From: an uncultured virus (IMG/VR IMGVR_UViG_2634166398_000002)
Taxonomy: Duplodnaviria > Heunggongvirae > Uroviricota > Caudoviricetes
Length of the DNA stretch: 64,000 nt
Strand: one strand, 5' to 3'
Virus record (IMG/VR): IMGVR_UViG_2634166398_000002
Program-made: the position numbers and the translations under genes
Notes under the pieces: generated by a model
The model's input: the letters and a program-made list of their open reading frames with translations, nothing else
What the model was told of the DNA's origin: nothing
The model's database searches: none
Shown: piece after piece, positions 1-64,000 of the stretch
How the letters are laid out: every line of letters starts with the position of its first letter
Numbering within the stretch: the stretch's first letter is position 1

Positions 1-920
1 CTAACCCTCTTGAACCCTTGTCACATCAAGGTTTTTTTTCGTTTTAGGAATCATATTATAAATAATATTCAAAAGGACGGCGGTAAAGCTTCCGGCGACG
101 ATTCCGTTTGTGGTCAGCAGATTTAAGTAAGACGGCAGGTGCTTAAACATATCGGGAACGACGGTTACACCGAGTCCCAATCCGACCGAACACGCGACGA
201 TCAGAAGGTTTTCCTGCTTTTTAAAGTCAATTTGACTGAGCATTTTAATGCCGTAGGAAATGACCATGCCGAACATGGCCACCATCGCGCCTCCCAGTAC
301 CGAAGACGGGATGATGGTCGTGAAGGCTGCGATTTTCGGAAAAAGGCCGAAGAGCATTAAAAGTGCGCCCGTGACACCGATAACCGCGTTTTTCTTAATT
401 CCTGTCAGTTGCACGAGGCCGACGTTTTGGGAATAAGCCGTGTACGGAAAAGCATTAAAAATGCCGCTGATGAATACCGCCAGGCCTTCCGCACGGTAGC
501 CTTTTGCTAAATCACGTTCAGACAGGCGCCGGTTTGTCAGGTCACCGAGAGCGAAATAGACGCCGGTTGACTCAACAAGGCTGACAATGGCAACGATGGA
601 CATCGTAATAATCGGTGCCGCATGAAATGTCGGCGTCCCGAAGTAAAACGGTTTAATCATTTGAATGGCATCAGCATTCGCCACATTGTCAAATTGCACT
701 TTTCCCATAAAATATGCGATGGCCGTCCCGATGACAATGCCGATTAAAATCGAAATGGATTTCAAAAATCCTTTTGTAAACCGATAAAGCAGCACGATGA
801 TGACGAGCACCGTAAATCCGAGGGCAAGGTTAGCCGGATCACCGAAATCCTCGCTGCCTTCCCCGCCGGCAATATGATTCATCGCGACCGGCATCAAGGT
901 CATCCCGATAATCGTCACAA
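1..920 (-). pseudogene. pbuX: 3' part of xanthine permease (NCS2 family) interrupted by prophage insertion
   Basis: Protein VTIIGMTLMPVAM...YSQNVGLVQLTG...GGAMVAMFG matches the C-terminal ~70% of B. subtilis PbuX, including the NCS2 signature. Similarity stops abruptly at VTIIG and the DNA becomes much more AT-rich after ~921. Confidence 0.9.
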
Positions 921-945
921 GCATTATAGTTTAAGTACAACAAAA
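905..945. other. Prophage attachment junction in pbuX; probable crossover at AA 919-920
   Basis: Host reading frame ...GTG ACG ATT ATC is preceded by foreign sequence (ATG CTT) where SV-VTII is expected. Exact crossover is inferred. Confidence 0.65.
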
Positions 946-972
946 AAAGAGCCGGCTTAATGGCTCTTTTTT
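942..972. terminator. Intrinsic terminator at prophage end
   Basis: AAAAAAAGAGCC-ggcttaat-GGCTCTTTTTT hairpin with T-tracts on both strands. Confidence 0.75.
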
Positions 973-1121
973 GTTGCTAATAAATTAGACATTACTTCAT
1001 TCACTTTTAGATTCACTTTCTTAATTGCATCGGCCGATGGTTGATTCATGCTTTCAATCGTTATACGATATTTTTCTATTTCAAACGATTGCTTTGACGA
1101 TGATTTAACGAATTCACTCAT
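957..1121 (-). CDS. 54-aa protein, candidate recombination directionality factor (SprB/YotN positional equivalent)
   Basis: MSEFVKSSSKQSFEIEKYRITIESMNQPSADAIKKVNLKVNEVMSNLLATKKSH. ATGA-coupled to the yotM stop and last gene before att. Not in the ORF track. Confidence 0.6.
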   Translation of the reverse strand: MSEFVKSSSKQSFEIEKYRITIESMNQPSADAIKKVNLKVNEVMSNLLATKKSH

Positions 1122-1672
1122 ACAGCGCTCACACTCTGCTGTTCTTTTTTAATCAAATCATCGCAAAGCTTGTTCAAGTAATATGTATAGTTAACTTTTT
1201 TCTTCATCGCACGGACTTCTGTGCCGATCTCTTCGCAAATTGCAATTGGAATGCTGGATTTGTTTACTTTATTCCTATATGTATTTGCTAACTTATTTTC
1301 AGCTATGTTCTTATATGTAAGGAAATCATTAATATGTACGAAATAAACTTTGTTTTGTGGCTCTCTAAATTGAAACAGAAAACCAGGAATTATGTTTGGA
1401 TACTGCGTTGCCTCTTTTAAGTGTTTAATCTGTTGTGGCTTGATGATCTTTTCACTGAAAGATATAGACTTGTTCTTTGTTGATTTAAGTTCAAAAGGAA
1501 AAAGATAACCTTTAAAGTGCAGGAAGCAATCGTATTTGTTTTTTGATACAGCTGCTCCCCTTTTCAAAAACATTGGGTTAACATCTTTAATTCTATAGAA
1601 GAACAGCTTTTGATCTGCAGCTGATTTTTCTATATTTGCTTCAAAAACCTTGCCTTGGTTTGTACCTCCCAA
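1118..1672 (-). CDS. yotM: RecU-like Holliday junction resolvase
   Basis: GKVFE...YDCF...FELKST...IKPQQIKHL PD-(D/E)XK RecU-type motifs; synteny. Confidence 0.8.
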   Translation of the reverse strand: MGGTNQGKVFEANIEKSAADQKLFFYRIKDVNPMFLKRGAAVSKNKYDCFLHFKGYLFPFELKSTKNKSISFSEKIIKPQQIKHLKEATQYPNIIPGFLFQFREPQNKVYFVHINDFLTYKNIAENKLANTYRNKVNKSSIPIAICEEIGTEVRAMKKKVNYTYYLNKLCDDLIKKEQQSVSAV

Positions 1673-1769
1673 TCAATCACTCTCCTAAAATATTGAAACT
1701 AAAATTGAAATTAGAATAAACCTTTGCTACACTGTTTAATGTTAATTAATATCGAAAGAAGTGTACGAA

Positions 1770-2009
1770 ATGAAGCAATGGACACCCCTTCGCCCTCGTT
1801 TAAATGAATTAATGTTTGAATATGGCCTCACAGTTGATGACCTTTTCAAACGTACAGGATACCCCAGACAACGTATCCACGATTATATAAGTGGAGCTAA
1901 AGCAAACATGAACTTGGCTACGGGCATGACTTTTGCTGATGCCATTGGTTGCTCAATTGAAGAGTTGTACGAATGGAACCACGAAGAAAGAAGAAAAGTT
2001 AAATCTTAA
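1770..2009 (+). CDS. yotL: XRE-family HTH regulator
   Basis: HTH pattern ending IGCSIEELYEW; divergent from yotM as in SPbeta. Confidence 0.8.
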   Translation: MKQWTPLRPRLNELMFEYGLTVDDLFKRTGYPRQRIHDYISGAKANMNLATGMTFADAIGCSIEELYEWNHEERRKVKS

Positions 2010-2190
2010 TCCCTTTCCGAGCCCATCTGATTTCCTGTATCAATTCTTCATTGTTATCTGAAAGGTTGATTAGATTACGGTGGGCTCTTTCGTAATCTTT
2101 GTTCTTGATAGCTTCTTTCACCGTGCCCAATTGTCTTTCCATTTTGTTGAACAGTATTTGAATTGTTTTATGTTCTTCAGCTATTACCAT
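1999..2190 (-). CDS. yotK: Small phage protein
   Basis: 63-aa helical ORF in the yotK position. Confidence 0.55.
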   Translation of the reverse strand: MVIAEEHKTIQILFNKMERQLGTVKEAIKNKDYERAHRNLINLSDNNEELIQEIRWARKGIKI

Positions 2191-2233
2191 CCACCTCTAA
2201 TTCTCTTATTTTATTTTTATCCTAAAATTAGTC

Positions 2234-2686
2234 TTAATCTAACTTGTAAATTGTCACATCGTAGTCCTCGAATATGGATTCGATCATTTTGTTTACCTCA
2301 TTCCAATTTCCACCCGCCAAACCGCACCCGATTCCATAAGGCAAGGCAATGGATCTTCTATTTGTCATAGCTGAGGTTTTTATTAGCTCTAAGCCACACT
2401 TTAAAGCTTCATAGTCGGTGAACACCCTTCCTCTTCCATAAGAGAGTTGTCCAAAGATATGGGCTATAATCTTTCCATCGCGCTCTTTTACTTCTCGAAC
2501 CTTTCCCAACAGGTCAGGCTTGTACACTACGTTGTCGCACATGTATTTATAAACTCTGTATGCAGATGGATACTTTTCTTTGATTTGCTTCGCCAATCCA
2601 GCCCCCATAACTCCTTGACAATTTACTTGATGACAAATGATATCTTCAGATGCACTGAGAATATTGCCATTGATAATTTTGATCAT
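2234..2686 (-). CDS. Macrodomain protein (ADP-ribose processing; Poa1p/TARG1/DarG-like)
   Basis: GNIL...HQVNCQGVMGAGLAKQIK and IALPYGIGCGLAGGNW macrodomain motifs. Confidence 0.85.
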   Translation of the reverse strand: MIKIINGNILSASEDIICHQVNCQGVMGAGLAKQIKEKYPSAYRVYKYMCDNVVYKPDLLGKVREVKERDGKIIAHIFGQLSYGRGRVFTDYEALKCGLELIKTSAMTNRRSIALPYGIGCGLAGGNWNEVNKMIESIFEDYDVTIYKLD

Positions 2687-3433
2687 TTAATTGACCCCCA
2701 GTAATAACCCTAGTTGGCTTTTTAAAGCTCTTAGCTCATCTTCTAATTTATTCACTCTATGTTCTAATGCATTTTTATGTAAATGTTCTCCTTTAGCAAC
2801 AGCTGTCTCTAATTCTTTACTGAGACGCTTTTTTAGTGGCAGTTTGTTATTCCAATTGTTGTACCATCTGTTGCTGATAAATCTAGTTTCAATACCTAGA
2901 ATATCCGACAAATTTTCATGTAAGCTTTTTAATGTTTTCCCTTCCTGAAGACCACGTTCTGTGTAATCGAAAACTAAGTCTTCAAGTTCTTGACTCCATT
3001 CAATACTTGTAATGTTATTGTTTCTTGAATAACGAACAACGGGAAGGTTTTTATTATGCACTGCTTTTCTTATTTGAACTGCAATAGCAGAATCTTTTAA
3101 TAATAAGCCAATTCTCAGAACTGCTGTCGGAGAAAAGATTTCTAATGAATGAGAACTGTCCTCATATTCACTTCTGTCTGATAAATATGCTTGCTTAAAT
3201 GCGTTTAAACCCTTGCCAGTTAATACTTCTAATCCATTTTCTTGTAATTCACGCTTGTAGATTTTCACCATTGTTTTAATTTCATAATCTTTGACCTCAA
3301 AGTAATCAGCGACCATGCTTCTTGTCATGCTTTCCCCATCTTCTAAAAATGCCAAATCTTTAACTTTAGTTAGAATGTTAACTTCTGCTCCGTATTTATC
3401 TCGTTCTTTCTTTGTTTTAAATGGTACGTACAT
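2687..3433 (-). CDS. Putative DNA-binding protein: phage antirepressor-like N-terminus plus RsfA/Myb-like domain
   Basis: AVLRIGLLLKDSAIAVQIR motif; WSQELEDLV...GKTLKSLHENLS...SNRWYN; C-terminal coiled coil. Confidence 0.5.
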   Translation of the reverse strand: MYVPFKTKKERDKYGAEVNILTKVKDLAFLEDGESMTRSMVADYFEVKDYEIKTMVKIYKRELQENGLEVLTGKGLNAFKQAYLSDRSEYEDSSHSLEIFSPTAVLRIGLLLKDSAIAVQIRKAVHNKNLPVVRYSRNNNITSIEWSQELEDLVFDYTERGLQEGKTLKSLHENLSDILGIETRFISNRWYNNWNNKLPLKKRLSKELETAVAKGEHLHKNALEHRVNKLEDELRALKSQLGLLLGVN

Positions 3434-3482
3434 CCTTACACTCCTTTTTTCTTCTATATAAAAGACCGATTTTATCTAATGT

Positions 3483-3835
3483 TCACTTCACTTTATTTGA
3501 GTCAAAAGACAAGTGTACCCGTATCCAATAAAGCGCATCGCTTGCTTCATAAAAATCACCTTTAAAGAAATTCTTCACTACATTCTTTAATAAGAAGAAA
3601 ATATGTCTCCAGTCGTCATACTTAAAACTCATAATCCTTTTTATCATTGAAATAACCCTCCCCAAATCACTCCTGCTGCAATAGCAACAATGAATACTGA
3701 AACAAATTTCATAAGTACGAAGAATTTTATGTGCTTTGTTTCGTCCTCAGTTAGATCAAAATCTGATAAAGCAAAAAAACCAAACACAATTAATAATATC
3801 CAAGCTGTAACAATCAGGTCGTTTCCTCCAATCAT
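3483..3835 (-). CDS. Two small hypothetical ORFs (3483-3665; 3644-3835 membrane peptide)
   Basis: Overlapping, co-oriented small ORFs; the second is hydrophobic. Confidence 0.5.
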
Positions 3836-4245
3836 GTTTTATTGTGGCAGATATTAATATATTCCTGCAGGCTATTAACTGTTGAAATAATACACCCTCG
3901 AACCTCTTCTGGATCTACAAAGTCCATTTCATTTTGTAGAACAAATTCATCAAACTCAATCATGACAAGAAAGCGATCGTCATTGGGCAGCTTATTAAAG
4001 TTAATATTCCTTAATCTTGGAATGCCCTTTTCCTTAATCCATTCAAGGAAGGGATAATCAGCATCGTTCTTTGACGCTGCGATTTTTAAAAACTCATGAA
4101 TATCAGAAGAGTTTTCAATATTGAAATAAATGTGAAGACTCTCCTTCATGAGATCAAATAATCGCAATAGAGCTTCATCAATTTTATTGTCTGTTTTAGT
4201 CTTGAAGTTTATATCAAACCACTTTGAAGAGTTTTCATTATTCAT
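3832..4245 (-). CDS. Hypothetical phage protein
   Basis: 137-aa ORF with GGAGG RBS, coupled to neighbours. Confidence 0.6.
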
Positions 4246-4680
4246 TTAATCCCTCCAAGAATCATGTTTTTCAATAACAGTCAGTCCATCCCTATTTCTC
4301 TTAGTGTTTTGTTTTGCTAATTTTAATAGTGCATTGCTAGACTGTTTGTCATTAAAGACCTCTTCAAGGTTTAATAAACGCGTCCTTTGCTCCTTTGTCA
4401 TTGCTTGAGTATGTAAGTCAGTAACCTTCTTGTTGTTAGCTACTTTTCTAAATTCGTAGTATTTGGGTGGATTATAAGACTTAAACCATTTTTCAACTTT
4501 AAACGGTGACAATTGTCCAAAGCCAAACTTGATTAGTGCTACCTTTTTGCTTTCCGGATGATTCATTATTTGTTCATATATAGTCGAAGGTTCGGTTAGT
4601 TCACTAGACACTTTGAAACCCTCAATTAGAGAACCGTTATTAAAATGAATATTTACCTTTGTACCTGATCCATTATCCAT
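4246..4680 (-). CDS. Hypothetical phage protein
   Basis: 144-aa ORF in operon. Confidence 0.6.
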   Translation of the reverse strand: MDNGSGTKVNIHFNNGSLIEGFKVSSELTEPSTIYEQIMNHPESKKVALIKFGFGQLSPFKVEKWFKSYNPPKYYEFRKVANNKKVTDLHTQAMTKEQRTRLLNLEEVFNDKQSSNALLKLAKQNTKRNRDGLTVIEKHDSWRD

Positions 4681-4878
4681 GACTGGTTAACCCCCTTAAG
4701 CGTTCGACTTCAGCGACCAACCATTCTGCATAACTTATGTGAATTTTCATCACCTTGGTCGATCCAGCTTGCCGAGACATCACTTCAACGAATTGCTTAA
4801 TTTCTTCAAATTCAATTTCTTTCATTGAGATTTATCCCTTCTAAATGAAATCAACATTTTATGTAGTTTTAAAACTGA

Positions 4879-5499
4879 TTATCCGTTTTTAATTGGTGAA
4901 ATAAGCGTCAATAAGTTCGTGCTATTTTCTGGGGTAATGGTAAACGGTCGAAATGATCCGTAATGACGAAGCTTTATTTTATCTATCTTACATGTCTTAA
5001 AAAGGTTAAGGGCATCTATTATATACTGAGTTCCAAATACTAAATGAACATCTTCGTTTCCCTTAGAATACCCACTTTTAAACCTAGAAGACATAAGAGA
5101 ATTCTCAGCAAAGATCGTAGGAATATTGCCTCCATCCACATTCAACTCAACATATGCCTGTTTGTTTTTGTCTACTTGATTACATTTAAGTAATGCATTC
5201 ATCCCCGACAAAAGTTCTTTTGTTTCAAAAGTGATTTCCGCACTAGCATTGTTAATATCAGGGATTAAATGATCAATAGTAGGATAAGTTCCGTCAACCT
5301 GATCCCCTGTTTTGGGATCTAACACCATAGGATCTTTACCGGGAACCGCGCTTTTGGCAAAGTACAAACGATGCATATCTGTAACTATCAGATTTCCATC
5401 TTCAGAGTGATAAACTCCTTTCAATACTGGACGCCAATCTGGAACACTTTTCGTCACCTTTTCTGCATGCTTCATAAAAGTTGTGTATGAAATTTTCAT
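4879..5499 (-). CDS. Two-domain DNA polymerase III beta-clamp-like protein
   Basis: RPVLKGV, TDMHRL, YP and YIIDAL...RPF...LISPI match DnaN domains II-III; only 206 aa. Confidence 0.7.
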   Translation of the reverse strand: MKISYTTFMKHAEKVTKSVPDWRPVLKGVYHSEDGNLIVTDMHRLYFAKSAVPGKDPMVLDPKTGDQVDGTYPTIDHLIPDINNASAEITFETKELLSGMNALLKCNQVDKNKQAYVELNVDGGNIPTIFAENSLMSSRFKSGYSKGNEDVHLVFGTQYIIDALNLFKTCKIDKIKLRHYGSFRPFTITPENSTNLLTLISPIKNG

Positions 5500-5659
5500 T
5501 TTTATATTTCCTCCTCAATAAAATTAGAAAGGCTCTTTGCTACTCTAGTAAATATCTATCTCTTCAATATCATTTTCTTAGCATTTTGGACAATCAAAAT
5601 CAGTTTCATCACCAGTCGAAGCATAGTCACAATCATTGCATTGTCCATATGACACGGTT

Positions 5660-5899
5660 TCACTTTTCAAAGTCATCAAGATCGATTCCATAAATGCTCT
5701 TAACCCAATTTTTAATTATGCTATCCCACCCTCCAAGCAAACCATTCCACGCTAGAACATCTCTAAACACTTCTGATTTCGACATTTTTAGAATTTCTTT
5801 ATCCATGGAGTCGTCTTCCTTGTCTAAGCCTTCTCTCTGTCTTACATACTGAATAATGCTAATTGGGTACTTTTCTTCTAACAGCTTTGTGTAATCCAT
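5660..5899 (-). CDS. Hypothetical phage protein
   Basis: 79-aa ORF with RBS. Confidence 0.55.
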   Translation of the reverse strand: MDYTKLLEEKYPISIIQYVRQREGLDKEDDSMDKEILKMSKSEVFRDVLAWNGLLGGWDSIIKNWVKSIYGIDLDDFEK

Positions 5900-5941
5900 T
5901 ATTCATTTCCCTTTCTCTGGATAAAATAGAAAATAAACATT

Positions 5942-6301
5942 TTATTTTGAGACGTATTCGCAACACCCATCCGATACCTTTTTCAATAAATATCTCTGTC
6001 CCCAAATACCCCATGTATCCCTATCTCCTGTATGCCAGCCGCCGTACTCTGTAGGGTGATGATCAAAGAACAACATGTTTTCTTCTTCTTTTGTCAACTC
6101 AACTAAAGGAAAGCAAAATCCTTTAGGGAATGAATTTAACACCTCTCCTAGTGTTTCATATTCAGGATGCAAAGGGCGTGCATGGGAGGGTACTTCTCCA
6201 AATTTGTTTACACCCAATGAATTATATGACCCATTAGGATTCTTATAAATAATCCATGATTCAACTCTATTTCGAATCTTCTTCTTTACTCTCTTATTCA
6301 A
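5942..6301 (-). CDS. Hypothetical phage protein
   Basis: 119-aa ORF with AAGGGGAG RBS; flanked by palindromic sites. Confidence 0.55.
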   Translation of the reverse strand: MNKRVKKKIRNRVESWIIYKNPNGSYNSLGVNKFGEVPSHARPLHPEYETLGEVLNSFPKGFCFPLVELTKEEENMLFFDHHPTEYGGWHTGDRDTWGIWGQRYLLKKVSDGCCEYVSK

Positions 6302-6345
6302 TTTAATCTCCCCTTTTCAATCACTCTAGATATTAAACCAGTATT

Positions 6346-6534
6346 TTAAGCAAACAAATCCCATCCACATTCCATCAACACTTCACCGCTGTCCACATGT
6401 CGCAAATCATAACCTCTTTCACCAATATCAATAATTTGGACTTTATCCCCCTTCTCCAACTCCACTGTAAAATTGCTAATATTCTCTTTTAAAGTTTTGA
6501 TATCGTTAATTTTTGGCTGTTCTATTCTCTTCAT
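6346..6534 (-). CDS. Small SH3-like hypothetical protein
   Basis: Start reassigned to MKRIEQ (RBS AGAGGGG). Confidence 0.5.
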   Translation of the reverse strand: MKRIEQPKINDIKTLKENISNFTVELEKGDKVQIIDIGERGYDLRHVDSGEVLMECGWDLFA

Positions 6535-6568
6535 ATTCAACCCCTCTCTTCTGTATAAAATTAGAATT

Positions 6569-7399
6569 TCATTTGATTTCAAATGTCTTCAGCTCAAACG
6601 TTTTATACGTATCAACTTGCTTACCTGGTATCTCATTTACTCTAGGATACATATCATAGTCATATGGATATCCAATGCAGTTCATGTGAAAGCTCGTTCC
6701 ATCTTTGTCAAACTCAGCTTGTAAATGATCATGACCACAAACCCAATGTTTTGCGTTAATGAACGGGACATCAACCATATAGCAGCTGTTAGGCTCAAAC
6801 GGAGAATAAGGATTGTGAACAGGTGGGACATGAGATACAAATACATCAATATCAGAGTTTTCAAGAGTGTCATACCAGTCCATTGATTCTTTCCACATTG
6901 CTCGTACCCCATCTTCTTTATTGTATCCATTTAGGCTGATATAGTTTGAATCATTAGAGACACCTTTGAAGAAGTTCCACCCTTCATTTCCTTTTGGAAG
7001 ATACCACATAACATCTCCTGCAAAGACTTTCCCTTTGTATGTATCCGTAGACTTTATTAATGGAGTGACATTTTTGATGTCTACAGCCTTCTGAATTAAA
7101 TCTTTTACCCTTCCCAATGAATCGGAATATTTTCGGCGCTGATTCTTACTGAGTAAATAAAGATCATGATTACCATATGTGAAGTAAACCTTTTCATACT
7201 GCTTTGCTACTTCATTCAGTACCCACAGTGTCTGTTGATTCCACTCAGTAAAGTCACCGGCAATGATTAATACCTCTCCATTTCCATTCGATATTAACCT
7301 TCTAACAATCTCCCTTGTTCGCTTTTCCCACTTGATTTGATTATTATTCCAAGGAATCCAGTGGTTAATATGCAGATCTGAAACATAATCGATTTTCAT
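6569..7399 (-). CDS. yotB: Calcineurin-like metallophosphoesterase
   Basis: SDLH, AGD, GNHD, SH.PP and GHDH motifs. Confidence 0.85.
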
Positions 7400-7557
7400 T
7401 TTATCCCCCTTCTTTGTTTAAGTACGTGTTAATTCATGCTCCATGACCAATTGACATTTAAATCCCCTCACTTTAAATTAATGTGTATATTTACAAAACA
7501 TCTCCACACAATACAATTGAACAAACTTGTTTACATACTACTTTAGGAGATGATCAA

Positions 7558-7770
7558 ATGGCTCAACAAAACAGATCAAACAACAGCAATGAATTACTTG
7601 TGCCTCAAGCTGCTGGTGCACTTGAACAAATGAAGTATGAAATTGCTTCTGAGTTCGGTGTGAACTTAGGGCCTGAGACAACTAGCCGAGCAAACGGCTC
7701 GGTAGGTGGAGAAATCACAAAACGTTTAGTTCGCCTAGCCCAACAAAGCATGAATGGCCAATTTCATTAA
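7558..7770 (+). CDS. sspC: Alpha/beta-type small acid-soluble spore protein
   Basis: [10 protein letters not shown]...[16 protein letters not shown] signature; AGGAGA RBS before ATG 7558. Confidence 0.95.
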
Positions 7771-7776
7771 TGTACG

Positions 7777-7801
7777 AGGGGATTACTCCCCTCTCTTTTT
7801 A
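7777..7801 (+). terminator. sspC terminator
   Basis: GAGGGG-attact-CCCCTC followed by T-tract. Confidence 0.7.
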
Positions 7802-8190
7802 TGCTCCTCTTCCAAATCCATAAAGTACTACTGGCATTGTATTCACCTCCTTTAAAACAAATGTACTTCGTCTAACCAGCTCGTCTAAAACGATTTGAAG
7901 TTTTCTTCTTTGGTCTTTTATGTATGCATTGTTATCGGTACGCAATCCATCATTAATTCTATTTTGTATGTCTGTTTTCAGTCTCTCTAAGCTTTCAATT
8001 GGTAATTTTTCTAGACTAACTTTATATGATTGATTCATTTTAATAGCCCCCAGCAAAAACAAGTGAAATTATCAATAACCAAAAGACTGCTCCAGAAACA
8101 GCAAGAAAGCTTTTTGCAATACTCATAAACTCTTGAAAATCATTCTTCAACGACTCTTTCACTGCATCACCTTCTCTTTAAAATACAGAT

Positions 8191-8511
8191 TTAAAGCACC
8201 TCTTCACTCAACAACTCTATAAAAACACTGTTGCGTTCTTTGCGCTCCTCATCTTTTTTCTCAAGTTCTTTTTCCAGCTTGTTAATATGGTTTAACAAAG
8301 CTGGAATATCCTGATGGGCATTTGCAATAAATTCTGCATCTTCTTTAGTTACTGTTGCTGCTAAACCATCTTCAAGAGTAACTACCCAATAACGAAGGTT
8401 TTCATTCCCCGGCCATTCATGATGAATGTTTGCATTCCAAAATCCTTTAGTCGTTATTTCCGCACGCTGACGGATTTCTTCGAGTTGATATTTCGTTAGT
8501 TTTCCGCTCAT
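8191..8511 (-). CDS. Ead/Ea22-like phage protein
   Basis: LEEIRQRAE...DAEFIANAHQDIPALL pattern. Confidence 0.55.
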   Translation of the reverse strand: MSGKLTKYQLEEIRQRAEITTKGFWNANIHHEWPGNENLRYWVVTLEDGLAATVTKEDAEFIANAHQDIPALLNHINKLEKELEKKDEERKERNSVFIELLSEEVL

Positions 8512-9101
8512 CTTCCAGCCTCCTCATGTAATGCTTCGATTTCGTAGATAAGCCGCCAAACGTGATGATAAAGGTTTTTGGGTACGCCGAGCTTCAGCGC
8601 CGCTATTGATTCGTTTAATTCGTACGGTGTTGGTCGCTTCATCAAGCATTCACTCCTTCGATTTTGATTTCGAGAAGGCTCAGAGTTTCTTCTACCGCTT
8701 CAATCGCACTACGGAAATTACTTTCTTCCTCGTAGCTAAGTGCGCAATCCATATCAAAAACTAATGATCGGTGATACTCCCGCACCTTATCCTCTGCCTG
8801 TTTCTTCGTGCTTGTCGGGTTCATTTACTCGCCCTCCTCTAAGGTTGTTAATTCCCTTTTTAATTCGTGGAGCTCTTCGTAAAGATCATTGATCTCCGCT
8901 TCAGTCTGTCTAATATCCTCAATTATTTCGTCTTTCCTGCTCACTTTAGTACCTCCCTTAATTCTTTAATATATTAAACAACGTATAAACAGTAAGAAAT
9001 AAAAGTTGTATCCCCCATATCCACCAAAGCCATTCCAATCTGTATCTCCTCTCTCATACTAATAATGATGTACATATCTCATGTTTCTTTTGATATCGTT
9101 T

Positions 9102-9905
9102 TTATTCAGACTGCTCTGCCTCTTCGCGTGAGTCGTCGATAATCGTTAGATCGGCACTGTCTATGAAGTCGTAATATCCGCTGATGTATCGGAACTTGCC
9201 GTCCTCAATTTCTTTTATCTGCTCTTCGTAACTGTTGCCGAAAAGTCTACCTTCATACTGGTAATAGCTCTCTTCATACTTTCCGCGAACAACGTCGCCT
9301 ACACGAACCTCAGTCGGCTGCGGAGCGTTCAAGTATTCGTCCGGCACCGTAAAGCCTAGCGCACGTCTTATCGCGATTGCTTTACCGATATGAACATTGA
9401 AGCAGTCGTTCGGTGCGGCCTTGGCGATTCCTTTTTCTCGTAATTCACTACGAACACGCTGACTTTTTCCGAAGACCAGAGCGACAACGGTACGATTCTC
9501 TCGGTTAACAACGAACTCTACACGATTTGTACATTCCCGCATCGTATGATTACCGTAATAGACCGGGCATATCGAGCCAGCATCCTCTATCAGTTTCTCA
9601 ACGTCCGCCTTCGCCTGCTCAACGATTTCATCGCGGCGGGATTGTGCTCGATCTTTAATCGCCTCCTGTCCGTTCTTTGCGACTTTCTTCATTTCCTCGT
9701 TGCGGAGAAACGCAGTATATTCAATTGTCTTCGGAATCACCAGGACATCTTTTCGTTCGTTTGCGTAGGCTTTTACGAATGCTTCCGAATATGGTGCCCC
9801 GATTAGAATATCGCCGAACCTCGATTTGCTTCCGATATAATCCTCGCCTACCTTTTCGAATACTGTGCTCGCGCTATCAATAGCCGTTTGATTTACGTTT
9901 TCCAT
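9102..9905 (-). CDS. Hypothetical phage protein in a GC-richer patch
   Basis: 267-aa ORF containing APNDCFNVHIGKAIAIRRALG. Confidence 0.65.
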   Translation of the reverse strand: MENVNQTAIDSASTVFEKVGEDYIGSKSRFGDILIGAPYSEAFVKAYANERKDVLVIPKTIEYTAFLRNEEMKKVAKNGQEAIKDRAQSRRDEIVEQAKADVEKLIEDAGSICPVYYGNHTMRECTNRVEFVVNRENRTVVALVFGKSQRVRSELREKGIAKAAPNDCFNVHIGKAIAIRRALGFTVPDEYLNAPQPTEVRVGDVVRGKYEESYYQYEGRLFGNSYEEQIKEIEDGKFRYISGYYDFIDSADLTIIDDSREEAEQSE

Positions 9906-10249
9906 TTCTTATCTCCTCCACTTCCAATTAAATTAATTTGATCCTCAATTTCCTCAATAAACCCCTCTAAAGCTGCTTCATCAACCATAACTCGTTCATC
10001 TTGGACTTTGATAATTTCTTTCATTCGGTCATCCATATCTCTAAATTCTTCTGCTTGCTGCGCAGTAAACATTGTTCTGTATTTCTTTATGTATAAAAGA
10101 AAATCCTTAAGTACTCCGATTTCCTCAATTTTGTGGAGATTGAAATCTTCTTGTTCCACTTCTAGCCGGAGTAAAGCTACTTCCTTTTCTAAAACATCAA
10201 TTTCAAGCTGTTCTTTCTTTGACAACAATTCTCGCTCTTTTTGTTGCAA
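9893..10249 (-). CDS. Hypothetical coiled-coil phage protein
   Basis: 118 aa, AGGAGGTG RBS. Confidence 0.6.
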   Translation of the reverse strand: MQQKERELLSKKEQLEIDVLEKEVALLRLEVEQEDFNLHKIEEIGVLKDFLLYIKKYRTMFTAQQAEEFRDMDDRMKEIIKVQDERVMVDEAALEGFIEEIEDQINLIGSGGDKKWKT

Positions 10250-10308
10250 TTAATCACCTCCTTATAAGGATTCAATATGTATTCACAATGTGAATGTGGA
10301 TTATGTCT

Positions 10309-10674
10309 TTAAACCGATTCATACTGTAAGTGCTTGTTTTTCTTTTTGCTAATTTTATATTCGGCAATCTTCAGTGATTCAAGAGTCCATCCATTATTGT
10401 TTAAGCTGCCGAAAAGTGTGTTCAATAATTGGAGCTCTTGTTTTAAGCTTCTTCGCTTTCTCAATATCTTTTGCCCTTTTAACGAAAGGTGATATCCCTC
10501 TGAAGCATTAAATTTGTCCTCTTCTAACTTGTGATAAAATTCATTGAGCTCTTTATCAACTTTCCCTAGCTCTTTATAAAGGTTATCAATTTCATTTTGA
10601 AGTCGTTGTTTAGTCTCCTCAATTGCAACAAGAGGTTTGGAAATGGAAACAAGATAATCTTTTGCAGTTTTCAT
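10309..10674 (-). CDS. Hypothetical coiled-coil phage protein
   Basis: 121 aa, AGGAG RBS. Confidence 0.6.
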   Translation of the reverse strand: MKTAKDYLVSISKPLVAIEETKQRLQNEIDNLYKELGKVDKELNEFYHKLEEDKFNASEGYHLSLKGQKILRKRRSLKQELQLLNTLFGSLNNNGWTLESLKIAEYKISKKKNKHLQYESV

Positions 10675-10750
10675 AACGTCACTCCTATTTTTAAAATTTT
10701 ATTTTTATTCTAAAAGTATGTAAAAAAAGACAAGCTTTTAACTTGTCTTT

Positions 10751-10800
10751 ATCTTATCATTCAGCCTCTCGAAAGTCTATAACTATTTTATTTTTATTCT
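10751..10800 (-). promoter_or_regulatory. SigA-type promoter with upstream repeat element
   Basis: AGAATAAAAATAAAATAGTT then TAGACT-17-TAAGAT. Confidence 0.6.
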
Positions 10801-10803
10801 TAA

Positions 10804-11310
10804 TTATTTTGAGTAAGTCACAAATGAATAATTATATGTGGCATTGTTTTCTGCTTTTCTATGATCCTTTTCAATTACTCTCCAATCGTCATTTAACCTT
10901 GGAAAATATGAATCTGCCTTCTCAGCAACTGAATCAACAATCGTCAAATAAACCTTATCAGCATGTGGTAAGAATGCCTCGTAAATAGCGCCTCCTCCAA
11001 TGACTATTACTTCTTCATCTTTATCCAATTGTCCTCGTATAAGCTTCAACACATCATCAATCGAGTGATAAACAAATGAAGAATGATCAGGTTTGTAATC
11101 CTTGTTTTTAGTTAATGTGATATTCCTTCGGTTTTGAAGTGGCTTACCTGTAATATTTACGATCGATTCATATGTAAGCCTTCCCTGTATACATATCTTT
11201 CCTGTAGTGAGTTCTTTAAAACGTTTCATGTCTTCAGTAATATGGTAAAGCAAATTATTTTCATACCCAATGGCCATTGATTTATCGCAGCAAGCAATAA
11301 GAGATAGCAT
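10804..11310 (-). CDS. dfrA: Dihydrofolate reductase
   Basis: IGYENNL...DMKRFKELT...GRLTYESI...PLQNRRN...IGGGAIY...DSYFP. Confidence 0.93.
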   Translation of the reverse strand: MLSLIACCDKSMAIGYENNLLYHITEDMKRFKELTTGKICIQGRLTYESIVNITGKPLQNRRNITLTKNKDYKPDHSSFVYHSIDDVLKLIRGQLDKDEEVIVIGGGAIYEAFLPHADKVYLTIVDSVAEKADSYFPRLNDDWRVIEKDHRKAENNATYNYSFVTYSK

Positions 11311-12149
11311 TATACTGCTACCTCAAAGTAAAGCTTGTCTCCATGCTTATAATTAATCAGTTTGAAATCATCAATTGTGAAATCATAAAAGTCTTTTACA
11401 TCTGGATTAATCCATAGTTCAGGTGCTTCATATTGCTCTCTGTCCATTTGAATTTTCAAATTGTCTATATGACGAGTGTACACGTGACAGTCTCCGATAT
11501 TGAAGATATACTCACCTAGCTCATATCCAGTAACTTGAGCAATCATACGCTGCAATACATTGTACTGGAATACATTAAACGGATTCCCGAGCGCGAGATC
11601 ACTGCTGCGACAGAAAACTTCTAAATGCAACTTCCCGCCTTTTATAAGCCATTGAGTACCATAGACACAGGGAGTCAATGCCATCGAGTCTAATTCATCA
11701 GGATTCCAAAGCGTTGTAATATGTCTGCGTGATGATGGATTATTTTTCAACTGATGAATAAGATAGTCAGCCTGGTCAACTTTCTCACCGTTTAGTATTC
11801 TGTTTTTCTTACCAAGCTGATAGCCATATGCTTTGCCGATCGTGCCGTCTGCTTGTTTCCATTGATCCCAGATATGTACGCCCATCTTGTTTAATTCGTT
11901 AACATCATTTGATTTAAGCTGCCATATCCAAAGTAATTCTCTGATTGCCGTTTTCCAGGCGACTTTTTTAGTCGTTAAAATCGGTACTTCTGAATTATCA
12001 AAGCGCATTTGCTTACTGATTACACTTAATGTATGTGCTGGTGTTCCATCAGTATCCCATTTGGTTCTGACATCGAATTCTTCGTCTGATGCCCCATTAT
12101 TAATTATGTCATTTATGATTGTGTTGTACTGCATATCAAACTGAGTCAT
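11310..12149 (-). CDS. thyA: Thymidylate synthase (ThyA/ThyP3 type)
   Basis: PSSRRH, MALTPC, RSSD..LG.PFN and HVY motifs. Confidence 0.95.
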   Translation of the reverse strand: MTQFDMQYNTIINDIINNGASDEEFDVRTKWDTDGTPAHTLSVISKQMRFDNSEVPILTTKKVAWKTAIRELLWIWQLKSNDVNELNKMGVHIWDQWKQADGTIGKAYGYQLGKKNRILNGEKVDQADYLIHQLKNNPSSRRHITTLWNPDELDSMALTPCVYGTQWLIKGGKLHLEVFCRSSDLALGNPFNVFQYNVLQRMIAQVTGYELGEYIFNIGDCHVYTRHIDNLKIQMDREQYEAPELWINPDVKDFYDFTIDDFKLINYKHGDKLYFEVAV

Positions 12150-12163
12150 AATTCTATTCTCCT

Positions 12164-12580
12164 TTATCTAAACCAACTGATAATAAAGTTAACCACGAAG
12201 ACAATATTACCGCAAACAAAAAGCATGTACACGAACTTGTTTTGTTTATTGTTTGAGTCACCGTCCAAAACATCAAGAATTTTAAACATTGTTAAACCGG
12301 TATATATTAAAGCAAAAGCTGTCCAAGCTAACATTAGCAAGTTACCATGCGTAATCAGTCCAATAGTAGCCAAGGGGATAATGAACGAAATCCCCTTGAA
12401 CAATGTCATGACATACACTAAGTTCTTATTCTTCTTCAGTTCTTTATATGGTGAGTTAGAAAGCAAATGTGTGACTTTAGCGTATACGTTCTGTTCCCCT
12501 CGAGTAATTAATCTAATTTCATTAATGTTTAGTGCAAATAAGTATGCTGCAAGTATTAACGTAAAGTATGTAATTATAAT
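12164..12580 (-). CDS. Membrane protein (probably starts at ATT 12580 rather than TTG 12466)
   Basis: Several hydrophobic segments; frame stays open upstream to an AGGGGG RBS. Confidence 0.5.
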   Translation of the reverse strand: MIITYFTLILAAYLFALNINEIRLITRGEQNVYAKVTHLLSNSPYKELKKNKNLVYVMTLFKGISFIIPLATIGLITHGNLLMLAWTAFALIYTGLTMFKILDVLDGDSNNKQNKFVYMLFVCGNIVFVVNFIISWFR

Positions 12581-12639
12581 ACATCCCCCTATTTTATTTT
12601 TTAGAGCAGAGGAATTAAATCCAACTGCTCTGGTTAAAT

Positions 12640-12822
12640 TTATTGATAGATCGGGTCGTAGCAGTTTCTATGGCACCATTCAACATTGCCATGCGTTTGG
12701 TACATACATCGTTGAAAACATCGTTCAGCACTATTAAAGTGGGCAATGTATGGTGTAAATTGTGGCAAGTAATTCAAAGTATGCAGCGACGGTGTGTACC
12801 ATATTGGATATTGTCTAAACAC
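12640..12822 (-). CDS. 60-aa peptide with CxxxC-X10-CxxxC C-terminus
   Basis: GGAGG RBS 7 nt before GTG; downstream hairpin at 12603-12631. Confidence 0.6.
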   Translation of the reverse strand: MFRQYPIWYTPSLHTLNYLPQFTPYIAHFNSAERCFQRCMYQTHGNVEWCHRNCYDPIYQ

Positions 12823-12924
12823 ATTAAAACCTCCAGTTCTTCACAGTTTTCAATGTATTGTATTTAAGTTCACACCCAATCGATACTTGTCACTGTTTAT
12901 ATAGCCATGTTTAAAATTTAAACA

Positions 12925-13531
12925 TCAATCAAAAAGCTCGCCGGCTCTCTTCATGTCTTTAATTTCTTCACTTACACTTTCTTTGATTGTGTGAGGTAAC
13001 TGATCAATTCTCCGTTGGATTCTTTTCTGACCTGTATTTCTTATATGTAAAGTTAATTCTTTAAACCCTTCCATTGATTCGTCTGAAATTAAATCAAACT
13101 GATGTTGAATCTTAGCTAATAAGCTTATGTATTCTTCTTCATCTTCACTGAATAATTGGAGGCCTTGTTTAAAATTTTCTATTTCTTTTAGATGGGCTTG
13201 TATTTTCTCTATATGTTTATCCATTTTTCTTCACATACTCTTTGACAACATCGACAATTTCATGAGTATTGTGGAATACAGTTTGCCCTAATGAAGTGGC
13301 ATGAGAATAAAGAGGGTGATTATCAATATTTTTAATTTCTTCTTGTAAACAATCAAGAAGGATTCTTTCTGTTTTCACTGACACTTGTTCTAACAGCCAA
13401 CTGTTCCCGTTGTCCATAGAAAGCTGAATTCTTATTTCTGGCGGCAAGTTCTTAAATGCATTAATAAAGTCGTCAACCTTATATTGATCAGTCGGATTTA
13501 GCCTTGTTTTAATTGAAATTTTCATTTTCAA
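12925..13531 (-). CDS. Two hypothetical phage proteins (12925-13224; 13217-13531)
   Basis: Overlapping co-oriented ORFs. Confidence 0.55.
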
Positions 13532-13545
13532 ATCTCCTTTTTGTT

Positions 13546-13746
13546 TTAATTTGATTCTAATAAACTCAAAAAATTAACTGCTGCAACTCTATACCTTTGG
13601 TCTTCTTCATAAGCTGCAACTTGTTTCATATGCTCCAAAAACACATCTTCAAGCCCATGTTTTTGAATAAATCCTAAACACAGACCATTCCTGAAGAGCA
13701 TGTCGTCATATTTTGCTTGCAAATCTTTATAATTGTTATTGTTTAT
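13546..13746 (-). CDS. 66-aa hypothetical protein with ATA start
   Basis: AAGGAGG RBS 9 nt before ATA; open frame to TAA at 13546. Confidence 0.45.
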   Translation of the reverse strand: MNNNNYKDLQAKYDDMLFRNGLCLGFIQKHGLEDVFLEHMKQVAAYEEDQRYRVAAVNFLSLLESN

Positions 13747-13957
13747 CGTCTTTTTCCTCCTTATTGTTTAGATAAAAGTCTTCTTTTATTGAGATGTTCA
13801 TTCCATCAACATCCCTGTATCGACGCCTTTTTGTAAAACCTTTTCCTGAAATAACCTCTTTGTTTGGCATAATTATTGAGATTTTTGAGTATTTTAAGTT
13901 GTACCCTGGCTAAGACCCTCCACTGGACAAACATCATGATCTAAGCCAGGGCTTGTA

Positions 13958-14386
13958 TTACTTAGTTCCAGTCGATCCGTGCCCACCTCGATCATCGTTG
14001 CCTAGATGATCTACCTCAATCAATTCAACTGCAGGCATCTTCTCCATGATTCTGAACTGACAGATACGTTCCCCTTTTTTAATTTCTGTATCACGTAATG
14101 CATAAGCCGGAAAGAACCAGAAATCATTGTCTCCCTTGTAGGACTCATCAATAACGCCCATTGAGTTTGTTTCAATAATGCCGAAGTTTTTAAATGTGCT
14201 TGAACGTGGAACAACATGAGCCTCATATCCTTCTGGCAGCTCCATTGCTACTCCCAGCGGAATAAGTTTAAATTCATCTTTTTTGAGCTCTACATCTTCA
14301 GCCGCTCGGAGATCAATCCAATCCCCTTTCTCAATTTTGCTGATCCTTGTTTGTGTATCATCTAAATATTTGATTTTAATTTGCAT
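13958..14386 (-). CDS. yosS: Trimeric dUTPase
   Basis: All five motifs present: [29 protein letters not shown]. Confidence 0.95.
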
Positions 14387-14646
14387 TATGTTTTATTAAC
14401 TCCTTTAGTTTTTTATGAGAAACATCTATTATCCAAAAATTAAATAAGCAACCCAATCTGAGTACCGTTGAATAATCCAGTCTACACGTTTAATCTTGCA
14501 GAAGGTTATCCAATCAATTATCCATAAGGGTATTATAGTGATTAAAAAAACCAACAACAATATGTACTTCCACCACAAAAGCCTGTTAAAATTCCAACCG
14601 AATATGGTCAGCCCTCCCTTTTAATTACAATAAAATCACCCTTTTT

Positions 14647-14886
14647 TCATAATTCCTTTAACAACTCATCAAGTTCATTAGGCTTAAAACCAATACTCCG
14701 CTTTACTTCTTCTCCTTGCTCATTAAGCAAGAAAGTTACCGGTACACCCATGACACCAAATTGTGCGGCCGCTTCCGGATTCTGTGTTACATCAACTACC
14801 TCATATTCAACTCCTGCTTGTTCTAAGTAATTGGATACCATTTTGCAGGGATTGCAATTTGGTTGCTCTAATTTAATCAGTCTCAT
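14647..14886 (-). CDS. yosR: Thioredoxin/NrdH-like redoxin
   Basis: CNPC active site and GVP motif; follows nrdF. Confidence 0.88.
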
Positions 14887-16689
14887 GAAATAACTCCTTT
14901 GTTATCGAAAATGAAATCAGAATCCTTTAATGGCTCAACAGTTGCTTTTTTGTACCCATTTCCTTTAGTTGAAAAGAAGTCATGGGATTTAGTCTTTGTG
15001 CTTAATCCATTAATAACAATTGGGTTAACGTCTTCTTCCTCGAACAGATGATCGAATCCCAGATTGTTTAAAGCTTTATTCGCATTGTATCTGATGAATT
15101 TCTTTACATCTGGAGCTAAACCAACCTGATCATAAACATCTTCTGTATACTCCAATTCATTTTCATAAAGCTCTTGTAGCAAGCATAAAGCCCATTCATA
15201 CAGTTCTTTTTGCTTCTGAGGCGTTTGTTTCTTATATATCTCTTGAGCTAACAATCCGATGTAAACGCCGTGAATCGCTTCGTCTCTAATACCCTTAGTT
15301 CAACCGAGTTCGCTACTCTCAGTTCGTTGCCCTGTTGCAACCGCCTTACGTTACCGTAAGGAGCAGACTATATCATCATCCCTGTAGGATGCCTCCCGTT
15401 TCGATTTAAGGGGTTCTCACCCACGCCAATAGCTTGCGCCCTACTCGTTTTGCGGAATTTCGCCGCCTATGCGATAGTCGTTGAACGTTCTATGCGATCC
15501 CATAAAGTCTTCCATCTTCTTTTATGTCGAATCAGACTAACGTAACGAGGATGAAGGCTGTATTTTTCACCAGCTTCAACATTATTCATTCCAGCAAGCA
15601 AATCATAGATTAAATTTGTTGCCTCTGAGTCTTTGAGCTTTGACATTGAATTACTTTCTCCAGGTTGTCCTGACATTAATCCAATTTTCATTGCATGTAG
15701 AGTATTTTCTTTAGGTGTAACTATCTCTAAGTTCCGAACGTGATTGTTTAGTTTATTTCCATCTATGTGGTTTACAAACATTCCTTTTGGTATTTCATTA
15801 ATAAAATATTTTGCGACTAACCTATGTACTAAAAAGTTCTGTGTTCCTTTTTTCGGATGCGTGTATCCTATCATTTCATAACCATGTGGAGTAATAAATG
15901 TCTTTCTTGGTTTCTTTAATTTTTTTGATATGATAACTCCCGTTTCCGTTATCCACCAAGGCGCTTCTTCGACTTCTTTCCTTATCATTTTCACCTCCTT
16001 TGGGTTCGCATAGCTTCGCTGCTGATTGTCCTAAAAAGGATTTTCCAGCAATTAGAGAGGTTCACATTTGCCGTTGCCGACAAAAGGGACTATTAAATAA
16101 TCAGGTTAATGATCTCCCCGCTCTGCATGAGCTTCCCTTGTCCATAAAAGTAAAGTGGATAATAAAACCCTGAGTAGAAAAGGAAGCTTTCCAGAAACAC
16201 AGACGCAACCATGGCTTTGAATAAGGAAATATCATCGTTTTTCTGAACTGCTTTATAAATTGAAACAATTGTTCTTGCTTTCTTTTGAAGAAACCTATTG
16301 TTTTTAACCCATTCAAATACTTCATTGATCTGCTCGGTTGGAGCTAATGTAAGAAAGATGTTGCTGTAAGACTTCGCATGGACAGCGTTTTCCATCATCG
16401 CCATGAAATTAAGAACCGCTTTTCGCTGATGGCCTTCGACGTGCTCGGCCACAATCGGCATGCCCGTGTTCCCCTGCTCTGTATCAAGCAGTGTCAGGCC
16501 GGCGAGCACCTTCATGTACGTATCCTGCTCATTTTTTCCCAAATACTTCCAAGTGAGAAGATCGCCGTTTAATGCGATCTCTTCCGGAAGCCAGAACTGC
16601 TTTACGTTTTGGTTGTAAAACATTTGCGTAAAGTCGTCTTCGTGCCGCGACCAATCGGCCGCCGTATGGATTTCGTTTGCGTTCGTCAA
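14883..16689 (-). CDS. nrdF: Class Ib ribonucleotide reductase beta subunit, spliced (exons 16689-16100 and 15291-14883; 332 aa)
   Basis: Joining the exons restores [15 protein letters not shown]; iron-ligand motifs ENAVH and DEAIH. Confidence 0.92.
15292..16099 (-). mobile_element. Group I intron in nrdF (808 nt)
   Basis: 5' splice site after U with P1 U.G pair (GAU/UAUUUAAUAGUC); ends in G; contains an HNH ORF. Confidence 0.9.
15467..15994 (-). CDS. yosQ: Intron-encoded HNH homing endonuclease
   Basis: VHRLVA...[17 protein letters not shown] motif. Confidence 0.9.
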
Positions 16690-16941
16690 TTATTCGTCCT
16701 CCTTTCCCCGTTTGCCTTTATGCTTAACTACACCCAACACTTCCGATGTCTTGATCTCGTCCCGGTATCCTAATAAGCAGTTCAGTATCGGGAAGTCTTT
16801 ATGGCGAACTTCGAGGTACCCACCTTCATACGCTTGAATAACTTTCGCATTAATTAATGTACCCCCGAAGTAGTAGATAATTATGTCTCCTCGTCGTATA
16901 CTCTTCTGTCTCTCCTCACTTAAACCGCGCATGACAAACAC
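16690..16941 (-). CDS. Hypothetical protein inserted between nrdE and nrdF
   Basis: 83-aa ORF in a GC-richer patch. Confidence 0.5.
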   Translation of the reverse strand: MFVMRGLSEERQKSIRRGDIIIYYFGGTLINAKVIQAYEGGYLEVRHKDFPILNCLLGYRDEIKTSEVLGVVKHKGKRGKEDE

Positions 16942-19900
16942 CCCTCCTGTGTCGTATCTTTAGTCCGTGCATAATAAAGCGTCTTGATTCCCTTATGATG
17001 CGCGTATAAATCAATTCGGTTCAGATCTCTCGTCGTCATCGTATCTTTCAGGAACAACGTAAAAGAAATTCCTTGGTCGACGTGCTGCTGAATAGTGGCA
17101 ATAAGATCAACTACCTTAAACATATCCATGTCGTATGCTTCCTTATAAAAGAACCAATTCTGAGCCGATAAACCTGGCATTGGATAATATGTCTTACTGT
17201 TTCCGTATGTACGTTCCTCGATTCTCTCCATAATAGGCATTACACCGGCAGTAGATGATTGAACATATGAGATGCTTCCTGTAGGTGCAACAGCTTGCCT
17301 ATATGAATGATACAAGCCATATTTCATGACATCTTCTTTAAGCTTCGTCCAATCTTCAATGTTAGGAATATGTTGATCTCCAAACAGGATTTTAACCTTT
17401 TCATATTTAGGGCTATAATCATTTGTAACGTACTTATCAAAATACTCGCCTGATTTGTAGGTTGATCCATCAAACTTGTAGTACGTCTCCCCTGTTTCTC
17501 TTGCAATTTCCATTGAACGCTGCAGGGAGTAGAAGTTAACCATCATAAAGTATGTATTTGCAAAGTCCTTAGCTTCTTCACTTTCATAAGCGATTTTATT
17601 TTGAGCTAGAAAACCATGCAGGTTCATCTGCCCTAGACCAATTGATCGCATTAGCGTATTTGCTCTCGCAACAGCTGGGGCATTTACAATGTTTGTTTTC
17701 CTTGTGACAGTTGTCAGCGAGTCAATTGCAATTCTGACCGTTGAAGCAATTGATTGATTACTCATTACGTTTACAATGTTCATGGATCCAAGATTACATG
17801 AAATATCTAATCCAACTTCATCTTCCTGATCGTAATCTGTATAGACTGACACTTGTGATGCTTGGAGGACTTCAGAGCACAAATTAGAAAACTTCACTTT
17901 TGAAATATGTTCATTTGGATGCACTTTATTTACATTGTCAGCAAACATGATATAAGGATATCCAGATTCACTTCTTAAAATGGCCAATTGCTCCAACAGC
18001 TTTCGAGCATTTCCTTTTGCTTTTCTAACCCTAGGGTTTTCAACAAGCTCATCATACATTTTATTGATGTCCATCTCATCAAGATACTGCCCATATTCTT
18101 TGTAAACTGAATGAGGATAGAACATGTAAAAATCCTTATCTTCTCTTGCCAATTCAATAAATTTATCAGGAAGAACTACACCAATAGACAGTGTTTTAAC
18201 TCGGACATCTTCATCAGCACTTATTTTTTTGGTATCCAGGAAGTCTGTAATGTCTGGATGGAACACGCTTAGATAAGCTGCTCCAGACCCTTGTCTTTGC
18301 AGACCATTCAGACGTGTTCGCTAAGCACGCCCCGCCATACGGCTGCTTCATGTTACCATGAAGGTTAGACTATATCTTCACCCTCTAAGGGTGCCTCCTG
18401 TTTCGACTGCCAATAGCTTGCAGCCTACGCCTTTCGGCTAGTCGTTGCACGTTCAAGACGTTTGATCTAAGTGTTTCCACTTTTGCCGCAAACAGATTTT
18501 TTTAATGATTGTTTTACTCGCATATGTATGTATTTCAGAGAGTTCTTTAATGGACTTACCACTTTTAAAATCATTTAAAATTGACAGTGCTTGAATTTCA
18601 GTAATTTTAGCCTTTGGGCTTTTTTCTCCAATCAAAAGCAGTCCATGTTTTAAAGCATGCTGAGCATTTCCTTTTGGTGTAACCCACTCTAAATTTGAAA
18701 GCTTTGGGTTTGCTTTGTTACCGTCGATATGATTTACATAAGGCAAATTTTCAGGATTAGGTATAAAATTGAGTGCAACTAACCTATGTACTCGTTTACC
18801 GACCTGCTTACCTTCCTTATATAAGGTCACTTTTACATATCCTTCACCATCAATCTTAGTCTTTAAAACAGTGTTCTTTTTCAAATTAATCACTCTGCTA
18901 TGATTTGTAATCCCGTACCCAGGGAAATCAGGAATTGGAGTAACTATCTCTCCCTTCATTAAAACAAAGGGAATTTGTGTTTTCCTTAGCCCCATCTTTA
19001 TTACACGGTGATTAATTGCTTCTCTGGAAACGCCCAATTTTTCTCCTATTTCTTTGGTAGTCATTGAACTATAATTTTCGCGAATAAAATTCTCATCAAT
19101 ATCTAACTTGTTATGCGGTCGTCTTGCTTCGCTCATGATTGTCCCCCTTTATTTTGGCTTGTGATTGACCCAAACCATCTGAGGAGTTCCCATGAATTAA
19201 AGAGGTTTTCGATCGCCATTTCTGACGAAAGGGGCCAAATCAACCCATCTGATCTGCATATCTAAAAGCATTATCCAAAAGTTTCATAACACCTACGACA
19301 CCTTTAGTCACATTCTCTACATCTTTAATCGCTTCGCCTTTCGCGCGGAGCTTGGACAGGTTAAGAGAAACACCGCCGCCCAGTTTAGAAAGCTGCATCG
19401 AAATATCGATCGCCCGTGAAATATCATTCAAACTGTCTCCCACTTCAAGTAGGAAGCAACTGACCATTTCACCCCTTCGCTTACGTCCAGCATTAATGAA
19501 AGCCGGCGTAGCTGGTTGATACTCTTGTTTCATCATAGTACGCACATTCTTAACCGCTTTCTCATAGTCTCCACCTGCGAAAAATAAAGCTACAATCGAG
19601 ACACGATCTTCATATCTTTCCAGGATCTTTGTTTTGTCGTTTGTCTTCAATGCGTAGTCATTGTAGAACTTAAATGCACTCATGAAAGAAGGGAACCTGA
19701 ATTTGTAACTGTAAGCAATTTTAAAAATCGATTTAATCTGCTCAAATGTGTATTCACTTAAGAATTCTTCTTCGTAATAATCATTTTTAATCAGATAATC
19801 CAGTTTCTCTTTTAAATCATGGAAAAAGACTGTATTTTGATTAATGTAATCAACAAAGTAACTGTGCACGGCCTCCTTATCCTTCTCAAATTGAAACTTA

Positions 19901-19962
19901 CCGTCTTTCTGAATCATGATCTCATTATTGAGTTTGATCCACTTTGGTATTGTGTTTGTCAA
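16920..19962 (-). CDS. nrdE: Class Ib ribonucleotide reductase alpha subunit, spliced (exons 19962-19243 and 18299-16920; 699 aa); no intein seen
   Basis: Joining the exons gives YADQMG/QRQGSGAAYL; SCF, SNLCSE, APTGSIS, KTLYY and C-terminal CxxC present. Confidence 0.93.
18300..19242 (-). mobile_element. Group I intron in nrdE (943 nt)
   Basis: Exon GGGU pairs with intron GCCC (P1, U.G at the splice site); terminal G before CAA; 3' core segment resembles that of the nrdF intron. Confidence 0.88.
18453..19136 (-). CDS. Intron-encoded HNH homing endonuclease with N-terminal HTH
   Basis: TTKEIGEKLGVSREAI HTH; VHRLVA...[18 protein letters not shown]. Confidence 0.88.
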   Translation of the reverse strand: MSEARRPHNKLDIDENFIRENYSSMTTKEIGEKLGVSREAINHRVIKMGLRKTQIPFVLMKGEIVTPIPDFPGYGITNHSRVINLKKNTVLKTKIDGEGYVKVTLYKEGKQVGKRVHRLVALNFIPNPENLPYVNHIDGNKANPKLSNLEWVTPKGNAQHALKHGLLLIGEKSPKAKITEIQALSILNDFKSGKSIKELSEIHTYASKTIIKKICLRQKWKHLDQTS

Positions 19963-20320
19963 TAAGTTGTACCTCCCGATTAATCTTCTGCAAATCTTGT
20001 TTTGTTCCGCTTAGTTCAAACTTTAATAACAATGGTACGTGGAACATTGCTGAGAGCTTGTCCCCAGCTAAACCATAGTTATAACCCCAAACCTTGTTAC
20101 CACTCACAGCAACTCCTTTTAGTTTATTTTTATTCTTAATAATAAAATTCAAAGTCCTTTCAGGTACTTCCCCAAAGCCTATCGTATATGTAATATGTAT
20201 GAATTCTTCTTCAACGATTAAGTCATCTGTAATTTCAATGACATCGAAGTTTAACTCCCTTTGTAATGCTTGAGCAAACCTTTTCACATTACCTGTCTTG
20301 CTTTCATATGTAATAATCAA
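19925..20320 (-). CDS. nrdI: NrdI flavodoxin
   Basis: SKTGNVKRF, TYTIGFGEVP, SGNKVWG and KFELSG motifs. Confidence 0.93.
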   Translation of the reverse strand: MIITYESKTGNVKRFAQALQRELNFDVIEITDDLIVEEEFIHITYTIGFGEVPERTLNFIIKNKNKLKGVAVSGNKVWGYNYGLAGDKLSAMFHVPLLLKFELSGTKQDLQKINREVQLIDKHNTKVDQTQ

Positions 20321-20667
20321 TATTCTTTATATGCCCCGTTAAACAATCTGTTCGTGGTTGTTTCTGCTTCATTTTCAGCATGACGGAATGCTTCAGACAT
20401 TTCTAAATTAATATCTCCCATTTCCATGTAACCTTTGGCCATTTTTGCTTTTAAATCTGACAGCTCTGACATTGGTACTTGGATATAATCTTCCTTCTGC
20501 TCTTGTGTGATAACCATTTGATCCCCTTCAAGATTGGTCGCAATCAGTTCTCCTTTTAAAGCAGTGTATGATCCACCATTCTGCATATGAACTTGCGTAT
20601 TTTCTTTTGCTTCATCCAAGGTTACAAAGTGACTGCGCTTAACGTATAACTGTTTAGCAGCTCCCAT
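20317..20667 (-). CDS. yosL: MazE (EndoAI)-mimic, anti-MazF protein
   Basis: C-terminus MAKGYMEMGDINLEMSEAFRHAENEAETTTNRL closely matches B. subtilis MazE MRRGYMEMAKINLNISSEAHFAECEAETTVERL. Confidence 0.85.
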   Translation of the reverse strand: MGAAKQLYVKRSHFVTLDEAKENTQVHMQNGGSYTALKGELIATNLEGDQMVITQEQKEDYIQVPMSELSDLKAKMAKGYMEMGDINLEMSEAFRHAENEAETTTNRLFNGAYKEY

Positions 20668-20865
20668 TCCACAACTCCCTTTTCTTTATTTTTTGTTTTT
20701 ATTTTTGTCATGTCTAACGTCTAACTTATCCATATCATTTAGAATATGGTCAATAATAACATCGCTGAACTTACCGTAGACCTTATATCCAATTAATTTG
20801 CTTCTCAAATCTCTCCACTTTCTTGCTGCACTCATACTACTTCCCCTTCCTATGAAACTGTGATT

Positions 20866-21258
20866 TTATCTAGTTAGAATCCAATCATTGTTATTAATGT
20901 ACCTAACTACATCTGCATTAGTATAAATATAAGCCTCAGCAGTTCTGTCATTAGTTACATCAAACAAATCTGTAGCACCTCTTCTTTTAGCTTTAAAGAT
21001 CATATTTGTAAGAACATTGTTTTCACTCGGAATCAAATTTTCGGAGAGTTTAAATGTAAATTCATCTATTTTAGTCTGTTTTTTAACTTCTTTCACCTCA
21101 TATGGCACTTGGCTCTCTTCTTGAGCAAAAATAGCGTCTTTATGAGCTTCGATTGCATCATCATAAGTGTTAACAAGTGTTCCCATGCAATAAAGTCCGT
21201 ATTTTTTATTCATGTTCATCGTCCTTTCGTGGTCTTTGAAGTTTATTGATACTTTCAT
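20866..21258 (-). CDS. Hypothetical phage protein
   Basis: ORF in operon; start uncertain. Confidence 0.55.
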   Translation of the reverse strand: MKVSINFKDHERTMNMNKKYGLYCMGTLVNTYDDAIEAHKDAIFAQEESQVPYEVKEVKKQTKIDEFTFKLSENLIPSENNVLTNMIFKAKRRGATDLFDVTNDRTAEAYIYTNADVVRYINNNDWILTR

Positions 21259-21451
21259 ACAGCTCCATTAGCTCATTTAATCTTATTTCCACTTCTTCAA
21301 AATCGTATCGGCTTTGAAGAAGCAACACTCTTTCCCTTAATAGAAGCAACACTTCACTGACAGCTTTATCATGACCAATTATTTCTGCAATTGAATTTGT
21401 TTCATTAATTGATTCCATGATATATTTACCTTGTCTTCGACTTATTCCCAG
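21206..21451 (-). CDS. Hypothetical protein, paralogue of 22225-22521 (CTG start)
   Basis: AAGGAGGTG RBS before in-frame CTG. Confidence 0.5.
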   Translation of the reverse strand: MGISRRQGKYIMESINETNSIAEIIGHDKAVSEVLLLLRERVLLLQSRYDFEEVEIRLNELMELYESINKLQRPRKDDEHE

Positions 21452-21480
21452 ATAAGTTCACCTCCTTGTATTTTTATCCG

Positions 21481-21954
21481 TTAAAGTAAATTGCCCTCGA
21501 TAAGTAATACCATTTCTTCATCATTAGAAATCTCTTCTAGAACCTGTTTAAACGGCATAAGCTCTTTATCTTCTCCTGGAGCCCTTCCTTGTCGTATTGC
21601 CGCATAAACTTGCCCAACTTCAGTCATCTCATCACTTAATTCCCCGTCATCATCAGCAACTTCTTTTGTATATAGCGTCATTGCCTTTTCTTTTGTATAA
21701 GCTTTAATTAACGCATAATAGGGTTCACTCACTTCGAAATACTTCATAATGGGCTTCTCAACTTCCAATTCCTCAACGTAATCACCTTTAATTTTTACAT
21801 CATCAACACCGTTCTCAAGCAAATGATCTACGATGTCCTTTCCTAGCTGTTCTAACGCAGCCCCTTGAACAGATTCACTTTCGTTATTAAATCCCTCATG
21901 AGCGTAACAAGTTGCTTTTATTTCAAAAACTACTGCTTTAATCCCCATAGCCAA
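21481..21954 (-). CDS. Hypothetical phage protein
   Basis: 157 aa with MKYFEVSEPYYALIKA segment. Confidence 0.6.
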   Translation of the reverse strand: MAMGIKAVVFEIKATCYAHEGFNNESESVQGAALEQLGKDIVDHLLENGVDDVKIKGDYVEELEVEKPIMKYFEVSEPYYALIKAYTKEKAMTLYTKEVADDDGELSDEMTEVGQVYAAIRQGRAPGEDKELMPFKQVLEEISNDEEMVLLIEGNLL

Positions 21955-21962
21955 TTCTCCTT

Positions 21963-22304
21963 TTATTTTACTTTTGTGAATCTCTTAATCTCTTTACCAT
22001 CAACAACCACTTTTCCAAAGAACATGCCTTTAGGTCTTGCCCAAAGAACTCCGTCTTGGTCTTCATATGTAACCAGCTTTTCTTCTGTTTCAGTGTGGAT
22101 GACCTCTCCAATAACCTTATACAGACCGCCTTTATAATGTCTAAACCGACAACCAACTACATCGTATGTATCCTTCAAAGCATTCAACAACTTCTGTGCA
22201 TCCTGAGCATTTTTTGAACTGCTGTCATATTTGTTGAGATGTAAAACCGCTTCCTGCATTTTCAAATTCACTTTGTTCATCCTTCCCGGTTCCTCGAAGT
22301 TCAT
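21963..22304 (-). CDS. DUF1653-like protein
   Basis: RHYKGGLYKV...HTETEEKLVTY...WARP..MF. Confidence 0.75.
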   Translation of the reverse strand: MNFEEPGRMNKVNLKMQEAVLHLNKYDSSSKNAQDAQKLLNALKDTYDVVGCRFRHYKGGLYKVIGEVIHTETEEKLVTYEDQDGVLWARPKGMFFGKVVVDGKEIKRFTKVK

Positions 22305-22521
22305 TAATTCTATTCACCATTTCTCTAAGCTCTTCAAGCTTCACTTTTGCATTTTCATATTCCCACTCTGGATAATACAAGGATTCCAGCTCCAAAATTC
22401 TTCTCTTGAGTAGATTGAGAACTTCTGATAGTGCCTTATCCATTCCAATTTCCTCAGCAGTTGTGTTTGAATTTATCAGAGCTTCTCGAATACGTTGAGA
22501 CTGCCTTTGACTTATACTAAT
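22225..22521 (-). CDS. Hypothetical protein, paralogue of 21206-21451 (ATT start)
   Basis: Open frame extends to ATT downstream of AAGGAG. Confidence 0.5.
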   Translation of the reverse strand: MSISQRQSQRIREALINSNTTAEEIGMDKALSEVLNLLKRRILELESLYYPEWEYENAKVKLEELREMVNRINELRGTGKDEQSEFENAGSGFTSQQI

Positions 22522-22553
22522 GTCTAATCAACTCCTTAAAATCATCCTTTTAT

Positions 22554-22838
22554 TCAATAATCCTCTTGAGGGACTTTAATATAATTTGGAGCTTCTTCTA
22601 ACATCTCATCAAATATTGCGTCAATTACTTCCTGAAATACAGTTAAACCGGTTTCACTATTTGTTGAGGTTTCATTAATCTTTTCAGCAAACCCTTTAGC
22701 AAATTGTCTTTTGTATTTAACCTTAATTGATTCATCCCAGTTGTTTGGGTTATTGTTAAATGCCACTTCTAACAAATCGATCGGTAGAGTAATGACTACA
22801 TTTTTCCCTTTGACTTTCGCATAATCCATGCTTTCCAT
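22554..22838 (-). CDS. Hypothetical phage protein
   Basis: 94 aa, GAGGAG RBS; bracketed by palindromes at 22537 and 22852. Confidence 0.6.
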   Translation of the reverse strand: MESMDYAKVKGKNVVITLPIDLLEVAFNNNPNNWDESIKVKYKRQFAKGFAEKINETSTNSETGLTVFQEVIDAIFDEMLEEAPNYIKVPQEDY

Positions 22839-22868
22839 CTCCTCTTTTGTTTAAAATAAAACTTTTAT

Positions 22869-23255
22869 TCAATTACTTAAAATCTCTGGATCTTCATAAA
22901 TATTTCCGATAACTTCACCATGTTGGACATCTTCCCACTGCTGAGCAAACTCCTCGACACCTATTAAAGGAACATCTTTATCTCCAATTACAAAAGGATC
23001 AAATAAGTATCCACCAAACTCAGCTGAGAAAACACATCGGTATGCGTAGCCTCTAGTTTTCATATAAGGTGTTTGGATTAAATCCTCTTCATAAATTTCC
23101 TTTCCTTTTTTATCCTTAAGCCCCGTGTACTGCATGAGTACGTTTTTATGGCAATGACTTGTCGTTGGCTGTTTTAAAGTAAATTCATAAATCATCTCGT
23201 TTTTATTTCTAATCCAAGAACGGAACTTTATTTCTCTCAATATAATCCTCCTCAA
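22869..23255 (-). CDS. YopX-family protein
   Basis: EIKFRSW...LMQYTGLKDKKGKEIYEED...EVIGNIYE. Confidence 0.85.
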   Translation of the reverse strand: MRRIILREIKFRSWIRNKNEMIYEFTLKQPTTSHCHKNVLMQYTGLKDKKGKEIYEEDLIQTPYMKTRGYAYRCVFSAEFGGYLFDPFVIGDKDVPLIGVEEFAQQWEDVQHGEVIGNIYEDPEILSN

Positions 23256-23258
23256 TCT

Positions 23259-25239
23259 TTAACTGGTTGCGTTCAGAGCCCCACTCCATTCATTGAATTC
23301 CCTAATATCAACTTCCTTTCTCTTTTTTGTTGTTTGTTCTGATTCGACATGACTAATAATTCGCTTAACTTTATCAACTAGCGTCAATCGTTTTAAGGGA
23401 TAAGGAACATGTGATAAAGGCATTCCATTGCCTGCAGCCAGTGTGCATTTTGTAACAAGATCCTTAACCTCCCATTCTAGAATGTCCCAACCTAGCCCCG
23501 TTCCTTCTTCAGCAATTAAATTAATTTCATATGTACCTCTAGCCGTTGTAATCTTCTTTGTTAATTCCATAACATCACCCTCCATGTATTTAAGTTCATG
23601 CGAGTTTCTCCTTGTTAGATAAACAGTGTGCTCACATACAGAACGATCAGTGCAAAAGCTGAATACAATAAAGACTTGCCTGCTTTCTTGAAGATGTGTT
23701 CGTTTTTTTCTTGATCTGACTGTTTTACACCTTTGACAAATATATTGAGTAAAACACCAATAACAAATGCATGAGGTAAAGTGACATGGACATTTTGAAT
23801 GTTGTATGTATCAATAAGCAAAGAATTTAACACATGATTCAATCCATAATAGACAACTAGTGACATAGTCAATGCTTCAACAAAAATGAGTAACCCAACT
23901 ACAATCAGAGAACCTGATCCAATAAAGAAACCGTTCCAAATATCTTTTGTATTCTTATTCAATAAATATCTCTCCTTTGGTCTTTTTTAGTTAGCCTTTT
24001 CCACCAGGAAGTTTTACTCACTTCATTTTGTTCTTCAACTCGATGATTCTCTTGTCTGACATGTTTCTGCCATTCCTCTTCAAATTCCGCTTGCTCTTTA
24101 ATTGCTCTTTCAAGACTTTCTTTGTCTTCAATTGTCATAATGATCTTATCAGTCTGATATGTCCATTCATTTTTTGTGTTGCGCTGCCTGTCTGTTATGA
24201 CTACGTATTCGTTAAACCCTGGGATATACACTTTCCCTCCGACTTCAATTGGGTCTAAATCAATAATTCCTTCGAAGAAGGCTTTGAACTCAGTTTTTTC
24301 CTTTTCAGTAATACCGCAAAGAATATCCAGCCCCCAACTTTTCTTAATTACCTTCCCTTCAAATGTTGCTTTATGCCGTCCCACTTATCCACCTCCTTAT
24401 ATGTAACTTCCTAATGTGTAATCTGAGATAATTCCCTCTTCAATTAAGTAAGACATAATTTCTTGGACTTTATCATGTATGATATGTGGAAATTCAAGTT
24501 TTTCTCTTGTATAAGCATTCATGTAGTACTGATAATCATATGGTTGCAAACTTCTTTCATTTAGAACATCAATTTCACCTTTTAGACTGTTTTTATGTAT
24601 TGTTAAATTAAAAGTAATGTTAGGGTGAATTGATTTTATGAAGTACCACTTTGATTTCACGTGATCTGTAAAACCGATGCCTCTCATTTGTTTCTCTTCA
24701 AGTATGTGAAACCTCATTTTTCTCCCTCATTGATGATTTTCTTTACGGCTTTTAAAAGCATGTTTAGTGATTTCTTGTCACCCATTTCATCCCGATTGAC
24801 CTCAATAAAGTGAACTGCTGACATTAATTTATCCTGCATTTCAGTTGCTCCTCTCGATAAAAATTGAATTTTATTTATAATTAATTGTTTTAAAAATCAC
24901 TTACAACCCAGGCTTAAAATTTTCACGTCCTAGTGGAATTGATTCCAAGAGTGTTTTGCTCCCGTCTTCATTCCACTTATAAAGATAAACACCATAATTC
25001 AACCCATTTTTGAAATATCTTTTGCTTGCATATTCATATAGCTTTTTCTTTGCTTTTTCCTCTTTTTCAAATTGCATTGAGTAATGCCCACTATATGCTG
25101 AGACATTTGCTACATAAGGTTTTTGCATATTATTAATTTTAGTAATATTAGACTCAACATCTTTCAGTTTCTCTTCTAAAACCTTTTTCTCTTTCTCTAG
25201 CTCTTCTTTTTTCTCTTTTAAAGAATGTGTGTTGGCCAT
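23259..25239 (-). CDS. Run of hypothetical phage ORFs (23259-23585, 23615-23962 membrane, 23959-24384, 24397-24717, 24901-25239)
   Basis: Co-oriented ORFs with RBSs; no recognised motifs. Confidence 0.55.
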
Positions 25240-25343
25240 TTACTCCACCCTTTCTTAAAACACTGATCTCTGATTGTTCTAATTTGTCGTATACTGCGCT
25301 TGCCCGGGAAATTATGAATATTTTCTTCTGACTATTTCCTCTT

Positions 25344-25519
25344 TTATAAGTCCACCAACAGCAACCCGTCTAACCCATACACTCTATCTCTTTCAGTTAG
25401 CTTTCCATTCTTTCTCATGGTCTTTAGTGCATTTTCTGCTTGTTTACGGTTTGAGTAAATATGTGGGTGGTATCCGTATATTTCCCTTCACTTTTCGCAG
25501 CAATTACAAACATGTTCAT
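25344..25519 (-). pseudogene. Probable frameshifted small gene
   Basis: MNMFVIAAKSEGK continues as YGYHPHIYSNRKQAENALK...VDL only after a one-base shift. Confidence 0.35.
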
Positions 25520-25552
25520 ACTTCCACTCTCCTTGATATCTTCTTTTTAATT

Positions 25553-25726
25553 TTAGGTTAGAGCAGTAAGGAATAATCCAGTACCATCTGCAAGTAATCC
25601 AATAGTGATCAGAACAACATATGCCTTGCTAAAGCCACTCCAGTCTCTATAAATGAGTAGTTGTGACAATACTGTTCCTAAACAGATACCTCCGATAATC
25701 AAGAGTATTGTGATTAAATGCTCCAA
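25553..25726 (-). CDS. 57-aa two-TM membrane peptide
   Basis: GAGGTG RBS, TTG start, hydrophobic. Confidence 0.45.
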   Translation of the reverse strand: MEHLITILLIIGGICLGTVLSQLLIYRDWSGFSKAYVVLITIGLLADGTGLFLTALT

Positions 25727-25771
25727 CTCTTCACCTCGATTCTCGATAAAAGGAATATTTTATTTTTATTC

Positions 25772-25957
25772 TTAAAGTAACTGCAAGTAATCCAATGTCT
25801 TTTCTAATTTCATGTCTTCACACTTCTCAATGCATTCTTTCTTGATTGCTTCTCCGCATTCTTTGTGTACCGGGAATTCCCTGTATTCTTTGTTGTCGGA
25901 TATTCTTATGTAATATACGATGTTGCCAATGTGATCCTTGCATTTAACACACTCCAA
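25772..25957 (-). CDS. Small zinc-finger-like protein
   Basis: CVKC...HKEC. Confidence 0.55.
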   Translation of the reverse strand: MECVKCKDHIGNIVYYIRISDNKEYREFPVHKECGEAIKKECIEKCEDMKLEKTLDYLQLL

Positions 25958-25983
25958 TGCATCACCTCGATTCTTATATTTCT

Positions 25984-26033
25984 AATATACTCGCATTCTC
26001 TCGAACAATCAATAACTATTTTATTTTTATTCT
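25984..26033 (-). promoter_or_regulatory. SigA-type promoter with upstream repeat element
   Basis: AGAATAAAAATAAAATAGTT then TTGATT-17-TATATT. Confidence 0.65.
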
Positions 26034-26230
26034 CAAAAAGTTTCTTTTAAATTTCTTAGCTTTACTGTTGCAGCCAAAATATCCGAATCACACCTTTTCC
26101 ATATACGGTCATCCTCTGGCCTTAAATTGTTCTCTAAGTAAACCCAAAGCTTATCCAGTATCTCCTCAATCTCATCTACGTCATTAATAATGATATCCCT
26201 GGCAATATCCCTAATTACCCGAAACCTCCT

Positions 26231-26714
26231 CTACGAGAATATGATTATAGCTTTCCCGTTGTCATTCTTTATGTACGGCGAATGTCTTCTCTGAAGGTAA
26301 TTTGTCTCCTTACCTTCCCCAATGCTCACGTTATAAACAGTCTTTACCTTATGTATGTCTAATGCCTTCCGTTTAGCCTCTTCTGTAGACGTTGCTTCAA
26401 TTACCAAAGACGCGTTTTCGCCTTTGTGATCTTTACATCTAACATAGTACCTTTTCAATAAACATCCCTTTATCCTTTCTTGTTATCCTGTTGTATTAAT
26501 CCTTTTTTAGATAAGACTTGAAGAACTCATCTAGGTTTGCAGCAATCGCTCCAGCAACTTCTGCACAATGAGCATGACTCTTTTCTTGAGATCTTAAAAA
26601 CTCAACCGCAGACTTAGCAATGGCTTTTATTTTCCCCTCGTCTAATTTGCCGCTTCTTACTTCATCTTTAATTTTTTCGGCTTCCTCTTTTAAACTTTCT
26701 GGATAGTTAACCAT
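26231..26714 (-). CDS. Two small hypothetical proteins (26231-26458; 26496-26714)
   Basis: ORFs with RBS. Confidence 0.55.
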
Positions 26715-26768
26715 AGGATCGACTCACCTCTTGTATTTTATTTTTACTCTTTAAAAGACAAATTTTAT

Positions 26769-27707
26769 TTAAATTGCCGCTTCTGTTTGTACTCCCTTTG
26801 ACGTTGAAAAATCAGCGTAGCTTAAAATATGAGCTATTACATCAACTGTCCATCCGTCCCCAAGCATGTTGTATCTATGACTGTCTGCAACACCTTTTGT
26901 ATAACCTTCAGGTACCGTTTGCAGTCTCTCGTATTCCAGAGGAGTAAGCTTTCTAACTCTATCATTATGTATAACTTTCTTTTGCTTATGACCACCTCTA
27001 CATGCTGTTAAGGTTGGAGCTTTAAAATGAGGACTGTATACCCTTTGTAAAATATCATAGTTGTATAAATCAAGCCTTGCCGCTATTCGCTTATGCAACC
27101 CATAAAAATCATAATTAAGATTGTAATAATATTTTTCATCAACGTTTTCCTCAAGAATATCTGCTAAGACCTGGTGCCTTTGATTGGGTTGTTTAACGTT
27201 TGGAATGTTAGTCCAGTAATATCTTTTTCTTTCCTGTGCAGAAAGTAGTCCACTGTCTATCATTATTGGTTCAACGCCTAAATTCTTAGTAATCGTTTCT
27301 TTATCCTTCTCTTTCATGCTCTCAACATTTTCATATAAAAAATACTTGGGCTTAACTGTTTTTAACGCCCTCACATACTCAAAGAACAATTTTGATTTAT
27401 CTCCAGCCAATCCTGTAAAATGCTCTTCACGATCAGCTACAGTTATAGTGAGGTTCTGACATGGACTTCCGCCTAGCAAAAGATCAATTTTATTTAATCT
27501 TTTTAATTTACGTGCATCTAATTCTAAAATATCACCCAGTTGAACTGTGGATGGATAGTTCCTTTGTGTTACTGCTATACTCGATTTTTCGATTTCACTG
27601 GCATAATATACATAATCAGTAATGCCAACTTTATTTAGGGCAATTTGGCCGCAGCTCATTCCGTCAAATAAACTTAATACTCTCACTAAATCACTCCATA
27701 TATTCAA
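26769..27707 (-). CDS. DNA (cytosine-5) methyltransferase
   Basis: SLFDG (motif I), GGSPCQ (IV), ENV (VI), Q.RKRYY (VIII), RKLTPLEYERLQ (IX), GDGW (X). Confidence 0.9.
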   Translation of the reverse strand: MNIWSDLVRVLSLFDGMSCGQIALNKVGITDYVYYASEIEKSSIAVTQRNYPSTVQLGDILELDARKLKRLNKIDLLLGGSPCQNLTITVADREEHFTGLAGDKSKLFFEYVRALKTVKPKYFLYENVESMKEKDKETITKNLGVEPIMIDSGLLSAQERKRYYWTNIPNVKQPNQRHQVLADILEENVDEKYYYNLNYDFYGLHKRIAARLDLYNYDILQRVYSPHFKAPTLTACRGGHKQKKVIHNDRVRKLTPLEYERLQTVPEGYTKGVADSHRYNMLGDGWTVDVIAHILSYADFSTSKGVQTEAAI

Positions 27708-27733
27708 TTTTTATTCTAAATAAAATTGATCTT

Positions 27734-28003
27734 TTATGTAGATTGTACAAAATACCCAATACAACCTGGCTTTTCAGGTTTTAATTCGCCCCAAACATTT
27801 TTGTTCTTGTCTATAATTTGAAGCTTATATTTATTGCCTGTTCTCTTCTCGACTAACTCTAATGCATACTCATCAATACATTTTTGAACTTCATATTCAT
27901 TGAAAGTCCAAAATGTCGAGTCTTCTAATAACCGATGTAATTGCAATGACATTTTTCTACGCAACTCTAATATTTGATCTCTAAATTTTATTTTGAGCCC
28001 CAT
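27734..28003 (-). CDS. Hypothetical phage protein
   Basis: 89-aa ORF. Confidence 0.5.
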   Translation of the reverse strand: MGLKIKFRDQILELRRKMSLQLHRLLEDSTFWTFNEYEVQKCIDEYALELVEKRTGNKYKLQIIDKNKNVWGELKPEKPGCIGYFVQST

Positions 28004-28125
28004 TTTTTCACCCTTTTCTAAATAAGAGATATTTCAAACACTTTCACAAACACTTCACACATTTCAAATATTTAACATGCTAGACTGGAGATGTAATCAC
28101 AATCAAAACCTAGGAGGTAATTCTT

Positions 28126-28473
28126 ATGAAAAAGTTTTACAAAGGATTGATTGTTTCTGCTCTATCGCTTACAGCACTAGCACTCCCTGCATTCACATCA
28201 CAGGCTTCTGCTTTAACCCCTGTCAAATCAGTTGATCAAGTTAAGCAGCTAGGTGATCCGCTTGGTACAGTTGATTTTCACATGCTGAGGAATTCTAACG
28301 TATCTCTATTAAAAGGCTACACCCGTTGGGAAATTGTATCTGGAAGCAACCTTATAAGCATTAGTTCCAGTGGTGTCGTATCCTCTCATTCAACTTTGGG
28401 CACTGCATTGGTTTACGCGTATGACATTAACGACAATTATGTGATTTATAAAATTACAGTAGAAGCACGTTAG
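28126..28473 (+). CDS. Secreted protein (signal peptide plus beta-rich mature domain); moron-like
   Basis: MKK-hydrophobic-ASA signal; AGGAGG RBS; own terminator at 28481-28503; opposite strand to neighbours. Confidence 0.75.
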   Translation: MKKFYKGLIVSALSLTALALPAFTSQASALTPVKSVDQVKQLGDPLGTVDFHMLRNSNVSLLKGYTRWEIVSGSNLISISSSGVVSSHSTLGTALVYAYDINDNYVIYKITVEAR

Positions 28474-28512
28474 TTTACGAAGGAGTGTTAATTCACTCCT
28501 TTTAACTTTGTA

Positions 28513-29010
28513 TTACTCAAATAAATGAATCAAACCCTCTACAATATCATCGCTAGACCACTGCTCTGTATCCCATGAATATGTATGTAATCCTGCATCG
28601 TTCATTACTTCTCTATATAACTCTAAGACCGGTTCAATGTCTCGATCATTTATGTATTCGTCACCGCGTTCACTTAAACGCTGCTTAATAACTTTCGGAT
28701 CAGCATGTAAGTAGATCACTTTTGCTTTATATCTAATCTTCTCCTCGATTACCCTTTGCTGCTCTTCCGTTAAAATTGAATAATCCTTGAACTTTCTCGC
28801 ATAAACCAAATTTGAATATATGTATCGATCAATAATTACATTGTCCTCATCGGCAAGCTTGTTGAAGTGTTCGAACAGCTTCTTATTTCCGCTCTTGGCC
28901 AATTCAAAGCTGGATCCCTTTATTACCGGATATCCGAGTTCTTTGCTTAGCTTATCTGCTACTGTTGATTTGTAGCAGCAGTCAGTGCCTTCTAAAATAA
29001 TCATCGTCAT
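28513..29010 (-). CDS. yorR: Nucleoside monophosphate kinase-like protein
   Basis: EGTDCCYKST P-loop; IIDRY; RL..RGD. Confidence 0.8.
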   Translation of the reverse strand: MTMIILEGTDCCYKSTVADKLSKELGYPVIKGSSFELAKSGNKKLFEHFNKLADEDNVIIDRYIYSNLVYARKFKDYSILTEEQQRVIEEKIRYKAKVIYLHADPKVIKQRLSERGDEYINDRDIEPVLELYREVMNDAGLHTYSWDTEQWSSDDIVEGLIHLFE

Positions 29011-29165
29011 TTATCTTCCACCCTTCTTACATTACTGAAGCCAAGCACTCTATATGAGCCGTCTGGATACTCAACTTCTAATTGCTCATGTCCTTTATCA
29101 ACTTGTGCAACAACACCAATCTCTCCTGTGAAACCAGCAATCACCTTCTCTCCCTTTTTAAACAT
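29007..29165 (-). CDS. 52-aa SH3-like protein (yorQ position)
   Basis: MFKKGEKVIAGFTGEIGVV...; ATGA-coupled to yorR; AAGGAGG RBS. Confidence 0.6.
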   Translation of the reverse strand: MFKKGEKVIAGFTGEIGVVAQVDKGHEQLEVEYPDGSYRVLGFSNVRRVEDK

Positions 29166-29169
29166 ACAA

Positions 29170-29373
29170 TTAACCTCCTTTAGCTGGATTTAATTCATGC
29201 TCCTTGAAGAATGTAATATCACCTGTTTCATCACTGACTGCGTAATCATATGTGGCAGAGTGTAGCAGCTCAATAATTTTCCCTTCCCGTCCAACATGAT
29301 GAGGACAAGCGTTCTTTGCATTCTCATTTATGATGACTCTTAACCCTTCTGGATAAGACCAAAACTTCGGCAA
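29170..29373 (-). CDS. yorP: YorP-family protein
   Basis: CPHHVGREGKIIELLHSATYDYAVSDETG. Confidence 0.8.
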   Translation of the reverse strand: MPKFWSYPEGLRVIINENAKNACPHHVGREGKIIELLHSATYDYAVSDETGDITFFKEHELNPAKGG

Positions 29374-29384
29374 TTTACCGCCTC

Positions 29385-30092
29385 CTAACTAATAATCGAG
29401 ATTGTCCCACTTTGTTTACCAAAATTAATTGCGTCACGCTCGGTTGCTACGAGCAAGTCCACTTTATTTCCAACTATTGCGCCTCCAGTGTCAATTGCAA
29501 TTGCTTTAAATGTATTTCCACCAATTCTTACTTCAACAATTGAATTCAAAGGAATAACACTTGGATCGGTTGCAATAACACGATACCCTTTGTAATAGAT
29601 TGATTGAGTAACATCAACACCTGTTCTTGTGGTTCCTGTGCATCCTTCTTGGCAGTGGGCAATATAAGCACTCAACTTAACCTGGAAAGTTTTCTTTGCG
29701 ACCAGTGCCTTTCTTTCTTTTTCTTGTTTACATATTTTATTTTTACCCTTAAAAACATTATGCTTTGCCATCTCACCTCCTTTCACGTGCCTTTTCTTAC
29801 TTTGCTTAGGTTTAATGAGTTTTGCTGAGATAATCTTCTCTGTATGCCTTTTTAATTGTTGTTCTTTGTTCGTTTGAGCTTTTTTAAATAGCCGTAAGAC
29901 AATATTCTCACTTGATCGGATACTAATCTGTCTAGGCTTCTTATAAAATGATTCTTTTATTAAGTCTTCATTTCCCTCTGTTTTATGTAAATGTTGCTCA
30001 TAACTTATGTAAGAAAAAGTGGCTAACGGAATTAAAATCATCATACCATAAACAGATCTGGAAATGTGTGTTTTTATTTTATTTTTATTCAT
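29385..30092 (-). CDS. yorM: Membrane-anchored 3D-domain (MltA-like) protein
   Basis: IATDPSVIPLNS...AIDTGGAIVGNKVDL; N-terminal TM segment. Confidence 0.8.
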   Translation of the reverse strand: MNKNKIKTHISRSVYGMMILIPLATFSYISYEQHLHKTEGNEDLIKESFYKKPRQISIRSSENIVLRLFKKAQTNKEQQLKRHTEKIISAKLIKPKQSKKRHVKGGEMAKHNVFKGKNKICKQEKERKALVAKKTFQVKLSAYIAHCQEGCTGTTRTGVDVTQSIYYKGYRVIATDPSVIPLNSIVEVRIGGNTFKAIAIDTGGAIVGNKVDLLVATERDAINFGKQSGTISIIS

Positions 30093-30118
30093 AAAATTTT
30101 TATTGATAATCCTGCCTC

Positions 30119-33100
30119 CTATACCTCAGCTCTTTTGGTTGTTAGACTGATATTCCCTTTCCTATCAACATGATCAATTCTACAGACCGTGTGGCTATAG
30201 ATACTGTTCTTATATACTTTAGGGATAAAGTTATTGCCTCTTCTGAATCCAGTGAACATGAGCAAAGTTCCTCTGGTATACCAAGACTTCTCAACAACCT
30301 CTTTTTTGCCGCCAGTGACAGGTCGAGAAATCTGTTTATTATAATGTCCAAAGCTGCCAGCCCACTGTTTAACTGTAACCACCCCTGTAGGTGTAAGGAG
30401 TGTGATTGTGTGCTTGTTTTTATCCCTGTCTAATACGGTTCCTATAATTCGAGTCGTTTCATATTCATACAGAGTTTTTCCTCGCCATTGATATGGTTTC
30501 CCTTTGATTGGCTCTTCTGGCAACTCATAAAAATCAGCAATATCATACTTAGCAAAGTTAACACCAGAAAGTTCATGATCGTTATAGTAATAACTCAATG
30601 AATCCATCTCCCATTTACCAAGAGATCCATCGGCATACTTAGACCACTCTTTCTTAAGTAAGCAATTGTTAATCTCACTTAAGGCTTCTTCAGTCGATAT
30701 CCAGTCTTTGATTTTGGACATTTTACTGTCATATTCTTTTTTAAACAACCTTTCTGATATAACAAGTTGTCCATTAATCATATCAACGATTCCGCTTTCA
30801 CTGAAATGCTGATTGTAAAAGTCGGAAGACATATCATCTAATAAGAAAAGCCTGTCTTTTGGAGATTTCATTGTCTTGTAAACCTTTTTGCTGATGTATT
30901 CTTTGAAACGGAAGAATCTAATTTCTAAAGCATATTCCTGGGGAACAATATTGTTTTCAATTAACATTTTTAAATTCGATAAAGTTAGTTTAGTTTTAGG
31001 CTCAGATATCAAACTAATAAAGGATTTCATTATTTTTTGTCTATCACCAAAAGAATCAAAACAACCACCTTTTATTAGTTGGATTACCTGTCCTTTTTTA
31101 AGGATGCTACTTCTGAACATTCTTTCGATGAAGTCGTCAAAGTCACTGTATGGCCTATTTGCAATTATTTGATGAACAACATCGTCACCGATTCCATTCA
31201 TTCCTTTTAATCCAAATATAATAGAGTTACTTTCCGTATCTGCTTTAAAACCAAAATTTGCGCTATTGATATCAGGTAAATCAACTTTAATTCCTCTTTT
31301 TCTGATATTCCCTATAGCTGCAGCCACTTTCCCATAGTTTGTGGCGGCTGTTTTTTTGGTGGCCTGATCTTCTTCGCTCTCAATTCCACCACTGTTGACC
31401 GTTAAACAAGCTGTACTCCAATACAATGGGTTGTACTTATAGTTAAGGTTCAATTCTTGAAGAGCAATAATAGAATATGCAAGAGTATGCAGGCTACTGA
31501 ACGAGTATCCGAATTGTCTTTTAAATTGTACTTCCCAGACATATTTTAAAAGGTTTTCAGATGTTCCCAAGCTTCGCCCTTTCTCAAAAAACATTGTCTT
31601 TATTGCATCAATCATTTTTTTGATTTTTTTGGCTATCCCTTTTCTTAGCTTATTAGATTCTTCAATGCTAAACCCAGCAATTTCTTTGTCCATGGATAGC
31701 ATCATAACTGATTCCTGTGTATCTGCGATCCCGTATAGACCTTCTTCTGGTTTATATAGATGTTTTTTAAGTACATCCATTTCTTCTGAACTTAAATTGT
31801 AATTTCTCATTTCTTGATACCAGTGGTCGATGTCTTTTTTAAATCTTACATATGTATCTACAGGCTGTTCTTCCCCTTCTGACATCAGTCTCATTAAAGA
31901 ATTTGTTACGGCTGTTTCCAATAAGTTTTTCGGCTTAACTTTAACAACAGATTGGTTGCCCACTTCTGTATCAAACTGAAACAAATCCATTATTTCTCCT
32001 TCGCCAGCCATTTCCCATATTCTCTTAGAGTTATACTCCAAAGTATCTGGATGCAAATACTTAGTATAAGTTCTTTTTAAAGTTCCTTGGGACTTTATTT
32101 GGTTGTCTTCGATAAGCTGGTCTAAGGCTACTCGAATTTTATCTAATCCCTCAATAGTCAACAGATCATACTTAACAGAACCCATTGCTTCACTGTCGCC
32201 CATATTGAACTGTGTGATATATGCTCCTTTTGGTGTCCTCATCATTGCGTTTGATTTGGTGTATTCATCATTGAATATTAAGACGCCGGCTGCATGAGAA
32301 GATCGTTTGTTAGTTAAACCTTCAATTTTCAGACAGGTTTCTTTCAGATTGGGATATCCCTCGACCTCTCTAATAAATTCCTTAATAGGCTTTCTTCCTA
32401 ATTTTTCATTGCCAAAGAAACAATCGGAGAGAGTCCAGTTAGCTCCCCTTTCAAATGGAATCATTCCACTTAAATATTGAGAGATGTCGTTATCAATTCC
32501 TAAGCCTCTGCAAGCAGTTTGAAGTGCGGATTTAGATTTCTCAGTTCCAAAAGTGCAAATCTGCAGTACTCTTTTTTCTCCAAACTTGTTCCTTAATGCT
32601 TTTAAGATTCTTGGACGCTTAGATCCTTCAGTATCAATATCGATATCCGGCAAATCTGGTCTCGATTTATGTATGTGACGCCAATGAGGAAGGTTGTACT
32701 GCATTGGGTTAATTTGCGTAATATCTAACAAGTAATTTACTAAAAAACCTGCTGCGCTCCCCCTTGCTGCTCCAACTAAGCTGTCTCCTCCACATTCATC
32801 ATCCCAAATTGTATTGATGATTTCCCGGACAGTTACATAATAAGATGACATGGCCTGTTTTAGCTTCTCACTAATTTCCCATAGCTCACCCAATTCTAGA
32901 TCAATCCGTTTTAAAATTGAGTGCAACTCTTTTTTAGACATATCCTTTTTCATTAGCTTTGCCTTAAAACCATCTTCAATTAGCTTTAACAAATACCTGT
33001 CCTGTTCTTCATCAGATTCAGCCATTAATTTTATATATTTATATTTCTCATAAGCCGGCTTGAACAAATGGGATAATTCAAACTCAGGTAAAGCCATTTT

Positions 33101-34048
33101 TGGAATAATTGGTTCGTGCTCAATAGTATAGTCTTCAATCATCTCTCCAATTAGCAATGTGTTTTCAATGGCCTCTTTGATGATCTCTTTGTCCATGTAA
33201 TCCATTCTCTCATGAATTTCATCAACATTCTGAACAAAACATGCCTCATAAAAAGAGTCGACTTCTCTCTCTCCATCCTTGGCGTTTAAAAAGGCTTGAT
33301 GAATTGCCCTGTCTTCCGGTCTAAGAAAGTGTGCATCGGTTGTGACAATCACTTTCAATCCGTAGCCGTTAGCTATATCAACAAGTTTCTTATTACAATA
33401 AATCTGTTCTTCACTTAAAGCTGGCTGAAGCTCAATAAAGAACTTATCTTTCCCAAAGACTTTAATACACCATGTTATAAACTCATGAATTTTTAATTTG
33501 TGCTGCTTGATTGACTGAATGTCTCCGCTTTCTTCGCATTCTTTGATTCTGAGTAAATTGATATTCACCTCAGAGCCAAGACAAGCTGTTGTAGCGATAA
33601 TATGACCTGGATCTTTGCTAAGCAGTTCTTCTACATCCTTTTTAACTGTTGGCACTCTTTCCATTGTTCCTGTGTAAAATGAATTTTCCCAGGCTTGTGA
33701 AGATAGTATTCTTAGCTGCTCGTGTCCTTTAGGGTCAATTGCCAACATTAGAAAGTGCGGAAACTTTGTCTGTCCTGACTTATAGTTATCGCGGACTTCT
33801 TCCAGTGAATCGACTAAATATGCTTCATTCCCCAATATGAGTTTAAAATCTGCAGGCATATCTCCCTTCTTCTTCATTTCTCTGACAGTCTTAATCGCTT
33901 CCAAATGCGCTGAAAGAACCTCATGGTCAGTAATAGCCAATCCTTTATAATTCATCTGAACAGCTGTCTTAAGCAATTCTCCAACTGAGTTTGTTGAATC
34001 GAGTAGTCTTATGTTACTTTTATCAGTGTGGCAGTGACATCCAATCAA
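30119..34048 (-). CDS. yorL: DNA polymerase III alpha (DnaE-type)
   Basis: PHP motifs HCHT and AITDHE; RGSAAG; PDIDID; HAAGV. Confidence 0.95.
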   Translation of the reverse strand: MIGCHCHTDKSNIRLLDSTNSVGELLKTAVQMNYKGLAITDHEVLSAHLEAIKTVREMKKKGDMPADFKLILGNEAYLVDSLEEVRDNYKSGQTKFPHFLMLAIDPKGHEQLRILSSQAWENSFYTGTMERVPTVKKDVEELLSKDPGHIIATTACLGSEVNINLLRIKECEESGDIQSIKQHKLKIHEFITWCIKVFGKDKFFIELQPALSEEQIYCNKKLVDIANGYGLKVIVTTDAHFLRPEDRAIHQAFLNAKDGEREVDSFYEACFVQNVDEIHERMDYMDKEIIKEAIENTLLIGEMIEDYTIEHEPIIPKMALPEFELSHLFKPAYEKYKYIKLMAESDEEQDRYLLKLIEDGFKAKLMKKDMSKKELHSILKRIDLELGELWEISEKLKQAMSSYYVTVREIINTIWDDECGGDSLVGAARGSAAGFLVNYLLDITQINPMQYNLPHWRHIHKSRPDLPDIDIDTEGSKRPRILKALRNKFGEKRVLQICTFGTEKSKSALQTACRGLGIDNDISQYLSGMIPFERGANWTLSDCFFGNEKLGRKPIKEFIREVEGYPNLKETCLKIEGLTNKRSSHAAGVLIFNDEYTKSNAMMRTPKGAYITQFNMGDSEAMGSVKYDLLTIEGLDKIRVALDQLIEDNQIKSQGTLKRTYTKYLHPDTLEYNSKRIWEMAGEGEIMDLFQFDTEVGNQSVVKVKPKNLLETAVTNSLMRLMSEGEEQPVDTYVRFKKDIDHWYQEMRNYNLSSEEMDVLKKHLYKPEEGLYGIADTQESVMMLSMDKEIAGFSIEESNKLRKGIAKKIKKMIDAIKTMFFEKGRSLGTSENLLKYVWEVQFKRQFGYSFSSLHTLAYSIIALQELNLNYKYNPLYWSTACLTVNSGGIESEEDQATKKTAATNYGKVAAAIGNIRKRGIKVDLPDINSANFGFKADTESNSIIFGLKGMNGIGDDVVHQIIANRPYSDFDDFIERMFRSSILKKGQVIQLIKGGCFDSFGDRQKIMKSFISLISEPKTKLTLSNLKMLIENNIVPQEYALEIRFFRFKEYISKKVYKTMKSPKDRLFLLDDMSSDFYNQHFSESGIVDMINGQLVISERLFKKEYDSKMSKIKDWISTEEALSEINNCLLKKEWSKYADGSLGKWEMDSLSYYYNDHELSGVNFAKYDIADFYELPEEPIKGKPYQWRGKTLYEYETTRIIGTVLDRDKNKHTITLLTPTGVVTVKQWAGSFGHYNKQISRPVTGGKKEVVEKSWYTRGTLLMFTGFRRGNNFIPKVYKNSIYSHTVCRIDHVDRKGNISLTTKRAEV

Positions 34049-34060
34049 TTTTCATCCCCC

Positions 34061-35788
34061 TTAAAACACAAGTTCTTTTTTCTTTGTGCGAACCACCTCC
34101 AAGTCATAAATTTCAATTTGAGGTGTTTGTCTGCCCTTATATTCATTTACCTTTGCCTTACCAACAACATTAAGTATTAAAGTTCCATTTGATTGAGTAA
34201 TTTTCTCAAAGTATTCTGTATCACTTTTAAAGCGTATGTATTCAATATCTCCATGTTTAAACTTGACTGTTGTCTTGTTCTTTTTCCCGATGTGTTCAAT
34301 TTGATCAACATCAACTTCTAGTTCTGTTATTGCTACTAATGGTTCTTCGACCTTATAGCCCCAATAATCTTTATAGCTATACAGCTTAATTAAAAATTCC
34401 TTTCTAAGTTGATTAGCCGGTATCTCAAAGTCAACATTTTGAACTTCTTCACCTGTCTCTATATCTTTAAATTTTTCATTTAGAACTTCATTAACCAAAA
34501 TCAAGTTTTCACGCTTGATTGCAAATCCGGCTGCATTTGGATGGCCTTTAACAAATTCAAACAGCCCAGTATCTGTTAGCTCTTTTTTAAAATCTTTGAT
34601 GTAGCCAGTCTCATACCCTCGAATAGACCCGCTCAACATCCCTTCTTCTTCATCGCTTTTTCTAGCCAGCAAAACTGGCTTTTTATATTCACCTGCAAGT
34701 ACGTTTGCTACTAGCCCAGTCAAGCTTTTATCCAAAATTCCCTCAGTGTAGACTATAAGCACTTTATTAGCTACCAAATTCTTTTCTTCAATTCTGTTTT
34801 TAATTTCCACTGTAGCTGCATCAACAATGCGTTTCTGTTTAGCTTTAAGGTTCCCCAAAATCCTGACTGTGTCATCGTGAATTGACACGAGATTGATTTC
34901 ATCTTGTCCACGTTTCTTATATGGAACTTTTTCTTTAGACAACAGAAACGATCTCAACAATTGATCTTTTTCTTCACTGCTACCGACCCTTATAGCTGCG
35001 TTAATTAATGGATTAATAAAGAACTGTGTGTTCTGTATGTTTGTGCAACCCTTGGTTGAAAACTCTTGTTTTTTAAAGAGCTTTTTAATTAATGGATGCT
35101 TAATGTTCCTTAAGCCTTCATTCATAAAGTACCTGGTCTCTAGATTTCTTGAATCAGCTGAATCGGCTATATTACCAATAGAAACAAGATCTAAAAATTG
35201 TTCTGCTTTGGTTTTGCCTAGCTTATAATCAATGGCCTGGCAAAGCTTATATGCCATTCCAGCACCCGATAATGTTTTGTTTGAATACTCAGTCGAGAGC
35301 TGATTGTTGACGACTATAGCGTGTTTAGATTCTCTTTCACATTCATGATGGTCAATAACAATTACATCTACGCCATTCTTTTTTAGCTCCTCATGTTCAT
35401 CAAATTGATCTGATCCAGCATCCGGAATTAAAACTAAGTCGACATCATCAGGAATTGTATCAATGAAAATGCCGTGCTCTTTATCTTCATGAATCCGGTA
35501 TTGTATGTCAGCTTTCGGATAAATTGCTTTTATGTAATTGATAATGATTGAACTGGATGTGTACCCATCTACATCGCTATCCACTTGAACAAATATTTTA
35601 TTTTTATTCTCTAAATGCTTTATTAAACAATCAGATGCTTTATCAATGTTATCGAGTTTTGAAAAATGAATGACTGAGCTCTGGTTCACATCAATAAAGC
35701 TCTTCGGATTTTCAATCCCTCTGTTTTTAAAAATTGTCGATAATGGATTGAAATTATAATCATTGTTGCCAATGAGTTTATAAGCCAC
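34061..35788 (-). CDS. yorK: RecJ-like DHH exonuclease
   Basis: DSDVDG, IDHH, GSIRG and GHPNAAG motifs. Confidence 0.9.
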   Translation of the reverse strand: MAYKLIGNNDYNFNPLSTIFKNRGIENPKSFIDVNQSSVIHFSKLDNIDKASDCLIKHLENKNKIFVQVDSDVDGYTSSSIIINYIKAIYPKADIQYRIHEDKEHGIFIDTIPDDVDLVLIPDAGSDQFDEHEELKKNGVDVIVIDHHECERESKHAIVVNNQLSTEYSNKTLSGAGMAYKLCQAIDYKLGKTKAEQFLDLVSIGNIADSADSRNLETRYFMNEGLRNIKHPLIKKLFKKQEFSTKGCTNIQNTQFFINPLINAAIRVGSSEEKDQLLRSFLLSKEKVPYKKRGQDEINLVSIHDDTVRILGNLKAKQKRIVDAATVEIKNRIEEKNLVANKVLIVYTEGILDKSLTGLVANVLAGEYKKPVLLARKSDEEEGMLSGSIRGYETGYIKDFKKELTDTGLFEFVKGHPNAAGFAIKRENLILVNEVLNEKFKDIETGEEVQNVDFEIPANQLRKEFLIKLYSYKDYWGYKVEEPLVAITELEVDVDQIEHIGKKNKTTVKFKHGDIEYIRFKSDTEYFEKITQSNGTLILNVVGKAKVNEYKGRQTPQIEIYDLEVVRTKKKELVF

Positions 35789-36924
35789 TAAACCCCTCCT
35801 TCATTCGTATTGATTTCTATTTTTCTTCTCATCAACTCCTCTAAAACGTCTTTTCCCTTATCAGCTGGACTGTCTTTATAATCCAGCATGTTTTCAAAAT
35901 CCCATAAAACATACACACGAACATACGGCGTAAATTTTGCTGCAAGCTTCAAGATTTTTTTCTGATACTCTAGCAGTTTACGTTGATACATCTCCTCTGT
36001 CTCATGCTCTTTCGGTGGTCTATATTTATCTAAAGCAATAAACACTTCTTCCACTCCAAGAGAAAGTAAGATATCACGGTGAAAATTTGAAATGTTGTTT
36101 GAACAGACTGCACATGTGAAATTTGCTTCTTCATAAAAATCCTGGCATTTTAACACAGACTTTTCCGATTCAAAAATTAAAGCTTTTTTAAACCTTTCAA
36201 TAGAATCTTTTGTTTTATGTAATCCATATAAATTCATCATGGTCTGATGATTATACAGGGTATTCCCAACTTTTAAAGGCATATATTTATAGCCGGCATC
36301 AACTTCCTCTTTAATAAGAGATCGTCTACGTATGCCAATCAATCTATTATTTAAATCTCGATGTGGAATGGTTATACCTTCTGTGTAGCTTCTAAAATAG
36401 TAGCCAATTTCAAAGTCATTTAATGTTTGCATGCTTATCCCCTCGTCTAACCACATTTGATGAGGATAAGGCATAAATACATCTAAAACAGTCTCATTGA
36501 AGCTGGGAAGTTCAATGGCTATCTTTTTCTTCTTATTGAACTTCCCCATCCATTCCCAGTCATCAATTAAATCATTATTCGTGAATGTCTCTCTATTACC
36601 GAAACCAAATGTTCTCCCAGCCAGCCTTGCAACATACTCAATGGCTTGATTGAAAGGCATATTGATCCCTTTTTGACTTTTTGCTCGTATAACAAGTTCA
36701 AAGACATCGAATGTATCTCCACATTCTGTATAGCAATGAAATTGCTTTGCTTCGTGATAATAATACAGCTTGTAGCTTCCCCCAGAAGCGTTATGGCAAA
36801 CGGTTCTGTATATTGGGTTCCCTTGTTGATCCCATTGATTATTTTCGCTACCCAATTCTTTTAATATCTTATGTATATCCTCAAGCGTAAGGCTTTCTTT
36901 TATTCTGTCCTTGTCATATTTCAA
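35788..36924 (-). CDS. yorJ: DNA primase
   Basis: Zinc-binding CH...CYTEC; TOPRIM FESEKS...ALD. Confidence 0.8.
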   Translation of the reverse strand: MKYDKDRIKESLTLEDIHKILKELGSENNQWDQQGNPIYRTVCHNASGGSYKLYYYHEAKQFHCYTECGDTFDVFELVIRAKSQKGINMPFNQAIEYVARLAGRTFGFGNRETFTNNDLIDDWEWMGKFNKKKKIAIELPSFNETVLDVFMPYPHQMWLDEGISMQTLNDFEIGYYFRSYTEGITIPHRDLNNRLIGIRRRSLIKEEVDAGYKYMPLKVGNTLYNHQTMMNLYGLHKTKDSIERFKKALIFESEKSVLKCQDFYEEANFTCAVCSNNISNFHRDILLSLGVEEVFIALDKYRPPKEHETEEMYQRKLLEYQKKILKLAAKFTPYVRVYVLWDFENMLDYKDSPADKGKDVLEELMRRKIEINTNEGGV

Positions 36925-36939
36925 AGGGTGCTACACCCC

Positions 36940-38457
36940 TTATCCTGCTTTAATATTCAATTTTTCAACTGTGATTAATTCGTTATCAATATTTGTTGTG
37001 AAACAATCTTCCGTTCTCATGATATCCATGTTTATGTATGTAAAAATCTTCAGCTTATCATGTTTATTCCCACGATTCTTAAATACATGGACAACAAAGT
37101 TAGGCATCTTGTATCCAAAGCCATTCTTCATTATGTCTGAAGCAGCTTCCTTCTCTTTTTTGCTTAATGGAAGAATAATCATCGCTACGTCAGTTTTATC
37201 TGCAATAGCCTTACTTCCCCTTAAATAATTAGCATCAATTTGTAGACCTTTTAGCCAAGCGTCCTTCCATTCACCGTTCAGCTGCGTTGCACTCATCATA
37301 AAAACATCATATTTATTACATAAAGCCTTTAACTTATCGGCCATAAGCAATAAAATTTGGTCTTCTCTTAAGCTTATTCCACTGTTTCTGCTCATTTCTG
37401 AAAAAATGGTTACAGAGGAATGGATATAATCAAAATAAATATACCCGACATTGTATTTTCTAACGTTCTTCTCAATAGTCTCTTCTATTTCTTTGATATT
37501 GAAATCCGGCAAATGTTCAAACCAAATAGGTGATTCCTCTAATATATCTGCCGCCTTTCTAATTCTTTCTTCTTCAGACTTTGTAGCGGAATTTCGAAGT
37601 ATTTTCTCTTCTGGTACACCTGAGATATATGCTATTGCTATACTTTGCAGTTCCTCAGGTACCATTTCCGTTGAAATTACAGATGCGTTCTCTCTAAAAA
37701 GGTTATCTTCCCATTGTTTTTCTTTGATATTGTAAATTTGGGTAGCGCCTAAGAAGCAGGCATCTGCAACCATGTTTCTTGTCTTACCTCCTCCAGTGGT
37801 ACCCGATCTCAAATAGAACTTTTTCCTTCGAGATCCCCTAAAAATCGAAGTTTGAATTTCACTGTTCAAAGGTACTCCAATATCTGGTGAGAGCTTTAAC
37901 CTATCTAAAAACTGATGAACACCCTCTCCAGCCTGAATACCCTTGCTTTGACTGTTTGTTTTGAATTTATCTTTTACTTCAATAATCTTCATTTCGTAAT
38001 GTGAAAGTATTTCTTCTATTGACTTCTTATCAAAACGTTCCTGCATAGCCTCTTGCTCTCTAGGATCAATTATTGTATGATCGTATATCTCTCTAACGTC
38101 AAACCCTAGTCCATGCATTTCCCTGATTAAACTAAACTTTTTTAAACGGTTATAATAAAACTCAAAGTTTTCGACTTCGGCCAAATTCTGTATTGTATGA
38201 ATATAATTTATACCGTCATTGTCATTGAAAACTTTATACTGAATTCCATAGTTTTTTAGATATCCATCAATCTCCACTTCATTTATAACCTCTGTGCCTT
38301 GATTAAATAAGTTACACATTGCAGCAAAGAGAATTGAATGAAATCTTTCGGGAAAGTCGGCCTTTGATAGGTTGTATCCGTTACTTTCAGATAAGAGCGA
38401 GGGTTCCTTTAATATGCTCCCCAACACTTGTATAATTGCTTTTTTGTCTTGTAGCAA
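36940..38457 (-). CDS. yorI: Replicative DnaB-like helicase
   Basis: GTTGGGKT, STEM, FDYIH, ATQLN and KNR motifs. Confidence 0.88.
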   Translation of the reverse strand: MLQDKKAIIQVLGSILKEPSLLSESNGYNLSKADFPERFHSILFAAMCNLFNQGTEVINEVEIDGYLKNYGIQYKVFNDNDGINYIHTIQNLAEVENFEFYYNRLKKFSLIREMHGLGFDVREIYDHTIIDPREQEAMQERFDKKSIEEILSHYEMKIIEVKDKFKTNSQSKGIQAGEGVHQFLDRLKLSPDIGVPLNSEIQTSIFRGSRRKKFYLRSGTTGGGKTRNMVADACFLGATQIYNIKEKQWEDNLFRENASVISTEMVPEELQSIAIAYISGVPEEKILRNSATKSEEERIRKAADILEESPIWFEHLPDFNIKEIEETIEKNVRKYNVGYIYFDYIHSSVTIFSEMSRNSGISLREDQILLLMADKLKALCNKYDVFMMSATQLNGEWKDAWLKGLQIDANYLRGSKAIADKTDVAMIILPLSKKEKEAASDIMKNGFGYKMPNFVVHVFKNRGNKHDKLKIFTYINMDIMRTEDCFTTNIDNELITVEKLNIKAG

Positions 38458-38471
38458 ATGGACTCTCCTTC

Positions 38472-38942
38472 CTATAATGTTGAGATGTCAAGAAGTCCCC
38501 TTTTCTCTGGCAATCCCTTTTTTATAATTAACGTGATTTCTTCTCTTTTGTGATTTTTAGGGTCTTCAGCTGATTTTTGGATTGCCTTTTGTTTAATGTA
38601 ATGTCGCTTGGCCTCGTCATATACAAAAGGGACGATTCCAATGCCGTCACCTTCTCTTGGATGATTCTCCAGTGTTTCATAAAAGTACTTAAGCGCAAGC
38701 TCAATTCCTTTTAGCTTATAACCATAATCCTCTTGAAACTCTTTGATTTGTTTTAACATCATACCGGTCGGAGATGAAAGACCATATAAATTGCATATAT
38801 ATTGAAGTAATTCTTTTCGATGGTCTGCCTCTTGTCTCCACGTGTTGAAGCACTGTTCATGGTAGTATCTTTTTTTATAAGGAATCGCTAAATCCTTATC
38901 TAATTTAGTCTCACAATATGGACATTTGACTTGTCTTCCCAA
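38472..38942 (-). CDS. yorH: Zinc-finger replication protein
   Basis: CPYC...HEQC; synteny. Confidence 0.7.
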   Translation of the reverse strand: MGRQVKCPYCETKLDKDLAIPYKKRYYHEQCFNTWRQEADHRKELLQYICNLYGLSSPTGMMLKQIKEFQEDYGYKLKGIELALKYFYETLENHPREGDGIGIVPFVYDEAKRHYIKQKAIQKSAEDPKNHKREEITLIIKKGLPEKRGLLDISTL

Positions 38943-38983
38943 ATAATCACCCCTAATAAGGAGGAGGGAATAATCCCCCCAGT

Positions 38984-39955
38984 TTATTTAGATAGAAGAT
39001 CTTTTAGGTCATCCAAGATTACAGACATGACGTTTACTTGTTTGCGGCTGCATTCAGTCACTTTAACTCCCTTGCCTAAATGCTTCTCTGTAATCTCATT
39101 AACCTCTTCCAATCGTCCCTCTCCATTGAGCTTAATTCCAACTTCTTTGATTTGCTCCATCAAAGAGTCATAATCAAGCTCCTCTGAAGCATTGTTTTGT
39201 TTTTGCTCTTCATATGTAACAGCAACAATACCTTCTGCTTCTTCCTGTCTTTCAACTGCCTCGATAATTGCCTTCTCCAGGTTCTCTGCAGTGAATTCAG
39301 GAAGGTATGTGTCAATGTAATCGAATCGGCTTCGAGCGAAATACTCATCTGTTTCAGCCAGCCAGGCGCTTGATTTAATAACCTTTCCATCTTCATCAAC
39401 TCCATTAGAAGTTAGATAGAGGACAATATCACTGTTATCAAGTACTGGAGCTAAAACTCGCTTATCTCCTTTCGGTTGTACCTTCCCTTTTTTGTCTTCT
39501 GCAGCATGAGCAATAAAAATAACGGTAAATCCGACACTGATTAGTTTGTTAATTTCTTCCCATACTTCAGTTTCATACTCTTTCCAAAGTCCATAACCGT
39601 CATTTCCGTCTTTAATCCGTTCAACATCATATTGTTCACAAACATATCTTGTTGCATATTTAGCGAATGCGTCTACTTCATCAACAATGATTGACTGATA
39701 CCTTTCTTTGGCCTTTTCAGCATTTTTGTTTAACTGCTTGTTTACCTTTTTAAAATCAGCCCAACTATTGACAGGCATGAATGGAACACCAGCAATAGCA
39801 TTCAATCCTTTTTCGAATGGGAGATATAAGGGTTTTTTCATTCTTGTGCTCTGTTTTGTCTTACCTAGATTATTCGGCCCATAGACTGTTATAACTTTTC
39901 CTTCTGTTCCTTTTGCTACTACAGAAATTTGAGGGTTGAAAATATCGATTGCCAT
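38984..39955 (-). CDS. yorG: AAA ATPase (Sak4-like)
   Basis: GPNNLGKT; IVDEVD; IAH. Confidence 0.8.
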   Translation of the reverse strand: MAIDIFNPQISVVAKGTEGKVITVYGPNNLGKTKQSTRMKKPLYLPFEKGLNAIAGVPFMPVNSWADFKKVNKQLNKNAEKAKERYQSIIVDEVDAFAKYATRYVCEQYDVERIKDGNDGYGLWKEYETEVWEEINKLISVGFTVIFIAHAAEDKKGKVQPKGDKRVLAPVLDNSDIVLYLTSNGVDEDGKVIKSSAWLAETDEYFARSRFDYIDTYLPEFTAENLEKAIIEAVERQEEAEGIVAVTYEEQKQNNASEELDYDSLMEQIKEVGIKLNGEGRLEEVNEITEKHLGKGVKVTECSRKQVNVMSVILDDLKDLLSK

Positions 39956-40045
39956 TTAAGCTCTCCTTTATTTTTGAATTTGATGGGTGAGTCAAAGCCC
40001 ACCCCAGTTATGTATTTTTTAGTTTAGTTATTTTATTTTTATCCT

Positions 40046-40960
40046 TTAAAAAGGTAGGTCATCATCTGAAATTTCAACCGGCTTTGAAGGCTTGTTATTA
40101 GGAGCACTTCCGCCAAACCCAGACTTTTTATTATTCTCATTGCCACCTTCATTCTTAAGCTCATCTAGGTAAATCTCTCTTTCAGTCAGCGCTTTTTTAA
40201 TTGCATCTGCCTTAAAAGCATTTTTGCTATCCTCGTCATATGGATCATTGCCACCTGTAATTAGGTACTCTCTTTTCGAATTAGTAGTGATTTCTTTCTT
40301 GTCTTCGCCAAATGCTGCTGTTTTGGTCGTTACTTTTTGCTCTTTAAAGTTAATAATCTTTCCAAAAACATTAACCGTAGACCCTTTTTCATAATTATTT
40401 TCAACGTATTGAGACCCTTTTTTTGTGACTACAAATTCAAACGGAATTACTTTCCCACCATATAAAGGAATATAACCATTTAAATTAACTCTTCCCGTTT
40501 CTTCACCTTTTACTTTTTCTTCAGTTACATTCTTTACAAACAGCTCAACATCAAATTCTGCTCTTGGATTGAATTCTTCATTGGCGTCCAGTCTATTTAC
40601 AAAGTTAGTCGTTAACTGTGGATACGCCTTTAAAATCCCTTGTGAGTAATATTCATTTAACCCAATCTTTCCTTGGGTAATTCTCACTTTGTCAGCCTCA
40701 TCTCTCCCATGTTCTGCAATGGACTTATATTCATTGATAATGGTTTGATAACCTTTTGCAATAGCATTATCTGTGCCATCAGCTTTCTTATATTTTGAAA
40801 AGCCTTTTACTGTATGCACTTCATTTGGTGCAACCTCAATATCTAGTTCAATATTTAGCCCTTTACCACTTTTCCACTCAGTGTGTTTTACCTCAGCAAG
40901 TGTCCCCTCAATAGTTACAACATTTGATGCTTCACGTAATACTGTTTTATTTTCTGCCAT
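40046..40960 (-). CDS. yorF: Single-stranded DNA-binding-like protein
   Basis: Start at MAENKTV; acidic tail ISDDDLPF. Confidence 0.75.
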
Positions 40961-40982
40961 GTAAATAATCAACCTCTTTCTT

Positions 40983-41363
40983 TTAATTATTAATTTTATT
41001 TTTACTCTTAAAATGCCTATAATGAGGCTTGCTACTAAACTTACAATCCTTAATACCAAGTAGCTTGTTTAATTCTATGTATCTCTTTTTTGGAAAGTCC
41101 CAAGGTTCAGGATCACCTTTTACATTTTCAATCCTTATTACTGTTCCATGTCGAATTGTGATCTTTAAGTTTCCATATGAGTATGTTTTAGAAAAAAGAC
41201 CTCTTTTAATTCCTCTTGGTTTAAATTCCTTTACCAACATCACATTCCTGGTTAACTTTCTTCTTGCTTGGTCTTCGTCAATGTCGTAATTCCTTTTGAC
41301 ATCATTTTTGTAGGTATGTAAGGCTTCCGCAGATACTTTCAGTATCTTTAATTCCTTCTTCAT
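40983..41363 (-). CDS. yorE: Phage protein, first gene of the replication operon
   Basis: Synteny; AAAGGAGG RBS. Confidence 0.6.
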
Positions 41364-41396
41364 CTCTTTCCTCCTTTCTCTCTTTGGGATAACTTA

Positions 41397-41446
41397 ATCT
41401 TACATCATCAAAACGAAACGGTCAACAACTATTTTATTTTTATTCT
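41397..41446 (-). promoter_or_regulatory. SigA-type promoter of the replication operon with upstream repeat element
   Basis: AGAATAAAAATAAAATAGTT then TTGACC-17-TAAGAT. Confidence 0.7.
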
Positions 41447-41575
41447 AGAAAATAATAAACAGTTCTTGTGATGAGTGTCTTTATCAATTGCAGTACAGGC
41501 TGCTTCTGAAGATTGATCTTCTTGTTTCCGCCCCCAATAGTGCGTGTAATTTTATAAAATGATATTGAGAGTTAA

Positions 41576-41600
41576 GAAGCGCCTAAGTAAAGGCGCTTCT
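41576..41600. terminator. Intrinsic terminator-like hairpin
   Basis: GAAGCGCCT-aagtaa-AGGCGCTTC. Confidence 0.65.
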
Positions 41601-41615
41601 GTATAACAAACTATT

Positions 41616-41867
41616 CTATACCTGAAATTCAGCTACGTATCTCTTATCTGATCCTTCATTACCGTAATCAGAAACTTTTGCTAAGTCCGTTGTGAAAATT
41701 TCATCTGGGTACTCACGGATCATTTTTCTACATAGGTTAGACAGAGCTTCTTGCTTCGTTCTGCCATATTCAAATACCAACACATTAAATACCTCCTTAA
41801 CATTATCATGAGATATCCTTTTCCTGCTAATCCTTAATTTTACCCACTTAACGACATAACGAATCAA
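41616..41867 (-). CDS. Hypothetical phage protein
   Basis: 83-aa ORF. Confidence 0.45.
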   Translation of the reverse strand: MIRYVVKWVKLRISRKRISHDNVKEVFNVLVFEYGRTKQEALSNLCRKMIREYPDEIFTTDLAKVSDYGNEGSDKRYVAEFQV

Positions 41868-41888
41868 AACAAGTGAAAATTCATAAAA

Positions 41889-42266
41889 TTAAACAACTTC
41901 ACTCCATGACCACATGTTCATCGTTTGTAGCGTAAAACCGTCAGGAAGCTTTTTCATTTTTATATTCACGTTATATCTCTTCCCAGTAGTCTTATGGATC
42001 ACAGCAAGTTCTTCGCCATCATAGAACCGCACAATTGCTTCATTAAATTCAATTGGCTGATCAACCACATAACCTTCTTTAAGTGCTCTGATATACAGAT
42101 AAGGATCTGTTTTATAAAGCTCATATAGTCTATTGCCAAAGCCTTCGTGTTTATCTCTAAGCAGGTTAAAATTAATTAGGGATATATACAGTTTTTCAGA
42201 TATGTTTAGCTTGTTTTTGAAATACCGGATTGCTTCATCTTGTTCTTTGCTTAAAATGTTGATCAT
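41889..42266 (-). CDS. yorC: Phage protein
   Basis: Recalled similarity to SPbeta YorC; synteny. Confidence 0.55.
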   Translation of the reverse strand: MINILSKEQDEAIRYFKNKLNISEKLYISLINFNLLRDKHEGFGNRLYELYKTDPYLYIRALKEGYVVDQPIEFNEAIVRFYDGEELAVIHKTTGKRYNVNIKMKKLPDGFTLQTMNMWSWSEVV

Positions 42267-42323
42267 TTAATCAAGCTCCTTTAAGTATAATGTTTAAGTG
42301 TTTTTATATGGGGGAATACGTGA

Positions 42324-42575
42324 ATGGAGGTGGTTCATTTGGAAAATAATCAGAAAATAACGCTAAACTCTTCTTTCGCGTTATCCACTCTTATTGTCTT
42401 ACTTATTGCATTGTTCCCGGCCTATTCCTTTTGGTTTGTCACGATATTCTTTTTAGGATTTGCACTAATATACACATTTCAAAAAAATAAGAGTAAATCC
42501 TCAAAATTAATTGCCATTATCTCTTATCCATTGTTTGCTGTAGCATTAGTTTACAGCATAATAAACAGCATATAA
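42324..42575 (+). CDS. Small three-TM membrane protein, candidate immunity protein
   Basis: Hydrophobic; convergent with a secreted protein across a shared hairpin at 42577-42608. Confidence 0.65.
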   Translation: MEVVHLENNQKITLNSSFALSTLIVLLIALFPAYSFWFVTIFFLGFALIYTFQKNKSKSSKLIAIISYPLFAVALVYSIINSI

Positions 42576-42607
42576 GAATCCTCCCTTAGGTGGGAGGATC
42601 ATTTTTT

Positions 42608-43132
42608 TTACATCACAGCAACTTTTGGGCCGCCTTTGTCCGTTATGATAAAGCTGTCACTTCCGATTTTTTTCTTTCGATCCTTATCTTCATAAATCGT
42701 TACATGGTGCTTGGTCATTAGAGTTGCCCCTGCCATCTTAAATTCCTGCTTATCCTTAAAGTAAACAATTTTATATTCGCCTAGAATAATCATGTTAGCT
42801 AGTCCAGCTAAATAAGAAGACCATCCCCCTGTAGGCAAATTTAATGCAAATCCTAATGTTTGAACGACAGCAGCAGTTGAATACTTGTCAAACTTGGTAT
42901 CGCCGTATGTAGTTCCGGCATCTTGCCAATCATCCGCAGTTGTCGAAAAACCTGGGTTCTTAATATTTGAGGCGGTCTTAAGTACATTGATTGGTTGGTG
43001 ATAATTATTGCTTTCAGTATCTTTCCTACTTTGATTTAGCTCTTTTGCATTTACTCCTGCCCCAAAATCACAAAGCAAACCACTTACGAGTAAAGTTCCA
43101 ACAACTCCAATTTTACCAATGTTGCTTTTCAC
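42608..43132 (-). CDS. Secreted protein, candidate bacteriocin-like toxin
   Basis: Signal peptide ending VNA; central Gly/Ala-rich hydrophobic hairpin; basic C-terminus. Confidence 0.65.
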   Translation of the reverse strand: MKSNIGKIGVVGTLLVSGLLCDFGAGVNAKELNQSRKDTESNNYHQPINVLKTASNIKNPGFSTTADDWQDAGTTYGDTKFDKYSTAAVVQTLGFALNLPTGGWSSYLAGLANMIILGEYKIVYFKDKQEFKMAGATLMTKHHVTIYEDKDRKKKIGSDSFIITDKGGPKVAVM

Positions 43133-43244
43133 ACCTAATTCCTCCTCTGAGTGTTTTAATTATATTACACTCAGACATTACCCCAAAAATATCCATATAA
43201 ACCACTTTCTATTTAATTTGTTTTCTTTTAAACTACAGTTTTAT

Positions 43245-44987
43245 TTAGACTACAATATCTCCTTCTGCAGTCTTCAGCGTTCCACTATTGTATGTATTCT
43301 GAACTAAGGTTGTATTCTTTGCTTTTTCTGTGTAAAAAGGATGAGATAGCAACCTTCCCCCAATTCCATAAACATCATTCCTAACGAGACGTACCTTGTT
43401 TGTATTCTCCAAATAAATACCATATCCTTGGTCTGCTGAACGATTAAACATGATCTCATTATCTTTTAATGTGTGTTCTGAACCGCCAGTCAGTTGGATG
43501 GCGATTAATGATTTACAGAAATAAACCTGGTTCTCACTAATCTGGCAACTGTATTTCTCAGGAGTACCTTTAATTGCAACATTCCTAGGCTCATGAATTT
43601 CATTTCGATGTAGTGAGACAGAAGAGTCTTTATCCCAAAAGATGCCGTATCCACTCCCACTTAACAACAAGTCATTTCCCTTTAAACGAACTGACTGAGA
43701 CCTTTCGCAATAAATTCCACCGTATACATTAGCAAACTCATTATTAACGAGACTGATTCGGCTAGAATCCATTATCTTTGCAGCATATGATGAGCTCGTT
43801 CCTTTTCCTTTGGTATTCACAACCTTGATATCATTTGAGTTTCTAACCTGGACTTGAACACAATCACTGTTTTCTATCCTGTTGTCCGTAATTAAAAAGT
43901 CCTCTGCTTGATGTGTTGCAATAGGACATGCTTTTATATTTTCAAAAGTATTATTTGATACTGTGCCACCCTTTCCTCTAACACAAATGCCCACTTCAAA
44001 GCCGCTGATCGTGTTGCCATCAATTTGAACTCTGTTTCCAGACTCCGTACTTGAAACACCTACCGAGTCAATCCCATATGTCTTAATTTCATTTTCATTG
44101 ATGATCTTGTTATTTTTGATACTGACATCCGTGCTATATCCATAGGAAATAACAAGGTCACTGTAGTTTCCTTCAATAATTACCTTGCCGCTTGTGTGCG
44201 CTGTAACGGATCCACGTCCATTGTTTTTAAACCTGCAGTTTCGCACAGTTAATTTATACGGGTGATCATATTTAATTCCGTTTTCTCCAAAGCCCTCTAA
44301 ATCAATGCCTAATTGTGGCCCAATTGTATCTCCCCCAGCTTCTTCTATATCACAGTCATCGACAAGAAGACCTTCACAACCATTGGTAGCTAGGTTATTT
44401 CTTCGCCCTCTTAAAAGCGTACACTTTCTAACGGTCACATTCTTTGAAGGTGTATATGTTCCTGAAGTATTCATCATTCCATCAGCTGCTATCCAAATGT
44501 CATCTCCAATACAGTCAGAGACTTGTACATTTTCAATTAACACATTGCTACTTCCATTAACATGGATACCATAGCCCCATTCATGCGTCTTCTTAATTGA
44601 GGTGATTTTTGAATAATCATGCTCATATCGATCCCCTATAATTTGTCCGCCTCGAATCGTTACATTACTCGCTTGGCCAATATAAAAACAGGAGTAGCCT
44701 TGATAACCATTAGGCAACACTTTAAATATAGCCTCTGGATGAAGTATTAGCTCAATATTCGAAGGAACATTGATACCTCCACCGAATTCAGGTAATCGCT
44801 TTGTTGTATTCACAGCATCGATCAAATAGATACCTTTTGGAATATGTACTTTATAAAATGATTTTGAGCTTGCGTATTCTAAAGCTCGGTTTAATCCTTC
44901 TGTTGTTTCAATTGCATTTGACCCTTTATCATCAATTCCCCAATCCAGAGCATCAACAAAATAGTATAAGGGCTGTTGCATGTTCAT
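43245..44987 (-). CDS. yorA: Right-handed beta-helix (pectate-lyase-like) protein
   Basis: IPKGIYLI motif and many parallel beta-helix repeats. Confidence 0.82.
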   Translation of the reverse strand: MNMQQPLYYFVDALDWGIDDKGSNAIETTEGLNRALEYASSKSFYKVHIPKGIYLIDAVNTTKRLPEFGGGINVPSNIELILHPEAIFKVLPNGYQGYSCFYIGQASNVTIRGGQIIGDRYEHDYSKITSIKKTHEWGYGIHVNGSSNVLIENVQVSDCIGDDIWIAADGMMNTSGTYTPSKNVTVRKCTLLRGRRNNLATNGCEGLLVDDCDIEEAGGDTIGPQLGIDLEGFGENGIKYDHPYKLTVRNCRFKNNGRGSVTAHTSGKVIIEGNYSDLVISYGYSTDVSIKNNKIINENEIKTYGIDSVGVSSTESGNRVQIDGNTISGFEVGICVRGKGGTVSNNTFENIKACPIATHQAEDFLITDNRIENSDCVQVQVRNSNDIKVVNTKGKGTSSSYAAKIMDSSRISLVNNEFANVYGGIYCERSQSVRLKGNDLLLSGSGYGIFWDKDSSVSLHRNEIHEPRNVAIKGTPEKYSCQISENQVYFCKSLIAIQLTGGSEHTLKDNEIMFNRSADQGYGIYLENTNKVRLVRNDVYGIGGRLLSHPFYTEKAKNTTLVQNTYNSGTLKTAEGDIVV

Positions 44988-45808
44988 GTTGTCAAACCCT
45001 TCCCTTCTACATTTTCATTGAGAAACCCTGATAGAGTGTCAATGAAGTTATAAAAGGTCTCATTTCTTGTGCCATAGCGTCCTTTCAGAGAAAAGATGTT
45101 GAACATTGATTTGCGTAGTCCAGTGCTCAATTCCAGTTGAATGCTCTTTCCTGTTTTATTTTTATTGGCCACGTTATTTGGACTGCTACCGGATAACCTC
45201 GTCCCTTCATCAAGAAGCTCTGCAGAGTAACCGGCATTATTTAATGTGCTTGTTATCGCTTCAGCTTTGTCCCGATCTGTGCCACCAACTAGAACCTGTT
45301 GGTCATTACTTGCATAACCGTGAAGTGACAGTGTGAACTCATGTTCCTTCAACATTTCAAGTGCTCGCGGTTCATCAAAATTAGCACTGGTTAAATGCAA
45401 ATCAAATGCTCCTGGTGTCTTTAAAGCTTCAAAAAGATATGTAGAGTATGTTTCACTTAATTCCTTTGCAAGCTCACTTGTTCCCCCTTCTATGCCACCT
45501 CCATGGGGAGCAAGAATCAATACATCCGTGTCTTGCTCTTTTGAGAATACGCTAAAATTGAACGGTGATTCATTCACTTTAAGCTCTTCAAAGTTCCGAT
45601 ACTTGTCCGCTGCTAAGATACTGACTGGATTCATGAATGAAACCATAGCTGTCACCAAGACTGGAAAAGTCTTCTTAACTGTGATATAATTTAATAGCTT
45701 CGCTTCAGGGTGAAGTGTGCAGAGAAGGGGTGACCCGCCAAAGTTGCCCTTCTCTGCTCTTTTAATCTTTTTTAACAGTTCCTCTATTCTGTTTTTAATC
45801 CTCAACAA
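44984..45808 (-). CDS. yoqZ: Poly-gamma-glutamate hydrolase (DUF867/PghP family)
   Basis: APHGGGIEGGTSELA, HLTS..FDEP, SLHG and QLELS motifs. Confidence 0.88.
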   Translation of the reverse strand: MLRIKNRIEELLKKIKRAEKGNFGGSPLLCTLHPEAKLLNYITVKKTFPVLVTAMVSFMNPVSILAADKYRNFEELKVNESPFNFSVFSKEQDTDVLILAPHGGGIEGGTSELAKELSETYSTYLFEALKTPGAFDLHLTSANFDEPRALEMLKEHEFTLSLHGYASNDQQVLVGGTDRDKAEAITSTLNNAGYSAELLDEGTRLSGSSPNNVANKNKTGKSIQLELSTGLRKSMFNIFSLKGRYGTRNETFYNFIDTLSGFLNENVEGKGLTT

Positions 45809-45907
45809 TTAATAACCACTCCTTTTTATTTTTGTTTTATTCTTAAAACTCAAATCATATGGATCAATCACATCGTTATCACCCCCTTTAATTAAAATTT
45901 CTTTTAT

Positions 45908-46651
45908 TCAATTATCTAGCGCTTTTGAGGAGGCTGCCAACTTCCCCTTCGTTTTATTGTGCTGTATTTTTCTAATGTCATTGATCGTTTTTTTCAAAAC
46001 ATCATTAACTATTGAACTTAATGCAAAGTTATCTTTAACTTTATATTTATATTCTCTCTTTTCTAGTGCTTCTTTTATTTTCTTAAGAACCATTATTTTA
46101 GTATTAGCAAGAGTATGTTTTGAATTTTTCCTTTTTCCTTTAACTTTCCTTTGATAAGGCAATCTAATTTTATGTAAATTGTAATACTTTATACACTCCT
46201 CATACATAATTGGCAAACGCTCTATGTCACAATTGCTGAATGTGGTGTCAAGGAGTTTATAGTGGTAAAGTTTTTGCTCTTTAGTAGCGTTATCCATTAC
46301 ATATATTCCTTCTTGCCTTAGTGAAGGTAAAACGTCATGAGTAATCCATTTGATGAACTGTTTAGCCTCTTTTTTCCCACTTCCTATAACAGCAACATAA
46401 AAACCAGGTTCATTCACCATTGTCATACCGGTATTATTTATATTTTCGAAGGCGCCGTTATGGAGCCTTCGAATTTCATCTGCTGATAAGTGCTTTTTCT
46501 CATCATTCTCCAATCTTTTTAACATACTATTAGTCTTTGAGTATCCTAAAATATCGGCTATGTCTTTTGCGTAAAAATACGGTTCTTCATTAATTAAAAT
46601 TGCTCTTACTTTGCCAAAAACATCATGGTTAAATGTGGTTATGTTATGCAT
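45908..46651 (-). CDS. Bro-N domain antirepressor-like protein
   Basis: EPYFYAKDIADILGY...VNEPGFY...AKQFIKWITHDVLPSLR. Confidence 0.85.
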   Translation of the reverse strand: MHNITTFNHDVFGKVRAILINEEPYFYAKDIADILGYSKTNSMLKRLENDEKKHLSADEIRRLHNGAFENINNTGMTMVNEPGFYVAVIGSGKKEAKQFIKWITHDVLPSLRQEGIYVMDNATKEQKLYHYKLLDTTFSNCDIERLPIMYEECIKYYNLHKIRLPYQRKVKGKRKNSKHTLANTKIMVLKKIKEALEKREYKYKVKDNFALSSIVNDVLKKTINDIRKIQHNKTKGKLAASSKALDN

Positions 46652-46723
46652 ATTTACTTCTTTTCCTCTTTTCTTTAAAATCTACGCTCATTAATCTGCA
46701 AGTCCTAGCTTAACTAACAATTC

Positions 46724-46942
46724 CTAGTTACTTATTTTATTTTTATCAAATAAATCAATTATGTAGGCTTCGTACATGTCATCCCAATAGGGTTCTGTTC
46801 TTGCTATGTATTTTGTTGCTTTTCCATTCTCCACAATCTTAAAGGTTTGCCCCTTTTGGATATCCGTGAACTTCTTCTTTGTCCATATCCCTCTGATCAA
46901 CACTTCAACTTCTTTAACCTCAACTGTTTGCTGTTGCATCAC
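46724..46942 (-). CDS. Small phage protein
   Basis: 72 aa, AAGGAGG RBS. Confidence 0.55.
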
Positions 46943-47008
46943 ATTCCTCCTTTTGATTTTCGTGCATCAAGCCTGTACAATATTCAAAAACCCTAAAGGA
47001 TGATGAAC

Positions 47009-47683
47009 ATGTGTGGCAGGTTCACTTTATTCTCTGAGTTTGACGACATCATCGAACAGTTCAATATAGATCAATTTTTGTCTGAAGACGAATACCATCC
47101 AAGCTATAATGTAGCTCCTTCACAGAACATCCTGACAATCATTAATGATGGATCAAACAACCGTCTGGGTAAGCTAAGATGGGGTCTTATCCCTCCTTGG
47201 GCTAAAGATGAAAAGATTGGCTATAAAATGATTAATGCTCGTGCTGAAACATTGGCCGAGAAACCCAGCTTTAGAAAGCCACTCGCAAGCAAACGCTGCA
47301 TTATCCCTGCAGACAGTTTTTATGAATGGAAACGCCTTGATTCAAAGACTAAGGTTCCTATGAGGATTAAACTTAAATCATCCAACCTCTTTGCATTTGC
47401 CGGCTTATATGAAAAGTGGAATACGCCAGAAGGCAATCCGCTATATACCTGCACAATCATTACTACAAAACCCAATGAGTTGATGGAGGACATCCATGAT
47501 CGGATGCCGGTCATTCTTACTGACAAGAACGAAAAGGAATGGCTAAACCCAAAAAACACCGATCCTGATTATCTTCAAAGCTTACTGCTTCCGTATGATG
47601 CTGATGACATGGAAGCTTATCAAGTTTCATCCTTAGTTAACTCGCCTAAAAACAACTCACCGGAACTGATTGAATCCCATTAA
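47009..47683 (+). CDS. yoqW: SRAP/HMCES abasic-site processing protein
   Basis: N-terminal MCGRF; INARAET; FYEW; IHDRMPVIL. Confidence 0.93.
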   Translation: MCGRFTLFSEFDDIIEQFNIDQFLSEDEYHPSYNVAPSQNILTIINDGSNNRLGKLRWGLIPPWAKDEKIGYKMINARAETLAEKPSFRKPLASKRCIIPADSFYEWKRLDSKTKVPMRIKLKSSNLFAFAGLYEKWNTPEGNPLYTCTIITTKPNELMEDIHDRMPVILTDKNEKEWLNPKNTDPDYLQSLLLPYDADDMEAYQVSSLVNSPKNNSPELIESH

Positions 47684-47752
47684 GTACCACAGTCATTTTG
47701 CTTTATATATCACCTTCGCTTAGCTATTATGTTCTAAGTAGGAGGTGATATT

Positions 47753-48565
47753 TTGTTCGTATCGCCAATGTTATTACATTCAATCAAAGAACCATTTGAT
47801 GACGATAGCTATATTACCGAGCTGAAATTTGATGGAATTAGACTGATTCTCTCCAAGTTTTATGATCAGATAAAGCTTTATACTCGTCACAACAATGAGG
47901 TAACAAGCAAGTTCCCAGAACTGTTGGATATCGATATCCCCAATGGAACTGTATTAGACGGGGAAATCATTGTAGCTGCGCCAGGCGGTACTCCTGATTT
48001 TGAAGCTGTCATGGAACGCTTTATGTCTAAGAAATCAGCTCATAAGGTGGTTTACTGTGTATTTGATGTAATTTATATTGATGGGTGTTCAATCGCTAAT
48101 AAGCCGCTCATTGAACGAAAGAGCATGCTTTCAGACTTAAACCTAGACCACGATAATTTCTTTGTAATCGAAGGCCTGCAAGGAAACGGATTAGCTTATT
48201 TTAATCTGGCCAAAGAAAAGAATCTTGAAGGAATCGTACTAAAGAAAGCTAACTCCCCTTATGAAATCAATAAACGTTCCCATAGCTGGCTGAAAGTGAT
48301 TAATTATGATTACACAGATGTGCTTATCACCGGCTACACCAAAGCGGATATAAAGTTTCTTCTGTCTTATCCTGATGGAACTGCAGCCGGATTCATGGAA
48401 TTCATGCCGAATGCGGAACGAAGTAAATTCCACTCTATGAAACATGTAAAGTCTGAAACTGACGAATTTGTATTTGTAGAACCGATCTTATGTAAGGTTA
48501 AGCACAGATTTAAGACTAAGCATGGTAAACTCCGCATACCTTCGTTTGAATCCTGGAGAGTCTAA
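47753..48565 (+). CDS. ligB: ATP-dependent DNA ligase
   Basis: ELKFDGIR, LDGE, VFD, EGIVLK and WLKV motifs. Confidence 0.92.
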   Translation: MFVSPMLLHSIKEPFDDDSYITELKFDGIRLILSKFYDQIKLYTRHNNEVTSKFPELLDIDIPNGTVLDGEIIVAAPGGTPDFEAVMERFMSKKSAHKVVYCVFDVIYIDGCSIANKPLIERKSMLSDLNLDHDNFFVIEGLQGNGLAYFNLAKEKNLEGIVLKKANSPYEINKRSHSWLKVINYDYTDVLITGYTKADIKFLLSYPDGTAAGFMEFMPNAERSKFHSMKHVKSETDEFVFVEPILCKVKHRFKTKHGKLRIPSFESWRV

Positions 48566-48638
48566 TCTCTCCGTTACATAATTCCTTAGCTCAAAGTTAA
48601 TTAATTTTGATGAAAATTTAGTACATGAATCAATTAGT

Positions 48639-49052
48639 TTAACTTGACCATTCAGCAAAGCTGTAGGGGTAATCAACACTTTCAATGAAACCGATCTCCT
48701 TCGCCTTCTGACGGATTTTCATACAACCTTCATAGCTGTAAGCCCATATTTCTTTATAATCCCTCAGCTCACCGTATTTCCCTGTTATGATGAATTTTCT
48801 GAAGCTGTTGACCAGCTGCCACATGTTGCCCCCATGCGAAAAGCCGTTTGGACTCCCGTATCCCATTTCATACGGGTAAACGTCAGCGCCCGTGTAATCA
48901 TCAACGAAGAACAGTTTTTTCTTAAATCTGAAATACGCTATGCGATCCTTTGACTTGCGGTAGAATGTACGATGATCAATGCTTGAGATAAGCTTGATCA
49001 AATCGTTTATGTCGTTCATTCGTTTCAATTGCTCTGCTGATGCCATCTGCAC
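48639..49052 (-). CDS. Hypothetical phage protein
   Basis: 137 aa containing GFSHGG. Confidence 0.6.
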   Translation of the reverse strand: MQMASAEQLKRMNDINDLIKLISSIDHRTFYRKSKDRIAYFRFKKKLFFVDDYTGADVYPYEMGYGSPNGFSHGGNMWQLVNSFRKFIITGKYGELRDYKEIWAYSYEGCMKIRQKAKEIGFIESVDYPYSFAEWSS

Positions 49053-49207
49053 CCTTCCCTTCTATAAAATAACTATTTTATTTTGATTCCATAATAATCA
49101 CCAAATATCGTAGCCCACAAAACAATTTAAAATATTCGTCATTTTCTCTTCTTCTATTAATCCGTATTCAGCAAGTCTGTTTAAATAACCTTCCCGTTCG
49201 TTCTTGG

Positions 49208-50005
49208 TCAATTCCCTTCCTCCTTTAATTCCACATTAATATTTAAAACGTTTGCAATTCGTTTACCTACTTCTTCGGAAACTGTTTCTGATACTCTTTC
49301 TTTAAATCCATAAAGCAATCGACTTCCGTCCCTAAAACCTTCTTCAATAAGTGATTCAATCTTCTCTCCCGCAATTCTATCCAGTTTTCCTGACTCAGAC
49401 ATCTTCTGAACTTCATTAGAAACCGCAATACTAATCATTTCTTGTATGTCTTGCCTTGAAATACCTAATTCATTATGTATGTAGTTTTTGACCTCTTTGT
49501 ATACACTATTTTTATTTTCAAGGGTCTTCTCTTGTATATCTAGTGGGACGAGAACGTAATAATGTCCATGATAAAAACCGCTATATAATTCTCCCTCATC
49601 TTCGAATGTATCAACATCCACTCCATCGTCGGCGACTTTGCGAACAACTCGGACAATGCCATTCGACTCTCCTTTATAAACATGAATAACTTTATCGCCT
49701 ACTTCCCCCTCACGTTCGACCATTTCGTAACGTCGACCGTCAATGTGAACGATGTCGGTCGGTTCGAGTACACGGCAACAGGCTGGATCGCAAGCAACTC
49801 CGTTCCTATAGCCTCCTAAATCTAAGTAAACAAAACTTGAATTGCTTCCGAGAAACGTACCTATCTCATCATCATCTCTGAGGATAATTCTCTCGCCTAC
49901 TTCCGCCTTCCGATCGACCTCGATGTATTCCCGCTTGATGTCGCCAAGTGTTTCGTCAGCCAGTACGTGGATATTTGTGTTTGTGTTCGCCTTAGTTTCT
50001 GCCAT
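49208..50005 (-). CDS. Hypothetical, probably chimeric phage protein
   Basis: GC-richer N-terminal repeats (RKAEVGERI / REGEVGDKV) fused to an AT-rich C-terminus. Confidence 0.6.
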   Translation of the reverse strand: MAETKANTNTNIHVLADETLGDIKREYIEVDRKAEVGERIILRDDDEIGTFLGSNSSFVYLDLGGYRNGVACDPACCRVLEPTDIVHIDGRRYEMVEREGEVGDKVIHVYKGESNGIVRVVRKVADDGVDVDTFEDEGELYSGFYHGHYYVLVPLDIQEKTLENKNSVYKEVKNYIHNELGISRQDIQEMISIAVSNEVQKMSESGKLDRIAGEKIESLIEEGFRDGSRLLYGFKERVSETVSEEVGKRIANVLNINVELKEEGN

Positions 50006-50147
50006 TTACTCCACCTCTATATTTTTTATGTTTTTTCAATTCTTTTTTGATTTTCATATTGCTTTTCACTCTTTTATTAATAGATGCGTGTCATACACAT
50101 GCCATCTAAAAGAGATAGGACATTTTTGTCTCAGGAGGTGAAAGGTA

Positions 50148-50300
50148 ATGAAAATTCTAATGGATCTTTTCATAACTTGGATTTTTGATAAAGTCATGGA
50201 TTATTCACTAGGAGCTGTAATTTGGTTTGTATTTAAGGCCAAGTCAAAGCAGAATGAGTATCCCGATGACTTTGAGAAAAAGCGTCGATTCAGACTTTAA
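50148..50300 (+). CDS. 50-aa membrane peptide with basic tail
   Basis: AGGAGGTG RBS; MKILMDLFITWIFDKVMDYSLGAVIWFVFKAKSK...KKRRFRL. Confidence 0.6.
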   Translation: MKILMDLFITWIFDKVMDYSLGAVIWFVFKAKSKQNEYPDDFEKKRRFRL

Positions 50301-50800
50301 ATTGACTGACTCGTATTCTGATCGCTATCGCCGAGCGCATCAACTTCCGTAAACACCGCCTGTTCTATCGGCTTGATTACCGCTTGTGCGATACGATCGC
50401 CTTTTCGGATGATGTACGAACCTTTCGCAAAATGATCCCAAGCTCTGAGGTAATCGAGAGCACTGACGATTTTATCTCTTATATCGAAAAGAAAGTCCTT
50501 TTCAATATCTGTATAACGATTTATATTGTCGACGATTACTCCGGCCTCTCCTCGATATCCCGCGTCAACAGTGCCGAGCTGCACACGTAATTTAGTCTTC
50601 AGCGTAATGACGGAGCGCGGTCGGATCTGCATTTCGTAACCTTCCGGAATCTCGAACGCCAAGCCCGTCGGCACACACGCCGTCTCGCCCGGCTCGATAA
50701 TTACGTCCTCTGCCGCGACCAGATCAAAGCCGGCGTCCGTTGCGTGCGCATAAGCTGGAATCTGTGCGTCCGGTGATAACCGTTTGATATTTACGTTCAT
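50297..50800 (-). CDS. Second dUTPase-like protein lacking motif 5 (possibly truncated)
   Basis: AGFDL, PRSV, GTVDAGYRGE and GDRIAQ present; ends DSDQNTSQSI. Confidence 0.8.
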   Translation of the reverse strand: MNVNIKRLSPDAQIPAYAHATDAGFDLVAAEDVIIEPGETACVPTGLAFEIPEGYEMQIRPRSVITLKTKLRVQLGTVDAGYRGEAGVIVDNINRYTDIEKDFLFDIRDKIVSALDYLRAWDHFAKGSYIIRKGDRIAQAVIKPIEQAVFTEVDALGDSDQNTSQSI

Positions 50801-50881
50801 TTCGTTTCCTCCAAATAACTGATTAAAATCACGATTTTAATTTAACTTTAATGTGTATCATCTTGAGAAAATCTCCTTTAA

Positions 50882-51298
50882 TTGGTAAACTCATACCTAA
50901 CTTACATACGAGTGGGTGATCCCTTGAATAAAACAATCGGTATTACTGGATTAATCATCAGCATTGTGGCGCAATCATTTTCGGCCGATGATTCACTATC
51001 CCACAAGATTGCTACGGGTTTGTTATTTGTATCAATAATGATTTATAATTTTGAACATGCTAAAGATTATTCTAAAAAGTCACTTGTAATTTTAGGAGTT
51101 TCCTTTATTATTTTTATGCTAGGGATTTATAAAATCCTCTCTGTTACCAGCGAGTACTTTGAAAAGCTTAATGTGAATTTTGGATACATCCTCTTATTTG
51201 AAATAGCATTGATTATTGCATTAGTGTCGATTGCAGTAAACGTAATGAAGTACATTGCGAATCGGTTAAGGAAATCACCTAACGGTAAAGAGTGTTAA
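50882..51298 (+). CDS. Four-TM membrane protein
   Basis: Hydrophobic segments; hairpin at 51287-51315. Confidence 0.6.
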   Translation: MVNSYLTYIRVGDPLNKTIGITGLIISIVAQSFSADDSLSHKIATGLLFVSIMIYNFEHAKDYSKKSLVILGVSFIIFMLGIYKILSVTSEYFEKLNVNFGYILLFEIALIIALVSIAVNVMKYIANRLRKSPNGKEC

Positions 51299-51314
51299 TT
51301 CCTCTTTGCCTTTT

Positions 51315-51992
51315 TTAAGCTAAATACTTCTTTCTGTGCGATCTTCTATGTACAAAATCAAATGCGATATCAACCTTTGCCGGTTCCTTCTCCTCTGCTA
51401 CTCGTTCCGTAACAACAATCAGTTGTCCATTTTCCTGGTGTTCAATGCTATGAACTGAATAGCCTTTAGCAGCGTAATATTCACCAATAATCTCATCAAC
51501 GTGGTTGCTAAGCAGATTCCTCTTTATCACCCTTATAACCTCCATTTATTTTATTTTTATTCTTTAAATATTTATATGTATTCCATCCACAGCCATCAAA
51601 TATGCTTATATCCGCTCCAAGATGCCATTTAAACCAAACTAAGTTAAACCAGGCTGTATCAACTATGTGCTTTAAATAACCTATGTACCTTCCTCCTTGC
51701 AATGAAATAATCCTTTTAAAGTAATTGCTTAGTAGCTAAAATCTGATCCGAATAATGATTTGCATTCTTCTTGGGTGAATGGTTCTTCAAGAAACAACTC
51801 ATTTTCTTTGTTAAATGTTATGCAAAGTTGGTTCTCCCTTAGAGGAAGTGGGCAATCGCCCCGTCCTTCAACTTTAACAACGTCGCCTACTGCAATCGTT
51901 CCTCCTGTAATCAATTCTTTGAAATCTAACGTGTCGTCATTATGCGATCCCCAATTAACTCCATCTAAATTCACAATTTTAAATTCACTCAT
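51315..51992 (-). CDS. Three small hypothetical ORFs (51315-51545, 51508-51702, 51729-51992)
   Basis: Co-oriented ORFs. Confidence 0.5.
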
Positions 51993-52005
51993 GTTATATC
52001 CCTCC

Positions 52006-52677
52006 TCATTCAGGCGTATAGCTTATATCCAATTCAAAATCACATTTCGGATGCAGCCTCCAAATTTGATGTCCTAAGTATGTTTTCCTAGCGTAATTCA
52101 GACAGTTCCTTGTCCCACTTATACTTCCGTCATAAACAGCTACTATTGCTTCACTGTGATCAATCATGTATTCATTTCGTTTTTGCATTTTAGCCGGTGA
52201 AAACTCACCTGGTACAGCTCCACTAACTTTATATTTATCTAATTCTTCAACATTAATAATCTCATCTGCCACATCAAGCATACGTTTGTACCACATTTTT
52301 TGTTCTTCAGACCACACTTTATCTTGTTCTTTGAAAGATGTTGCAATTATGTTTTTAATATGTGGGTATTTCTTCTTTAGAATATGTACACACCAGCAAG
52401 CAGCCTGATCAGTTCCTAACGCTCCACCAGTTATGAAACTGGACTTGTTTTCCTTAGTGATTAATTCTTCAATTACTTCAAGCAGCTTATCTTTGAGTTT
52501 AAGCATTGTTGGATTTTTCATATCGTATCCACCCAATTTGTTCGGCCTATGACCAGTGAAGCACACCGTTTTCTTTCTTAAAGTCTCCTTTTTTTGATAT
52601 ATCCGCTCACGTTCATTTCTTTCAATTTCCATCTGCTTAATATATTCAGGATCACTAAGTTTTTTGAAAGTGACTAT
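52006..52677 (-). CDS. yoqJ: SLOG/YspA (DUF1273) family protein; probable ATA start
   Basis: CFTGHRP, TGGALGTD, MQKRNEYMID and VYDG..SGT motifs. Confidence 0.82.
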   Translation of the reverse strand: MVTFKKLSDPEYIKQMEIERNERERIYQKKETLRKKTVCFTGHRPNKLGGYDMKNPTMLKLKDKLLEVIEELITKENKSSFITGGALGTDQAACWCVHILKKKYPHIKNIIATSFKEQDKVWSEEQKMWYKRMLDVADEIINVEELDKYKVSGAVPGEFSPAKMQKRNEYMIDHSEAIVAVYDGSISGTRNCLNYARKTYLGHQIWRLHPKCDFELDISYTPE

Positions 52678-52786
52678 CGGTTCTCACCCTTTCTTTAAAA
52701 CAGTCTTTTTATTGTGACTGTATAGCTTCAATTAAAAATCTCTTTCCTTCTTGTTTACAGTTGAAACAGCCAAGTCAAGATTAACA

Positions 52787-54655
52787 TTACTTTCTTTCAT
52801 ACATTTGTATAACTTGATGTGCTTCGTGCTCTGAAAGCAGACCGCCCCCATTAAAACGCCTAACTATTTTTCGTTTTGCTTTACTGAGTGGAGACAAGCC
52901 ATGTTTTTTGAACAAATTTGCGATATATTGTTTTTGTTTTGGTGTAATGAAATGGGGACTATATACTCGGTCATCTTGTCGTAAATAAGCTTGTAGGTTA
53001 GCTTTTAACTGTTCACCTTGTCTTACTGCCATATGAAGATGCATATTTTCTTTATAGACTTCTTTCATATGATCTACTTGCCTTTTCAAATTTTCATTTT
53101 CTTCCCTTAATTGTGATTCCGTCATCTTTATTTCCCCTCCTTTATATCATCTGAAGAACATTTTACTTTTTATTCAGTTTAATAATGCTTGACAAACCCA
53201 CTTGTCTACCCCATCATAAATTTCGACTTCGCAGAGTTGCCCTTTTTCATATTTCCAAATTCCTTGATATTCATCATTAAGTACGTCGAATTCTTTAGTT
53301 TCTTCATCAATTAATTGCGATTCTACTAGCTCACACATATAGTCTCCAAACTGGACAACGACCGCTTCTAATGTTTTGTTTCTGTCATAAACAACTCGGA
53401 TATCTTTCACTTTATAACAGCTCCTTTTCATTAAAAACTCAATTAGATCCTATTTTTAATCCCAATTAAAATGTTTGGGTCTAGCGACAAATTCGTAATT
53501 CTCCTCCCAATCAAATTGTTTTAACCCATCTTCTTCAAATTCCCAGCATTCACCGAGTGAAGGATCGTCAAATTCAGGAACTCTTTTTTTTAATGTTCGA
53601 AGTTTGTTGAAATGGCTAGCTGTTTTAAATTTAACTTTATCCATTGGTGCAAATTTCATCTTTCCATCAACCTTTCTCTTTAAAATTTTATTCTTTATCC
53701 AATCTTAGATCATTTTGGGATTGTTAATTATCTTATTAAAGCAGTTGTCAGTAACTTCAATTTTCGGAAGTAAGATTTCACCCGCTTCTGTGCTTGAGGC
53801 CCAATTCACTTCTTTAAGGCTGGTAATCATTCCTTTTTCATCAATGGAATACTGAATAGCAATTTTATCAGCCCCACATTCATATCTTTGTCTAATCTTC
53901 ATCGCTAAGCCCCCTGCTAAACTTCAAAAGTTTTGTGTTTACCCCTTAATCACTTAATTTTAATATAGCGTCTGCCGACTCCGAAGTCATTCTTTTCTTA
54001 AAACTTCAACTTCATTCAATTTCTTCAGAAAAACGCTCTTCTTGAATTACAGATTCTCCCTTAGTATTCACTATTCCAATTTGTAAAAGAGAAGGTGAGT
54101 TTGCCCAAGACTCTCTTTCCATCTCAAGCAACGAAGATAATTTTTCAATTTTCGCATTTGCCTTTGCTTCAATTTCTTTCTCCATCCTCATGAGAACATA
54201 CTCTCTATGTTTTGCATGGTACTCGATTCTTTCTTCACATAATCTAAGCTCTTCTTTGGCCTCTGAAAGCAAGAAGTTTAATGCAACTTGTTCCTGTGTT
54301 TGATATCTTCTCATATAGCTCCTCTTTCCATTTACAAATCTCCTAAAATGGTTTTACACCACTCGTTTATATCTGTTGAAATCTGATCAATTTCAAACAA
54401 CTTATCCTTTAAGATTTCTTCACCGTCCTCCGCATTAAAGCTTGCCAATCGTTCAAGTTGCTTTGAATAGTGCTTAATCTTTTCAATGCTTAATTCTAAA
54501 TCCAAGGAACCCTTTTTAAGTTCAACCTCACCCATGTACTCCATTGTTGAACGAGTCCCGCATATTCCACAAAACGCTCTCTGTCTCTTATAAAATTTAT
54601 CAATAATAGTGGTATGGCCGCAGCCAGTTCTGCAAATGTACTTGTAATGTATCAA
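52787..54655 (-). CDS. Run of small hypothetical ORFs (52787-53125, 53174-53431, 53456-53659, 53705-53902, 54012-54314, 54332-54655 zinc ribbon)
   Basis: Co-oriented ORFs with RBSs; last has CRTGC...CGIC. Confidence 0.55.
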
Positions 54656-54703
54656 AAAATCTCTTCCTTTCTTATTCCAATGAAATTTTACTTTTAATCT
54701 AAT

Positions 54704-56902
54704 TCATCTTGTTTCCTGGGCCACAGTTTCTTTTTCAAAATCGTTTCTCAATTTGATAATGGAGGTTGATTTTAAATACCCTCTGTCCTTTGTCTTAGCC
54801 CATGCGAAAAATCTATTGTGTAAAGGAGTATAAAGGCTTCCTGTGTTAACCATATGCTCATGTTTGTTGCTGATCTTATGCTTTAATCCCCTCATTTGTT
54901 TCCAAAAGTTATAGTAAGGGAGCTTAAGTTTTGTCATGAAGCCGGCAGCATCTTCAATTACATAACCCTCTTCCTCAATTGAAAAATCTTGTGACACGTC
55001 CAGATACCATCTATAGAAATCTGTCCAGTTACTAAACTCTGCAACTTGTTTTTTACACTCAATGTTTAGATGCTCGGCTACAGCTTTCAATTCCCAATAA
55101 GGAAGTTTTGTATACGCAACCTGCCTTTTAACAATATCTAAAAGCACCAGTTTATCTTTGTCGTATTCAATGATATGCGGGTCTTTTTCTGGAAGTATTA
55201 CTTCAAAAACGAATGAAACATTGTTAAGCATCAGGTAAGTTTTGATAAAAGACACTTGATTTTCATTAAAAGATTTGAAAAACAGTTCTTCGACCCATTT
55301 CGCATGTTCATTTGATATTTGTGACGTAAAGGATTTAGAAGTGAATACCAACTGATCTGACAAAGAGTCATACCCTACAGTTCCTAAATATCCATTTGCC
55401 TTATCGAAGACTGTTACTGGAAATTTCATCGTATCTACGAGATGATGCATTCTTGTTTCAGATCGTTCTCCAATGTTGAAAAATTTATCATAGCTTCTGC
55501 TTACAATTTCATTGCTCTCAGTGTTAATAAACAAACCTCTTGCCTTAATATTTGTTTCATCCCACTTTTTCTTTCTAAATGCTTGCTTTGTAAAATTAAA
55601 TGATGAGATATTGTTTGGCATTTTATTCTCTTGCACATATTCATGACCACGTAAGTGGGAAATCAATTCATCAATTGTTCCAACAGTTGCGCTGTTACTC
55701 GGTACTTCACTTGAAATTTGTTTAAAGACTTTATTCTTCACTTCATGCGTTTCAATTCCGTTCTCAGACAGTGTAACGACTCTAAGATGTCCTCCTCTTT
55801 CCACTTGCCCTTCCAGGTTATATGATCTATCTGCTGCTACCACAGGCAGACGGTACATGTTTCTATGTCCATGAATCTGTACAACATTTTGACCTGCAGT
55901 ATTATTTGCAAATTCATAATCAATATCGTCTGAATAATCTCCAACTCCATTGATGAATTGTGTTGTTGCAGTCATCAAAAGATTTTCTGGTACGGTTGAA
56001 ACTCCGCCATGGGTTACAATGTATGTAGTGTTTTTATATGTAAAGTAAGCTAACTGATGAAACTTTCTGGCCAGCTGTCTAATATCTTTTTTATCAATGT
56101 TGGATTGTTCGATTTCTGGCTTAGTTTTGTTGTTAAATGTGTTGCTAGGTGTTTCTTCATCATTCCCATACATATTGATATATCTATCATGATTTCCTTC
56201 GAGAATAATCACATTTTTATAATCTTTAATTTTGATCATGAATTCTAACAGCTGTGCATTTTCAATACCTCTGTCGATAAGATCTCCTACAAAAATGTAT
56301 AGTTCATTTTCATTCAAATCACCGTTTAAGTACTCTTGAAGCACAGTATTACACCCATGAACATCTCCGAAAATATGGATCTTTTTATAATCGTCAAAAC
56401 ATCTCGGCTTATAAGTCATCGTGTTTTCAAACTCATCTGGTTTTAGAACAGTTACCCAAGATGGCACTTTTTCTGTTGTCATTCTTTCATAAATATTTAG
56501 AATATTGCTTTCAGGAACATGTTTATGTTCAGCCCTCATTTTATTTCTTTTTAAGATTCTCCGAACATCCACATCAGAAAAATCAACTACATATACACGG
56601 TATCTATATTTTTGAGCTAGTGGCTTATATCTTGAAATCATGCTTTGCTTTGAATGAGTTGCATCGATAATTGTGAATTCACCGCGATCCATCCTATCTT
56701 CAAGCAACTTTAGTAATAAATCCCACACCTTGTTGTCGTGTTTTGGAGAGATTTCATATTTTCCACTTTTGTTTAATACAGGTGACTGAAACAGCAGTCT
56801 AATGTTGTCTGCAGAAAGAGTGTATTGCTCAAGTCCATTTTCCTTAATCCAAGTTGATTTCCCCACTCCTGGGCAGCCTCTTAATAACACTAATGTTCTC
56901 AA
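54704..56902 (-). CDS. Trifunctional RNA-repair enzyme: polynucleotide kinase, metallophosphoesterase and Rnl1-like RNA ligase
   Basis: GCPGVGKS/DAT kinase; GDVHG, GDLIDRG, GNHD, HGH phosphatase; ARGL, KFFN, KANG, EGYVI, KLK ligase motifs. Confidence 0.85.
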   Translation of the reverse strand: MRTLVLLRGCPGVGKSTWIKENGLEQYTLSADNIRLLFQSPVLNKSGKYEISPKHDNKVWDLLLKLLEDRMDRGEFTIIDATHSKQSMISRYKPLAQKYRYRVYVVDFSDVDVRRILKRNKMRAEHKHVPESNILNIYERMTTEKVPSWVTVLKPDEFENTMTYKPRCFDDYKKIHIFGDVHGCNTVLQEYLNGDLNENELYIFVGDLIDRGIENAQLLEFMIKIKDYKNVIILEGNHDRYINMYGNDEETPSNTFNNKTKPEIEQSNIDKKDIRQLARKFHQLAYFTYKNTTYIVTHGGVSTVPENLLMTATTQFINGVGDYSDDIDYEFANNTAGQNVVQIHGHRNMYRLPVVAADRSYNLEGQVERGGHLRVVTLSENGIETHEVKNKVFKQISSEVPSNSATVGTIDELISHLRGHEYVQENKMPNNISSFNFTKQAFRKKKWDETNIKARGLFINTESNEIVSRSYDKFFNIGERSETRMHHLVDTMKFPVTVFDKANGYLGTVGYDSLSDQLVFTSKSFTSQISNEHAKWVEELFFKSFNENQVSFIKTYLMLNNVSFVFEVILPEKDPHIIEYDKDKLVLLDIVKRQVAYTKLPYWELKAVAEHLNIECKKQVAEFSNWTDFYRWYLDVSQDFSIEEEGYVIEDAAGFMTKLKLPYYNFWKQMRGLKHKISNKHEHMVNTGSLYTPLHNRFFAWAKTKDRGYLKSTSIIKLRNDFEKETVAQETR

Positions 56903-56950
56903 ATTCTATCAACCTTTCTGATTTTTATTTGTTTAAAATGCATCTTTTAA

Positions 56951-57379
56951 TCACTTCATTGCGGCATAGTTCTCAAAGAATTCTTCAACTGATCTTAGGT
57001 ATCGGTATTTATTTGGATCTTCTGGATTTCTAAATCTTTTCGATAACACTAATGACCAATTAAGCATCAATGGAGAAAACCTCGCCCATTTACTAACGCT
57101 TAACTGAAGACCTTTCCATTCTCTCCCCGCTAATTCCGCTAACTCTAGAATTTGATCTTCTTTTAAATTTACTTCTTCATCAAACATTACTTGAATTTCC
57201 TCGTATGGTTTATGTCCAAAACAACAGTGGCGTGTTTTCAATCCAATCTTGAAATTCAAAATATCAATTAAATTGATCATTTGTGTATCAAGCTCATCAT
57301 AGGGTATACCATTTGCAATGAATTTTTCTCTTTGATTTGATTTCACATTATCCTCCAGCAGATTTAAATTCTCACTCAC
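56951..57379 (-). CDS. Conserved-looking phage protein
   Basis: LD...LN...KTRHCCFGH segment. Confidence 0.6.
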
Positions 57380-57534
57380 TTCACCCCCTCCTTAAAAAAT
57401 GTCTTCTCACACTCTTCACATAAAGGCGGGTGAATAGGAAGCCCCTTACAGCCGCACATATAGCCATCACAACACATAGTCATATCTACATCCGTCATCT
57501 TTCCGCATTTGATACAAGGAACTATCTCACTCAT
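57376..57534 (-). CDS. 52-aa, eight-cysteine metal-binding protein
   Basis: [12 protein letters not shown]...CCDGYMCGC...CEEC; coupled by overlaps at both ends; not in the ORF track. Confidence 0.6.
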
Positions 57535-57734
57535 TCCGCACCCGCCTCAGTCCAAAACAATGTCTCATTCGTTATTTTTTCCACTTTATAATTTTTGAGG
57601 TAGTTATTATTTACGTATTCCTCTGCGTATTCCAATGCGGTTTTATCATCATTGGCGCCGAAACTGAAATGCTTCCAACCGAACTTAACTTCGTACCAAA
57701 GCTTATATTCAATACGTTTTACATCAGCATTCAT
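57531..57734 (-). CDS. Hypothetical phage protein
   Basis: 67 aa, ATGA-coupled. Confidence 0.55.
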   Translation of the reverse strand: MNADVKRIEYKLWYEVKFGWKHFSFGANDDKTALEYAEEYVNNNYLKNYKVEKITNETLFWTEAGAE

Positions 57735-58165
57735 TCCGCGCCCTCCAATAACTCATGATTTTGGTAAACGTCGCCGATGACTTTATTTGTCGCCGTCTCA
57801 GAAAACAACGGTCGGCACTCTTCTTTTTTCTCATTGACGATGCACCATGAGCCGTCAATCATTTTCACTTCGCCTATGAATGGCTGCGGCTCATACAAAC
57901 CGCCAGGTGCTGTTTCCTCCTGTTCAACGATGTCACCCGCATAAATTCGCTTCAGTCTCGAGTGTGTTTGAAACTGATCAGTTCCATTCATGAGAACGGA
58001 TTTTCCGTCTCCGCTGTGTGCGATCACACCATAACCTCCTAACCATACAGACCATCCGAAAACTTTTCCTTCAATTGAACCCAATTCACCGATGGAAAGG
58101 CATATGCCTTCATCACCGCAATAACACATCTGCTCGCCGTCCCAAACTCTATATGCTGTGTTCAC
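57731..58165 (-). CDS. YopX-family protein
   Basis: YRVWD...IYAGDIV...KVIGDVYQN. Confidence 0.75.
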   Translation of the reverse strand: MNTAYRVWDGEQMCYCGDEGICLSIGELGSIEGKVFGWSVWLGGYGVIAHSGDGKSVLMNGTDQFQTHSRLKRIYAGDIVEQEETAPGGLYEPQPFIGEVKMIDGSWCIVNEKKEECRPLFSETATNKVIGDVYQNHELLEGAE

Positions 58166-58700
58166 AATTCCCTCGCCTCCTTTGGGTTTACGTTACACAT
58201 TTCCTTCAACACATCAACAAACTCTTTTTCGCTCATGTTCAGCGGTGTGTACCACTTTATTACTTCATGAAACGGCTGGAGATAATTCACCAATGTATCT
58301 TCAGCATCTTCCCTGCCTTTTGTTGTGCCAGTAAAATTATTTAAATAGTCTTCACGCGTCATATTTATGTGCGTCGGACAGTCAACCACTGAACTAAATC
58401 GGCAGTACCGTCCATTCGGCTGCTTAGCGATTAATGCACCCATGTTATTCCCCCTTACCTGAATCTCTATAAAACTTACATTTTATTTTTACTCTTAATA
58501 CATTCATGCTGATTCACAACATCACGGAGTATGTATTGTATTTCCTCTAAATTGTCTTTAACAAAATCCAAGTCCCCAATTGCCATTCTGATTTCACCAT
58601 TATCTATGCTGCGTAAAGACCTTTCACATGATGCTAAGAGCTTTGCATATTTCCTTAAAACCATTGTTCTTATTTGATTATTAGTTGGTTCATTAATCAA
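58162..58700 (-). CDS. Two hypothetical ORFs (58162-58443; 58476-58700)
   Basis: ORFs with RBS. Confidence 0.55.
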
Positions 58701-58735
58701 TAACTAAAGCTATCTCCTTTCCTTATTCTAATTCG

Positions 58736-58785
58736 ATTATATAACCTCAACCAAATGTTGTAAATACTTATTTTATTTTTACTCT
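58736..58785 (-). promoter_or_regulatory. SigA-type early promoter with upstream repeat element
   Basis: AGAGTAAAAATAAAATAAGT then TTTACA-17-TATAAT. Confidence 0.7.
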
Positions 58786-58808
58786 AAATAATTTTAAAAA
58801 AATCAGCT

Positions 58809-59428
58809 TTACTCATACTGTAAAGCTGCTGTCTTCATAAACGTCTTCATGCCGTCCAGTTTCCAAAGAGTTTCATTTATTTTGTCTCTAAATTCTAAAA
58901 CTGAAGCATGATCCATTCTAATCCTCAAACAATCCCCATTGTTTTTAAAAATAATCTCTATGTAGTAATCTCCACTTTGTATGTTCTTAGAACCAACACT
59001 CATGGAAACTGATCTCATAATGTCTTTCAAGTCAATTTCAAGATTAAAATCCATTGTATGCTCCAGTCTGACTAAAAAGTCACCAATTTTTTATGTCTCA
59101 TGATGACTGACAAGATGTGTATGTGCATTTATTTTATTGATAACAGCTGAGAAGATTTATAGCCTTCATTTTCAAACGAATCGTCTATTTCTTCGGCATA
59201 AGAGGTTGTTATTTCTGCATCCTCTGTACACATGATGTCTACATCAAATAGTGCCTCATATTTTTCTTGATCTTTTTGAAGAAACCCCATTTTCCCTGTT
59301 TTATTTCTTAATTTCTTTTTAATTGATTGATATGCGAACAAAAGTGCTTCCTCTTCATTCTTGGCTTTTATTCTGCCGAAAAAAGGTATGCACAGCTCCC
59401 CTTGAATGAAATAATCCTTTTCTGACAT
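58809..59428 (-). CDS. Two hypothetical ORFs (58809-59054; 59129-59428)
   Basis: Downstream of a promoter with a DinR box. Confidence 0.55.
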
Positions 59429-59457
59429 ACGTTTCCCTCTCTCTGGTAGTAATTAAC

Positions 59458-59516
59458 CGAACTTACGTTCCCTTTTTTGTTGACTTAATTATAACCTTTT
59501 ACCTAGTTAGTGGCAA
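59458..59516 (-). promoter_or_regulatory. SigA promoter (TTGCCA-17-TATAAT) with downstream LexA/DinR box
   Basis: CGAAC-TTAC-GTTCC at 59458-59471; -10 at 59488-59493; -35 at 59511-59516. Confidence 0.7.
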
Positions 59517-59593
59517 ATCTTTTTTCTTTCATTTAAAAACTTGGAAAGAATTGATATAGTATGATAAGCAATACTATAACAGGAGGTTGTCCG

Positions 59594-59815
59594 ATGCTTG
59601 AGGTTGAAATCGGACAATGTTTGATATCCATTCTCCTTGAAAGTAGAGGAATGTCCTTAGGAGAACTTTCAAAGCGAACAGGCATTAGTACGCAAAGATT
59701 AAGTGACTATGCAAACGGCTTTAGACCTTCCATGAATATAAAAACGGCTAAAATCATTGCTATTGCACTTAACTGTTCGATTGAAGATCTCTATGAATGG
59801 AAAATCAAACATTGA
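59594..59815 (+). CDS. yopS: XRE-family HTH regulator
   Basis: AGGAGG RBS; HTH ending LNCSIEDLYEW. Confidence 0.8.
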   Translation: MLEVEIGQCLISILLESRGMSLGELSKRTGISTQRLSDYANGFRPSMNIKTAKIIAIALNCSIEDLYEWKIKH

Positions 59816-60035
59816 CTTAAACGCTAGGGAGTTTGGCCTAGCGAACCTCCTTGTACCCTTTTCAGGGTATAGAACTATTTTACTGCATATGTACAAATTT
59901 GTCTCTGTCTAACTTTGTCGAATTCTGAAAAATATGAACAAAATCCTGGTATTTTTTAAAAAATATCACGAGTTAATTCATATTGTTTTTATTTTTACTC
60001 TAAAAGTTATGTAAAGTTAATCCCTGTAACAGGGA

Positions 60036-61019
60036 TTAAGAATTAGCCTCAATTACTTCAGACTTGATACAATATTTTTCTAAGTTCTCCATATTCACTA
60101 CTTTCCTCAGTGATTGTGAATTAAACTCCGCGTCTTCATTCAGGAATCCATATTGTCGAGTTATTTTTTTATAATCAGGTACTTTTAATTCACCCTTCTC
60201 TTTATATATCTCATACGCCATGTTGAGCTTTCCTGAGTTGATAAGATTTTTAGGTGTAAAGAAAGGTTCTTCTAAAAATTTTTGAAATTGACTAAAAGAA
60301 CGGTGAACTAAAAATTTGTCAGCTTTCATACTCTGATTAGAACTCTTATATTTTAGCCTAAAAATATTTTCGCTTTTAACTAATGTGACAAATTTGTTTT
60401 TAAGGCCACTATCTGGAGAACCATTGCTAAGATGATATGTTCTTTGGTCATTAGCACGCTTAAGCAACTCATAACATTTATCACTTACAGTAATTATTCT
60501 TATACCATGTTTATCATCTACCAGCTTCACCTTGTTATCATCGAGTAAATCGTCACCTGTTAAATTCAGTAACTCAGAATGCTGATAACCATCTATACCT
60601 TCATAAATAGCCTGTATCATGGCCTTATCCTGATAATTAACCATAAAATCAACATACTCTTCTACTTCTTTATTGGTGAATAGTGTTTTTTTGTTTTTGT
60701 CTATAAACTGCTTTAGGTCACCATCCTGTATCTGATACACTTTGTTAATATTACTGTTTGCCAAGCCATTTTCCATTGCCCATGTTGTGTATTGTCCAAT
60801 TACAGCTCTTGCTCCTCTTAGTGAATCTATAGATTTGCTATCTAAATCTAAAAATAACGTACGCAGCTCTTCTAAAGAAAAATTAAATATGTCTTTTTGA
60901 AGTATTTTTTCTGTAGCTGAGAAATCCCTTAGCCTTAGCCAATAATGGTTTCTTGTTGCTTCACTTTCGTATTTCTCTAAAAACTTTTCCTTCAATTCAG
61001 CATTATACATTTCACTCAT
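60036..61019 (-). CDS. yopR: Master repressor with degenerate tyrosine-recombinase fold (MrpR/YopR)
   Basis: [11 protein letters not shown] start; YEGIDG..HSELLNL and PKNLINSG replace the catalytic R and HxxR; synteny. Confidence 0.8.
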
Positions 61020-61039
61020 ATTAAATTCTCCTTTAAGCT

Positions 61040-62389
61040 TTAAACAACAGCAATTTCATCATAAAATATTCTCTTTAGTTTCTTCTTCATAGCAGTCTTC
61101 AGTTGATTTTCATTATTTCGTCTTCCTAATTCTTCAAACACTCTTCCGCTCTTACTAAAGTCAATTGTATTAAGGATACTTTCAAGCTTGTTTAGTTCTA
61201 CATTGTTTTCCTTCATCTTCTTGGCCAAATAAACATAACCGTAAAACATTACGTTATGATTAATGTATGATTGCTTTCTAATGGACGATAAATCATCTTC
61301 AAGAAATTCATCTGGGAAGGCATAAAAAAGGTTATCAAAAAAGTCGACCAGGTATTTCGCAATTTTCAACGCATCTTTTCGAGATTTCAACTCAAATGCA
61401 TCGTCTATAGCTTCGGATAAAGTATAATATGTCACAAGGAAATTGCTATCGATACCAATTTCACTTTGTGGGCTTATTTTATTTTTAAGTTCACTTTTAA
61501 ATTTCAGCTGCTCGACAACTGTTGAAGAATACCGTTTTTGCCCTAATTCTTCAATTCTGGATTTTTCAACTGGGTTTATTGTGTTCATTTGAGCAAAGTG
61601 AACCTTAGCCTTTTCTTCATCGTAATTGAGTACATTTAAAATGAATGGTTGATCCAATTCAGGGACTTCAGCAATGGCCTTAACAATACCTGAAATTCGA
61701 TGGTATCCATCTAGAGCATCTAATAAGGTTCCGCGTGTTACAGTGAGGGTTTGAGTGCTTGGATCATATTCAACTTCTTCATCACCATCAGATGTTCCAA
61801 GACGAGCGTTAAAAGTTAACATTGATACAATTAAATCACCTTTGATAAACAATTCTTTGATCTCATCAACTGATTTAGGATTTGTTTTAGGGACAGGAAT
61901 AAGACTGCCTTTAATATACTTTCCTTCACGCTGAGTGTTGTAATTGTACTGCAGGATGGAGCTATTATATAACTCACTAAGTTCTTTGGCAGTAATGGAA
62001 GTGACATAGTTATCCTCTTTGATTTTAATCACATTTTTAAACTTGTATGGAAGCTTAACTACTTCTTCACCGGCGAATACTCTCCCACCTTCAAGCTCTT
62101 TTGCCAATCTGGTTGGAAAATAATTTGACGGATCTAAAGCTGGCGCCCCGAGAATTGAATACATCTCTTTTGAAACAATGTACACTTCTTTTTCGTTTAA
62201 ACGCTGTACGTTATTATCATTATTATTTAAAATTTCTTGGATATAACCAGGGAGGGCCTTGTATTTTTCCGCCATCGTAGCTTTTAATTCCTTCACCATA
62301 TTGGAATCATCTTTAATATCAATAAGCCTTCCCTCTATTTCAGTTTTTAACTTATAAAGTTTATCCGTTGTCAACAAAACTTCAGACAC
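61040..62389 (-). CDS. yopQ: ParB/DndB-like repressor-operon protein
   Basis: YNYNTQRE and LDGYHR motifs; synteny. Confidence 0.75.
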
Positions 62390-62465
62390 ATTATCACCTC
62401 ACATAATCATATTAAATTTATCATTATTTTCATAAGCAAGTAAAGCTTTTATATGATTATTTGTA

Positions 62466-63524
62466 TCACTTGTTCAAAAACATTTTAAGTTTACTCTGTA
62501 TATACATGTCTGATTTTAAAAAGAATTCTTTATATTGCTCTAAGGTAACATCATCTAAAAAGGACATGTCTTCTTTTTGATCAACCAAAACCCCTGGATC
62601 TTGAGAATAATCCCTTTCATTGTTTAAATAATGATCATTCAAAACATTGATATTGCTGTGACCAGAGAACGCTGCCACTTTTTTAATATCACCATTAACG
62701 CTGTAAGAAAAGTTTGTTGCAGTATTGCGTAAACTATGCGGAGTTATCTTTCTTTCTTTGGGAATACCCATAACTCTACATACGCGATTCCACATATCCT
62801 GTATTGAATCAACTGTTAACTTATGAAATAACAGTTCATGTTCCCCATACTCTTGCTTTAACAGCAACAACTCTTCATAAAAAGCTGTGGAAATTCCAAC
62901 TGGCCTAGCCTTTTTTTGCTTAGTTTTTTTAAAGTTGACGAGATAACATTGATGCTTTTCTGAATAAGTAATATCATCCCACCCAACTCTAAGCACCTCT
63001 GATTTACGCCCTCCAGTACGTGCACTAAACAAAATAAACATCTTTTTCATTAATCTGTTCTGACGCTCAGTAACATACGCTGCTTCAGCAAATTCATCAG
63101 CTTCCGATATTCCTTCAAAAGAGCCTGCTGGATTCTTTTCTGTTGGAAGAGGCCTAAAATTAAATACAGATGCATCACACTCATGTTCAGATTCAAGATA
63201 CTTAATCATACTTTTCAGTGCGGCAATCTTGTTGTTAATTGTTGAATTGGAGTTACTTTTATTTTTAGCCAAATGGGTTCGATAATCATACAGGTCACTC
63301 TTCTTGATCGCCAGGTCACTCTCAGTTAAATATTCAATATCCTTGGCAGCATAGTGGTTGAAAAATTCTCTTATATGCCTTTCATACGTGGCTCTAGTAT
63401 TAGACTTTTCAATTTCTCCAGTTTTTTGATCCCTGTTTCTTAAATCTAATTCATCAAACCACCTATTTATGTTGTTGAATATTGAATAATCCCTTAGTGT
63501 TGACGCTTTCTTTTGAGCTTCCAT
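62466..63524 (-). CDS. yopP: Tyrosine recombinase/integrase-family protein
   Basis: TGGRKSE (R), KTK (K), HSLR, GHS and HY all present. Confidence 0.85.
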   Translation of the reverse strand: MEAQKKASTLRDYSIFNNINRWFDELDLRNRDQKTGEIEKSNTRATYERHIREFFNHYAAKDIEYLTESDLAIKKSDLYDYRTHLAKNKSNSNSTINNKIAALKSMIKYLESEHECDASVFNFRPLPTEKNPAGSFEGISEADEFAEAAYVTERQNRLMKKMFILFSARTGGRKSEVLRVGWDDITYSEKHQCYLVNFKKTKQKKARPVGISTAFYEELLLLKQEYGEHELLFHKLTVDSIQDMWNRVCRVMGIPKERKITPHSLRNTATNFSYSVNGDIKKVAAFSGHSNINVLNDHYLNNERDYSQDPGVLVDQKEDMSFLDDVTLEQYKEFFLKSDMYIQSKLKMFLNK

Positions 63525-63533
63525 AATGACACC

Positions 63534-63698
63534 TCATATCATTTTTTTCATTAAGTATTGATCAAATTCTTTCCACGCAACAATCCATTCGTTTTCACCG
63601 TGATTATTACTCAGCAGCATTATATTGGCGTTACAGATTTCCATTTGAGTTAACATGTCGTATTCTTTAAGAGCGTTAATTAAGATGTCTGTATTCAT
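63534..63698 (-). CDS. 54-aa repressor-operon protein
   Basis: MNTDILINALKEYDMLTQMEICNANIMLLSNNHGENEWIVAWKEFDQYLMKKMI; AGGTG RBS; not in the ORF track. Confidence 0.6.
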   Translation of the reverse strand: MNTDILINALKEYDMLTQMEICNANIMLLSNNHGENEWIVAWKEFDQYLMKKMI

Positions 63699-63736
63699 TT
63701 TATCACACCTAATTTATTTTTATCCTATAATAAAAT

Positions 63737-63967
63737 TCAGCTTAGGACATTTACCCTCTCGTCCAAACAGACGTTTATAATTGGCATCCCCGTCAATTCC
63801 TCATAAAGCTCCTCTTCGAACCCAACCCATTCATCACTTGTTGCTTCTCTTCGTAAGAACTCATTATAAGCAACTGCTATCTCAGGTTGCTCTAGAAATT
63901 TTAAAACGATCATATGCTTTTTCCAAACTTTAGCCTTGTTTTCTTCTGTGTAATATTTATTATTCAT
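63737..63967 (-). CDS. 76-aa repressor-operon protein
   Basis: AAGGAG RBS; upstream of yopP. Confidence 0.6.
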   Translation of the reverse strand: MNNKYYTEENKAKVWKKHMIVLKFLEQPEIAVAYNEFLRREATSDEWVGFEEELYEELTGMPIINVCLDERVNVLS

Positions 63968-64000
63968 TTAATTTTACTCCTTAAATGCATTTTATAGAAT

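Follow-up and report, generated by a model that had tools for sequence, protein, structure and literature searches.

Junction dyads in the window

The window, by which we mean the whole 64-kb stretch of SPbeta-like prophage DNA analysed here, carries among other genes a C5 DNA methyltransferase, an RNA-repair gene and, towards its end, homologues of yopR, yopQ and yopP. It is punctuated by 15 exact copies of the palindrome TAAAA-N6-TTTTA (Table 1). The 13 positions listed in an earlier reading of the letters alone (hereafter the sequence-only reading) were all confirmed, while the copies at 10692 and 29944 had been overlooked. That reading had called for a comparison with other spacers and with shuffled DNA, and both bear it out. 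In 100 dinucleotide-preserving shuffles of the window, which served as the null model, exact copies averaged 0.58 (standard deviation 0.71, maximum 3) and none of the 100 reached 15; the estimate of about one chance copy per 64 kb had thus been right. Every other spacer from N0 to N20 gave 0 to 4 copies in the window. An unbiased scan of all 5-mer dyads with spacers of 0 to 12 returned TAAAA-N6-TTTTA as the sole enriched dyad of the window (15 versus 1.4 at other spacers), and six genomes together hold 150 exact copies at N6 versus 8-11 at N5, N7 and N9. The motif is real and strict at a spacer of six. No published description of it was found in the literature searched. All 10 one-mismatch copies listed in the sequence-only reading exist, but the window holds 25 of them and the shuffles about 17.8 copies with at most one mismatch, so that this class is barely above chance; in the six genomes its count at N6 (262) is background (230-304 at N5, N7 and N9). 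In the six genomes the half-site TGAAA occurs at N6 about twice as often as at N7, and 4 of the 10 listed copies have it.

The claim that the sites delimit gene units is supported by their placement, 14 of the 15 window dyads lying outside long ORFs on the gene (minus) strand. The dyad sits after a stop codon and ahead of the next ribosome-binding site: the upstream stop is at most 9 nt away or within the dyad at 8 of the 15 window copies, and a start codon follows 12-63 nt downstream at 12. The TAA of the left arm is the actual stop codon at 12 of the 34 SPbeta sites, and PBC2 dyads lie 2-5 nt from the Shine-Dalgarno sequence. Two-thirds of the 31-80-bp junctions have no dyad. The replication block had been described as free of copies, which is true for 30119-41363 but is contradicted by the dyad at 29944; their absence from yopR to yopP was confirmed over 60036-63524.

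Table 1. Dyads, cassettes and yop genes of the window, with the occurrence of each dyad centre in compared genomes
Feature	Positions	Strand	Details	Centre elsewhere
Junction dyad	3459..3474	.	Gene-strand centre TCGGTC; upstream stop 8 nt off; next start 25 nt downstream	SPbeta 132747 and phi3T, both flanks unrelated
Exact dyad	10692..10707	.	Centre ATAAAA; after terminator-like hairpin; 17 nt before start of ORF 10309-10674	Not found in other compared genomes
Junction dyad	13773..13788	.	Centre GAAGAC; SPbeta homology ends 13790	G002 and G001:C23
Junction dyad	22537..22552	.	Centre GGATGA; 1 nt past stop of ORF 22554-22838	SPbeta 118867, both flanks unrelated
Single-gene cassette ORF	22554..22838	-	Bracketed by dyads GTTTTA and GGATGA	
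Junction dyad	22852..22867	.	Centre GTTTTA; 1 nt past stop of ORF 22869-23255; 13 nt before start of ORF 22554-22838	All 5 B. subtilis-group genomes; upstream flanks of 4 kinds, downstream flanks of 5
Junction dyad	24858..24873	.	Centre TTCAAT; exact copy	
Junction dyad	25747..25762	.	Centre TATTCC	5 genomes; downstream flanks all different
Junction dyad	26752..26767	.	Centre TTTGTC; 1 nt past methyltransferase stop; SPbeta homology ends 26775	
C5 DNA methyltransferase cassette	26769..27707	-	Between dyads GATCAA and TTTGTC; Pfam DNA_methylase E 6.5e-36	
Junction dyad	27721..27736	.	Centre GATCAA; left-arm TAA serves as stop of ORF 27734-28003	
Exact dyad, intragenic	29944..29959	.	Centre GAATCA; within yorM-like ORF 29385-30092	Kept with both flanks in G002 and G001:C23
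Junction dyad	49065..49080	.	Centre TAGTTA; 12 nt before start of ORF 48639-49052; SPbeta homology ends 49084	
Junction dyad	50824..50839	.	Centre TCGTGA; 23 nt before dUTPase-like gene 50297-50800; SPbeta homology starts 50823	
Junction dyad	52696..52711	.	Centre AGACTG; SPbeta homology ends 52713	4 genomes, 4 different upstream flanks
RNA-repair gene (kinase-phosphatase-RNA ligase)	54704..56902	-	Pfam RNA_lig_T4_1, AAA_33, Metallophos; between dyads GATGCA and AGACTG	
Junction dyad	56934..56949	.	Centre GATGCA; 1 nt past stop of ORF 56951-57379; SPbeta homology starts 56932	5 genomes
Junction dyad	58470..58485	.	Centre TGTAAG; stop codon of ORF 58476-58700 inside centre	
yopR/mrpR/sroF homologue, recombinase-fold master repressor	60036..61019	-	Pfam MrpR_C_cat and MrpR_N_CB; binds a different element	
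yopQ/sroE homologue (DndB/ParB-like), alternative candidate reader	61040..62389	-	Pfam DndB E 2.7e-16	
yopP/sroD, XerH-like tyrosine recombinase, candidate dyad reader	62466..63524	-	Pfam Phage_integrase 53.1 bits (cut-off 27.1)	

Anatomy and distribution of the dyad

TAAAA-N6-TTTTA is the middle of a 28-bp dyad with an 11-6-11 layout. Position counts over 40 unique sites gave the consensus T-Y-W-R-R-A-TAAAA-K-N4-M-TTTTA-W-N-N-A-R-A, with no variation in the inner 5 bp of either arm and weak conservation further out. Inverted 11-bp arms around a free 6-bp centre support the tyrosine-recombinase-site layout suggested by the sequence-only reading. Mirror positions pair no oftener than under independence, and compensated double changes are not enriched at N6 (88 versus 65-88 at other spacers, six genomes). 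When the 15 window sites were folded in silico over 28 nt, the energies lay between 0 and -4.3 kcal/mol, with an absolute z below 2 in 13 and no fold at all in 2. The dyad is a site on double-stranded DNA, without a stable hairpin.

The same dyad ranked top in the unbiased scan of the window, SPbeta, a B. pseudomycoides prophage, Geobacillus virus E3 and PBC2. SPbeta has 34 copies and PBC2 has 23; in Perkons 17 copies compare with 2 of the control pattern, and none was found in SPO1 or SPP1. A Bacillus host genome is not enriched (105 versus 111 for the control), and 28 of its 105 copies are on the 142-kb contig bearing the prophage arm. The dyad is phage-specific and occurs at gene junctions throughout SPbeta-like phages.

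Gene swaps with breakpoints at dyads

When related phages were compared, synteny was broken at dyad junctions in 109 of 126 genome comparisons, versus 125 of 252 at dyad-less junctions of matched gap size; for small genes only, the figures were 100 of 112 and 162 of 260. Breakage is common at dyad-less junctions too, in 50-62% of comparisons. There are 31 pairs of sites that resemble each other on one flank and are unrelated on the other; in these, homology reaches to the edge of the dyad and no further, whichever flank is shared, and 22 of the pairs have the same centre. The contigs of relatives are interrupted at 22552/22553, 22867, 26768 and 27737, and one relative lacks the gene 22869-23255, with the joint exactly at the dyad edge 22867. 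Unrelated cassettes are found between the same two centres. Between GTTTTA and GGATGA there are 299 bases in the window versus 381 unrelated ones in SPbeta (coverage 0.00). Between GATCAA and TTTGTC, SPbeta and phi3T have 1364 bases (coverage 0.07), and the relative G001:C23 has 294 (coverage 0.00). The GATGCA-AGACTG segment measures 4222 bases in the window versus 2310 in SPbeta, 1433 in phi3T and 1890 in G002 (coverage at most 0.08). These comparisons support what had been proposed from the window, namely that single accessory genes lie between two sites and that breakpoints of gain, loss and replacement fall at the sites. The dyads mark exact gene-swap points between related phages.

Between phi3Ts and SPbeta, 5 of 48 homology-block ends lie within 12 nt of a dyad, versus about 0.45 expected, an enrichment that nevertheless concerns a minority of the ends. 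No crossover in the laboratory phi3Ts x SPbeta hybrids required a dyad: all placeable crossovers lie in long shared blocks, and the only sharp non-homologous joint (Hyb3, ~54013) has none. The authors of the hybrid study likewise report homologous regions as the location of 15 of 16 recombination sites (bioRxiv 10.1101/2020.05.06.055103).

The centre as a position-specific address

Of the 15 window centres, 13 are found again in relatives, where they keep their order (0 order inversions) and orientation; often one or both of the neighbouring genes have been replaced, and homology ends at the dyad edge. Among 104 identical-centre pairs, both flanks are related in 18, one in 51 and neither in 35. 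Pairs that share a centre between unrelated flanks have the same orientation in 50 cases versus the opposite in 1, and no centre is duplicated within any of six genomes. The new finding here is that the 6-bp centre behaves as a position-specific address, kept at the same map position in relatives. The statement of the sequence-only reading that the core differs nearly every time thus holds between positions of one genome, but not at the same position across phages, where the core is conserved; this also speaks against any need for the Tn916-type tolerance of non-matching cores that it had invoked. Since centres are conserved by position across phages, exchange between matching sites is indicated. 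Plain homology-dependent recombination could also explain the retention of centres, 16 identical bases being favoured over 5+5.

YopP as candidate reader and a model of cassette exchange

The sequence-only reading had named YopP as a possible actor, and it is a reasonable candidate. The window protein has the complete catalytic set R, K, HxxR, H, Y. In a profile search of solved structures its nearest relative was XerH (5jjv, E 4.6e-9), while IntI4 scored E 0.0035. Eight SPbeta proteins are also present in E3, PBC2 and the B. pseudomycoides arm, and the only recombinase-fold proteins among them, candidates for site-specific DNA binding, are YopP and YopR. The dyad co-occurs with a YopP-like gene in 10 of the 11 dyad-tested lineages carrying one, a co-occurrence confounded by overall relatedness; KKP_3916 has such a gene yet no dyad enrichment (2 versus 1). 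Two observations count against reading by YopP. SPbeta YopP has HSFK where the window, phi3T and B. pseudomycoides have HSxR, Lys replacing the second catalytic Arg, and SPbeta carries its 34 dyads despite this; and YopP lineages are just 31-35% identical while the inner arms are identical. The yopP gene lies in the lysogeny operon beside a paralogue turned repressor, and a regulatory role would also fit.

We tentatively propose, as a reading that may well prove wrong, that cassettes are exchanged between cognate dyads, with the XerH-like YopP/SroD as candidate reader. A phage protein, most likely YopP/SroD, would bind each dyad as a pair. Two sites of the same address on co-resident related genomes, either a prophage and an incoming phage or two co-infecting phages, would then recombine. 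The sites of one genome, with their differing centres, would not match and would be inert to each other, so that gene order would be kept, and two neighbouring addresses would allow the gene between them to be swapped. If true, these phages would have a natural equivalent of recombinase-mediated cassette exchange with heterospecific sites. In lox/FRT cassette exchange, too, a cassette is flanked by two sites with common arms and different spacers, and only matching sites on two molecules react, but that is an engineered use of Cre or Flp. To our knowledge, no natural cassette-exchange system of such logic with dozens of addresses has been described.

Alternative explanations

It is possible, although doubtful, that the dyads are operators first. 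A dimeric phage regulator on the junction dyads would silence or insulate prophage transcription, and general recombination would use the dyad as a short homology patch, because it is the sole sequence common to unrelated neighbouring genes. The model would be the stoperators of cluster A mycobacteriophages (L5), asymmetric 13-mers that follow the direction of transcription and are binding sites of the prophage repressor. They resemble the dyads as dozens of short sites in short intergenic regions across the genome of a temperate phage, often touching stop or start codons; unlike them, the dyad is symmetric, and the known repressor of SPbeta-like phages binds another element. The regulator could be a non-catalytic YopP (like its paralogue MrpR), the DndB/ParB-like YopQ/SroE or another protein, and recombination could involve genes of the phage itself: the Sak4-like YorG, the RecJ-like YorK and the RecU-like YotM. 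Dimeric regulators typically bind sites with dyad symmetry and no covariation, and the sites lie in 5' leaders, in PBC2 next to the Shine-Dalgarno sequence. According to the sources, yopP, yopQ and mrpR are core genes expressed in lysogeny (PMC10516654), and SroE is a second repressor whose target is not known (bioRxiv 10.1101/2025.11.27.690993). The Lys of SPbeta YopP, the origin of the laboratory hybrids by homologous recombination and the precedent of the PeSLs of T4-type phages (PMC2839356) point the same way, and homology alone would favour same-address exchange, cognate sites offering 16 identical bases. However, operators usually come with many degenerate copies, and here the one-mismatch copies are at background. 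Nor does a regulator explain why the centre outlasts the replacement of both neighbours, as in 35 of 104 pairs. A search of PBC2, with its 23 dyads, returned no YopQ at E 1e-5, the ten MrpR ChAP-seq peaks reported lie at another element, SPBRE (PMC10516654), and the dyad-less two-thirds of 31-80-bp junctions indicate that junction silencing does not generally depend on the dyad.

A less probable alternative dispenses with a dedicated binding protein. The dyad would be a linker in which either strand offers a stop codon and which gives the next ribosome-binding site an unstructured, A/T-rich leader, and selection for working junctions together with rare short-homology recombination would account for conservation and breakpoints. 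The use of the left-arm TAA as a real stop (12 of 34 SPbeta sites, and 27721) is consistent with this, as are the tolerated variant TGAAA, also a stop codon, and the ribosome-binding site that always follows. A linker, however, requires neither the exact spacer of 6 (15 versus 0-4) nor two-fold symmetry, it has no need of ten invariant positions kept from Geobacillus to B. subtilis, and two-thirds of comparable junctions function without the dyad.

The sequence-only reading had called the system integron-like, with circular single-gene cassettes captured and excised at sites that tolerate non-matching centres. Bracketed single genes, the relative joined exactly at a dyad edge in place of 22869-23255 and an encoded tyrosine recombinase would fit, but we consider this very unlikely: there is no attI/IntI platform beside an array, the sites being spread over about 130 kb and both genome arms; they measure 16-28 bp, with no long folded attC, no folded-strand signature and no covariation; centres that are never duplicated in six genomes and are conserved by position are the opposite of free capture; and the YopP profile is nearer to XerH than to IntI4. 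Hardly credible, finally, is an RNA element, a hairpin of the polycistronic mRNA for processing (the sequence-only reading's alternative) or for an RNA-binding protein: complementary arms and transcription of the site between genes would fit, but the predicted folds are weak, neither compensatory variation nor G-U tolerance was found, and the dyad is identical on both strands and occurs in both gene orientations as well as between divergent genes.

Relation to known systems

For cassette exchange by a XerH-like protein, a close parallel is the single-recombinase Xer system XerH-difH of Helicobacter pylori. The XerH site is reported to have arms of 11 and 10 bp, separated by a 6-bp central region that the protein hardly touches; XerH reads the inner 5 bp of both arms specifically and contacts the outer positions on the backbone (PMC5241119). 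This contact pattern equals the conservation pattern of the dyad, and XerH is also the nearest solved relative of YopP. In contrast, difH is described there as one chromosomal dimer-resolution site, whereas the dyads number 15-34 per phage, have their own centres and lie at gene junctions. The pdif/dif modules of Acinetobacter plasmids, where multiple Xer-type sites in accessory regions flank adaptive genes on both sides and the enclosed genes are interpreted as mobile modules, differ in that pdif resembles host dif and is thought to use host XerC/XerD (PMC6449649). The dyad is not enriched in the host chromosome and its candidate enzyme is phage-encoded, and position-specific conserved centres apparently do not figure in the available text on dif modules (PMC6449649).

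PeSLs are likewise short intergenic repeats between non-essential genes, where recombination inserts, deletes or replaces genes between related phages, but the source portrays them as a strong sigma-70 promoter plus terminator hairpin acting through homologous recombination (PMC2839356), whereas the dyads span 16-28 bp and vary in the centre. Over 13000-30500, promoter-like matches (46 versus 57 expected) and terminator-like ones (6 versus 8.6) were not in excess; one of the eight dyads there lies under a weak promoter-like match and none under a terminator-like one. SPBRE, the element of MrpR (YopR, SroF), also recurs between genes of these phages, and the protein that binds it has a tyrosine-recombinase fold (PMC10516654; bioRxiv 10.1101/2025.11.27.690993). 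As derived here, it has about 10 copies, is asymmetric and is promoter-associated. It is reported to be bound by a monomer (bioRxiv 10.1101/2025.11.27.690993) and differs between SPbeta and phi3T, whereas the dyad has two-fold symmetry, is three times as numerous and does not change from lineage to lineage. In SPbeta, three dyads are close to SPBRE copies, at aimR, yosX and yorE.

Abundance and distribution of the dyad

The dyad TAAAA-N6-TTTTA occurs in 15 exact copies in the 64-kb window, compared to a mean of 0.58 and a maximum of 3 in dinucleotide-preserving shuffles. All 13 exact positions listed in a sequence-only reading of this DNA were recovered, together with two that it had overlooked, at 10692 and 29944. 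The spacer comparison and shuffled controls that it had proposed came out in favour of the motif: the remaining spacers between 0 and 20 gave 0-4 copies each, and in a scan of all 5-mer dyads with spacers of 0-12 no other dyad of the window was enriched. Across six genomes, 150 exact copies were found at N6 versus 8-11 at other spacers, while one-mismatch copies numbered 262 at N6 versus 230-304 elsewhere. In junction gaps of 25-100 bp, the respective figures were 60 versus 0-2 for exact copies and 31 versus 9-49 for one-mismatch copies. The ten one-mismatch copies reported in the same reading do exist, but one-mismatch copies total 25 in the window, and shuffled sequence yields about 17.8 with at most one mismatch. 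Since exact copies are far above background and one-mismatch copies are near it, the motif is close to all-or-none; TGAAA is the sole variant showing some excess.

The dyad is abundant in several phages and proviruses. It is the top dyad of an unbiased scan in Geobacillus virus E3 and in the B. cereus phage PBC2, and the early arm accounts for 24 of the 28 copies on the B. pseudomycoides contig. In all dyad-bearing phages the site is placed behind a stop codon and ahead of a ribosome-binding site. By contrast, dyad copies in the whole B. pseudomycoides genome number 105, versus 111 of a control pattern, and the 142-kb prophage-arm contig accounts for 28 of these dyads. With high counts in phages and control-level counts in the host genome, the site is phage-specific and very widely conserved. 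A helicase-query search of genome contigs returned two loci. G001, a 9.1-Mb high-G+C assembly labelled Streptomyces, includes a 133-kb SPbeta-like contig (C23), whose helicase is 99% identical to that of the window. Relatives of G001 have almost no dyad copies, and C23 is most simply explained as contamination of that assembly.

Exact dyad counts in phages and prophage contigs
Genome	Dyads	Other spacers or control
SPbeta	34	other spacers 0-3
G002 provirus	23	
G001:C23	24	
phi3T (30-128 kb)	26	
phi3Ts	30	
B. pseudomycoides contig (helicase 41% identical)	28	other spacers 0-7
Geobacillus virus E3	30	
B. cereus phage PBC2	23	
Psychrobacillus phage Perkons	17	control 2
Alicyclobacillus phage KKP_3916	2	control 1
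SPO1	0	
SPP1	0	

Gene setting of the sites

The window, whose genes lie on the minus strand as judged by composition and ORFs, is the early arm of an SPbeta-like prophage; about one third of SPBc2 is matched, at ~80% identity. At its edge a host permease gene is followed by the last phage gene, which places the prophage end near 950-1100 and means that the integration site is not spsM. Fourteen of the 15 copies lie between genes. The upstream stop codon is at most 9 nt away or within the dyad in eight of the 15, and a start codon follows 12-63 nt downstream in 12. In five genomes, 210 same-strand junctions with 31-80-bp gaps carried 53 exact and 20 one-mismatch copies (about one third), and no exact dyad was present in 1536 control windows placed within genes. 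The dyad is a frequent but not an obligatory feature of junctions. As the sequence-only reading had observed, the yopP-yopR segment is free of sites in an exact-copy search.

The single intragenic copy lies in a yorM-like ORF, upstream of its 3D domain, and is possibly a domain-level joint or the result of a mis-set start codon. This dyad and both its flanks are conserved in G002 and C23, and the matching place in SPbeta (111029) has a dyad with another centre and differing N-terminal parts. A leader, TTTAGArTAAAAATAAAAT followed by a ribosome-binding site, recurs after dyads with different centres in SPbeta (113664/132747), phi3T and the window (27721, 26752); thus a repeated 5' leader travels with some cassettes.

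Features discussed in the text (window coordinates unless a genome is named; L001 and L002 are pieces of SPbeta, NC_001884; L023 is the B. pseudomycoides prophage arm)
Feature	Position	Details
Host permease gene	1-924	xanthine/uracil type; Pfam Xan_ur_permease, E 3e-85
Last phage gene	1118-1672	YotM-like (RecU/PrfA-type)
Gene missing in one relative	22869-23255	joint at 22867
Read pile, RNA run X24	25274-25325	2957 reads on ~50 bases, 90-99% likeness
yorM-like ORF	29385-30092	dyad at 29944-29959
RNA-repair gene	54704-56902	732-aa fusion: polynucleotide kinase (AAA_33), metallophosphatase, T4 Rnl1-type RNA ligase
Hyb2 switch block	Hyb2 104654-106011	bounded by GATCAA, TTTGTC
Hyb3 (W03) joint	Hyb3 ~54013	SPbeta ~64.5 kb to phi3Ts ~55.27 kb
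yopP of SPbeta	L002:33691-34767	H-x-x-K where second catalytic Arg expected
yomM of SPbeta	L001:40301-41302	H-x-x-K where second catalytic Arg expected
Zinc-ribbon ORF, SPbeta	73703-73882 (-), in L002	59 aa, CxxC...CxxC; unannotated in NC_001884
Zinc-ribbon ORF, B. pseudomycoides	L023 6657-6833 (-)	

Centres are kept by map position

The six-base centre of each site behaves as an address. Among the 150 sites of the six genomes there are 87 different centres; 35 of these are found in at least two genomes, and no centre is duplicated within a genome. Thirteen of the 15 window centres recur in SPbeta, phi3T, G002 or C23, all in the same orientation and with no order inversions. The sequence-only reading had regarded the variable cores as non-matching; this does not hold for cognate addresses, which carry matching cores. 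Flanks of ~100 nt were classified by gapped local alignment against a 98th-percentile null. Among 104 identical-centre pairs, 18 had two related flanks, 51 had one and 35 had none. Where flanks were unrelated, 50 pairs shared a centre in the same orientation and one in the opposite orientation, the latter serving as the chance control. Centres are thus kept by map position despite replaced flanks, a result predicted alike by a rule that partner sites must share their centre and by homology-driven exchange. Because the upstream stop codon is often in or beside the left arm, replacement of the upstream gene with retention of the centre needs a crossover inside the dyad.

Intervals between shared addresses hold different DNA in different genomes. 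The RNA-repair gene of the window, a one-protein RNA-repair kit, lies in an address interval that is occupied by yoqD-yoqI in SPbeta.

Intervals between shared addresses (lengths in bases)
Addresses	Window	Relatives
GATCAA to TTTGTC	953, 312-aa methyltransferase	SPbeta, phi3T 1364 (coverage 0.07); G001:C23 294 (coverage 0.00)
GTTTTA to GGATGA	299	SPbeta 381 (coverage 0.00)
GATGCA to AGACTG	4222, including RNA-repair gene	SPbeta 2310, phi3T 1433, G002 1890 (coverage <=0.08)

Breakpoints in natural relatives and laboratory hybrids

The earlier suggestion that related phages break at these sites was borne out in 31 site pairs with a similar flank (identity of 70% or more) and a dissimilar one (45% or less): homology ends at the dyad's outer edge, whichever of the two sides this is. 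The centres of these pairs were identical in 22, one base different in six and unrelated in three. Alignments between the window and SPbeta ended at a dyad edge in 6 of 60 cases. Across five genomes, synteny at dyad junctions was broken in 109 of 126 informative genome comparisons, versus 125 of 252 at motif-less junctions of the same gap size; these comparisons are mutually non-independent and have a high background of breakage. With small flanking genes only, the figures were 100 of 112 with and 162 of 260 without a dyad, a difference that every genome shows on its own. Breaks at 22552/22553, 22867, 26768 and 27737 are seen in independent contigs of relatives taken from public runs, and one relative lacks a gene at such a joint; these contigs come from RNA libraries and are uninformative on transcription. 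In one raw-read RNA run with the same species label, a pile of reads flanked on both sides by unrelated loose ends has the appearance of a strongly expressed RNA from another place with a short stretch in common with this part of the phage.

Three published phi3Ts-SPbeta hybrids were painted with parent-specific 25-mers. All parental switches but one fall inside long shared blocks, and 15 of 16 recombination sites are placed in homologous regions in the report on these hybrids (bioRxiv 10.1101/2020.05.06.055103); its one non-homologous joint, 'following yosA', is close to the SPbeta dyad at 116415. Two of the shared switch blocks are dyad-bounded, one in Hyb2 and another whose interval ends at GAATAC; this is the natural mosaic of the parents and not a laboratory event. 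The sole sharp non-homologous joint, in Hyb3, has no dyad and at most eight shared bases. No event demonstrating dyad-specific exchange was found among the three hybrids. Of the ends of phi3Ts/SPbeta homology blocks, 5 of 48 lie within 12 nt of a dyad, compared to ~0.45 expected, indicating that dyads are enriched at mosaic boundaries, yet account for a minority of them.

Anatomy and class of the element

In 40 unique sites from the window and SPbeta, the consensus in gene orientation is T-Y-W-R-R-A / TAAAA / K-N4-M / TTTTA / W-N-N-A-R-A, which gives a 28-bp layout of 11-6-11 in which positions -5..-3 / 20..22 and 1-5 / 12-16 are two-fold symmetric. Ten inner arm positions are invariant across all 150 copies, next to the many different centres. 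Watson-Crick pairing of mirror positions shows no excess over independence, compensated double arm changes are not enriched, and the 15 window sites taken as RNA fold with only 0 to -4.3 kcal/mol, 13 of them inside two standard deviations of shuffles. The sequence pattern points to two half-sites that would be read on duplex DNA, rather than to a folded strand. Xer/dif-class sites consist of two inverted binding arms of ~9-13 bp around a central overlap of 6-8 bp, and partner sites share the central region. The layout of arms and centre, the specific inner arm bases and the free centre of the dyad are as in such a tyrosine-recombinase core-type site. For the combination of a phage-specific duplex site of Xer type, all-or-none arms, position-conserved private centres and breakpoints at both of its edges, the best explanation is that cognate sites of related genomes recombine with each other.

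Several known classes of element were compared with the dyad. PeSLs combine a strong sigma-70 early promoter with a terminator stem-loop. The dyads resemble them in marking points of insertion, deletion and replacement between related phages, but are without the strong promoter and terminator stem-loop. A promoter-terminator unit was rejected, with promoter-like and terminator-like hits between 13000 and 30500 below shuffle means; the PeSL build is absent there, with one of eight dyads under a weak promoter-like hit and none under a terminator-like one. A sigma-A promoter in the dyad and its flanks was unsupported by eye and by scan. A YonO promoter was discarded, as YonO is without a homologue in the dyad-bearing E3 and PBC2, and SPbeta is dyad-free at the YonO start site upstream of yonK, a site whose mapping is approximate. 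The sites of pdif/dif modules resemble host dif and depend on host XerC/XerD; for the dyad, the B. pseudomycoides host genome has no enrichment outside the prophage contig. A literature search for the motif found no description, the only match being an unrelated archaeal regulator.

Candidate recombinase and rival readings

Only eight SPbeta proteins (YopP, YopR, YorJ, YorK, YorL, YorM, YorR and YosR) have homologues in E3 as well as in PBC2 and the B. pseudomycoides arm (tblastn, E <=1e-5). YopR (MrpR/SroF) is the master repressor and has a different, lineage-variable operator. For YopQ no PBC2 homologue was found at the same threshold, and YomM was rejected as the reader of the site since a search of 127 of the 133 kb of C23 did not find it. 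The HU-like YonN and the 59-aa zinc-ribbon ORF were considered too. Window YopP (SroD) matches Pfam Phage_integrase above cut-off, has SAM-like domains and a complete catalytic set (R, K, HxxR, H, Y); its R, K, HSLR and H align to XerH R213, K239, HMLR and GH, with Y beside the alignment end. With a three-lineage YopP profile searched against all solved structures, the best match was XerH (E 4.6e-9), then archaeal XerA, IntI4 and XerD. XerH covers 11 and 10 bp of the two arms of difH, which surround a 6-bp central region; it reads the inner 5 bp of each arm specifically and the outer part via the backbone, barely contacts the centre, and inner-arm mutations abolish its cleavage, as described in the structural report (PMC5241119). 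The conservation pattern of the dyad, with invariant inner arms and a free centre, equals this contact pattern. Against YopP, the protein of SPbeta itself has Lys at the second catalytic Arg (HSFK, where those of the window, phi3T and B. pseudomycoides have H-x-x-R), its lineages are mutually only 31-35% identical, and the gene sits in the lysogeny operon. We suggest only tentatively that YopP, which the sequence-only reading had also named, catalyses exchange at the dyads.

A somewhat less likely alternative is that the dyad is an operator or other binding site, merely used as a homology patch. Homology-driven exchange would equally retain the centres, and if the sites are operators, the missing target of the second SPbeta repression layer would be defined. 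The dyad as an operator of MrpR was rejected: MrpR ChAP-seq gave ten peaks with a 15-bp SPBRE motif (PMC10516654), compared to 34 dyads in SPbeta, and SPBRE, as reconstructed by us from the ten upstream sequences that this paper names, is a different, AATAATATGTATA-like, asymmetric promoter element. The phi3T SroF box also differs from the dyad and is described as monomer-bound (bioRxiv 10.1101/2025.11.27.690993). A protein-free linker, an integron-like system and an RNA element jointly take up what probability remains. The integron analogy drawn in the sequence-only reading fails on its defining features: there is no attC folding signature and no attI platform, and the YopP profile is farther from IntI4 than from XerH. 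Integron attC sites are imperfect palindromes of 57-141 bp recombined as folded single strands, unlike the dyad with its 16-28 bp, no covariation, no compensated variants and weak folds only; unlike an attI-intI platform with a growing array, the dyads are spread over both phage arms.

Phage mosaicism is usually ascribed to random illegitimate recombination followed by selection, or to homologous recombination at shared genes. A more far-reaching scheme, which we consider unlikely as it stands, is a natural many-address cassette exchange: YopP/SroD would act on dozens of sites with shared arms and private centres, and only the same addresses on two related genomes would recombine, so that phages could trade any gene or block between two addresses to the exact base pair, with their gene order safeguarded. 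If true, this would correspond in vivo to cassette exchange with heterospecific lox/FRT sites and would give modular phage evolution a mechanistic footing. For a model temperate phage family with hosts in Bacillus subtilis, the B. cereus group, Geobacillus and Psychrobacillus, the joints in any case carry a defined site under strict conservation, with a label per position that outlives both neighbour genes. The module-exchange mechanism is directly testable in B. subtilis with the existing phages SPbeta and phi3T, it provides a concrete hypothesis for the core gene YopP/SroD, and a naturally orthogonal set of recombination sites could result.

A small zinc-ribbon ORF adjoins a dyad and is encoded on the other strand from its neighbours; its identity is 88-98% among phages of the B. 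subtilis group and 65% for the B. pseudomycoides prophage.
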